A stretch of 12,430 nucleotides of DNA from a virus. Under the pieces are notes generated by a model. It saw only the letters and a program-made list of their open reading frames with translations. It was not told where the DNA came from and made no database searches. Below, piece by piece: positions 1 through 12,430 of the stretch. A program made the position numbers and the translations under genes. The DNA lies in the IMG/VR virus record IMGVR_UViG_3300045988_027468, one strand, 5' to 3'. Numbering within the stretch: the first letter of the stretch is position 1; the number at the start of each line of letters is the position of its first letter.

Positions 1-55
1 TTAACACTGTTAAAAATCACTAATTTTGTTAACTTTTCGTCTGTTTTTATTAACT
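1..55 (+). repeat. Terminal 55-bp unit, copy 1 of a direct repeat (copy 2 at 174-228; mirrored at 12376-12430 and 12203-12257)
   Basis: ttaacactgttaaaaatcactaattttgttaacttttcgtctgtttttattaact is identical at 1-55 and 174-228. It begins with the interrupted palindrome TTAACAcTGTTAA (1-13). Confidence 0.95.
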
Positions 56-173
56 AGGTACACAAGGCACCCTATTTTAACATTCCAACACATATTTAAC
101 AGTTGCTAACACTTTGGCACGCTTTTTGCTGTGTGCCGCAATTACGATTATTTAACACATTTAACATTGTTAA

Positions 174-228
174 TTAACACTGTTAAAAATCACTAATTTT
201 GTTAACTTTTCGTCTGTTTTTATTAACT
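174..228 (+). repeat. Internal copy of the terminal 55-bp unit, 173 bp inside the genome end
   Basis: Exact 55/55 match to 1-55. It is preceded by a third TTAACAtTGTTAA palindrome (161-173), which creates GTTAATTAAC at the junction (169-178). Confidence 0.95.
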
Positions 229-245
229 TTTGCCTGTCTATTATT

Positions 246-287
246 GTTTCACGTGGAACAACCTGTTAGTAATGTTTCACGTGAAAC
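246..287. promoter_or_regulatory. Pair of CACGTG-core palindromic sites at the inner ITR edge: GTTTCACGTGgAAC (246-259) and perfect GTTTCACGTGAAAC (274-287)
   Basis: The 14-bp perfect palindrome is read directly. The same 14-mer recurs at 5134-5147 and 12144-12157. Putative operator or protein-binding site; function is inferred only. Confidence 0.5.
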
Positions 288-339
288 TAAATGTTAACAG
301 ATATTAATTTTATTCTTTAAGATTTCTTAACAGAAAAAA

Positions 340-371
340 TTTGGTGGTTTCGCAAAAATGCAGTATCTTTG
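340..371 (+). promoter_or_regulatory. Left inward promoter, Bacteroides-type (-33 TTTG at 340-343, 20-nt spacer, -7 TAtcTTTG at 364-371)
   Basis: Matches the Bacteroides primary-sigma consensus TTTG / TAnnTTTG with 19-21 nt spacing. The 40-mer 338-377 is 34/40 identical to the reverse complement of 12054-12093. Confidence 0.6.
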
Positions 372-420
372 CAGCAGTTTTAGAAACAATATAAGTTTAA
401 CAATTTAAATTAAGGTAATT

Positions 421-588
421 ATGAACGAAAATTTTAATGAGACTGTTTTTAACTGCATCACTAGTGTTAACGCTTTGATGACTAGTAATGAGGTTACCAA
501 AGATGATAAGGCGGTTATCAAGTTGAACCGTTTTAAGAAGTGGTTGAATGAGTTTGCAGCCGCAAACGGTATGAACGAAGTTAAGTAG
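421..588 (+). CDS. Small hypothetical protein (55 aa, MNENFNETVF...NGMNEVK), first ORF downstream of the left promoter
   Basis: ATG 421 to TAG 586-588, read by hand and below the ORF-track length cutoff. It is co-oriented with the promoter and downstream genes. Coding status is uncertain because a 62-aa antisense ORF also exists here. Confidence 0.4.
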   Translation: MNENFNETVFNCITSVNALMTSNEVTKDDKAVIKLNRFKKWLNEFAAANGMNEVK

Positions 589-637
589 TTCACACCACAG
601 GTAACACGAAGTTTAACGTTAAATAATTTATAAAGTT

Positions 638-1003
638 ATGCCAAAAGGTTTTAGTTTTGCTAGTACTTTTAACAAGACTAGCTTTGGAATCGATACAACA
701 GATTTTCCATTTGTTAAGTTAACAGACATCTACAACAGCGAGAAAGATGGCGGCGGTGATGTGGTACACCCTATCAATGGTATGTACGTTCACAAATCAC
801 AATTGGGTGATTCACCTGTGATTATTGACGCTGAGAATAAGCGTTTAGTGAACTTACCACAGTTCACAGGTGACACGGTACGGGAGATTCTCGCTAACAG
901 TGACGCAGTAGAGGCGATTAAAGCCAACAAAGTTGGCTATACTATTTACGAATATGAATCGCACGCAAAGAAGTGTTACGGTATCACATTCGTTGATAAG
1001 TAG
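638..1003 (+). CDS. Hypothetical early protein (121 aa); by position a candidate ssDNA- or dsDNA-binding replication accessory protein
   Basis: Clean ORF ending in a double stop (TAG TAG) and followed by a hairpin. It lies upstream of the terminal protein/DNA polymerase pair, where phi29-like phages encode p5/p6. No motif recognised. Confidence 0.7.
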   Translation: MPKGFSFASTFNKTSFGIDTTDFPFVKLTDIYNSEKDGGGDVVHPINGMYVHKSQLGDSPVIIDAENKRLVNLPQFTGDTVREILANSDAVEAIKANKVGYTIYEYESHAKKCYGITFVDK

Positions 1004-1025
1004 TAGTTAGTGTAAGGTTGGTTTC

Positions 1026-1068
1026 ACAGGGGCGGCAAATTGATTTTTGTTTGCCCCTGTCTTTGTTT
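1026..1068 (+). terminator. Hairpin (acaggggc...gcccctgt) followed by a T-rich tract; possible intrinsic terminator or attenuator
   Basis: 8-bp GC-rich stem at 1026-1033 / 1053-1060, then ctttgttt. Confidence 0.45.
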
Positions 1069-1088
1069 AATTTAAATCTTTCTTTAAA

Positions 1089-1760
1089 ATGGCTAAACAG
1101 AATCCTATAGGGTTTACAAACAAAACGTTTGCACTTACTAGCAAAGTGCAATTAGATAAGCAAATATTAACTGCTGTAGAATCACGTGGGTATTTGCGTA
1201 AAGAGATTGCACGTGTATTTCAACAGGCAAACAGACGCATTCAGAACGTAGAAAAATCGGGTATAGTTTCGCCAGCTGTTGTTGCACTTAACAAAGGTAA
1301 TATAACAGGTTTCACAAAATTCTCTATGCGTCACAGTTGGGAAGATTTAAAGATTGAGTACGCCAAAGCGGTTTCTTTTTTACGTCAGCCAACATCTACT
1401 GCAACAGGTACGAAAGAATACGCAGAATACTTGAAAAAAGCCTATGATTTGGACGATAAAAGTTTTGCCCTTATGCAAAATAAGTTAATGGGTAAAATTG
1501 CAAGTGTTTCAGATGAGCGTTTTTTGGAACAGTACTTAATGCAATATAAAGATTTTACAGGTGAACTAGAACAGGAATCCAAAGACGTTTCAGACCAAAT
1601 CGAAGATGATGCAGTAAAAATTGAAAATGCCTTAGATGATGCCTTAGAGCAAATAGGCAATGACCCAAACGCAGAAGCATTTATTAATGACGTGGATTCC
1701 TATAATACAGATGAACCGTTAAAGCGTATATTAGACGAATTTAAAAAATTTGGTTTATAA
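1089..1760 (+). CDS. Putative terminal protein (TP) for protein-primed replication (223 aa)
   Basis: Immediately upstream of, and coupled by a TAATG overlap to, the protein-primed DNA polymerase gene, as in phi29 gene 3/gene 2. It has a basic N-terminal region (IARVFQQANRRIQNVEKSG) and a very acidic C-terminal third containing ..DVDSYNTDE.., which resembles the phi29 TP priming-loop context FDSEGN as recalled from memory. Confidence 0.6.
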   Translation: MAKQNPIGFTNKTFALTSKVQLDKQILTAVESRGYLRKEIARVFQQANRRIQNVEKSGIVSPAVVALNKGNITGFTKFSMRHSWEDLKIEYAKAVSFLRQPTSTATGTKEYAEYLKKAYDLDDKSFALMQNKLMGKIASVSDERFLEQYLMQYKDFTGELEQESKDVSDQIEDDAVKIENALDDALEQIGNDPNAEAFINDVDSYNTDEPLKRILDEFKKFGL

Positions 1761-3970
1761 TGAAGAAAATTCCCTTTGCACTACATACCGAAACGTTCAC
1801 GCCGAAAGATATTACAAAAGTTTTGTCTTTGGCTGTGAACGATAAGAATTTTACAGGAAACAATAAGGGTGAAAAGTTCTTAAACGTTCCTGTATCTTTC
1901 GATATAGAAACCACATCTTTTTACCGTGATGTGGACGGAGAAACTTACACCTATGACCGTTATATAAAATTGGGCGGTAAACAAACAAAGATGGAAAAAT
2001 GTTCTTTAATGTACGTTTGGCAATTTGGAATTAACGGTTATTGCATAATAGGTAGAACGTGGGACGAATTTATAACTATGCTGAATGAGATTTCAGACGT
2101 TTTAAACCTGTCTGAAAAGAAACGTATTATTATATACGTTCACAATTTAGCCTATGAGTTCCAATTTTTCAGAGAGTTATTGCAGTGGACAAAGGTTTTT
2201 TCAATAGACCTTAGAAAACCTATTTACGGAATAACTGAAAACGGTATAGAATTTAGATGTAGTTATCTGTTATCGGGTTATTCACTTGCAAAGTTAGGTG
2301 AACAATTACACAAATATAAATGTGAAAAGTTGGTCGGTGATTTAGATTACAGCCTGTTACGTCACAACAAAACACCGTTGACACAAAAAGAAATGGGTTA
2401 TTGTTTGAACGATATTAAAGTAGTTATGTGTTATATACAGGAACTAATCGAACAATATAAAAACATTACCCATTTACCGATAACGAAGACAGGTTTTGTG
2501 CGTAAATATTGCCGTTCTGTGTGTTTTAAGACAACAGACCCCGAAACAGGTAAAACCGTACAAAATTTTAAGTATTTGGATAAAATCCATAACTTAAATA
2601 TAACAGGTATGGAAGAATTTGAAATGCTACAAAGAGCCTTTTCGGGCGGTTTCACGCACGCAAACGCAAAGTACACAGATGAAGTTATAGAAAACGTAGA
2701 TAGTTACGATTTTACAAGTAGTTACCCCTATGTGATGGTAAGCGAAAAATTTCCTATGAGTACAGGCGTTTTCGTTCCTGTTAAGTCTATGAAACAATTT
2801 GAGTTTATGACCTCAAAATATTGCTGTGTCTTTGACGTGGAATTTACGAATATCTTTGCAAAATCAGATAACGAAAATCCAATATCGGTTAGTAAGTGTT
2901 TCGTAAAGGAAAACGTATCAGAAAATAACGGTCGTTTGGTTTGTGCTAGTAAGATATGTATGACAATTACCGAAATAGATTACAGGGTGTTTTCGCAGTT
3001 CTATATGTGGGAATCTGTGAGAATCGGCAAAATGATTTGTTACCGCAAAGAATATTTGCCAACAGAGTTTATTAAATCCATTTTGCACCTGTATGAAATG
3101 AAAACGAAACTAAAAGGGGTTAAGGGCAAAGAAGTTGAGTATTTGAATAGCAAAGAAATGCTGAATAGCTGTTACGGTATGAGTGTGACAAACCCTTTGC
3201 GTGATGAAATCGTCTGTGATGGTGAAATGTGGGACGTTGAGCATTTAACAGGTGAAAAACGCTTAGAAGTACTTAACAAATACAATGATAGCAAAAACCG
3301 TTTTCTTTTCTATCCGTGGGGAATATATGTAACAGCCTATGCACGTAGGAATCTTTTTACAGGTATTCTAGAATGCGGTGACGATTACATCTACAGTGAT
3401 ACAGACAGCGTTAAAATCAAGAACGGCGAAGACCACAAAGAGTATTTCAAAGCCTATAACGATTTGGCACAGCAAAAATTACGTGCAGCCTGTAAGTTTC
3501 ATAAAATACCGTTTGAAAAGGTTGAGCCTGTCACGATTAAGGGAATCGCAAAACCTTTGGGCGTTTGGGATTATGAGGGACGTTACACACGTTTTAAAAC
3601 TTTGGGTGCAAAACGTTATATGGTGCAGGAAAAAGGAGCGTTGACGGTAAACGGTAAAGATTACGATTACAGTTTGACGGTATCGGGTGTTAACAAGAAA
3701 TCTGCTATACCCTATATGTTAGAAACATTTGGGGAAAACGGAATCTTTGACGCTTTTACTAATTACTTAGATATTCCACCGTCTGCAACAGGTAAGAATA
3801 TACACACCTATGTAGATTATGAACAGAGTGGAACTATCACCGATTATTTGGGTACGGTTTCTACTTATGACACAAAAACAGGTGTTCATTTAGAGCCTAC
3901 AGGGTACACTTTGAGCCTGTCAGTACTTTATATAAATTATTTAATGGGAATCAGATTAAAGAAAGAATAA
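1760..3970 (+). CDS. Family B DNA polymerase, protein-primed type (736 aa)
   Basis: Motifs read from the translation: ExoI FDIETTS (D48/E50); ExoII HNLAYEFQF; ExoIII YCLNDIKVV; motif A DSYDFTSSYPYVM; motif B KEMLNSCYGMS; motif C YSDTDSV (nt 3392-3412); KxY LGAKRYMV. Confidence 0.97.
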   Translation: MKKIPFALHTETFTPKDITKVLSLAVNDKNFTGNNKGEKFLNVPVSFDIETTSFYRDVDGETYTYDRYIKLGGKQTKMEKCSLMYVWQFGINGYCIIGRTWDEFITMLNEISDVLNLSEKKRIIIYVHNLAYEFQFFRELLQWTKVFSIDLRKPIYGITENGIEFRCSYLLSGYSLAKLGEQLHKYKCEKLVGDLDYSLLRHNKTPLTQKEMGYCLNDIKVVMCYIQELIEQYKNITHLPITKTGFVRKYCRSVCFKTTDPETGKTVQNFKYLDKIHNLNITGMEEFEMLQRAFSGGFTHANAKYTDEVIENVDSYDFTSSYPYVMVSEKFPMSTGVFVPVKSMKQFEFMTSKYCCVFDVEFTNIFAKSDNENPISVSKCFVKENVSENNGRLVCASKICMTITEIDYRVFSQFYMWESVRIGKMICYRKEYLPTEFIKSILHLYEMKTKLKGVKGKEVEYLNSKEMLNSCYGMSVTNPLRDEIVCDGEMWDVEHLTGEKRLEVLNKYNDSKNRFLFYPWGIYVTAYARRNLFTGILECGDDYIYSDTDSVKIKNGEDHKEYFKAYNDLAQQKLRAACKFHKIPFEKVEPVTIKGIAKPLGVWDYEGRYTRFKTLGAKRYMVQEKGALTVNGKDYDYSLTVSGVNKKSAIPYMLETFGENGIFDAFTNYLDIPPSATGKNIHTYVDYEQSGTITDYLGTVSTYDTKTGVHLEPTGYTLSLSVLYINYLMGIRLKKE

Positions 3971-3971
3971 T

Positions 3972-5108
3972 ATGAAACAGAAGAAAGAAAAGGTGGAAAC
4001 ACCGAAATTTTATTCTTTGTCTAGAATCTTAGCAAAGAACGCAGACTATAACGTTATCTTTGGTGAACGTTCAAATGGTAAGACTTACGCAACCTTACTT
4101 TATGGAATCAAAGAATATTTGCGCACAGGAAAACAAATGGCGTATATTCGTAGATGGCGTGAAGATTTAAGGGGCAAACGTGCAGAAAGTTTGTTTGCAA
4201 ATCACGTTTCAAACGGTGTTATCGAAGAACTTACAAACGGTAAATTTAACGAAGTCTTTTACGTTTCGGGAAAATGGTTTCTTTCAAGCTATGACCCCGA
4301 AACAAAGAAACGTGTACCCGATAACGTACCGTTCTGTTTTGGTTTCTGTCTGTCAGAACAGGAACACGAAAAAAGTAGTAGTTATCCAAACATAACTACT
4401 ATTGTTTTCGATGAGTTTTTGACTAGACGTTATTATTTACCCGATGAATTTATGCTGTATATGAACCTGTTAAGTACTATCATAAGACAACGTAATGATG
4501 TTAAGGTTTTTATGTTGGGTAACACAGTAAACCAATTTTGCCCATATTTTACAGAAATGGGATTGAAACAGGTGCGAGTGATGGAACAGGGAACAATAGA
4601 TATTTATAAATTCGGTGAACACGGTGCAACCGTGGCTGTAGAATATTGTAGTACTATTGTTAAGCAAAAAGCGAGTAACAAATATTTCTGTTTCGATAAT
4701 CAGAACTTGCAGATGATTACGGGCGGTAAATGGGAACTCGCAGTTTATCCCCATTTGCCTGTGAAATATACCCCGAAAGATGTGCTTTTCGTTTTCTACA
4801 TACAGTTTAACGAAATGACATTACAGGGTAATATAATACAGGTTGAAACGTCAGACGGTGTTAATAACTTTATGTATATCCACAATAAGACCACACCGAT
4901 AAAAGACACAGAGAATAGTTTGATTTATTCACTTTGTATGAATGGAAAACCAAACTACAGACGCAAACTACTGTCAACAGCTAGTTACGTTGAATCTCAG
5001 ATAACGAAGTATTTCGCCACCGATAAGGTGTTTTATCAGAATAACGAAATCGGCGAAATTGTGCGAAACTACTTGATGGCTAGTAGCAGAAGTAATATTA
5101 TTACTTAA
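3972..5108 (+). CDS. DNA encapsidation (packaging) ATPase, phi29 gp16-like (378 aa)
   Basis: Walker A GERSNGKT and Walker B TTIVFDEF. Extended resemblance to recalled phi29 gp16 blocks (SYDRILNFVIGARGIGKSY..., YPNVSTIVFDEF..., LSNAVSVVNPYF). Confidence 0.9.
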   Translation: MKQKKEKVETPKFYSLSRILAKNADYNVIFGERSNGKTYATLLYGIKEYLRTGKQMAYIRRWREDLRGKRAESLFANHVSNGVIEELTNGKFNEVFYVSGKWFLSSYDPETKKRVPDNVPFCFGFCLSEQEHEKSSSYPNITTIVFDEFLTRRYYLPDEFMLYMNLLSTIIRQRNDVKVFMLGNTVNQFCPYFTEMGLKQVRVMEQGTIDIYKFGEHGATVAVEYCSTIVKQKASNKYFCFDNQNLQMITGGKWELAVYPHLPVKYTPKDVLFVFYIQFNEMTLQGNIIQVETSDGVNNFMYIHNKTTPIKDTENSLIYSLCMNGKPNYRRKLLSTASYVESQITKYFATDKVFYQNNEIGEIVRNYLMASSRSNIIT

Positions 5109-5120
5109 AATATGTTAAGA

Positions 5121-5162
5121 CAGGGTAAAAATTGTTTCACGTGAAACATTTTCCCTGTTTTA
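5121..5162 (+). terminator. Large imperfect hairpin (cagggtaaaaattgtttcac / gtgaaacattttccctg) followed by a T tract; terminator of the replication/packaging module
   Basis: The stem arms are read directly. The hairpin core is the 14-bp palindrome GTTTCACGTGAAAC (5134-5147). The T-rich run ttttatttgg follows. Confidence 0.6.
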
Positions 5163-5194
5163 TTTGGTCGTTTCAGATATTTTGTTTATCTTTG
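5163..5194 (+). promoter_or_regulatory. Middle promoter, Bacteroides-type (-33 TTTG 5163-5166, 20-nt spacer, -7 TAtcTTTG 5187-5194), driving the morphogenesis module
   Basis: Same architecture as the terminal promoters and the same flanks (ATTTGGTnGTTTC ... TATCTTTGCA). Confidence 0.6.
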
Positions 5195-5226
5195 CACCAT
5201 TAAATAACAAAGTTAAAATTTGCTAT

Positions 5227-5421
5227 ATGGATATAAACGCAATAGTATCGCTAGTTAGTAACGTGGGGTTTCCTGTTGCTGTCTGTATTGGTCTTTTCTT
5301 TTATATGGAGAAACAGAACGAACGCCACCAACAGGAAACCGATAAGTTAAACGAAACCGTACAGAGTAACACGAAAGTGTTAACAGAACTTTGTACATTA
5401 ATTAAAACACTTGTGAAGTAA
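5227..5421 (+). CDS. Small single-pass membrane protein (64 aa), candidate holin or YvrJ-like protein
   Basis: ATG at 5227 is preferred over the TTG at 5164, which would make the promoter coding. It has one hydrophobic helix (IVSLVSNVGFPVAVCIGLFFYM) followed by a charged, coiled-coil-like tail. Its stop overlaps the portal ATG (TAATG). Confidence 0.6.
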   Translation: MDINAIVSLVSNVGFPVAVCIGLFFYMEKQNERHQQETDKLNETVQSNTKVLTELCTLIKTLVK

Positions 5422-6575
5422 TGAAAAAAGAGAATCTTTATAACTTGTATCAAACACAGGTCAAAGACAAAGATACAGCTTTGGACACGTTCTTTCAGCG
5501 AGTTCTTTGTATGACCTCAAAGATGTTTGTGTACACAGGTTTGCCCGATTCGATTCCACAGATAGAACTTGAAAAGATTCTGCAAACTAGTGGAAATGTA
5601 GGAATCGCAAAAGTTAACGGTGAACTATATGCACTACAGGGAAACAGGGGTGGCAAATGTGATGCCTATTACAGGGGAAAAGATTTTATTGTCGCAAATC
5701 CGTGGCTAGAATTGAATAAAACGTACAATATCGGAAAAGATATTGTTGTTATCAATAACACACCGTTTGCAGATTCGATTCTCCCTGTTATCGGGAAATA
5801 TGGTGTACTTTACACAGACGCAGTTATTACTTTAAATATGACTAGCGTTTTAACTAGAATCACTATGTTAATATCTGCTAGTGATGATAAAACGAAACAG
5901 AGCGCAGAATCTTTCCTCAAAAAGATTCTGGACGGTGATTTCTCGGTAATTGGTGAAAATGCGTTTTTCAAAGGTGTTAATATGCAAACACCACCAACAC
6001 AGAGCAACCAGCAGATAACGCAGTTAATAGAACTTTTGCAGTACTATAAAGCGTCAATGTTTAACGATTTGGGGTTGAACGCAAACTATAATATGAAACG
6101 TGAACGTTTGAACACGCAAGAGGTTTCTATGAATATAGATGCGTTAATGCCTTATGTTGACGCAATGTTAACAGAACGTGTTGAGGGTGTTAAGCGAGTT
6201 AACGAAATGTTCGGTACAGACATTACCGTAACTTTGGGTTCTAGTTGGAAAATTGAACACGAAAATTATTTATCGTTACTCAAATCCACAGAAGAGGGGC
6301 ACGAACACACCGAAACAGAAGATGTTGACCCTGTAACCGAAAACGAAAATGAGGAAACAGATGAAACAGAAGAAACGCAAGAAACAGAAGAAACGGAAAC
6401 AGAAACAGAAGAAACAGAAGAAACAGAAGAAACGGAAACGGAAACAGAAGAAACAGAAGAAACAGAAGAAACGGAAACGGAAACAGAAGAAACAGAAGAA
6501 ACAGAAGAAACGGAAACGGAAACAGAAGAAACAGAAGAAACAGAAGAGGAAAAGGAAAACAAAGATGAAGATTAA
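5421..6575 (+). CDS. Portal (head-tail connector) protein, phi29 gp10-like, with a roughly 90-aa acidic Glu/Thr low-complexity C-terminal extension (384 aa)
   Basis: Block resemblance to recalled phi29 gp10 (LP..I....LEK.L...G.VG; vvINNtpFa; N...K+ER+.T.EVS.N; N+.+G..+.V). The C-terminus is ...ETEETEETEETETE... repeated. Confidence 0.8.
   Translation: MKKENLYNLYQTQVKDKDTALDTFFQRVLCMTSKMFVYTGLPDSIPQIELEKILQTSGNVGIAKVNGELYALQGNRGGKCDAYYRGKDFIVANPWLELNKTYNIGKDIVVINNTPFADSILPVIGKYGVLYTDAVITLNMTSVLTRITMLISASDDKTKQSAESFLKKILDGDFSVIGENAFFKGVNMQTPPTQSNQQITQLIELLQYYKASMFNDLGLNANYNMKRERLNTQEVSMNIDALMPYVDAMLTERVEGVKRVNEMFGTDITVTLGSSWKIEHENYLSLLKSTEEGHEHTETEDVDPVTENENEETDETEETQETEETETETEETEETEETETETEETEETEETETETEETEETEETETETEETEETEEEKENKDED
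6390..6545 (+). repeat. Tandem repeat, 39-bp unit x4 (gaaacggaaacggaaacagaagaaacagaagaaacagaa), inside the portal 3' end
   Basis: Units start at 6390 (1 mismatch), 6429, 6468 and 6507 (three identical). Each is in frame and encodes ETETETEETEETE. They sit within a broader GAA/ACN-rich tract, about 6316-6560. Confidence 0.9.
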
Positions 6576-7134
6576 AGAATTTTTCACGGTGGATAACGGA
6601 TTGTTTGAAACCATTTTTGAGCCTAATTTTCCTGTTTTGTACAAATCGATTTTCGGTGAAGACATACCAAACTTAATCGATATTGATTTGCGTTTCAAAT
6701 ATGGAAATAGGGAACTAGTTGACGCTATCACAAATGAAACTGCGACCGATATTATTAAAGGTATCATTACAGTTAAGTTTGACGAATGGCAAAAACAGAT
6801 TCAAGTGTTTAATAACGAATATGATGTGTTAAACCCTGTCACGTCAAAAGAAACAGTTACAGAAAGTAACACCGTTGACGAAACAGGAAATAATAACACT
6901 ATCGATTCAAGTGTAACTTTTAACAATGGGGAATTTGGCAATGACACGAAACAGCAAAGAGATACCACAGGGAACAGACAAGAGACACGCACGAAGACAA
7001 GTAGTAAAAGCGGTATTCCGTCTAGCGTTCCTGTTAGTGAAATTATTCAAAAAGAAATGAATCTCAGAAAAACCAACTTTAAAACACAGGTGGTAACAGA
7101 GATTGCAAAAGAAATTAGTTTAGATATTTATTAA
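6565..7134 (+). CDS. Hypothetical virion protein (189 aa); candidate lower collar/head-tail adaptor or scaffold
   Basis: ATG 6565 overlaps the portal stop by 11 nt. It lies directly after the portal, as gp11 follows gp10 in phi29. The central T/S/N/G-rich segment is suggestive of an extended beta-hairpin. No motif recognised. Confidence 0.65.
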   Translation: MKIKEFFTVDNGLFETIFEPNFPVLYKSIFGEDIPNLIDIDLRFKYGNRELVDAITNETATDIIKGIITVKFDEWQKQIQVFNNEYDVLNPVTSKETVTESNTVDETGNNNTIDSSVTFNNGEFGNDTKQQRDTTGNRQETRTKTSSKSGIPSSVPVSEIIQKEMNLRKTNFKTQVVTEIAKEISLDIY

Positions 7135-7153
7135 TTCTTAAATTTTATATAAA

Positions 7154-8338
7154 ATGGAAGTAAAACAAATTTATACGCTTATTAATAGCGTTTCATCTGA
7201 GGTTTTGGGTAAAACTGATTTGGTACACGAAGACCTCACAGGTATTGTTGATTTGGGTAATGAGGTATTCAATCAGAATGCCGTGGACAATTACGTAAAG
7301 TCACTTGTAAACCATATCGGAAAAGTGGTTTTCGTAAACCGTCCTTATTCGGGCAAAGTTCCATCTGTTTTAATGGATGCGTGGGAATTTGGTTCTGTTT
7401 TGGAAAAGATTTCAGCAGACGTTCCACAGGCTGAGGAAAACGATAGCTGGAATCTCAAAGACGGTACAGAGTACAAACAGGACGTGTTCCACAAGCCAAC
7501 CGTTTCCGCTAAGTTCTTTAACTCAAAGGTAACTTTTGAAGTTCCTGTTTCTATCACAGAACGACAGGTTAAAGAATCTTTCAGCAGTGCTGCACAGTTG
7601 AACGGTTTCCTGTCTATGATTTATAACGCTGTTGAGAAATCAATGACCATCAAGACAGACGCTTTGGTGATGCGTACAATTAACAATATGATTGCGGAAA
7701 CTTTGGACGCAGACAAGACCGCCTTTGGCTTTGTTCCATCTACCAACGAAACAGTAGACTACAGCACAGCTAGCACTGTTAGATGTGTGAATCTGTTGAA
7801 ACTTTACAAAGATAAGACAGGTACAACACTTACAGTGGACGCAGCAATCACAACACCCGACTTTATCAGATTTGCAGCCTACACAATGGGCTTGTACTCA
7901 GACCGTTTGCAGACCATTTCCACCCTGTTTAACGTAGGTGGTAAAGAGCGTTTCACACCAAAGGACGTTTTGCACACAGTTCTTTTGAGTGACTTTGCAG
8001 CCGCTGCAAAAACTTATCTGTATGCCGACACGTTCCACGAGGATAACGTGCTTTTGCCAAAGGCTGAAACCGTGGCAAGTTGGCAAGCTACAGGCAAAGA
8101 TTATGCCTTTGACCACGTTTCAAAGATTGATGTGAAATCTGCTAGCGGTGCTAGTGTTTCTATCGGTGGTGTGTTGGGTGTGATGTTTGACCGTGACGCT
8201 TTGGGTGTTACAAATCTTGACAAGCGAGTAACAACCAACTATAACGCAAAGGCTGAGTTTTTCAATAACTATTACAAGTTCGATGCAGGTTATTTCAATG
8301 ACACAAATGAGAACTTTGTAGTCTTCTTTATCGCCTAA
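7154..8338 (+). CDS. Major capsid protein, phi29 gp8-like (394 aa)
   Basis: Resemblance to recalled phi29 gp8 blocks: DNYVKSLVNHIGKVVF vs NDFITSLVDRIGLVVI; LNGFLSMIYNAVEKS vs FESFVSSIINAIYNS; FFNNYYKF vs YWNYYYHV. Followed by the strongest terminator hairpin in the window. Confidence 0.85.
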   Translation: MEVKQIYTLINSVSSEVLGKTDLVHEDLTGIVDLGNEVFNQNAVDNYVKSLVNHIGKVVFVNRPYSGKVPSVLMDAWEFGSVLEKISADVPQAEENDSWNLKDGTEYKQDVFHKPTVSAKFFNSKVTFEVPVSITERQVKESFSSAAQLNGFLSMIYNAVEKSMTIKTDALVMRTINNMIAETLDADKTAFGFVPSTNETVDYSTASTVRCVNLLKLYKDKTGTTLTVDAAITTPDFIRFAAYTMGLYSDRLQTISTLFNVGGKERFTPKDVLHTVLLSDFAAAAKTYLYADTFHEDNVLLPKAETVASWQATGKDYAFDHVSKIDVKSASGASVSIGGVLGVMFDRDALGVTNLDKRVTTNYNAKAEFFNNYYKFDAGYFNDTNENFVVFFIA

Positions 8339-8358
8339 TTTGGGTTGTTTAACTGTTG

Positions 8359-8400
8359 AGGGTGTTTTCCTGTAGTTGATAGCACGGGAAACACCCTTTT
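8359..8400 (+). terminator. Intrinsic terminator after the capsid gene
   Basis: The stem gggtgttttcc (8360-8370) pairs with gggaaacaccc (8386-8396) with one bulge, and is followed by tttt. Confidence 0.7.
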
Positions 8401-8413
8401 AAACTTTAAAGGT

Positions 8414-8857
8414 ATGATTAAAATTAAAACGTTTAACTATGACGGTAAACCAAACGAAGTAAACAAAACCCTACAGGAAAACAGCGAGTACACAGGGTTG
8501 TTAAATGCTAGTTTTAATGTGCTAACACCTGTAGTAAGATTCAGAATTCGCACACCTGTAACGTTTAATTATGTTTATATCGAAAGTTTAAACCGTTATT
8601 ATTTCGTGAAAGAAATTTCACAAGATGGTGACTTATGCACGGTACGTTTAAAAGTGGACGTTCTTTTCACGTACAAAGATAAAATACTCGCTAGTAGTGG
8701 AACGTTGACACAGGGTGAAAACGTTAACAAATATCTTTCAAACCGTGCAAACGTGGTTGATGTACGACCAAACGTAAGAAAGTTAGATTTTCCGAATAAG
8801 GAACTATTGAACGAAACAGGTAGTATTATTATGGTAACTATAAAAGGTAATAAGTAA
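8414..8857 (+). CDS. Hypothetical tail protein (147 aa); resembles the N-terminal block of phi29 gp9 tail-knob/tube proteins
   Basis: NYVYIESLNRYYFVKEISQDGDLCTVRLKVDVLFTY compared with recalled gp9 [41 protein letters not shown]. The stop overlaps the next ATG (TAATG). Confidence 0.65.
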   Translation: MIKIKTFNYDGKPNEVNKTLQENSEYTGLLNASFNVLTPVVRFRIRTPVTFNYVYIESLNRYYFVKEISQDGDLCTVRLKVDVLFTYKDKILASSGTLTQGENVNKYLSNRANVVDVRPNVRKLDFPNKELLNETGSIIMVTIKGNK

Positions 8858-10728
8858 TGGCAAGTTATAAAATTAATTATCACTTAACAAACTGTACTAC
8901 TACAGCCGCAAGTAGTGAAAATTACGACACAGACGGTAATGTTATAAAGTTTTGCGGAAAAGCTGTTGACGGTTGTTATTTTTTACCAAATGACGGTGAC
9001 TATAATTATATTTCACGTCTGAGTGGTGGAACAACAAAAGTTACACATTTTAATCTGTCACGTGTTTCTGCTAGTGACAACTCAAAAGTTATTAGCGGTG
9101 ATATTGACGGTATTTCATCAGATGGCAAGTATTTTTCAAAACGTTTGACGTTTGGAACAGCCAACAGCGGTGAAATGGAATGTTACTTAAACGCACGTGG
9201 TGGAACACCTACAGTTAAAACGTTAAAGATACACAATAACGTTTCGGGAACAAATGCCGTTTCGGTGCAAAACGATACAAATTTCGATATTACGTTGACA
9301 GGTGACACAGACGGTACTTTTACGGTTGTTCCTGTAGTTACTTACAAGAACACGTATAACGAAACCGCACAGGGAACAATGAACGTTAAAGGTAACGTAG
9401 CTACATTTAGTGTTCCTGTAGAAACAAACGAAGAGGTAACAATAAACGGAACGTTCACACCGAAACCGAAAGAGTTAACAATAACAAACCACGTTTCGGG
9501 AACTACTGCAACCTATGTGCAAAACGGTGAAAATTTCGATATTACGTTGACAGGTAACACAGATGGTAGTTTTTCTGTTGTTCCTGTAGTTTCGTATAAA
9601 AACGAAAGTGGAACGGAAACCACAGATGAAATGAACGTTAACGGTAAAACAGCTACATTTAGTGTACCTGTTGCGACAAACGACACAGTAACCATTACAG
9701 GAACGTTTAAACCCGAAAAGCCACAGAAAAACGTTCCTATTACTTATGCGTTGACAAATTGTACCGTTTCACCACAGCCACAGACAGTTAAAACAGGGGA
9801 AACTTTAAACTTGACTGTCACACCTGTTATCAATTACAAACTAGATTCGTGCAATCTTATTTGGAATGACGGAACGAAAGATATTACGATAAGTGTTACA
9901 GGTGGTGTTATTTCGTTCCCTGTGCCCGATTCTTGCGTTTCTGTGACGATTAAAGCTGTAGCTAGTATAATAACGCCTGTTGGTAGAAATTATGGTGCTA
10001 TAAACGTTTATTGCGTGACGCTTGACAATTTGGACGCATTTTCTAAACAGCGTTTCTTTGAAATAAAAGATGATACACAGGGAATCTATGAAGAGGTTAA
10101 TTTAGGAATCTATGTAAATCGTATCAAACGCATTTTCACAAACGTTCCTGTATCGGGGTCGGATTCTTTGCGGTGTGGTAACTACAACACAGGTATAACG
10201 GTACAAACACCCGAAAAAGACATTATAATGCTAGACTTTGGCAATGTGACGTTAACAGGTTTGAACGGTGATTCGGAAGACTATAACGCACAAATTTCGG
10301 TGTTCATTCCGTGCCGTGGCTTTGTCGCTATAGATAGTAAGTATATCGGTAAAACGGTAAACCTATCTTTCAAAGTGAACGTTATTACAGGTGATGCGGT
10401 AGCGTTTTTGTCCTGTGATGGCGTTATCTTTCAGTTAGAAAGTTTTTCTTTGTCACGTGATGTTATTTACAAGACAGGAACAACAGAACTTAATATCGTA
10501 GGCGGTACGCAATGGGACGAACAAATTTTGTATGGTTTAGAACCTTATGTTATTATCACGCAGAACACTACAATAAACAAGCCTGTGAACAATACACAGG
10601 AAACCGTAACAATAGGGGACGTGACAGGCTACGCACAGTTTGAAAACGTAGATTTGAACACGGTTAATTTGTTGGTCGATGAGTATAACACCATTATTTC
10701 AGAACTTGAAAACGGTGTTTATCTATAA
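8857..10728 (+). CDS. Multi-domain tail protein (623 aa): probable receptor-binding/tail-knob protein with tandem beta-sandwich-like repeats
   Basis: Two adjacent ~84-aa repeats (aa 121-204 and 205-289). Two further modules both open with an LTNCT motif (aa 10-14 and 299-303). The C-terminal end GYAQFENVDLN..EYNTIISELENGVYL resembles the recalled gp9 C-terminus NYVQTKD..DLQEIRTIFDNGITLW. Confidence 0.8.
   Translation: MASYKINYHLTNCTTTAASSENYDTDGNVIKFCGKAVDGCYFLPNDGDYNYISRLSGGTTKVTHFNLSRVSASDNSKVISGDIDGISSDGKYFSKRLTFGTANSGEMECYLNARGGTPTVKTLKIHNNVSGTNAVSVQNDTNFDITLTGDTDGTFTVVPVVTYKNTYNETAQGTMNVKGNVATFSVPVETNEEVTINGTFTPKPKELTITNHVSGTTATYVQNGENFDITLTGNTDGSFSVVPVVSYKNESGTETTDEMNVNGKTATFSVPVATNDTVTITGTFKPEKPQKNVPITYALTNCTVSPQPQTVKTGETLNLTVTPVINYKLDSCNLIWNDGTKDITISVTGGVISFPVPDSCVSVTIKAVASIITPVGRNYGAINVYCVTLDNLDAFSKQRFFEIKDDTQGIYEEVNLGIYVNRIKRIFTNVPVSGSDSLRCGNYNTGITVQTPEKDIIMLDFGNVTLTGLNGDSEDYNAQISVFIPCRGFVAIDSKYIGKTVNLSFKVNVITGDAVAFLSCDGVIFQLESFSLSRDVIYKTGTTELNIVGGTQWDEQILYGLEPYVIITQNTTINKPVNNTQETVTIGDVTGYAQFENVDLNTVNLLVDEYNTIISELENGVYL
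9217..9723 (+). repeat. Intragenic tandem duplication (~252 bp x2: 9217-9468 and 9469-9723) encoding two related ~84-aa domains
   Basis: KTLKIHNNVSGTNAVSVQNDTNFDITLTGDTDGTFTVVPVVTYKN...ATFSVPVETNEEVTINGTFTPKP versus KELTITNHVSGTTATYVQNGENFDITLTGNTDGSFSVVPVVSYKN...ATFSVPVATNDTVTITGTFKPEKP. Confidence 0.9.
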
Positions 10729-10730
10729 AA

Positions 10731-10766
10731 GAAAAGGGACGGTAACAAATACCGCCCCTTTTTTCT
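10731..10766. terminator. Bidirectional intrinsic terminator between the convergent rightward and leftward modules
   Basis: The stem gggacgg (10736-10742) pairs with ccgcccc (10752-10758) with one mismatch. It is flanked by gaaaa upstream and tttttt downstream, so a U-run follows the hairpin in both orientations. Confidence 0.7.
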
Positions 10767-11011
10767 TATTTGCTATAAAATTCATTCATCAAACCTTTTT
10801 TGCAAAGGAAATCGAAACAGCGGTTTTTAATGCCCTTTTCCTGTTCCAAACAGTTAGAAAGATATTCTATAACTTTCTTCTGTGCCTGTAGTGTATCGAT
10901 TACAGAGTTAAGCAATAAACCGTTACCGCCTGTAGTGTTTTCTGATACAAACTTTAAATTGTCAATGGATACTGAAATGGAATCCTGTAAAACTTTAAAA
11001 CCCTTTTCCAT
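10766..11011 (-). CDS. Hypothetical protein (81 aa), last gene of the leftward module
   Basis: The ATG lies 3 nt after the endolysin stop and the ORF ends at the bidirectional terminator. No TM segment or motif recognised. Confidence 0.55.
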   Translation of the reverse strand: MEKGFKVLQDSISVSIDNLKFVSENTTGGNGLLLNSVIDTLQAQKKVIEYLSNCLEQEKGIKNRCFDFLCKKGLMNEFYSK

Positions 11012-11014
11012 AAC

Positions 11015-11437
11015 TTATTTCTTTTCTAAGTTCATAATAATCTGTTGACGTGGTTTGCCGTTACGTGGTGCGACTGAAACGTGAAACCAAAAACTTGTAG
11101 AACCTTTGCGGTGTTCTTTGATTAATTGGTCAAAACCGCCTGTTTCTCTCAGAACCTTTTCCAAAGATTTCATATCAGAGCAAATCAAATCGGCGGCTAA
11201 ACCCTTTTGGTGTTGACTGTTAGAAACACCCCCTACAGCCTTATTTAACACAGGACATCTAAAACCGCTAGAAATCAGAATCGGTTTACCTACCTTCTCA
11301 CGGATGCCGTCTAAATAATCGGCTAACTTATTCAAGTTATCTACTACCTCAAATGTAGGGGTGTTGTCAATACGCAAACGTTTTGCGGTTGCTGAGTTCA
11401 AAAACTCAGATAAGCTAAAATACTTAATCTTTTTCAT
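11015..11437 (-). CDS. Endolysin, zinc peptidase of the M15 family (Peptidase_M15_3-like cell-wall peptidase), 140 aa
   Basis: The signature SGFRCPVLNKAVGGVSNSQHQKGLAADL plus a downstream WFHVS gives the H-x6-D...H zinc-ligand pattern typical of M15 phage lysins. Confidence 0.88.
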   Translation of the reverse strand: MKKIKYFSLSEFLNSATAKRLRIDNTPTFEVVDNLNKLADYLDGIREKVGKPILISSGFRCPVLNKAVGGVSNSQHQKGLAADLICSDMKSLEKVLRETGGFDQLIKEHRKGSTSFWFHVSVAPRNGKPRQQIIMNLEKK

Positions 11438-11639
11438 ATTTCTTTTCTGTTGGTGAAATTACAAACCATTTACGGCTATCTTTGTGTGTCGGGAATCTAC
11501 CTTTTACAGTTATAGAACAATCCCCCGAAAGATAGTCTATTTTGTTGTTAAAGAACTCGCTTACTTTGTCAGAACGTACCATATAAACGGTAACGTTATT
11601 AACCTGTTTCAAAGTGATTTTAAAATAACTATGTTCCAT
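11424..11639 (-). CDS. Hypothetical protein (71 aa)
   Basis: ORF co-oriented with the module. It overlaps the endolysin start by 14 nt. No motif recognised. Confidence 0.55.
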   Translation of the reverse strand: MEHSYFKITLKQVNNVTVYMVRSDKVSEFFNNKIDYLSGDCSITVKGRFPTHKDSRKWFVISPTEKKYEKD

Positions 11640-11655
11640 ATTTATATTTGTTTAT

Positions 11656-11680
11656 GCCTGTGAGTGTTACCCCCACAGGC
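11656..11680 (-). other. Intercistronic hairpin (gcctgtg / cacaggc, 11-nt loop) between the 108-aa and 71-aa genes
   Basis: 7-bp stem read directly. No U-run follows it on the minus-strand transcript, so it is not a canonical terminator. It may be an RNA stability or attenuation element. Confidence 0.3.
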
Positions 11681-11688
11681 TGTTAATA

Positions 11689-12015
11689 TTAACCGATTCT
11701 TTCGCTAGTCTGAATAAGCTGCAAGAATGTACTTGCGTCTTTGCCCAATTTGTTGCACAGCTGAGTAACACAACAACCATATTCTGAAATGTAGTTCAAA
11801 CTATCTTTTGATTCAAAGATAGTATATACATCTTTTGTTAATTTTGGTAAGGTGTTATGCTTGATACAGTTAATTTCGTGCTCATACATTACCTTTGCTA
11901 CATCTGCAAAAACACCCTCTACTATTTGAGTGTTACGTGAAATTTCACTTTTTACACATGTACCGTTAGCAGATATAACGGTTTCAAATTCTAGTGTAAT
12001 TTTATACTTTGCCAT
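11689..12015 (-). CDS. Hypothetical protein (108 aa), first gene of the leftward right-end module
   Basis: The ATG lies about 45 nt downstream of the right promoter -7 box. No motif recognised. Confidence 0.65.
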   Translation of the reverse strand: MAKYKITLEFETVISANGTCVKSEISRNTQIVEGVFADVAKVMYEHEINCIKHNTLPKLTKDVYTIFESKDSLNYISEYGCCVTQLCNKLGKDASTFLQLIQTSERIG

Positions 12016-12059
12016 AATCTTATTATTTAACTGTTTGACTTATTTTTTAATTTCTGCTG

Positions 12060-12091
12060 CAAAGATACGACTTTTTCACGAAACTACCAAA
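12060..12091 (-). promoter_or_regulatory. Right inward promoter, Bacteroides-type (minus strand: -33 TTTG = 12088-12091, 20-nt spacer, -7 TAtcTTTG = 12060-12067)
   Basis: The reverse complement reads aatttggtagtttcgtgaaaaagtcgtatctttgcagcag, 34/40 identical to the left promoter 338-377. Confidence 0.6.
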
Positions 12092-12143
12092 TTATTTTTG
12101 TTAATAGTTCTTAAATTAAAAATTTTAATCTTTTTAACAAAAC

Positions 12144-12185
12144 GTTTCACGTGAAACATTACTAACAGGTTGTTCCACGTGAAAC
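12144..12185. promoter_or_regulatory. Mirror pair of CACGTG-core palindromes in ITR-R: GTTTCACGTGAAAC (12144-12157) and GTTcCACGTGAAAC (12172-12185)
   Basis: Read directly. They sit 53 nt upstream of the right promoter -33 element, the same distance as on the left. Confidence 0.5.
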
Positions 12186-12430
12186 AATAATAGACAGGCA
12201 AAAGTTAATAAAAACAGACGAAAAGTTAACAAAATTAGTGATTTTTAACAGTGTTAATTAACAATGTTAAATGTGTTAAATAATCGTAATTGCGGCACAC
12301 AGCAAAAAGCGTGCCAAAGTGTTAGCAACTGTTAAATATGTGTTGGAATGTTAAAATAGGGTGCCTTGTGTACCTAGTTAATAAAAACAGACGAAAAGTT
12401 AACAAAATTAGTGATTTTTAACAGTGTTAA
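12144..12430. repeat. Right inverted terminal repeat (ITR-R), 287 bp
   Basis: Perfect reverse complement of 1-287. The window ends exactly at the repeat end, as expected for a complete linear replicon. Confidence 0.95.

Follow-up and report, generated by a model that had tools for sequence, protein, structure and literature searches.

Where does the genome carried by a viral DNA of 12,430 nucleotides (IMG/VR record IMGVR_UViG_3300045988_027468; the whole stretch is called the window here) really end, how is it replicated and maintained, and in which bacterium? We find that the window is the essentially complete linear genome, ~12.3 kb long, of a podophage that belongs to the Astrithrvirus-like branch of phi29-related phages, is very common in the human gut and has not been cultured. 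The full reading developed below, which joins this identity to trimmed termini, protein priming, a Bacteroidota host and a partition role for parS sites, is in our view fairly probable as a whole.

A minimal phi29-type genome

Fifteen ORFs are tightly packed between the terminal repeats (Table 1). Five hallmark products (family-B polymerase, gp16 ATPase, gp10 portal, Phi29 capsid protein and M15 lysin) pass the curated Pfam cut-offs, and PHROGs agree with Pfam on the hallmark genes, confirming the first-pass annotation of a protein-primed podophage of phi29 type that makes do with a minimal set of genes. Astrithrvirus, Phanie, DU_PP_III and the Vibrio K58 phages (10.4–11.9 kb) are syntenic with the window, whose proteins are 55–59% (capsid protein), 51–54% (ATPase) and 43–47% (polymerase) identical to those of the Astrithrvirus group. 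IMG/VR holds 335 relatives, 80 of them with a capsid protein identity of at least 88%; metagenomes contain 3,379 homologues of the candidate terminal protein, and run SRR413737 contains the exact capsid protein of the window. A 2024 review covers the Astrithrvirus/Phanie clade of tiny phi29-type phages; a phi29-like phage infecting Bacteroidales, though of another lineage, is already proposed there. Given these syntenic phages, the IMG/VR relatives and the review, the earlier description of the group as distinct and poorly described does not hold.

Table 1 Features of the window, with positions in nucleotides from its first letter
Feature	Position	Strand	Basis or remark
Assembly artefact, 55-nt copy of 174-228 before true terminus	1..55		Exact duplicate; relatives' ends at AAAGGTACAC
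Left inverted terminal repeat as trimmed	56..287	+	True 5' end AAAGGTACAC
TTAACA hexamer cluster	77..402		15 copies in first 402 nt, three inside the 55-nt artefact
TGGCACG-N4-TTGC box	115..129	+	~62 nt from true end; conserved; mirror copy 12302-12316
parS site TGTTTCACGTGGAACA	245..260		ParB/Spo0J-binding consensus
parS site TGTTTCACGTGAAACT	273..288		One mismatch
Left early promoter	340..371	+	-33 TTTG, 20-nt spacer, -7 TATCTTTG; position kept in nearly all 80 relatives
55-aa early protein	421..588	+	No family match
121-aa conserved early protein	638..1003	+	Homologues in lineages with and without Shine-Dalgarno
Candidate terminal protein, 223 aa	1089..1760	+	Directly upstream of polymerase gene, one-base overlap
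Protein-primed family-B DNA polymerase, 736 aa	1760..3970	+	Pfam DNA_pol_B_2 E=1.5e-15; PHROG 1907 E=5e-71
gp16-type DNA packaging ATPase, 378 aa	3972..5108	+	Pfam Podovirus_Gp16 E=2e-23
Hairpin (-19.3 kcal/mol) then T-run	5116..5162	+	Likely left-operon terminator
Central parS site TGTTTCACGTGAAACA	5133-5148		Tip of hairpin 5116..5162
Late promoter	5163..5194	+	-33 TTTG, 20-nt spacer, -7 TATCTTTG; pattern search, relatives
64-aa membrane protein, holin-like	5227..5421	+	PHROG 4898 holin E=6.6e-8; weak BhlA holin match
gp10-type portal/upper collar, 384 aa	5421..6575	+	Pfam Phage_connector E=1.3e-13; PHROG 2038
189-aa protein, shortened lower collar candidate	6565..7134	+	Homologous to astrithr gp07, Vibrio K58 0004
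Major capsid protein, 394 aa	7154..8338	+	Pfam Phi29_MCP E=5e-55
147-aa protein, N-terminal part of split tail knob	8414..8857	+	Profile matches
623-aa distal tail protein	8857..10728	+	Three tandem Ig-like beta-sandwich domains, ~nt 9214-9966
Bidirectional intrinsic terminator between converging operons	10732..10762		13-bp stem then T-run; -18 kcal/mol
81-aa protein	10766..11011	-	
M15 peptidase endolysin, 140 aa	11015..11437	-	Pfam Peptidase_M15_3 E=1e-19; PHROG 894
71-aa protein	11424..11639	-	
108-aa right-end early protein	11689..12015	-	
Right early promoter	12060..12091	-	-33 TTTG, 20-nt spacer, -7 TATCTTTG; pattern search, relatives
Two parS sites mirroring left end	12143-12158 and 12171-12186		
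Right inverted terminal repeat as trimmed	12144..12375	-	
Assembly artefact, mirror copy of left 55 nt	12376..12430		Exact duplicate

Position of the termini

The ends of the window are reverse-complementary over exactly 287 nt, the perfect repeat reported initially, and similarity between them continues at a weaker level (72%) to about nt 377. The accompanying claim that the window boundaries coincide with the ends of the genome is not borne out, as the outermost 55 nt copy internal sequence: 1–55 is identical (100%) to 174–228, and 12376–12430 is an exact copy of 12203–12257. Among the relatives, 63 of 71 ends stop at, or are fused to an adapter at, 5'-AAAGGTACAC; 44 contig ends terminate at 5'-(A)AAGGTACAC, and at 19 further ends the Illumina adapter is joined directly to AAAGGTACAC. 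This terminus maps to window position 54–57. In the two closest relatives (L019 and L043), unrelated prefixes of 53–54 nt occupy the place of window 1–55. A k-mer length used by SPAdes is 55. Because of the exact internal copies and the position of the relatives' ends and adapters, the outermost 55 nt at either side are identified as an assembly artefact; the true termini lie ~53 nt inside each contig end, and the earlier expectation that read coverage stops at 1 and 12430 is not supported. Trimming gives a genome of 12,324 bp with a terminal repeat of 234 nt. The 25 relatives with both true ends are 11,574–12,682 bp long, a range that includes the trimmed length, and have terminal repeats of 117–383 nt. 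The first two A's of the AAAGGTACAC terminus (positions 54–55) are overwritten by the artefact.

If the contig ends were real, the genome would have a 287-nt repeat starting TTAACACTG, or a true tandem duplication of a 173-bp terminal unit. Some reads must indeed support the 228->56 junction, and the structure (174–228)(56–228) is the expected appearance of a collapsed tandem duplication. Such ends are nonetheless very improbable: the duplicate measures exactly 55 nt, the same AAAGGTACAC terminus recurs in the relatives with adapter ligated to it, and the prefixes of the nearest relatives differ at the same point.

Two further motifs mark the terminal regions. The hexamer TTAACA would be expected 25.5 times in the genome and is present 62 times; the two terminal regions contain half of the copies, several of which lie within blocks conserved across 34 relatives' ends, and the clusters may be bound by an origin- or DNA-binding protein of the phage. 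The TGGCACG-N4-TTGC box, found in 44 loci, fits the sigma-54 -24/-12 consensus, and one repeat that is otherwise unalignable (L014) contains it twice, in tandem.

Replication and packaging genes

Both ends would serve as protein-primed origins of replication, where the terminal AAA reiteration would permit sliding-back in the manner of phi29. The polymerase is 46% identical to that of astrithr and contains the motifs DIE, YCLND, DFTSSYP, KEMLNSCYG, YSDTDS and KRY. No similarity to the sequence of phi29 gp3 was detected for the protein encoded just upstream, which is homologous to astrithr gp02, Phanie 0020 and a 199-aa protein of Vibrio K58; the 2024 review annotates the gp02 type as the counterpart of phi29 p3, and we infer that the upstream protein is the terminal protein. 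The 121-aa early protein, for which Pfam, PHROGs and PDB sequences gave no match, is possibly a DNA-binding or replication accessory protein. In the packaging ATPase, Walker A (GERSNGKT) and Walker B (IVFDE) are recognisable; no pRNA was detected, which counts against the overall reading.

Virion and lysis genes

The holin-like protein is conserved in astrithr, Phanie and Vibrio K58. The portal ends in an acidic E/T tandem repeat of variable length (nt 6306–6575), and such a tail, of 33–152 aa, is present throughout the whole clade. Following the assignment in the 2024 review, the 189-aa protein is probably a shortened lower collar, the counterpart of gp11; its hhalign match to phi29 gp11 is weak (E=0.027). 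The profile of the 147-aa knob protein matches, among PDB sequences, the major tail protein of phage C1 (4EO2, E=0.0025) and also phi29 gp9 (5FB4), and hhalign places it on gp9 residues 91–126 (E=3e-4). The Ig-like region of the 623-aa protein includes a 252-nt duplication, and AlphaFold2 is confident for residues 120–370 only. Neither the INPHARED phage collection nor PDB sequences gave a match to this protein; its C-terminal half is conserved in relatives and presumably forms the C-terminal half of the knob.

Promoters and translation signals

The consensus for Bacteroides promoters is TTTG/TAnnTTTG, as quoted in PMC7366714. The window has just three long intergenic regions, and each contains a site of the form TTTG-N19/20-TAnnTTTG oriented towards its gene block, in agreement with the earlier assignment of all three promoters to this consensus. 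The pattern has six matches against 1.05 expected, and none of 200 shuffles reached six. The left early promoter stands out as a conserved island in the alignment of relatives' ends, and a TAnnTTTG box is retained at the place of the late promoter in the divergent relatives L006, L007, L008, L014 and L091, the last of which also has the flanking arms ACAGGG/CCCTGT of the hairpin preceding it. We propose that three promoters of Bacteroidota type, read by a host sigma factor, drive three operons: a left one for replication and packaging, a central late one for holin, portal, collar, capsid and knob, and a right one for the lysin and small proteins, the latter two probably sharing the bidirectional terminator at their ends.

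The absence of Shine-Dalgarno sequences noted at first reading is upheld. Duplexes of the upstream regions with the anti-SD average -1.6 kcal/mol where the background gives -1.3; mean energies were -0.9 to -1.6 kcal/mol for the window and -1.2 for 825 genes of 80 relatives, close to the Bacteroides phage B124-14 (-1.6) and far from astrithr (-5.6), Phanie (-6.8) and phi29 (-7.6). An adenine peak at -14 to -11 and a purine at -3 are seen, as in B124-14; relatives that use Shine-Dalgarno sequences instead have a guanine peak at -13 to -9, and promoters of the TTGACA-N17-TATAAT type. In the capsid protein tree the lineages lacking Shine-Dalgarno are monophyletic and nested among those that use it. 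Translation of the window genes would do without Shine-Dalgarno sequences and bear the Bacteroidota signature of A-rich -11 to -14 and purine -3.

Host, partition and autonomy

Because of this signature and the missing Shine-Dalgarno, the host is most likely a gut Bacteroidales bacterium, assignment to Bacteroidota being well supported but unproven. The closest cultured-phage homologues of the M15 lysin, at 45–48% identity, are from Bacteroides fragilis phages. The same phage might instead infect another gut lineage with few Shine-Dalgarno sequences, such as Gastranaerophilales (Melainabacteria), since its two closest genome-collection relatives (capsid protein 96% and 93%) lie in two independent MAGs of that group, its GC content of 36% is lower than is typical of Bacteroides, and TTGGTG, 17 nt, TATCTT would also pass for a weak sigma-70 promoter of generic type. 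MAG binning of the relatives is, however, inconsistent (Melainabacteria twice, Prevotella, several Bacillota), and noisy, because members of the clade without Shine-Dalgarno fall into MAGs of Bacillota, which use it strongly; a sister lineage of 44% GC is binned with Prevotella. The promoter box fits TAnnTTTG and not TATAAT, as TTTG at positions 5–8 is invariant across divergent lineages (TATC-, TACC-, TATA-, TACA-, TATT-, TAAC-TTTG). With the adenine peak matching that of the Bacteroides phage control and the lysin nearest to Bacteroides phage lysins, a host outside Bacteroidota is improbable.

In the Bacteroidota host that we favour, the five parS sites (0.00 expected), a pair in the subterminal part of each end and a single one at the junction of early and late genes, would recruit host ParB, and the linear genome could then be co-segregated with the host chromosome in a non-lytic carrier phase, as phi29 does via Spo0J. 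Gut Bacteroidetes possess ParABS and the same parS consensus, phi29 is known to use parS sites with host Spo0J, and TGTTTCACGTGGAACA is identical to the known phi29 parS core. The positions are conserved in nearly all relatives. The CACGTG palindromes could alternatively act as operators bound by a regulator from phage or host, or as terminator/attenuator hairpins, and not as centromere sites. Every site adjoins a promoter. A regulatory or RNA-level role is possible in view of the central site, whose place is the tip of the hairpin (-19 kcal/mol, followed by a T-run) that ends the left operon, and of L014, where 11 of the 15 sites fall between genes and the majority are 10–25 nt upstream of start codons. 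This we consider possible but doubtful, as the pan-bacterial consensus is matched at 16/16 or 15/16 positions, the motif is that of functional phi29 sites and the sites in the terminal repeats have no T-run. Relatives that infect Salmonella, a genus not known to possess chromosomal ParABS, lack parS sites. B124-14 lacks them too, and they are therefore not a compositional by-product. The two roles of the palindromes could coexist.

The autonomy of this phage is open to some doubt, because Phanie, the only experimentally studied relative, is a satellite needing the tail of a helper myophage, and the 2024 review suggests that such dependence may be general in its clade. Like this Acinetobacter phage, the window phage might form stub-tailed capsids that become infectious only after docking on the contractile tail of an unrelated helper. 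It shares with Phanie both the clade and a tail gene plan of short collar and split knob (the 147-aa protein plus a large Ig-domain protein), and no fibre or spike gene is recognisable in the window. Yet its 623-aa protein has no BLAST similarity to gp10 of Phanie or astrithr, nothing in the sequence identifies a helper, and a preprint regards the Salmonella Astrithrviruses as non-satellite; we judge helper dependence rather unlikely.

Comparison with known systems

The gene order of the window is that of Astrithrvirus, Phanie and the Vibrio K58 phages, which infect Proteobacteria. The initial remark that phi29-like phages are mostly found in Firmicutes can stand only in part, as it omits these relatives, the closest cultured ones. 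With phi29 itself the window has an identical parS motif in common, and phi29 also has five known sites. The phage group had already been described; what is new in the window is its five canonical parS sites.

Gene content

The window is a genuine, essentially complete genome of a miniature phi29-like phage, as proposed in the first-pass annotation, whose observations, made from the sequence alone, were correct for the most part. Fifteen tightly packed ORFs lie between the terminal repeats. The phi29-type hallmark genes named in that annotation are real: five Pfam families are found above their curated thresholds, and the PHROGs assignments are concordant with them. The family-B polymerase is of the protein-primed type (PF03175, 57.5 bits against a cut-off of 25.8; PHROG 1907, E = 5e-71) and carries both exonuclease and polymerase motifs, DFTSSYP, KEMLNSCYG and YSDTDS among them. 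Its ExoII motif (residues 129-133) reads NLAYE, with a glutamate in place of the catalytic aspartate of NLKFD in phi29. The gp16-type ATPase (PF05894), with its Walker A and Walker B motifs, the gp10-type connector (PF05352) and the Phi29-type capsid protein (PF25622) also score above the cut-offs.

Coordinates of features in the window
Feature	Position (nt)	Strand	Basis or remark
Outer left duplicate	1-55		Exact copy of 174-228; mirror image at right end
Left TTAACA-rich region	1-402		Mirror region at right end
GGTACAC start	57
Sigma-54-like box, left	115-129		Inward-pointing
Promoter	340-371	+	TTTG/TAnnTTTG
DNA_pol_B_2	1760-3970		Pfam above curated threshold
ExoII motif of polymerase	2144-2158		NLAYE
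Podovirus_Gp16	3972-5108		Pfam above curated threshold
Promoter	5163-5194	+	TTTG/TAnnTTTG
Phage_connector	5421-6575		Pfam above curated threshold
Acidic repeat of portal	6306-6575		Low complexity
ORF following portal	6349-7134		Most likely start, ATG at 6565
Lysine-rich extension of that ORF	6349-6564	+	Acidic repeat in other frame
Phi29_MCP	7154-8338		Pfam above curated threshold, E = 5e-55
Peptidase_M15_3	11015-11437	-	Pfam above curated threshold
Promoter	12060-12091	-	TTTG/TAnnTTTG
Sigma-54-like box, right	12302-12316		Inward-pointing

The ORF directly upstream of the polymerase is a candidate terminal protein on the basis of this position and of its homology to a protein of the astrithr group, which is annotated as the terminal protein in a review of phi29-like phages (Evseev et al. 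2024). Its profile gave nothing significant against phi29 gp3 (hhalign) or against all PDB sequences, and the AlphaFold2 model had a pLDDT of 40. The invariant S61 and T104 are candidates for the priming residue. AlphaFold2 was limited for the terminal and tail proteins because the homologue search returned only sequences at least 92-97% identical, from a hyper-abundant clade.

The profile of the 147-aa protein matches the N-terminal portion of phage C1's tail knob (PDB 4EO2, E = 0.0025) as well as phi29 gp9, which suggests a split knob. The 623-aa tail protein contains three tandem Ig-like beta-sandwich domains, with a 252-nt duplication among them, and these are the only part that AlphaFold2 modelled with confidence (residues 120-370, where the first two domains and most of the third have a pLDDT of 70-92). 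Relatives conserve the C-terminal half of the protein, which showed no significant link to phi29 gp9 in the profile search of PDB sequences or with hhalign; tblastn of the protein against the phage collection gave no matches. Profiles of the 623-, 189- and 121-aa families found nothing significant among PDB sequences, and the hhalign comparisons of the 623-aa protein with phi29 gp9 and of the 189-aa protein with phi29 gp11 were weak or not significant. The 64-aa protein preceding the portal is holin-like (PHROG 4898, E = 6.6e-8).

The C-terminus of the portal is an acidic E/T repeat, and an acidic tail of 33-152 aa is found clade-wide. Both the unit and the length of this low-complexity repeat vary between lineages; the tail is 104 aa long in the window against a typical 71-82 aa in close relatives. 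Many public contigs of this phage measure ~6.1 kb or ~5.6 kb, suggesting breakage of assemblies at the repeat. The lysine-rich N-terminal extension of the following ORF is the acidic repeat read in another frame, and the true start of this gene is most likely the ATG inside the ORF.

An Rfam scan for pRNA and other RNA families at E <= 1 gave four chance-level matches only, and no tRNAs were found in the window. Since pRNA is known only from phi29 and related Bacillus phages (Evseev et al. 2024), it may not define the wider phi29-like group.

Genome termini

The ends of the window are perfect reverse complements over exactly 287 nt, as had been noted, and beyond this a similarity of 72% continues to ~nt 377 and takes in the duplicated promoter. 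The further claim that the contig ends are the genome ends proved wrong. The outermost 55 nt are an exact copy of sequence further in, with a mirror-image duplicate on the right. We inspected the ends of 80 IMG/VR relatives and 15 contigs from metagenome-assembled genomes (MAGs). Forty-four ends terminate at 5'-(A)AAGGTACACAAGGCAC and a further 19 have the Illumina adapter ...GTGCTCTTCCGATCT joined directly to AAAGGTACAC; an adapter ligated at a fixed base means that there is a physical DNA end at that base. Other sequence stands in front of the terminus in only 8 ends, the window's two among them. In the two nearest relatives (L019 and L043) the place of the window's 55 nt is taken by unrelated prefixes of 53-54 nt, and 55 nt is a standard SPAdes k-mer. 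The outer 55 nt on each side are therefore a tip artefact, by which the terminal AA has been overwritten.

After trimming, the genome is 12,324 bp long with a repeat of 234 nt, inside the range of the 25 relatives whose two ends are both genuine, which are 11,574-12,682 bp long and have repeats of 117-383 nt. It is linear, its terminal repeats are inverted and its terminal base is reiterated, the 5'-AAAGG terminus being read from 63 ends of relatives (19 of them fused to adapter). This terminus is similar to the AAAGTA of phi29, and its reiterated A's would suit protein-primed initiation by sliding back. A circular or prophage element is ruled out by the terminal repeats, the adapter-capped ends of relatives and the absence of an integrase.

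Two other features of the terminal regions were seen. The sequence TGGCACG-N4-TTGC, a perfect match to the sigma-54 -24/-12 consensus, occurs ~62 nt from each true end within the most conserved block of the terminal repeat, and is present as two tandem copies in a divergent relative (L014) whose repeat is otherwise unalignable; it may serve as a promoter or, at the replication origin, as a site for protein binding. TTAACA hexamers are strongly over-represented, with 62 copies genome-wide where 25.5 would be expected; the two terminal regions contain half of these, and the clusters look like iterons for a DNA-binding protein.

Many of the IMG/VR relatives are truncated in the terminal repeat or bear adapter remnants (Illumina TruSeq or Nextera, at contig ends of L031, L035, L038, L049, L057, L071, L079, L086, L091 and L092). 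The 'inverted repeats' of many adapter-bearing contigs are 55, 99, 119 or 141 nt long; these are k-mer lengths, so their extent is set by the assembler and not by biology. Completeness calls based on terminal repeats can thus conceal k-mer-length artefacts, and true genome ends can be located from the adapter remnants in public contigs.

Transcription and translation signals

The pattern TTTG-N17-21-TAnnTTTG occurs six times in the window where 1.05 occurrences are expected. Three of the sites fall in the window's only long intergenic stretches, one facing each of the left, central and right gene blocks, and place -33 TTTG and -7 TAnnTTTG elements before the operons, as in the Bacteroides sigma-ABfr consensus (TAnnTTTG with a TTTG box, quoted in PMC7366714). 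The three positions are repeated in nearly all of the 80 relatives, bearing out the original assignment of these promoters to the Bacteroides type. Divergent lineages keep the box before the late operon, its only constant parts being TA and TTTG (TATC-, TACC-, TATA-, TACA-, TATT- and TAAC-TTTG).

The start codons had been described as devoid of Shine-Dalgarno sequences, and this too was confirmed. The mean anti-Shine-Dalgarno duplex energy is -0.9 to -1.6 kcal/mol in the window and -1.2 kcal/mol over 825 genes of the 80 relatives, the level of Bacteroides phage B124-14 (-1.6 kcal/mol), which served as the positive control for the Bacteroidota type; the negative controls, astrithr and phi29, gave -5.6 and -7.6 kcal/mol, and Phanie gave -6.8 kcal/mol. 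Upstream of the starts, adenine peaks between -14 and -11 and a purine stands at -3, matching B124-14; relatives that use Shine-Dalgarno sequences have a guanine peak at -13 to -9. The translation signals are therefore of the Bacteroidota type (no Shine-Dalgarno; adenine at -3, -6 and -11 to -15), the signal at -6 being weak.

In a neighbour-joining tree of the capsid protein, the lineages without Shine-Dalgarno sequences form one clade nested among lineages that use them, and the latter have classic TTGACA/TATAAT promoters. This is the pattern that a single shift of host phylum would produce. The split on one capsid tree would provide a compact natural example of how promoters and translation are re-tooled after a host-phylum jump, and a cheap signal for host prediction.

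parS sites

Palindromes adjoin all three promoters (TGTTTCACGTGGAACA, TGTTTCACGTGAAACT and TGTTTCACGTGAAACA). They correspond to the pan-bacterial ParB-binding (parS) consensus, the 16-bp palindrome TGTTNCACGTGNAACA (as used in PMC10197239), of which the window contains five sites with at most one mismatch against 0.00 expected. The same scan of phi29 recovered exactly its five known sites, and in astrithr, Phanie, Vibrio K58 and B124-14 it found none. The positions are kept in almost all relatives, with 2-3 sites in each subterminal region and one in the centre. The identity with parS led us to reject the palindromes as mere operators. A regulatory role is nevertheless possible, since the central site forms the tip of a terminator-like hairpin and since the divergent relative L014 (11,840 nt, also without Shine-Dalgarno sequences) has 15 parS-like sites, 11 of them intergenic and most 10-25 nt upstream of start codons.

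ParABS homologues and the parS consensus have been reported in gut Bacteroidetes (PMC10197239); the review makes no mention of parS for the Astrithrvirus-like group (Evseev et al. 2024). By analogy with phi29, which uses Spo0J for genome entry into spores, we infer that the phage may recruit host ParB via these putative parS sites, and such recruitment could plausibly serve to segregate the linear genome during a non-lytic carrier phase. The full scenario would be that a monophyletic Astrithrvirus-like branch moved into Bacteroidota, had all of its expression signals rewired and acquired 5-15 parS sites per 12 kb, so as to persist in a carrier state as a linear episome, capped by terminal protein and segregated by the host ParABS. 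We put this forward tentatively, as a whole being rather doubtful. If true, it would extend the spore-entrapment trick of phi29 to non-sporulating gut anaerobes and could help to explain the prevalence of the lineage in human gut metagenomes. The conserved sites suggest a testable mechanism of persistence for a 'virulent' phage that has no integrase and, together with the clean switch of expression signals within one clade, are to us the most interesting residue of the analysis.

Host and autonomy

The sequence signals point to a host in Bacteroidota, which we consider probable; we infer this strongly but do not state it as fact. The nearest relatives of the M15 lysin are lysins of Bacteroides fragilis siphophages (45-48% identity), with those of Achromobacter phages close behind (44%). 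Host assignment from MAG binning is contradictory, with Prevotella and Shine-Dalgarno-using Bacillota also among the bins. The two closest relatives among species-representative genomes (L004 and L005) were both placed, in independent studies, in MAGs of Melainabacteria/Gastranaerophilales, and this is either composition-driven mis-binning or a hint of the host. We regard a host in Gastranaerophilales as improbable, and one in some other taxon as equally so. A search of the gut virome catalogue papers found no host call specific to the lineage, and one of the literature on Shine-Dalgarno usage in Melainabacteria found nothing usable. A metagenome contig of 23,329 nt (L101; GCA_001292545.1, CYGL01000287.1) in which a copy of the window phage continues into other DNA was considered as a possible junction with the host; it joins two different phi29-like phages, the second unrelated and of Gram-positive type (holin_4_1, CW_7 and Amidase_5 domains), and is probably a chimeric assembly.

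The phage may or may not be autonomous. The doubt comes from the precedent of Phanie, a satellite whose capsids must dock onto the tail of a helper myophage (Evseev et al. 2024). No fibre or spike gene was recognisable by Pfam, PHROGs or tblastn of the tail protein against the phage collection, which would be compatible with, and not diagnostic of, a satellite of the Phanie type.

Relationship to known phages

One of the two nearest relatives, L019 (IMGVR_UViG_3300045988_026025), has 93% nucleotide identity over 100% of the window and belongs to the same species or genus cluster; IMG/VR genomes of this type have genes, promoters and parS positions as in the window. These relatives are deposited, and we found no characterisation of them in the searchable literature. 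The lineage is extremely common: IMG/VR contains 335 relatives, metagenomes gave 3,379 homologues of the candidate terminal protein, and a capsid protein identical to that of the window is present in a Logan assembly of SRR413737. There are thus hundreds of near-complete IMG/VR genomes and thousands of metagenomic protein sequences of a common, uncharacterised gut lineage, which is now tied to the smallest tailed phages, a known group amenable to experiment.

Bacteriophage sp. isolate 2692_55609 (cluster 30 of the review) resembles the window in being phi29-like and ~12 kb long; it is a metagenomic genome recovered from human faeces, its knob is split, and a Bacteroidales host has already been proposed for it (Evseev et al. 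2024). It is of another lineage, grouped in the review with Amedibacillus phage AD70P2, and has a GC content of 42.5%. Human-faecal records beside the Amedibacillus phages have 23-33% capsid identity to the window; 2692_55609 itself was not recognised among the matches.

A megablast search with the entire window found no match among 50,697 phage records. The capsid protein gave full-length matches of 55-59% identity in phages of 10.4-11.9 kb, namely Salmonella phages astrithr, Astrid and assan, Shigella, Enterobacter and Pectobacterium phages, Acinetobacter Phanie and Vibrio K58 g2; its identity to the remaining phi29-like gut phages among the matches is 23-33%, and in the tree it clusters with Astrithrvirus. 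Nine window proteins were paired by BLASTP with proteins of Astrithrvirus-like phages, among them the terminal protein candidate, polymerase, ATPase, small membrane, portal, 189-aa, capsid and 147-aa proteins. Identities are 55-59% for the capsid protein, 51-54% for the ATPase, 43-47% for the polymerase and 36-38% for the portal.

The Astrithrvirus-like set (cluster 23: astrithr, Astrid, assan, Phanie, Pectobacterium DU_PP_III, Enterobacter Entb_47 and Vibrio K58 g2) is described as phi29-related phages of Gram-negative bacteria whose genomes measure 11-14 kb and which have a shortened lower collar, a two-gene tail knob and no recognisable fibres (Evseev et al. 2024). Its members are linear with terminal inverted repeats, as is the window, which has both a genome in the 10-13 kb range and the gene order of the clade: small ORF, candidate terminal protein, PolB, ATPase, small membrane protein, acidic-tailed portal, ~185-aa collar, capsid, ~147-aa knob part, large tail protein and leftward small genes. 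Unlike the window, these phages have Proteobacteria hosts, strong Shine-Dalgarno sequences, sigma-70 promoters and no parS. Their lysin gene lies on the plus strand and encodes an amidase or unspecified endolysin, whereas in the window the minus strand encodes an M15 peptidase; their ends read GGCTAGGG or GGGTTATCC rather than AAAGGTACAC; their large tail protein has no BLAST relation to that of the window, and they have one early gene fewer. Similarity does not extend to the nucleotide level: blastn covers only 5-10% (10% of the window at 68% identity), against the ~70% genome-wide expected within the genus, and this places the window outside Astrithrvirus. It is, from these comparisons, a separate genus or higher-level lineage inside the known Astrithrvirus-like kind. 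Of the 'distinct and poorly described group' first proposed, the new lineage therefore stands, while the clade to which it belongs was already covered by the 2024 review.

Compared with phi29 (Salasmaviridae), the window lacks any trace that we could find of pRNA, scaffold, head fibres, appendages, a one-piece knob, p4/p6 regulators or strong Shine-Dalgarno sequences, and the phi29 genome is 19.3 kb long with a repeat of 6 nt. Both have the protein-primed PolB, the gp16 ATPase, the gp10 connector and the Phi29-type capsid protein. In both, the genome is laid out early-late-early, the operons converge and there is a bidirectional terminator, the terminus is 5'-AAAG, and five parS sites with an identical core sequence are present.

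Follow-up and report, generated by a model that had tools for sequence, protein, structure and literature searches.

Does a small phage with a linear genome carry a second, internal copy of its replication origin at each end, or do the letters that suggest this lie beyond the real end of the DNA? The question is raised by the termini of the window, as we call the whole stretch of 12,430 nt analysed here. For 287 nt its left end is the exact reverse complement of its right end, and up to 377 nt the complementarity is 93%. Inside this repeat, bases 1-55 recur with 100% identity at 174-228, and 12203-12257 is identical to 12376-12430 at the right end. The preliminary description of this DNA had started from the same recurrence, mirrored at the right end; we recomputed the identity, and it is exact. 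It had taken the 55 bp for a terminal origin accompanied by an internal copy. We arrive at another answer: the duplicated 55 bp are very probably a by-product of assembly, formed by a loop in a k=55 graph and placed beyond the real end.

Part of the earlier reading concerned palindromes. The interrupted 13-nt palindrome TTAACACTGTTAA (also given as TTAACAcTGTTAA) is present at 1-13 and 174-186, and its 13-nt variant TTAACATTGTTAA (also given as TTAACAtTGTTAA) at 161-173, as had been reported. The junction GTTAATTAAC, which had been interpreted as two fused termini, is the boundary of two adjacent 13-nt palindromic sites. Together, the units at 161-186 form a palindrome centred on 173/174 with arms of 18 nt. 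A head-to-head fusion of termini was considered and rejected: the reverse-complement match extends only ~14 nt on each side of 173/174, and 1-173 is not the reverse complement of 174-346. The 13-nt sites also occur singly in relatives of this phage, and the palindrome TTAACAcTGTTAA, where relatives have it (28 of 42), is an internal element at a distance of ~120 nt from the end.

The window belongs to a phi29-like podovirus of ~12.3 kb whose genome was assembled from a metagenome. From left to right, two small ORFs and a 223-aa ORF are followed by a protein-primed-type family B DNA polymerase (polB), a gp16-type packaging ATPase, a holin-like protein, a phi29-type connector, a phi29-type major capsid protein and a large tail gene; an M15 peptidase endolysin and small ORFs occupy the minus strand at the right end. 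PolB matched PF03175 at 1.5e-15, phrog_1907 at 5e-71 and the phi29 DNA polymerase 1XHX at 5.6e-7. A phi29-type morphogenesis module was recognised by its capsid protein (PF25622, 5e-55), connector (PF05352, 1e-13) and gp16 ATPase (PF05894, 2e-23). With this gene set, the earlier claim of a genuine inverted terminal repeat on a phage of the protein-primed type holds good. Both marks of a phi29-like linear genome were found, inverted repeats at its termini and a reiteration of 2 nt or more at the very end; in the relatives the reiteration is AAA, of which a single A survives at the window junction. Directly upstream of polB, the 223-aa ORF shows homology to its syntenic counterpart in Salmonella phage Astrid and matched no terminal-protein family in Pfam and PHROGs scans; by its position it is a candidate for the terminal protein.

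A megablast search of GenBank phages with the whole window gave no match and thus no near-identical phage. The closest cultured relatives by polB are phages of the 11-12-kb Astrithrvirus group (45-47% identity), which have the gene order in common with the window. The polymerase, the phi29 gene set and this Astrithrvirus-like order point to a small phi29-like podovirus with inverted terminal repeats. Phi29-like phages of such size have been described from faecal metagenomes, some of them attributed to Bacteroidales (PMC11476376). No credible prohead RNA (pRNA) or other Rfam family was detected in the window up to E=1, which is a weak negative since pRNAs diverge fast; if the phage uses a pRNA, it must be too divergent for RF00044.

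Some further features of this phage group were seen on the way. The connector protein (ORF 5421-6575) has a C-terminal acidic Glu/Thr-rich tail, encoded at 6306-6575 by a long imperfect DNA repeat with a 9-nt period (GAAACAGAA...). The 623-aa tail gene (8857-10728) has an internal 252-nt tandem duplication at 9205-9713 with 77-79% identity between copies, which points to a domain present twice, perhaps with a role in receptor binding. Two contigs of the same phage with 98% polB identity, L083 (QHMG01000022.1) and L084 (CAAFVD010000052.1), are binned in two independent Melainabacteria/Gastranaerophilales MAGs, in contrast to the Bacteroidota-type look of the promoters.

The real ends could be located with the help of relatives. 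We collected 86 contigs, 80 from IMG/VR (protein-guided scan, 89-99% polB identity) and 6 from ENA metagenomes (motif scan); the end region is reached by 53 of them (47 from IMG/VR and all 6 others). In every end-reaching contig the conserved sequence stops at AAAGGTACACAA(G/A)GCAC, and in none of the 53 was conserved phage sequence found beyond AAAGGTACAC/AAAGGTACACAAGGCAC. Most of them start 0-6 nt from the terminal motif, with 0-6 terminal A's. AAAGG is joined straight to an Illumina TruSeq adapter in L010, L012, L022, L034 and L036; L034 and L036 retain the complete index primer (CGAGAT-index-GTGACTGGAGTTC...GATCT), and L032, L056 and L062 are near-identical cases. Since the adapter is attached at one fixed base in independent libraries, this base is a physical DNA end. 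For the nearest relatives, L004 and L001 (~96%), BLAST homology begins exactly at window base 56, opposite their third or fourth A. From base 56 onwards the window reads AGGTACACAAGGCAC, like the terminus of the relatives, but of their AAA run it keeps just the final A.

We place bases 1-55 outside the genome because the relatives end at AAAGGTACAC, because adapters abut there and because homology starts at 56. The true DNA ends most likely lie at ~54-56 and ~12375-12377 and read 5'-AAAGGTACACAAGGCAC, the left end starting AAAGGTACAC. A genome start at base 1, as previously assumed, does not agree with relatives that end, adapters attached, at the motif corresponding to window 54-56. The preliminary description had itself allowed for an artefact reaching from 1 to 173, with a true end at 174. 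The artefact was rightly suspected; its extent was not, as it covers 1-55 and the true end is at ~54-56. The ends of phage Astrid were tried as a guide and gave no help, its terminus being a different one and a TTAACA array being absent. Untrimmed Illumina TruSeq/Nextera adapter and index sequence was seen in the public contigs L065 (1-34), L010, L012, L022, L032, L034, L036, L056, L062 and L075; such retained adapters are a handy end marker, yet they contaminate the database records.

Table 1. Features of the window ends and of the replication genes
Feature	Coordinates	Strand	Basis
Probable extra-genomic lead: repeats 174-228 exactly and abuts the true terminus	1..55	+	Exact repeat; homology of relatives from base 56
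Mirror of the lead at the right end	12376..12430	-	Repeat comparison; terminal repeat collapsed in assembly graphs
True left inverted terminal repeat, exact part	56..287	+	Base 56 is the third A of AAAGG; imperfect to ~377
True right inverted terminal repeat, exact part	12144..12375	-	Repeat comparison
Conserved terminus-proximal core, candidate replication origin	56..145	+	Most conserved block in 42 aligned relatives
Sigma-54-like box TGGCACG-N4-TTGCT (TGGCACGCTTTTTGCT)	115-130; 12301-12316	+; -	Perfect -24/-12 consensus (TGGCACG-N4-TTGCW), directed inward
Variable TTAACA array with TTAACAnTGTTAA palindromes and source copy of the 55-mer (174-228)	152..228	+	Least conserved part of the repeat
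Operator-like palindrome TGTTTCACGTG(G/A)AAC(A) (also TGTTTCACGTGRAACA, TGTTTCACGTGAAACA)	245-260, 273-287	+	Repeat search; invariant in relatives
Left early promoter: TTTG (340-343), 20-nt spacer, TAtcTTTG (364-371)	340..371	+	Read from the sequence
Candidate terminal protein, 223 aa	1089..1760	+	Position; last base is the first base of the polB start codon
Protein-primed-type family B DNA polymerase (polB)	1760..3970	+	PF03175, phrog_1907, 1XHX

Once the lead is removed, the two terminal repeats match exactly for 232 nt (Table 1). An alignment of 42 relatives, from the terminus to the first start codon, showed that conservation is unevenly distributed along it: 56-145 is almost invariant, and conservation within the repeat is lowest over 161-232, from which the 55-mer is copied. 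The core of ~90 nt comprises (AA)AGGTACACAAGGCAC, two invariant TTTAACA sites (76-82 and 95-101) and CTAACAC-TTTGGCACGCTTTTTGC. The segment 174-228 is unlikely to be an origin because it belongs to the least conserved part of the terminal repeat. What had been described as a terminal origin with an internal copy is hence a poorly conserved internal segment, ~120 nt from the true end, of which a k-length copy stands in front of the contig.

Within the most conserved part of the repeat lies a sigma-54-like box, whose TGGCAC element is present in 42/42 relatives and whose TTGC element in 34/42. About 0.3 such matches (at most one mismatch) are expected in the window by chance. From its sequence, the box could be an RpoN promoter or a protein-binding site of the origin. 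Further inward, the operator-like palindrome has an additional copy ahead of the middle promoter (5133-5150) and mirror-image copies at 12139-12158 and 12171-12188. Since it is invariant and stands in one to three copies upstream of each of the three promoters (340-371, 5163-5194 and 12091-12060), it suggests that one regulator may act on all three transcription units. The early promoter pattern itself is repeated at 5163-5194, mirrored at 12091-12060 and kept in the relatives; going by the consensus, we take it to be of Bacteroidota type. A sigma-70 consensus scan of 1-700 found no more sites than in shuffled sequences.

The length of the duplicated segment corresponds to the largest default k of SPAdes and metaSPAdes, 55. 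Several related contigs bear the same signature. In L015 a 55-nt lead, an exact copy of its own 11965-12019, is followed by the terminus; L050 and L007 carry foreign leads of 55 and 54 nt before the terminus; L027 and L070 end exactly 55 nt into the inverted repeat. Other contigs stop at 79, 99, 119 or 141 nt, which is the k series of MEGAHIT. Contig names in another collection (k141_, k119_, NODE_) indicate that both MEGAHIT and SPAdes have been applied to this phage. An exact look-up of the first-gene product returned nine contigs, all MEGAHIT assemblies that fall short of the terminus by ending k into the repeat; as a test of the junction they were uninformative and only served to identify assemblers. 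Overall, junk leads joined to the terminus were present in ~6 of 47 IMG/VR contigs.

A simple graph mechanism would account for the lead. Reads joining base 228 to the terminus would create the junction ...TTATTAACT/AGGTACAC, in place of the natural continuation TTATTAACT/TTTGCC. The 55-mer 174-228 would thereby turn into a branching vertex that can be left towards 229 or towards 56. The tip at 56, which would otherwise dead-end, would gain an entry, and a loop of 173 nt (56-228) would close. The outward path through the collapsed terminal repeat would re-enter the vertex and stop there, adding one extra k-mer, that is 55 nt, at both ends. The identity of the two ends is therefore not independent evidence for the duplication, as inverted repeats collapse in an assembly graph. 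The joining reads themselves would most likely be chimeric: the joint is blunt, and two of the three terminal A's are absent, which fits a chimeric fragment with a free DNA end. Template switching at this junction was considered, but the microhomology sought there was not found.

In this last respect the window differs from L016 (1-21), L066 (1-19) and the right end of L096. In these contigs the terminus is preceded by the complement of the -7 box region of the right-end promoter, and the joins lie at an AAAG(G/A)TAC microhomology with the terminus (GCTACAAAGGTAC / GCTGCAAAGATAC); the leads of L066 and L096 are identical. Such joins suggest that snap-back or template-switch molecules form repeatedly at the genome end, either in vivo or during library preparation.

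The lead of the window resembles the k-mer-length end duplications known from loop or cycle closure in SPAdes and MEGAHIT. There, too, an exact copy of standard k length stands at the contig end, the last k-mer shared before a branch is the one copied, and sister contigs show likewise k-length ends. It differs from the usual case in that the genome is linear, the cycle is a 173-nt one beside the end, and both ends are affected. Unlike in the usual case, the loop would also need a read that joins 228 to the terminus. One observation speaks against an artefact: the 55-mer starts exactly at the palindrome centre 173/174, which by chance would happen roughly once in 100 cases. The agreement of 55 with the k of the assembler could in principle be a coincidence as well.

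The contig would look identical if 56-228 were truly duplicated in tandem, as a 173-bp unit, at each end (AAAGG-S-T-AGG-S-T-genome) in at least two copies that the assembler collapsed. Such an arrangement, in part or all of the phage population, would still leave the terminus at AAAGGTACAC, and the internal copy would be one of the terminus and not of the 55-mer. It can draw on tandem duplications that exist in the repeats of relatives (a 32-nt unit three times in L014, a 67-nt unit twice in L046) and on the proneness of phi29-type polymerases to template switching. We nevertheless regard it as unlikely. None of the 53 end-reaching relatives has this duplication; neither an own-prefix repeat like that of the window nor the 228/56 junction was present in any of the 86 related contigs, and a search for TTAACT/AGGTACAC in IMG/VR and in metagenome contigs gave no match in either collection. 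One boundary coincides with the physical end trimmed by 2 nt, and the joint has no microhomology, which looks like the joining of a free end and not like slippage. The duplications verified in relatives, by comparison, are short ones located between TTAACA repeats. Junk leads are also common in these assemblies. As a biological route to the 228/56 junction, a protein-primed polymerase might run off the end and re-engage ~173 nt inside the repeat, a prospect that we find distinctly unlikely. If it did occur, the result would be a tandem duplication bounded by the former physical terminus and with it a natural route for growth of the terminal repeat and for the rapid turnover of the TTAACA array among relatives; it would also provide an internal spare of the true AAAGG origin.

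Still less can be said for a genome that begins at base 1 with TTAACACTGTTAA, with a 55-bp origin, a functional or relic internal copy and TP-dTMP formed on a 3'-AA template. The contig as given does start there and both of its ends agree, and a 5'-TT reiteration formally permits sliding-back. Against this, relatives whose replication genes are 96-99% identical end at AAAGGTACAC with adapters attached, and the lead in the window is followed by the same AGGTACACAAGGCAC. The 55-mer sits in the most variable part of the repeat, the arrangement was seen in no relative, and its length is a standard assembler k. We give this model, which the comparison with relatives already speaks against for the most part, hardly any credence. 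The headline feature is best explained as an artefact, or at best as an unresolved repeat, with a length of 55 nt set by the assembler.

The enrichment of TTAAC, on the other hand, withstood scrutiny. The ten plus-strand starts listed earlier (1, 29, 50, 77, 96, 152, 161, 174, 202 and 223) were confirmed, and five more sites lie on the minus strand. The resulting 15 sites in 1-287 compare with 2.8 +/- 1.7 in dinucleotide shuffles, 0 of 2000 of which reached 15. Without the lead, 10 sites remain in 56-228 where 1.5 +/- 1.3 are expected (0 of 2000 shuffles). The excess thus goes beyond chance as had been claimed; the expectation of well under one site was too low, the plus strand alone having an expectation of ~1.9 for 1-287. 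The density is 43 per kb in 56-287 versus 6.8 per kb in the window interior, and the corresponding stretch contains 3-15 sites, or 22-60 per kb, in each of 42/42 relatives. Comparison with relatives, proposed earlier as a check, revealed a conserved TTAAC enrichment, whereas the source of the 55-mer is the least conserved part. The core of the extended motif is (T)TTAACA.

Whether this is an iteron-like array has to be answered with a distinction. Enrichment and conservation in relatives agree with that description. The plus-strand spacings of 19, 56, 9, 13, 28 and 21 nt are irregular, unlike the regular spacing of iterons, and a cognate binding protein was not found: when the small early ORFs were scanned with Pfam and PHROGs, no DNA-binding domain came up, and the matches were noise below threshold (HTH_5 at E=0.15, for example). 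The likely ligand of the TTAACA array is a small protein of the phage, or possibly one of the host. Indels and short tandem duplications alter the variable stretch, and the array appears to evolve by duplication between TTAACA repeats. In L014 (~150-250), three read-through tandem copies of the 32-nt unit TTAATTAACACTGTTAAAAATGACTAATTTTG lie within the terminal repeat, and in L046 (1-134) the two tandem copies of the 67-nt unit, also within the terminal repeat, hold the sigma-54-like box.

The corrected terminus also changes the view of replication initiation. In phi29 and GA-1, initiation takes place opposite the second T of a 3'-TTT template end, in Nf and Cp-1 opposite the third, in each case with TP-dAMP and sliding-back (PMC4974454; PMC3480470). 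The true 5'-AAA end of the window phage fits TP-dAMP priming of the phi29/Cp-1 type with sliding-back. From this terminus we infer dAMP on a 3'-TTT template as the initiating nucleotide, as in phi29, Nf, GA-1 and Cp-1 (PMC4974454), in place of the TP-dTMP formerly deduced from a 5'-TT terminus. By analogy, a heterodimer of terminal protein and polB would start with dAMP opposite the second or third T of 3'-TTT and slide back, and TP-dAMP would be expected on the template end 3'-TTTCCATGTG. A TTAACA-binding protein would serve to organise the end or to link the activity of the origin with early transcription, analogous to phi29 p6/p4.

The window shares with the origins of phi29, Nf, GA-1 and Cp-1 a 5'-AAAG... 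terminus, which gives a 3'-TTT template, and a PF03175 polB; the placing of a candidate terminal-protein gene immediately before polB and the module of capsid, connector and gp16 are likewise in common. A terminal repeat of a few hundred bp is found in Cp-1 as well, where it measures 236 bp, whereas that of phi29 has 6 bp, compared with about 232-320 bp in the window. The window phage further departs from the phi29 group by the lack of a detected pRNA and by its presumably Bacteroidota-type promoters, and no similarity of its candidate terminal protein to known families of such proteins was detected. The Astrithrvirus set (the phages Astrid, astrithr and assan of Salmonella, Acinetobacter phage Phanie and Pectobacterium phage DU_PP_III) resembles it in gene order, genome length of 11-12 kb and annotated inverted terminal repeats, and differs from it in host and promoter type. 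In Astrid the repeat has 83 bp and starts ATTTTTATGATG, and neither the terminus nor the TTAACA array is common to the two. Protein-binding DNA between a minimal terminal origin and the early promoters, within the terminal repeat or adjoining it, is also known from the phi29 p6 complex and from the adenovirus NFI/Oct-1 sites. Phi29 p6 has a 24-bp periodicity, whereas the spacing of TTAACA, an enriched and conserved short motif and a putative binding site in the window, is irregular (9-56 nt).

The main value of these results is one of caution. An apparent internally duplicated terminal origin would have suggested a new architecture and a TP-dTMP mode of initiation. In linear phages that have inverted terminal repeats, adapter, foreign or self-derived leads often extend the contigs past the terminus, and such leads corrupt repeat annotation as well as inferences that start from the ends. 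The TTAAC array and the protein-primed character are real but ordinary for such replicons. With the end corrected to AAAGGTACAC, this gut phage group looks like an orthodox replicon of the phi29/Cp-1 type. The 90-nt candidate origin core, the fast-evolving TTAACA array and the putative operators before three promoters are useful for the study of these uncultured phages.

Follow-up and report, generated by a model that had tools for sequence, protein, structure and literature searches.

Both the parS element itself and the carriage of a host parS by a ParB-less phi29-like phage, namely phi29, are already known. Small protein-primed podoviruses are regarded as strictly lytic, and the use of Spo0J and parS by phi29 has so far been ascribed to adaptation to sporulation. 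Livny et al. 2007 is reportedly the reference survey of how parS is distributed. Five parS sites on the phi29 genome are bound by host Spo0J, moving the infecting genome into the forespore, according to the account of Meijer et al. 2005 relayed in PMC2731898. A review describes TGTTNCACGTGAAACA as the highly conserved chromosomal centromere-like site for ParB/Spo0J, and the consensus given there is the one that we use for scoring. This same consensus was used in the OMM12 Hi-C study, which found ParABS homologues and origin-proximal clusters of parS in the Bacteroidales B. caecimuris and M. intestinale; our search of the literature on ParB and parS in Bacteroidetes returned nothing specific beyond that study. 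A 2024 review of phi29-like phages makes no mention of parS or Spo0J.

The DNA analyzed here, referred to as the window, is the complete linear genome of a protein-primed podovirus of the phi29/Astrithrvirus kind (~12.4 kb; 12,430 nucleotides). It encodes a protein-primed family-B DNA polymerase (PolB, PF03175, 1760-3970) and a phi29-type packaging ATPase (Gp16, PF05894, 3972-5108) as well as holin-like, upper collar connector, major capsid and tail fibre proteins, with an M15 peptidase and small ORFs on the opposite strand. Membership in the phi29-like podoviruses is indicated by PolB, the Gp16 ATPase, the upper collar connector, inverted terminal repeats (ITRs) and a gene order that is collinear with Astrithrvirus (L427, astrithr) and with Acinetobacter phage Phanie (L426). 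The latter phage is dependent, according to a review, on the tail of a helper myophage. The nearest cultured relatives are Astrithrvirus-like phages of Gram-negative bacteria; all PolB matches in the phage collection are below 60% identity, and the best of them (42-47%) all come from phages that infect Gram-negative hosts. A megablast search of the phage collection with the entire window gave no match, the small ORFs (55, 121, 223, 81, 71 and 108 aa) have no family in Pfam or PHROGs, and searches for more distant relatives with P0121 and P0122 gave 0 and 1 locus, respectively. Several structural features of the genome may be recorded as well. In the C-terminus of the connector (6306-6575), ~5 units with a period of 39 nt make up a long acidic tandem repeat, ETEETEETEET, and the tail-fibre gene (623 aa) contains at 9205-9713 two 252-nt direct repeats of 77-79% identity that encode duplicated domains. 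Additionally, a hairpin with a 13-bp stem and T runs on both strands lies at 10732-10762 between the convergent late and right-arm operons and looks like a bidirectional terminator, comparable to TD1 of phi29.

The features on which our analysis centers are as follows, with scores giving the number of positions that agree with TGTTNCACGTGAAACA.

1 to 287, plus strand: left ITR as assembled, with perfect left-right identity
245 to 260, minus strand: predicted outer left parS, TGTTTCACGTGGAACA (reverse complement TGTTCCACGTGAAACA), 16/16
273 to 288: predicted inner left parS, TGTTTCACGTGAAACT, whose core at 274-287 is a perfect 14-bp palindrome, 15/16
340 to 371, plus strand: left early promoter of the Bacteroides type, TTTG-N20-TATCTTTG
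5116 to 5162, plus strand: RNA hairpin that carries the internal parS at its tip and leads into a U-rich tract, -19.3 kcal/mol, z = -4.2
5133 to 5148: predicted internal parS, TGTTTCACGTGAAACA, a perfect 16-bp palindrome, 16/16
5163 to 5194, plus strand: internal (late) promoter of the Bacteroides type
12060 to 12091, minus strand: right early promoter of the Bacteroides type
12143 to 12158: predicted inner right parS, mirror of 273-288, 15/16
12144 to 12430, minus strand: right ITR as assembled, mirror of the left
12171 to 12186, plus strand: predicted outer right parS, mirror of 245-260, 16/16

An earlier note on this DNA had drawn attention to a 14-bp palindrome, GTTTCACGTGAAAC, and its coordinates prove right: exact copies occur at 274-287, 5134-5147 and 12144-12157, and copies with one mismatch at 246-259 and 12172-12185. 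The note had also considered a chance origin effectively impossible, and this holds as well, with five matches at two or fewer mismatches where 0.12 are expected and none of 200 shuffles reaching five. Because the ITR copies mirror one another, the number of independent sites is three and not five. When one flanking base is added on each side, the 14-mer is, as a sequence, the canonical 16-bp chromosomal parS, TGTTNCACGTGAAACA. The five 16-bp dyads match this consensus at 15-16 of 16 positions, and a search of both strands at three or fewer mismatches gave 10 matches versus 1.1 expected, a count reached by none of 200 shuffles. The inner left site is the final element of the perfect ITR and the internal site lies between the packaging-ATPase gene and the late promoter. 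On the strength of this match, we consider it very probable that the palindromes are ParB-binding parS sites.

Variation among relatives follows what is expected of a parS. Approximately 175 related genomes retrieved from IMG/VR, which fall into two clades, retain the motif in position, with 1-5 sites per ITR just outside of the terminal promoters and with diverged flanks, so that the positional conservation anticipated by the earlier note is observed. In 80 close relatives (PolB 89-99% identical) the left promoter has 1-5 sites just outside of it, the internal promoter is usually preceded by one, and the right end has about two. The internal site is retained in 78 of 81 close genomes. One-mismatch end sites in these 81 genomes are predominantly GTTCCACGTGAAAC (249/281), which differs solely at the consensus "N" position, T to C; for internal one-mismatch sites, 7 of 26 differ only at this position. 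The T that flanks the sites on the 5' side is nearly invariant and the neighboring bases are variable. A more distant genome (L430, 81% identity) has 2+1+2 perfect 16-mers, and in the P0083 clade, whose PolB is ~66% identical to that of the window, 256 of 257 sites are TGTTTCACGTGGAACA. This clade has two sites per ITR, 42 bp apart, in flanks that cannot be aligned to those of the window, and no internal site. Changes thus cluster at the degenerate "N" and the core CACGTG and the GTT/AAC arms are invariant, where the invariance of the core is partly built in by gathering sites at up to 1-2 mismatches and the bias toward the "N" position is not.

The element is not universal. No sites occur in L299-L301, which have complete, adapter-abutted ITRs of 377-617 bp, nor in the cultured relatives Phanie, astrithr and Vibrio K58 g2, and a further genome (L298) has the internal site alone. 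The existence of related genomes with complete ITRs and no sites indicates that the element is accessory to the lineage, though strongly conserved where present, and for the same reason we rejected an essential replication-origin element as an explanation.

The motif also occurs well outside of this lineage. A search of IMG/VR with the exact 14-mer matched at least 120 contigs (L081-L200). Among the matches listed, 22 of 120 carry it in 2-5 copies (for example L088, L111, L148, L188, L100, L113 and L172) and 15 of 120 encode a protein-primed PolB that is only 22-35% identical to that of the window. Several further listed contigs carry phi29-type ATPase, connector or capsid genes. Phi29-like phages account for ~19 of the 120 matches listed. 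Most of the listed matches extend to the 16-18-bp form ATGTTTCACGTGAAACAT, and those with 2-5 exact copies of this form are unrelated viruses with GC contents from 30% to 69%. A control palindrome of the same composition, GTTTCAGCTGAAAC, gave 0/120 multi-copy contigs and 0/120 with PolB among the matches listed. Recurrence of the 14-mer, and not of the control, in multiple copies in PolB phages suggests that a host-type parS recurs in phi29-like phages generally.

What would bind these sites? Neither ParB nor any other DNA-binding family was found among the window ORFs with Pfam and PHROGs, and tblastn with B. subtilis Spo0J as probe gave no ParB match in the window or in ~300 fetched loci, the stretches fetched from the 14-mer contigs included (the probe sequence was validated against PDB 6sdk, E = 3e-121). 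The window therefore shows the phi29-type combination of multiple host-type parS sites and no phage parB, and the simplest reading would have host ParB as the binder. The spacing of neighboring sites in relatives is 27-29, 35-39 or 42 bp; together with the varying copy number, this variation is more readily reconciled with loading sites that act independently than with a paired operator bound cooperatively.

The identity of the host bears on this reading. None of the 15 gene starts has a Shine-Dalgarno sequence, and this, like the -33/-7 promoters, suggests a host in the Bacteroidota; judging from these signals, a Bacteroides host is plausible. A sigma-70 promoter scan of the window was uninformative. 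Two contigs with PolB 98% identical to that of the window, L202 (QHMG01000022.1) and L203 (CAAFVD010000052.1), are assigned to Melainabacteria/Gastranaerophilales bins of GTDB metagenome-assembled genomes (MAGs) from two separate projects. These bins are at odds with the promoters and the missing Shine-Dalgarno sequences and may represent either a binning artefact or a hint of the host.

Our preferred reading is that the phage borrows host ParB via its parS sites, chiefly for partition or persistence of its DNA, to which we assign a probability of roughly 0.6. Upon infection, host ParB dimers would load at the phage parS sites and spread over the small genome, and the resulting partition complex would tie the phage DNA to the ParA/SMC segregation machinery of the host. 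Where lytic growth slows or stalls, phage genomes could thereby be positioned and inherited by daughter cells, and a carrier state would result. Since the site clusters lie just upstream of promoters, the ParB complex may secondarily damp phage transcription. That partition or persistence is the main use of the sites is, taken by itself, a tentative proposal which we would put at slightly below even odds. We hold as doubtful, though worth stating, the more far-reaching version in which the ParABS of a non-sporulating Gram-negative gut host would partition this "virulent" phage as a linear, terminal-protein-capped episome, providing a plasmid-like carrier state that involves no partition, integration or repressor genes and in which the parS pair, protected by selection, sets the end of the ITR.

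A different use of the same host protein is suggested by the surroundings of the sites. Known ParB-family repressors such as KorB regulate from operators that are near to or far from promoters. Every site cluster in the window is upstream of one of three almost identical promoters, whose -33 TTTG starts at 340 (plus strand), 5163 (plus strand) and 12091 (minus strand), with the left one driving the 55-aa and 121-aa ORFs, a putative terminal protein, PolB and the Gp16 ATPase. At the left and right ends alike, 53 nt separate the -33 element from the end of the inner palindrome, the distance given in the earlier note, and for the late promoter the gap to the end of the internal palindrome is 16 nt. 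From the inner site to the -7 box the distance is ~88-90 nt in two clades despite diverged intervening sequence. Given these fairly conserved distances, a transcriptional role could be the primary one, with a ParB complex upstream of the three promoters silencing or tuning phage genes according to host state, and KorB is structurally related to ParB (PDB 8qa8). We nonetheless judge a primarily transcriptional role to be unlikely. The genome has just three non-coding stretches and a promoter resides in each, so the co-location of sites and promoters is partly forced and the link is weaker than it appears. Furthermore, the distance of the inner site from the -7 box ranges from 81 to 117 nt among close relatives, and the P0083 clade has no site at its late promoter. 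To our knowledge, chromosomal ParB is generally not a promoter-specific repressor, which also counts against this role.

The internal site has an additional constraint. It forms the apex of the hairpin at 5116-5162, which runs into TTTTATTT directly before the late promoter and whose outer stem covaries among relatives (ACGGGGG/CCCCCGT, ACAGGGG/CCCCTGT and GACAGGG/CCCTGTT). From these sequence features the hairpin is probably the intrinsic terminator of the early operon; a simple terminator scan missed it because its loop and stem geometry falls outside of the rule used by the scan. The internal site would consequently serve a double purpose. Such a context is confined to this site, as the ITR palindromes are upstream of promoters, have no U tract and most commonly occur as an asymmetric variant, and we therefore rejected the view that they are mere hairpins or terminators.

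A third explanation takes the palindromes as DNA structures for replication or ITR maintenance, forming hairpins in displaced single strands or template-switch points by which the ITR is defined and homogenized, with no dedicated binder. This explanation draws on how the repeats end. Left-right identity is perfect over 1-287, and a degenerate similarity extends to 377 (93% over 377 nt). The earlier note had the identity ending within the palindrome; the boundary is indeed at the palindrome, but it falls on the last base and not inside. The coincidence is borne out in most of the genomes compared, with perfect identity stopping 0-12 nt past the inner site in ~100 of 140 relatives from both clades. 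In addition, a 14-bp stem can form between two neighboring sites (-23.5 kcal/mol, z = -5.5). We consider a purely structural role very improbable, however, as the commonest variant, TGTTCCACGTGAAACA, breaks the perfect dyad and yet is a known parS form, related genomes replicate with no sites at all, and both the exact identity to parS and the presence of the motif in unrelated phages are left unexplained. Moreover, in the genome that has the internal site but no ITR sites (L298), the ITR stops directly after another conserved box.

The boundary thus seems to follow whichever conserved element is innermost. Beyond the inner site, the two ends of close relatives are ~67-73% alike over the next 60 nt, diverged but related. 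We infer that end-to-end homogenization proceeds inward from the termini and halts at the innermost block held identical at the two ends by selection, and that all sequence farther in would be free to drift. A direct mechanical role at the boundary is possible, for example if the palindrome prompts template switching or if ParB acts as a roadblock. The finding suggests a simple rule for where ITR boundaries are placed in such genomes.

At the outer end of the repeat, the assembly and the true terminus probably differ. Bases 1-55 are a perfect second copy of 174-228, mirrored at the right end by 12376-12430 and 12203-12257. The genomes of more than 10 relatives terminate in AAAGGTAC, which abuts an Illumina adapter or lies at the end of the contig, and this terminus, which is similar to the phi29 terminus AAAGTA, aligns to the window at ~53-56. 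The true terminus of the window is therefore probably near 53-56 and the real ITR probably ~232-235 bp; the outermost ~55 bases may be artefactual, introduced by assembly, the alternative being a real terminal extension.

Other repeated words were observed in the ITRs. Each contains an inward-pointing TGGCACGCTTTTTGC (115-129 and 12302-12316), an exact match to the sigma-54 -24/-12 consensus TGGCAC-N5-TTGC. Sigma-54-like boxes number 1-4 per ITR in all clades, including those that have no parS, and are nearly absent elsewhere in the genomes; the last of them is the conserved box that bounds the ITR of L298. A sigma-54 promoter and a binding site of a phage replication protein are candidates for their role. 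The assembled end begins with a dyad, TTAACAcTGTTAA (1-13), and TTAACA/TGTTAA words are very frequent across the ITR (1-300). TTTAACA words near the true terminus are kept in relatives, and words of the TTAACA type may be binding sites of a phage replication protein.

Host ParB could also be the target and not the tool. Hundreds of phage genomes with five sites each would draw the protein off the origin region and upset chromosome segregation, SMC loading or division, which would favor the phage, and there are multiple high-affinity consensus sites on a high-copy replicon that has no phage ParB; some titration would be unavoidable if ParB binds. Such a decoy is nevertheless quite improbable as the purpose of the sites. 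A benefit of titration to a lytic phage has no support, the phi29 sites are tied to segregation of the phage genome and not to host damage, and neither placement in the ITRs nor variation in copy number would be explained.

Least probable of all is that the dyads are operators at which a phage-encoded dimeric regulator, the product of a small ORF, binds cooperatively at paired sites, for although there are paired dyads upstream of promoters and several small ORFs that have no detectable family and could encode a DNA-binding protein, the motif is the universal parS of hosts to the letter and its variants follow parS degeneracy, 1 to 5 copies occur per end with no conserved helical phase in their spacing, no phage ORF tracks the motif, and the exact motif is also present in PolB phages of just 22-35% identity. 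The earlier note had favored this arrangement, reading the pairs as operators about 2.5 helical turns apart, with the small phage proteins among the candidate binders. A probable protein-binding dyad survives from that proposal; the classical paired operator does not, since the sites are 15-16/16 identical to parS and their spacing is not fixed. The 28 bp in the window correspond to ~2.7 turns and are not conserved in relatives. As for the small proteins, genomes that have no sites nonetheless encode homologues of the 55-aa and 121-aa products and of the putative terminal protein. Homologues of the conserved small proteins are also kept in the P0083 clade in spite of its missing internal site, and this clade has ITR sites but not the right-arm ORFs. 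No phage protein that co-occurs with the motif was found among the compared genomes. A CRP/FNR-like or Cra-like operator was likewise considered and rejected, as its half-sites are arranged differently and the palindrome matches parS exactly.

The likeness to phi29 is close. The phi29 genome (EU771092) contains four exact copies of TGTTCCACGTGAAACA and one degenerate copy, and this 16-mer is identical to the outer ITR site of the window. Both genomes have five sites and both belong to protein-primed phi29-like podoviruses that have no ParB gene. Even one location corresponds, in that the phi29 parS at 17243-17258 starts at the base that follows the stop codon of the ATPase gene and precedes terminator TD1 (17262-17301), comparable to the window site at 5133-5148. 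The arrangement of the remaining sites is different, however. In phi29 the ITR is only 6 bp and four of five sites fall within genes of the right half, whereas in the window all sites are non-coding, four of five are in the ITRs and each is upstream of a promoter. The window PolB is only distantly similar to that of Bacillus phages. Additionally, the host of phi29 sporulates, whereas that of the window appears to be Gram-negative-like and presumably does not, so that spore entrapment is an improbable outcome here and a role in segregation is proposed by analogy only.

Chromosomal ParABS systems, in which parS lies near oriC, share with the window the same consensus, the same tolerated variable position and the clustering of copies near replication origins, which in the window are the genome ends. 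They differ in that the window is a 12-kb linear, multi-copy, terminal-protein-capped viral replicon that has no parA or parB.

The phage-plasmids P1 and N15 also have centromere-like dyads on a phage genome, as does the window, and those of N15 are dispersed, near promoters, and affect gene expression in addition to partition. P1 and N15 bring their own ParA/ParB (Sop) proteins and have private centromere sequences, whereas the window has no partition genes and carries the universal site of the host. The KorB-OB operators of plasmid RK2 are alike in pairing a ParB-family protein with a palindrome at varied distances upstream of promoters. KorB, however, is a plasmid-encoded repressor with an operator sequence of its own. 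Adenovirus ITRs provide a precedent for host-protein sites in a protein-primed linear genome, with sites for NFI and Oct-1, one of them a dyad, that lie within ~50 bp of the terminus and stimulate initiation. By comparison, the sites of the window lie farther in, at ~190-235 bp from the true end, and related phages can do without them.

That parS is present in a widespread lineage of gut phages with a host that does not seem to form spores, as well as in many distant PolB phages, suggests that borrowing of host partition is a general persistence strategy of this group of viruses, and this idea offers a testable handle on the stable coexistence of lytic gut phages with their hosts. Relative to what is described for phi29, the new elements are an Astrithrvirus-like gut lineage with an apparently non-sporulating host, paired parS sites at the inner edge of long ITRs, and evidence that the trait is common among PolB phages.

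Follow-up and report, generated by a model that had tools for sequence, protein, structure and literature searches.

The window, by which we mean the whole stretch of 12,430 bases that was analysed, is a complete linear genome with the gene set of a phi29-like podovirus and is related to Astrithrvirus. Its main genes and the features discussed below are collected in Table 1; tail protein genes are also present, and a right-end operon that reads leftward includes an M15 endolysin. The two ITR arms (1-377 and 12054-12430) are 93% identical and match perfectly through base 287. No GenBank phage was matched when the whole window was searched by megablast, and relatives were recovered by protein-level search only. 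The nearest cultured kin are Astrithrvirus phages of Salmonella, Pectobacterium, Acinetobacter and Vibrio, with capsid proteins 55-59% identical to that of the window, and IMG/VR holds at least 80 near-relatives (capsid identity 89-100%). Sister clades, whose ATPases are 70-80% identical, were recovered with a more distant capsid query. We saw no lysogeny genes in these phages. Among the small proteins, p121 gave a weak PDB match to the S1/OB-containing part of Rpo7 (E=0.022); its single-sequence AlphaFold model (pLDDT 37.6) was left out of our reasoning.

Table 1. Positions of the genes, predicted promoters, terminator elements and parS-consensus sites in the 12,430-base window
Feature	Position	Strand	Evidence or remark
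Left ITR outer parS-consensus site, TGTTTCACGTGGAACA	245-260	.	Same sequence as four phi29 sites
Left ITR inner parS-consensus site, TGTTTCACGTGAAACT	273-288	.	Perfect 14-bp core
Predicted left promoter, TTTG-N20-TATCTTTG	340-371	+	Promoter scan; repeat family D17
Protein-primed family-B DNA polymerase (PolB)	1760-3970		Pfam DNA_pol_B_2
gp16-like packaging ATPase, final gene of the left operon	3972-5108	+	PF05894 (Podovirus_Gp16), E=2.3e-23; PHROG terminase
Predicted intrinsic-terminator hairpin	5116-5162	+	RNA fold -19.3 kcal/mol, z -4.28
Central parS-consensus site, TGTTTCACGTGAAACA	5133-5148	.	16/16 consensus match; apex of the terminator hairpin
Terminator T tract, TTTTATTT	5158-5165	+	Final bases shared with the -33 TTTG
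Predicted middle promoter, -33 TTTG (5163-5166), 20-nt spacer, -7 TATCTTTG (5187-5194)	5163-5194	+	
Holin-like membrane protein, 64 aa, first gene past the middle promoter	5227-5421	+	PHROG 4898 holin, E=6.6e-8
Connector	5421-6575		Pfam Phage_connector
phi29-type major capsid protein	7154-8338		Pfam Phi29_MCP
Predicted right promoter, TTTG-N20-TATCTTTG core, into the right-end operon	12060-12091	-	
Right ITR inner parS-consensus site, CGTTTCACGTGAAACA	12143-12158	.	Perfect 14-bp core
Right ITR outer parS-consensus site, TGTTCCACGTGAAACA	12171-12186	.	Consensus match using the variable N position

We scanned the window for TTTG-N20-TAnnTTTG and found five matches where 1.03 were expected, three of which lie where operons begin. 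The predicted left promoter would serve p55, p121, p223, PolB and the ATPase, and the predicted middle promoter the genes for the holin-like protein, the connector, the capsid and the tail. The -33 TTTG and -7 TAnnTTTG elements correspond to the Bacteroides/Bacteroidota primary-sigma consensus. At the middle promoter both elements are present with the right spacing, at an operon start, and are conserved; its -7 box is invariant across 81 genomes and is retained in the sister clades. All three promoters share the same core, so that the sequence gives no sign of the distinct late promoter postulated in an initial annotation of this locus. A weak Shine-Dalgarno-like motif precedes only 2 of 14 genes, and the metagenomic relatives of phage Astrid have been placed in Bacteroidia/Bacteroidales hosts (PMC11476376, a 2024 review). 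Because of the three promoters, the near-absence of Shine-Dalgarno motifs and the hosts of the Astrid relatives, we consider the host to be probably a member of the Bacteroidota. The Spo0A box TGTCGAA is absent from the window, against 2.0 occurrences expected. Bacteroidota are not known to sporulate.

The ATPase stop codon (5106-5108) is followed after 8 nt by a hairpin that ends 65 nt short of the ATG of the holin-like gene (5227). RNA folding of 5105-5175 gives this single hairpin, centred on a palindrome, and none of 200 shuffled sequences was as stable (shuffle mean -9.1 kcal/mol). CAGGG at 5121-5125 pairs with CCCTG at 5153-5157 to form a G/C stem, and the palindrome contributes a further 6-7 base pairs. 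The hairpin of about 37 nt that the initial annotation had drawn around the 14-mer GTTTCACGTGAAAC (5134-5147), with a T tract behind it, is thus borne out in its stem (5121-5157), its stability and its T tract. It also abuts the conserved promoter, the T tract overlapping the -33 TTTG at 5163. A simple terminator scan missed the hairpin because the stem has a bulge and an internal loop, and an Rfam scan gave nothing credible and no match at the hairpin or at the ITR sites.

To follow the hairpin through evolution, we aligned the junction of the window with those of 80 relatives (81 genomes), whose flanking genes are 77-95% identical in DNA. TTTTATTTGG and TATCTTTGCA show little or no variation across this alignment, and all 71 distinct variants among the relatives fold into the same hairpin with a mean energy of -19.6 kcal/mol. 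RNAalifold run on the MAFFT junction alignment predicted no structure, because indels shift the outer stem out of register; we therefore replaced it by per-sequence folds and an alignment of the stem arms. The outer-stem helices of the relatives include AAACAGGG/CCCTGTTT, AAACGGGG/CCCCGTTT, AACGGGGG/CCCCCGTT, AACAGGGG/CCCCTGTT and AAATAGGG/CCCTATTT, with G-U intermediates between them, and the compensatory changes run from A-T to G-C and from C-G to T-A. With arms taken from each sequence's own minimum-energy fold, a choice that biases the count toward pairing, 88.6% of outer-stem cells are paired against 76.3% after shuffling and both sides have changed in 26 cells against 10.1, values reached in none of 500 shuffles. 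Because the outer stem covaries in the 80 relatives, we regard the terminator as real; in these alignments it behaves like a true intrinsic terminator. The proposed terminator role of the RNA is therefore supported by the uniform folding of the variants, the compensatory changes and the invariant T tract.

We then examined the palindrome at the apex of this hairpin. Allowing up to two mismatches, the 14-mer occurs five times in the window, starting at 246, 274, 5134, 12144 and 12172, where 0.12 copies would be expected, and none of 200 shuffled windows contained five such copies. The 17-mer GTTTCACGTGAAACATT, reported in the initial annotation as common to the ITR copies, is indeed present in three copies, one on the minus strand (271-287) and two on the plus strand (5134-5150 and 12144-12160), with an expectation of 0. 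Previous studies give TGTTNCACGTGAAACA as the parS consensus for B. subtilis, Corynebacterium and others and the same 14-mer as parS for M. smegmatis (PMC7022226). The perfect 16-bp palindrome has served as the search consensus for gut bacteria including Bacteroidetes, and for 12 of 12 gut bacteria, two Bacteroidetes among them, homologues of ParABS were reported together with consensus parS sites, most of which cluster close to the origin (PMC10197239). By its sequence, the palindrome is the canonical chromosomal parS, the site of ParB/Spo0J. In our own scan of 185,579 species genomes, the exact 16-mer appeared in many phyla among the matches listed, and in the two Bacteroidota matches examined it lies beside gidA/mnmG (two copies in Prevotella, one in Chryseobacterium), which is origin-proximal in many bacteria. 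Operators of the CRP/FNR, LacI-family, Rex and LexA types were considered as candidates and dropped on the exact parS match.

The four non-central sites are each one base off the palindrome. Both inner ITR sites have their mismatch at the outermost base, and the perfect ITR stretch stops exactly at base 287, within the left inner site. In the left outer site, the sole departure from the palindrome coincides with the N of TGTTNCACGTGAAACA when the opposite strand is read. All five sites are intergenic and upstream of the three promoters, 14-100 bp before the -33 elements; the left promoter lies 51 nt inward of the inner site, and the middle transcript probably starts about 59 bp downstream of the central site.

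Across the 80 relatives we counted 368 parS sites against 0.2 expected, and the outer ITR site is conserved in relatives and sister clades alike. The core of the central site is exact in 49 relatives and has one mismatch in 25, so that it is kept in 74 of 80; in five it is worse and in one (L076) it is deleted, while the hairpin, the T tract and one contig-end ITR parS are retained. With an imperfect central site in 31 of the 80 relatives, selection on it is weak or the site can be dispensed with. Roughly half of the variants are transitions after which a G-U pair can still form, and RNA pairing could contribute to the conservation of the core as well. In two genomes recovered with the sister clades (L455 and L461) the hairpin carries TGTTCCACGTGGAACA, in which both arms have changed symmetrically so that pairing and parS consensus are each kept; this variant is near the parS consensus of Myxococcus xanthus, TGTTCCACGTGGAACG (consensus from PMC7022226). 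L072 has lost all five sites, with at least two changes in each, and its genes are the same as those of L036, in which the sites are intact; this concerted decay fits a single shared trans-acting factor.

The sister clades keep the paired ITR parS sites, 42 nt apart and in the same orientation. Their ATPase/holin junction has no parS; a TAnnTTTGCA promoter stands there behind a hairpin that is either short and A/T-rich or of a G/C type quite unlike that of the window. Since these junctions keep the module without the site, comparison of the sequences makes the central parS a clade-specific add-on built into the hairpin rather than the core of a temporal switch; the terminator-promoter module is ancestral and the ITR sites are older. 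The conservation anticipated by the initial annotation at the junction of relatives consequently holds in close relatives and fails in the sister clades. Its idea of a compact element for temporal control is supported neither by these junctions nor by the loss of the core from L076 with the hairpin left in place.

Enterobacterial relatives have no intergenic module, their ATPase gene running directly up to the holin-like gene. Genome scans did not find parS in the Astrithr-like phages of Salmonella, Pectobacterium and Enterobacter, nor in the related phages of Acinetobacter and Vibrio, hosts that have ParABS. Enterobacteriaceae are without chromosomal par genes (PMC7022226). A comparison of host par genes with phage parS sites is therefore in agreement for the enterobacterial phages but is made non-discriminating by those of Acinetobacter and Vibrio, which also indicate that parS is optional.

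Other phi29-like clades carry the motif too. Of 120 IMG/VR contigs with the exact 16-mer, 27 are phi29-like phages, whose PolB proteins are 22-45% identical to that of the window, and we found no small protein common to the window and the other parS-bearing clades. One unrelated clade of about 14 kb has a GGAGG Shine-Dalgarno sequence and signals of sigma-70 type with a TATAAT-like -10 box, which suggest that its host is probably Firmicutes-like. It has 5-6 conserved sites (319 in 80 contigs against 0.4 expected), two of them 34 nt apart just 5' of the holin operon and further ones within PolB and structural genes. In the L186 clade two sites adjoin the promoter of the holin operon, and in the L100 clade many sites are intragenic and distant from promoters. 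Homologues of the holin-like protein are placed after parS sites in other phi29-like clades.

Which protein might bind these sites? Pfam and PHROGs searches of all small proteins of the window detected no DNA-binding regulator family, no ParB domain and no homologues of p4 or p6, and p108 is absent from relatives that retain the sites. The site keeps every letter even where the phage proteins have diverged to 25% identity, and it equals a near-universal host motif, a combination best explained by a conserved host protein, ParB. On this comparison, a protein very probably binds the palindrome as double-stranded DNA, at the junction and in the ITRs alike, and host ParB is the likely partner. Of the operator proposed initially, the shared protein site therefore stands, and its reading as an orphan phage operator gives way to parS. 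By analogy with phi29 in Bacillus, the phage probably borrows the chromosome-partition protein of its host.

Taken together, we put at roughly 70% the probability that 5116-5194 is an ancestral terminator-promoter module with a parS in the apex of its hairpin, one of five host-ParB loading sites on a genome with a probable Bacteroidota host. The intrinsic terminator would end the left operon, with its replication genes and ATPase, and a host-sigma-type promoter would then start the morphogenesis operon. The central and the four ITR sites would provide five loading sites for host ParB on 12.4 kb. As outlined in PMC7053999 and PMC8367383, ParB dimers nucleate at parS, bind CTP, close as clamps and spread; on the phage parS sites they could do the same and spread over the small genome. 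From what is described for phi29, ParB might then couple the phage genome to the machinery by which the host partitions its chromosome and positions its origin, and the genome would be carried along in dividing or dormant cells. Partition and persistence is by this analogy the most likely purpose: the pay-off would be inheritance in dividing cells, a non-sporing counterpart of the Spo0J-dependent spore entrapment of phi29. Placing the palindrome inside a hairpin that was needed already would cost no extra space in a tightly packed genome.

ParB occupancy could also dampen phage transcription as a secondary effect, which is plausible because each of the five sites has one of the three promoters closely downstream and because ParB represses elsewhere: in P. 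aeruginosa it represses promoters adjacent to parS3 and parS4 (PMC5521831) and in S. pneumoniae comCDE (PMC4488948). The same observations would support transcription as the actual purpose, with parS sensing the state of the host and ParB spreading silencing the three promoters to defer lysis as the Spo0A boxes of phi29 do, and the two sites abutting the holin-operon promoter in the L186 clade point the same way. Against this, a constitutive synthetic promoter in S. pneumoniae is reported to be unaffected by a nearby parS (PMC4488948), many sites of phi29 and of the L100 clade are intragenic and far from promoters, and in the sister clades the middle promoter is without a site. Intergenic DNA is moreover the only free space, and closeness to promoters may be incidental. 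We consider a primarily transcriptional purpose unlikely.

An operator that times the early-late switch, read by a dedicated phage regulator or through a structure-based mechanism, seems highly improbable. The position of the central site before the middle start, the copies upstream of both ITR promoters and the two copies immediately 5' of the holin-operon promoter in the L186 clade would suit it, and p55, p121, p71 and p81 have no assigned function. However, the sequence is exactly the host centromere consensus, and it recurs in phages without a common small protein and in phi29, where host Spo0J is used. The one protein singled out above, p108, is missing where sites persist, the three promoters have one core and no separate late class, and the terminator-promoter junction exists without the palindrome in the sister clades and without its core in L076.

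Harder still to credit is a decoy function, in which the phage copies would soak up host ParB and the proteins it recruits and so disturb segregation or division. Five sites per 12.4 kb is a high density for a small replicon and is found in many relatives, and a slight excess of ParB alters 176 loci in P. aeruginosa (PMC5521831); yet the precedent of phi29 is one of Spo0J used for segregation of the phage's own genome, and the benefit of a decoy is doubtful in a fast lytic cycle. That the central palindrome is a mere stem top, resembling the ITRs through recombination and recognised by no protein, is scarcely believable: it does add base pairs to the hairpin, many variants keep G-U pairing and L455 and L461 changed both arms symmetrically, but the ITR copies lack a G/C outer stem, a T tract and incoming transcription, a 16/16 match in five copies is not chance, other clades keep the motif within coding sequence and the symmetric variant is itself close to the M. 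xanthus parS.

The preferred reading, host ParB acting on phage-borne parS, replaces an orphan "switch element" with a named candidate partner. It also implies that carriage of the host centromere by phi29-like phages is not a speciality of Bacillus sporulation: gut metagenomes contain hundreds of phi29-like genomes of 11-14 kb in which parS is much more frequent than chance would allow, and one clade among them has Bacteroidota signals. The parS motif and the phi29 precedent are already known. What appears to be new is parS in an Astrithrvirus-like clade with Bacteroidota signals, its placement in the ITRs and in a terminator, and its breadth among gut phi29-like phages; a 2024 review of phi29-like phages leaves parS unmentioned (PMC11476376). 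A parS inside a terminator makes a single sequence serve as RNA structure and as predicted DNA site for a protein. If ParB does bind, tiny lytic phages could ride host segregation and persist, which bears on the coexistence of phages and bacteria in the gut. As a possible though doubtful extension, very small and nominally virulent phi29-like phages of gut Bacteroidota and Firmicutes might carry the host centromere as a rule and be positioned and partitioned by host ParABS as linear episomes, in a carrier state without integrase or repressor; in the clade of the window, ParB at the terminator and ITR sites would also hold down the three promoters and decide between dormancy and lysis.

The arrangement can be compared with several known systems. 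With the p4/p6 switch of phi29 it shares an early/late boundary and host-factor sites near promoters and genome ends. The window's promoters are however tandem rather than divergent, with one shared host-type core and no 0A boxes, and a p4-type switch does not describe a junction where no regulator was found and which exists without the palindrome. As in the ParB-repressed promoters of P. aeruginosa and S. pneumoniae, parS lies tens of base pairs upstream of promoters, offering a plausible route to modulation of the middle promoter; those cases are chromosomal and experimental, whereas an effect in the window is a possibility that the sister clades manage without.

The hairpin resembles other intrinsic terminators in having a G/C-rich, covarying stem and then a U tract after a stop codon, and differs from them in that a conserved palindrome, the predicted protein site, takes up the third of the stem nearest the loop, where they have free sequence, and in that the U tract overlaps the next -33 element. 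In chromosomal ParABS systems we find the same 16-bp palindrome, copies likewise clustered (28 bp apart in the window) and, in Bacteroidota, adjacency to gidA. Chromosomal parS lies near oriC in most bacteria, whereas the sites of the window belong to a linear viral genome of 12 kb with terminal protein at its ends and no parA or parB nearby, and one copy doubles as a terminator RNA hairpin.

The closest parallel is phi29 itself, which has five parS sites and whose genome is helped into the forespore by host Spo0J, according to the summary of Meijer et al. (2005) in PMC2731898. Use of Spo0J is thus reported for phi29, whereas use of ParB is predicted for the window. Since the probable host belongs to the Bacteroidota, for which sporulation is not known, and the window has no Spo0A boxes, spore entrapment cannot be the purpose here. 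Of the marks of a phi29-type system, several parS copies without an own ParB are present; Spo0A boxes are absent, and the expression signals are those of Bacteroidota rather than Bacillus. The sites of the window lie in the ITRs and the terminator hairpin, upstream of promoters, whereas the phi29 sites that we found are mostly intragenic and in the right half of the genome. Scanning phi29 (NC_011048), we identified four copies of the variant that forms the window's left outer ITR site, one of which starts at the stop codon of the gene 16 ATPase, a few bases before the bidirectional terminator TD1. Both phages therefore combine a protein-primed PolB, a gp16 ATPase, a connector and a phi29-type capsid with multiple copies of the parS consensus and no ParB of their own, and in both one parS stands right after the packaging ATPase gene, near a terminator.

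Conserved parS sites, the ParB/Spo0J centromere-type element, also occur in a separate clade of phi29-like genomes of about 14 kb (L330-L406, L100 and L186). Across 80 contigs of this clade we counted 319 sites versus 0.4 expected, and the genomes carry 5-6 conserved sites together with expression signals consisting of a Shine-Dalgarno sequence and sigma-70-type elements. Two of the sites form a pair, 34 nt apart, directly upstream of the holin operon, while the remaining ones are located within the genes coding for PolB, tail and connector.

The cultured relatives astrithr (L201), Phanie (L202), DU_PP_III (L204) and Entb_47 (L205) infect Proteobacteria. No parS was found in these four genomes, nor is there a terminator-promoter module between their ATPase and holin-like genes, which adjoin or overlap.

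Among the close relatives of the window, L072 has all five parS sites degraded together, with at least two changes per site, and its gene content is that of the relatives with intact parS. The right-end operon opens with a gene for a 108-aa product with no family match; this gene is missing from the relatives L005, L036 and L072 and is therefore a variable accessory gene.

The left, middle and right promoters of the window share a near-identical core, ATTTGGTnGTTTC...TATCTTTGCA, and nothing in the sequence points to distinct classes for early and late promoters. In each inverted terminal repeat (ITR), perfect identity between the arms stops exactly where the inner parS core ends (287/288 and 12143/12144). 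Past this core the similarity falls to only about 80-90%, with the promoter core still common to both arms.

Each ITR also contains an exact second copy of its terminal 55 nt, 173 nt inward. The same 55-nt sequence is present in relatives at an internal position (about 120-166), but their contigs are mostly shorter than the window and are thus silent on whether a terminal copy exists. The doubled end may reflect a genuine duplication of the origin region, or it may have arisen in assembly.

Positions of sites, promoters, terminal repeats and the variable gene in the window and two other genomes
Genome	Feature	Position	Strand	Repeat families
Window	Promoters with near-identical core	340-371, 5163-5194, 12060-12091		
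Window	55-nt terminal repeat, left ITR	1-55 and 174-228		D6, D7
Window	55-nt terminal repeat, right ITR (mirror copies)	12203-12257 and 12376-12430		D6, D7
Window	First gene of right-end operon, 108 aa	11689-12015	minus	
L072 (close relative)	Degraded parS sites	36, 65, 4951, 11680, 11709		
L186 (example of the ~14-kb clade)	parS sites	3051, 5688, 5722, 8610, 11242		

Further repeats are found within structural genes of the window. The C-terminal part of the connector gene (6306-6575) is made up of an extended series of imperfect 9/12/39-nt repeats, GAAACAGAAGAA... (family D1), coding for an acidic Glu/Thr-rich tail. An ORF at 6349-7134 overlaps the connector gene; its in-frame ATG at 6565 is a possible start of the next gene, whose product may be a scaffold protein. 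The 623-aa tail gene contains a tandem duplication at 9205-9713 with a 252-nt period and 77-79% identity (families D2 and D4), a pattern indicating that a domain of ~84 aa is present twice. At 10732-10762, where the rightward and leftward operons meet, there is a strong hairpin with a 13-bp stem and a flanking T tract on either strand; it probably terminates transcription in both directions, as TD1 of phi29 does.

In phi29 itself (L209, NC_011048), the parS at 17243-17258 starts at the TAA stop codon of gene 16, which encodes the packaging ATPase, and is followed a few bases later by the terminator TD1. This order of gene 16, parS and TD1 parallels that of ATPase gene, parS and terminator in the window.

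Follow-up and report, generated by a model that had tools for sequence, protein, structure and literature searches.

The portal protein encoded by this phage ends in a 96-residue polyacidic tail composed largely of glutamate and threonine and built around a 39-bp in-frame tandem repeat, and an acidic tail of variable length is, as judged from sequence, a shared trait of the whole branch of miniature (~10–13 kb), protein-primed phages to which it belongs. Portals of tailed phages serve as nucleation point, packaging channel, and exit valve. The tail trait apparently has not been described before: the tails go unmentioned in a review of these genomes (PMC11476376) and in the other literature covered, a scope that did not extend to the primary paper on phage Phanie (Pourcel et al. 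2024).

The 384-aa ORF at 5421–6575 (+ strand, tail included) of the window, the 12,430-nt stretch of viral DNA analyzed here in full (IMG/VR record IMGVR_UViG_3300045988_027468), is by homology the phi29-type portal (upper collar connector) of a protein-primed, phi29-like phage, in agreement with the preliminary description. In profile searches, PF05352 matched portal aa 14–272 at 51.5 bits (above the curated cut-off of 25.6) and phrog_2038 ("upper collar connector") matched aa 3–282 (E 1.9e-34). Against solved chains, the portal family profile matched the GA1 portal (7pv2, E 3.8e-11) and phi29 gp10 (1h5w/1fou, E about 1e-9), aligning body residues 18–272 with gp10 residues 21–280. These family and PDB matches stop at aa 272–282, delimiting a folded body of aa 1–288 (5421–6284, + strand). 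Elsewhere in the window there are matches to DNA_pol_B_2, Podovirus_Gp16, and Phi29_MCP; the inverted terminal repeats are 377 nt long, and the portal gene is followed by the lower collar gene, as in phi29. The window had no close DNA relative among GenBank phages by megablast, and its relatives were collected by protein searches. An Rfam scan of the window gave no matches and therefore no pRNA, while a promoter and terminator scan around the tail region returned nothing informative. A phrog_3148 ("RNA polymerase beta") match to portal aa 251–381 (E 2e-4) was read as compositional. AlphaFold2 models of the portal monomer (pLDDT 37) and of the 189-aa protein encoded downstream were poor because the underlying alignments are shallow.

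The C-terminus of gp10 lies inside the procapsid in the phi29 connector (PMC1636484). Since the tail begins where the ordered phi29 connector ends, it would by homology project into the capsid, which supports the earlier statement that portal C-termini face the capsid interior. This location rests on homology with phi29; natural fusions of the portal to the lower collar, which is external, occur rarely and are hard to reconcile with it.

The tail itself (residues 289–384) contains 50 E, 28 T, 5 D, and 2 K (Glu 52%, Thr 29%) and has a net charge of -53 and a pI of 4.05; the net charge of the portal body is -2.4. It opens with a conserved segment (aa 289–310, STEEGHEHTETEDVDPVTENEN; 6285–6350, + strand) carrying the motif GH-x-H-T-x-TEDVDP, which is present in all clade tails listed and in which H294, H296, E300, and D301 are invariant across 24 sequences of 74–96% identity. 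It closes with a conserved EEKENKDED and stop codon (6546–6575, + strand), within which lie the ribosome-binding site and start of the next gene. Between these ends, a unit-by-unit listing places five 39-bp (13-aa) units at 6351–6545 (+ strand), and Tandem Repeats Finder reports 4.7 copies of a 39-bp period at 6363–6547 (97% matches, score 349). Units 6429–6467, 6468–6506, and 6507–6545 are identical and in the portal frame, each encoding ETETETEETEETE; unit 6390–6428 differs from them by one synonymous A/G change, and 6351–6389 is a degenerate copy. The tail of roughly 90 Glu/Thr residues, the fourfold 39-bp repeat, and the three identical units at 6429–6545 noted in the preliminary description were thus all confirmed in the assembled sequence, and its suggestion of recent expansion is also supported: the tail is an in-frame expansion with homogenized codon use (GAA 96%; ACT 1% versus 20% in the portal body), as expected from recent copying of units.

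The longest exact self-match in the array is 107 nt at an offset of 39, and the exactly periodic stretch measures 146 nt (6402–6547). Because of this stretch, short-read assembly cannot fix the copy number, and the window's count of four units is an assembled value whose exact number is uncertain; the repeat itself is secure, having been assembled independently in about 200 relatives. On the + strand the region also falls in a T-free run of 203 nt (6363–6565) that leaves all six frames without a stop codon and is far beyond chance, given that the next longest such run in the window is 38 nt. Because the stretch lacks stops, the ORFs at 6349–7134 (+), 6266–6562 (-), and 6276–6767 (-) are spurious, and the two on the minus strand were set aside as its by-products.

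The tail is predicted to be intrinsically disordered, both by the Uversky indices (net charge per residue -0.55; mean hydropathy 0.23; boundary 0.61) and by the absence of predicted secondary structure after portal aa 288 in the low-confidence model. Hydrophobic heptad positions are likewise absent from the composition of its 96 residues.

An in-frame Glu/Thr tail is kept in 81 of 81 clade genomes and in 120 of 120 close protein clusters, so the prospect of relatives without an acidic extension is clearly not borne out in the clade. Portals in the clade range from 323 to 411 aa (the 323-aa portal being the shortest among the clusters), and the shortest tail among the loci is 49 aa. The portal body, measured up to the anchor, is exactly 870 nt long in 80 of the 81 genomes, and every tail length is a multiple of three, which keeps the frame. 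Repeat units number from 0 to 5 (mode 2); the window, with 4, is in the top few percent. Copy-number variation had been predicted from the window, and it extends to very close relatives: of 24 genome pairs whose portal-body DNA is 97–99% identical, 20 have tails of unequal length. The array therefore qualifies as a variable-number in-frame tandem repeat, and the tail grows and changes size through in-frame duplication or slippage of its 39-bp unit. Other lineages have expanded other units, including TEDVDPVTE (x6), ENENKKTEEEE (x4), and TEDVDPVTETKETKE (x5).

Beyond the clade, none of 215 related loci (tails of 9–195 aa) has a net positive tail, and among 148 distant representatives (35–58% identity), 100 have tails of at least 40 aa, none is net positive, and 88 fall below -0.2 per residue. 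Acidic tails of 78–145 aa are likewise present in each of the six cultured Gram-negative relatives that were checked, namely astrithr, Phanie, and four more. The preliminary description knew of no portal with such an extension, but acidic tails of 40–326 aa are usual in this branch, the six cultured GenBank phages included. Across the loci and representatives together, tail length spans 6 to 326 aa; the tails of different sub-branches share no sequence relationship, yet acidity is retained. The tails of astrithr and Phanie have a T content of 14–16% and are non-repetitive, so acidity is a property of the protein and not of the DNA. Some lineages have tails of only 6–20 aa with no visible replacement, and in two genomes (L096 and L146) an in-frame TAA trims the tail to 20–28 aa, so a long tail is not indispensable. 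Tail length is uncorrelated with the length of the assembled sequence (r = 0.09), which gives no sign of charge or volume compensation.

The roles first proposed for the tail, as a DNA mimic, a scaffold, or an aid to ejection, are putative ones that it may have. We tentatively prefer a reading in which it is translated and forms a disordered polyanionic brush on the portal's inner face, acting by bulk charge, and we consider this possibility nearly an even one. Retention of acidity without sequence conservation supports such a bulk-charge property of the protein. Twelve tails, each with a contour length of ~35 nm, would extend from the portal ring at its wide end, the one inside the capsid, carry about -636 charges in total, and form a swollen polyelectrolyte brush across the inner mouth of the DNA channel. 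Working through bulk charge and excluded volume and needing no specific fold, the brush would keep packaged DNA from sticking to or jamming the portal crown, would be compressed by incoming DNA, and might also hold off the basic N-terminal half of the putative terminal protein on the DNA end. If only charge and solubility matter, tail length would be weakly constrained and slippage would therefore keep yielding alleles of different length, with the window carrying an unusually long one. Several considerations weigh against the brush. The tails add little charge (roughly 2.6% of the 24,860 DNA phosphates), acidity could arise simply because basic or hydrophobic residues are selected against in a compartment full of DNA, and lineages with tails of 6–20 aa or with TAA-cut tails exist.

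Alternatively, the tail may be a tolerated low-complexity spacer with no positive function, resized by slippage and purged only of variants harmful next to DNA (basic, hydrophobic, or frameshifted), an explanation that we find credible though unlikely. The 6- to 326-aa range of tail lengths, the length changes between genomes 97–99% identical, the homogenized codons, the short-tailed and TAA-truncated lineages, and the lack of correlation with assembled length are all consistent with a spacer. Given how often slippage occurs, however, a neutral array should often collapse, yet no tail has been lost among the 81 genomes or 120 clusters, and long tails reappear in sub-branches whose tail sequences are unrelated as well as in the six checked cultured relatives. 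Moreover, genomes of this size rank with the smallest known for tailed phages, so ~300 bp (2.3% of the genome) of coding sequence would be costly if useless, and the first ~20 tail residues hold the invariant His and acidic positions.

It is also conceivable, if doubtful, that the tail is a portal-tethered scaffold or nucleator, such that shell assembly starts on the portal and each capsid receives one portal. The polyanionic tail would then be an assembly organizer that recruits capsid protein as a tethered stand-in for a free scaffold or inner core, a role we regard as improbable to the same degree, and it would afterward stay inside as fixed charge beside the DNA. A scaffold gene is not recognizable here, as the preliminary description had remarked: comparison of the window's ORFs with Pfam and PHROG families gave no scaffold match, and the review of these genomes lists single-stranded DNA-binding protein (SSB), terminal protein, polymerase, capsid protein, collars, and knob, but no scaffold (PMC11476376). 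In the phages of Gram-positive hosts phi29, AD70P2, and CS229P2, whose portal tails are ~20 aa, an ORF of 89–104 aa lies immediately upstream of the capsid gene (charge -10 for phi29 gp7, -18 for CS229P2, and a near-neutral -2.5 for AD70P2). The window has no such upstream ORF, nor any ORF between its lower collar and capsid genes, and its 96-aa tail is close in size to gp7 (98 aa). An 85-aa ORF at 5164–5421 was considered as a scaffold candidate and rejected; it likely starts at Met22, and its hydrophobic stretch resembles a transmembrane helix. A phi29 scaffold mutant yields isometric shells without a connector (PMC11476376), which also counts in favor of a scaffold role. In Astrithrvirus proper, a conserved amphipathic motif resembling a helix-turn-helix closes the tail (28 hits, none farther than 13 residues from the C-terminus); it has the look of a flexibly tethered binding module, and through it these phages would recruit capsid protein.

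That terminal motif, however, is found in none of the 81 clade loci or 120 clusters, and a portal-borne scaffold would be present in 12 copies per particle versus ~150–180 copies of the phi29 scaffold. The existence of TAA-truncated variants and the net acidity of the capsid protein itself (-12) also argue against it. Nor is an extra scaffold-like gene present in the short-tailed relatives, where the ORFs between the portal and capsid genes encode lysozyme-like and small membrane proteins, i.e., lysis genes. If the scaffold explanation held, these tailed phages would dispense with a scaffolding protein by a route not described before.

The gene that follows the portal (6565–7134, + strand; 189 aa) most likely encodes not a scaffold but a short lower collar, the putative counterpart of gp11, and appears to be translationally coupled to the portal gene. 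Its start codon at 6565 and its ribosome-binding site (GAGG/AAGGA) sit within the bases of the portal tail end, with an 11-nt overlap, and the overlap sequence ATGA(A/G)A(T)TTAA is kept in the clade. The lower collar assignment draws on synteny, on the modeled secondary-structure pattern (short helices, a long helix, a beta hairpin, and a C-terminal helix; low confidence, pLDDT 44), on an invariant final Tyr, and on the published review, which names the proteins of these phages "shortened lower collar". The Tyr can be likened to that of gp11, which ends in MLVY and plugs into the connector through it (PMC6542822). A comparison of the 189-aa family with a small gp11 alignment by hhalign gave a probability of 1%.

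The repeat might instead act as nucleic acid, as an unstructured purine-rich leader that boosts lower collar translation, or encode an N-terminal extension of the lower collar in the +1 frame; we consider both very improbable. The RNA from 6360 to 6600 has hardly any structure (-7.2 kcal/mol over 241 nt), no stop interrupts the +1 frame between ATG 6349 and the lower collar gene (Lys/Gln/Arg-rich, ORF 6349–7134), and some gene callers add a basic extension of 13–17 aa in relatives, giving 202–206 aa instead of 189. Open frames are uninformative in a T-free stretch that lacks stops in all six, though, and the +1 ORF was rejected as a by-product of it. The canonical ATG and ribosome-binding site are conserved, gene calls give 189 aa for most of the 120 listed clusters, and the acidic tail is retained in distant relatives whose DNA is neither T-free nor repetitive. 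Least probable of all is an assembly artifact of periodic sequence: the 146-nt periodic stretch exceeds what most short reads bridge with two anchors, the exact portal protein is recorded in no other assembly, and the window's unit number is in the top few percent, but the same architecture, with its 13-aa period and 0–5 units, was assembled independently in 80 IMG/VR genomes and 120 clusters drawn from several sources, so that only the exact copy count, and not the feature, is uncertain.

To our knowledge, interior-facing C-terminal extensions of portals are known only from a few systems, such as the P22 barrel. In a whole and largely uncultured branch of the smallest tailed phages, which takes in phages from gut and wastewater, the helper-dependent Acinetobacter phage Phanie, and phages of Salmonella, Shigella, Enterobacter, Vibrio, and Pectobacterium, the portal bears 12 long, polyacidic, disordered tails that change rapidly in length, and no scaffold gene is recognizable in the genomes. 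With cultured members in tractable hosts, portal incorporation without a scaffold and the effect of fixed charge on packaging or ejection become directly addressable. Should the tail instead prove inert, it would still illustrate clearly how a very compact genome can tolerate a variable-number repeat.

Among known systems, the tail is unlike the DNA-mimic proteins Ocr and ArdA, which are folded, display acidic groups at phosphate spacing, and are delivered to or made in the host; for the tail no fold is predicted and the disorder indices are strong. The P22 portal barrel (~120 residues), from an unrelated portal family, offers a partial parallel in that it likewise projects into the capsid and is unfolded in the procapsid and in solution, and the window portal similarly has a long C-terminal extension (96 aa past the last profile-matched residue). 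The last ~100 residues of the P22 portal (aa 600–725) are unfolded without DNA, the outer face is mildly acidic, and the barrel has been proposed to straighten through DNA repulsion (PMC5290284). In the virion, however, the P22 barrel becomes a helical coiled-coil tube, whereas the window tail shows no helical or heptad propensity, is ~10 times more charged, and is a variable-number repeat. The brush we tentatively prefer would be a disordered counterpart of this mildly acidic, DNA-shaped barrel.

In staphylococcal phage P68, the face of the portal toward the head center is covered by an inner core protein (PMC6795507), and the phi29 prohead contains ~150–180 copies of the acidic (-10), 98-aa gp7, which Xu et al. 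argue is unlikely to leave the head (PMC6542822). The charge of the tails is therefore not without precedent. P68 gp22 and phi29 gp7 are separate products present in 72 to ~180 copies, whereas the tail is covalently fixed to the portal and is therefore limited to 12 copies and cannot be ejected, as P68 gp22 is with the DNA; we infer that it stays with the capsid, bound to a virion protein. With phi29 and GA1, the window shares a homologous portal body, the gp16-type ATPase, the Phi29-type capsid protein, a protein-primed PolB, and inverted terminal repeats, but the C-terminal tail of gp10 is only 24 aa with a net charge of -3 (96 aa and -53 in the window), and phi29 has a separate scaffold gene, gp7, for which the window has no similar small gene beside its capsid gene. 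Further close counterparts are Astrithrvirus and its allies (Salmonella astrithr/Astrid/assan, Acinetobacter Phanie, Pectobacterium DU_PP_III, Shigella vB_SHGBLB0004, Enterobacter Entb_47, and Vibrio K58 g2), whose gene order is the same and whose portal bodies are 40–45% identical to that of the window. The tails of these phages, for the most part free of repeats, abound in Asp, Asn, Gln, Gly, and Ser, and most Astrithrvirus-type tails end in the conserved helical motif, whereas the window's tail is repetitive and dominated by Glu and Thr, and its clade lacks that motif.

The open reading frame at 5421-6575 (plus strand) is firmly assigned by homology to the phi29-type portals: its product matches PF05352 (51.5 bits, residues 14-272) and phrog_2038 (residues 3-282), and in the portal family profile residues 18-272 align with residues 21-280 of phi29 gp10, whose structure is solved; the GA1 portal was matched too. 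Past residue 288 the window portal continues for 96 residues, including 50 Glu, 28 Thr and 5 Asp, giving a net charge of -53 in the tail versus -2.4 in the body. The tail DNA is a tandem repeat with a period of 39 bp (4.7 copies, 97% matches), in which three in-frame units (6429-6467, 6468-6506 and 6507-6545) are identical, each reading ETETETEETEETE, while the unit at 6390-6428 differs from these by one synonymous base and that at 6351-6389 is a degenerate copy; the count of four units is as assembled. The acidic, repeat-encoded Glu/Thr tail of the preliminary description is thus borne out. With a net charge per residue of -0.55 and a hydropathy of 0.23 against a boundary of 0.61, it is, as judged from composition, a strongly disordered polyanion translated in the portal frame. 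Around the array, 203 nt are free of T (the runner-up in the genome is 38 nt), and since such a stretch allows no stop in any frame, it accounts for three mechanical ORFs (6349-7134, plus; 6266-6562 and 6276-6767, minus).

The window is a complete linear genome of 12,430 bp with inverted terminal repeats of 377 nt (1-377 and 12054-12430, 93% complementary), much longer than the 6 nt of phi29; a 55-nt segment inside the repeat is present twice (1-55 and 174-228). An Rfam scan of the entire window found no pRNA and no Rfam family at all. Besides the portal, the genome has genes for a family-B DNA polymerase of the protein-primed kind (1760-3970), a packaging ATPase of the gp16 type (3972-5108), a 189-aa protein (6565-7134, plus) and a major capsid protein of Phi29 type (7154-8338), along with two more structural ORFs and, on the minus strand, an M15 peptidase endolysin. 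The putative terminal protein (ORF2, 1089-1760, 223 aa) is bipolar in charge (residues 1-120: pI 10.0, +9.6; residues 121-223: pI 4.1, -15). A small ORF between ATPase and portal (5227-5421), which probably starts at Met22 to give 64 aa, contains one hydrophobic, membrane-helix-like stretch and is therefore read as a holin-like or other membrane protein; its position is kept in astrithr, Phanie and further relatives. A nucleotide search of GenBank phages with the whole window turned up nothing closely related. The nearest cultured relatives belong to the Astrithrvirus group, phi29-like phages of Gram-negative hosts with genomes of ~11 kb (Salmonella astrithr, Astrid and assan, Acinetobacter Phanie, Pectobacterium DU_PP_III, and Shigella, Enterobacter and Vibrio phages; 40-45% portal identity), and metagenomes are rich in 75-98% identical relatives (3,676 protein matches, 284 IMG/VR stretches).

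Within the clade formed by the window and 80 IMG/VR genomes, tail length varies around fixed elements. An in-frame Glu/Thr-rich tail is present in all 120 of the closest portal protein clusters and in 80/80 of the IMG/VR genomes, with portals of 323-411 aa (median 355, n = 81); the 384 aa of the window portal fall close to the upper end. Since 80 of the 81 genomes have a portal body of precisely 870 nt up to the anchor and tail length is unequal in 20 of 24 genome pairs with 97-99% identical bodies, the tail is an indel hot spot. The 13-aa unit occurs 0-5 times across relatives (mode 2; window 4), confirming the copy-number variation that had been anticipated, and different lineages have expanded different units (TEDVDPVTE x6, ENENKKTEEEE x4, TEDVDPVTETKETKE x5). 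Indels never disrupt the reading frame or break the 11-nt overlap with the next gene's start codon. The variable repeat is flanked by a conserved start, GH-x-H-T-x-TEDVDP (H294, H296, E300 and D301 invariant), and by EEKENKDE(D/N), a conserved end; the codons of the latter also supply the ribosome-binding site and the start for the downstream gene. The GH-x-H-T-x-TED portion (window 6297-6323, residues 293-301), with its two His and Glu/Asp invariant clade-wide, may bind a metal or form a structured element.

Beyond the clade, comparison of portals indicates that tail sequence similarity is lost and acidity is kept. Six of six cultured Gram-negative relatives compared have net-negative tails (78-145 aa), mostly without repeats. 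Tails in 148 representatives of 50%-identity clusters (bodies 35-58% identical) span 6-326 aa (median 75) and are at least 40 aa in 100; none is net positive, and charge per residue is below -0.2 in 88. Likewise, 0/215 IMG/VR loci from three sub-branches have net-positive tails (9-195 aa). Because astrithr and Phanie tail DNA contains 14-16% T, the conserved property is an acidic disordered protein and not T-free repetitive DNA. In contrast to the window portal, those of the Gram-positive relatives phi29, Amedibacillus AD70P2 and Clostridium CS229P2 are merely 299-309 aa, and in phi29 the tail has 24 aa (net charge -3). The preliminary description knew of no comparable portal, a point that these surveys overturn, and named a lack of any acidic extension in relatives as grounds for refutation, an outcome that did not occur; by sequence the tail is a widespread trait of the portal family, not unique to the window.

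Two related ~11-kb genomes (L096, ~6400-6660; L146, ~6440-6700) share the position of an in-frame TAA, which leaves a portal tail of 20-28 aa; beyond it the acidic frame stays open for 54-55 further codons up to the usual end, where it overlaps the gene that follows. A natural truncation, readthrough of the stop codon or an error in sequencing could each account for this. Astrithrvirus-proper tails finish in a conserved amphipathic, helix-turn-helix-like motif of ~30 residues (e.g., IADLQAVIDDPESSDADKQAARELLNEIK), with 28 matches always at most 13 residues from the portal C-terminus (L001 [astrithr], ~5530-5632; L002, L235, L236, L238 and 22 IMG/VR loci). It looks like a binding module on an acidic tether and, among the portal tails compared, is absent from the window clade and a second gut clade.

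The tail is attached where the ordered connector ends by homology to phi29 gp10, an end that in phi29 lies inside the procapsid (PMC1636484), and we infer that the tail is inside the capsid. Our preferred, still tentative reading is a disordered polyanionic brush inside the portal, acting by bulk charge and excluded volume: twelve ~35-nm chains, together bearing about -636 charges, would lie over the inner channel mouth, hold DNA away from the portal crown and perhaps engage ORF2, the putative terminal protein, at its basic N-terminal half (residues 1-120, pI 10). If only charge matters, length would be weakly constrained, with slippage supplying the observed variation. Alternatively, the tail may be a merely tolerated spacer, consistent with the huge span of lengths and the homogenised codons, but this seems rather unlikely given that no clade member has lost it despite frequent slippage, that long tails recur across sub-branches with unrelated tail sequences, and that carrying 300 bp is costly for a genome of 12 kb.

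A portal-tethered nucleator or scaffold is a slightly more doubtful proposition. Family profile searches of the window ORFs gave no scaffold-family match, the gene listing in a review of these phages contains no scaffold protein, phi29 scaffold mutants lose the connector (PMC11476376), and the terminal motif of Astrithrvirus-proper tails would suit such a role; against it count the low number of tail copies (only 12), the lack of that motif in the window clade, the short-tailed lineages in which nothing visible takes the place of the tail, and the two genomes whose TAA truncates it. An ORF of 89-104 aa lies directly 5' of the capsid gene in phi29, AD70P2 and CS229P2; the AD70P2 product is near-neutral, the other two are acidic. 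In AD70P2 (L084, a 12.3-kb genome) this scaffold-position ORF (5938-6207) starts with a tandem (EEQKK) x5, so charged repeats are a recurrent feature of head-assembly proteins among these small phages. Action of the repeat at the RNA level or through an overlapping frame is very improbable, and an assembly artefact of the array more improbable still.

The 189-aa gene 3' of the portal most likely encodes a shortened lower collar protein, not a scaffold. It sits where gp11 follows gp10 in phi29, and a low-confidence model predicts a pattern (short helices, one long helix, a beta hairpin, and a helix at the C-terminus) that fits the published description of gp11 (PMC6542822). Its terminal Tyr is invariant, resembling the MLVY end of phi29 gp11, which inserts into the connector. 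"Shortened lower collar" proteins are reported for these phages (PMC11476376); profile-profile comparison of the 189-aa family with gp11 was negative. In some short-tailed relatives (L211, L218, L207, L221) a lysis cassette, comprising a lysozyme-like 169-aa protein and small membrane proteins, lies between the portal and lower collar genes. In two separate lineages (L239, 548-1942, proteins P0189/P0391; and P0168) portal and lower-collar-like protein form one ORF of 464 or 471 aa, joined through a short acidic linker (~20-30 aa), and the lower collar has no gene of its own before the capsid gene; P0189 and P0391, from two contigs, are one residue apart. If functional, such fusions are difficult to square with an arrangement that places the portal C-terminus in the capsid interior and the lower collar on the exterior.

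Such portal tails go unmentioned in the review of these phages (PMC11476376) and in the structural papers examined. The tail is best filed as a portal C-terminal extension, interior-facing by homology, of a kind already known, here polyacidic, disordered and variable in repeat number, and widespread in this phage branch rather than unique. Its closest precedent is the C-terminal extension forming the P22 portal barrel, which has a mildly acidic outside and is for the most part unfolded when DNA is absent, and for which shaping by DNA repulsion has been proposed (PMC5290284).
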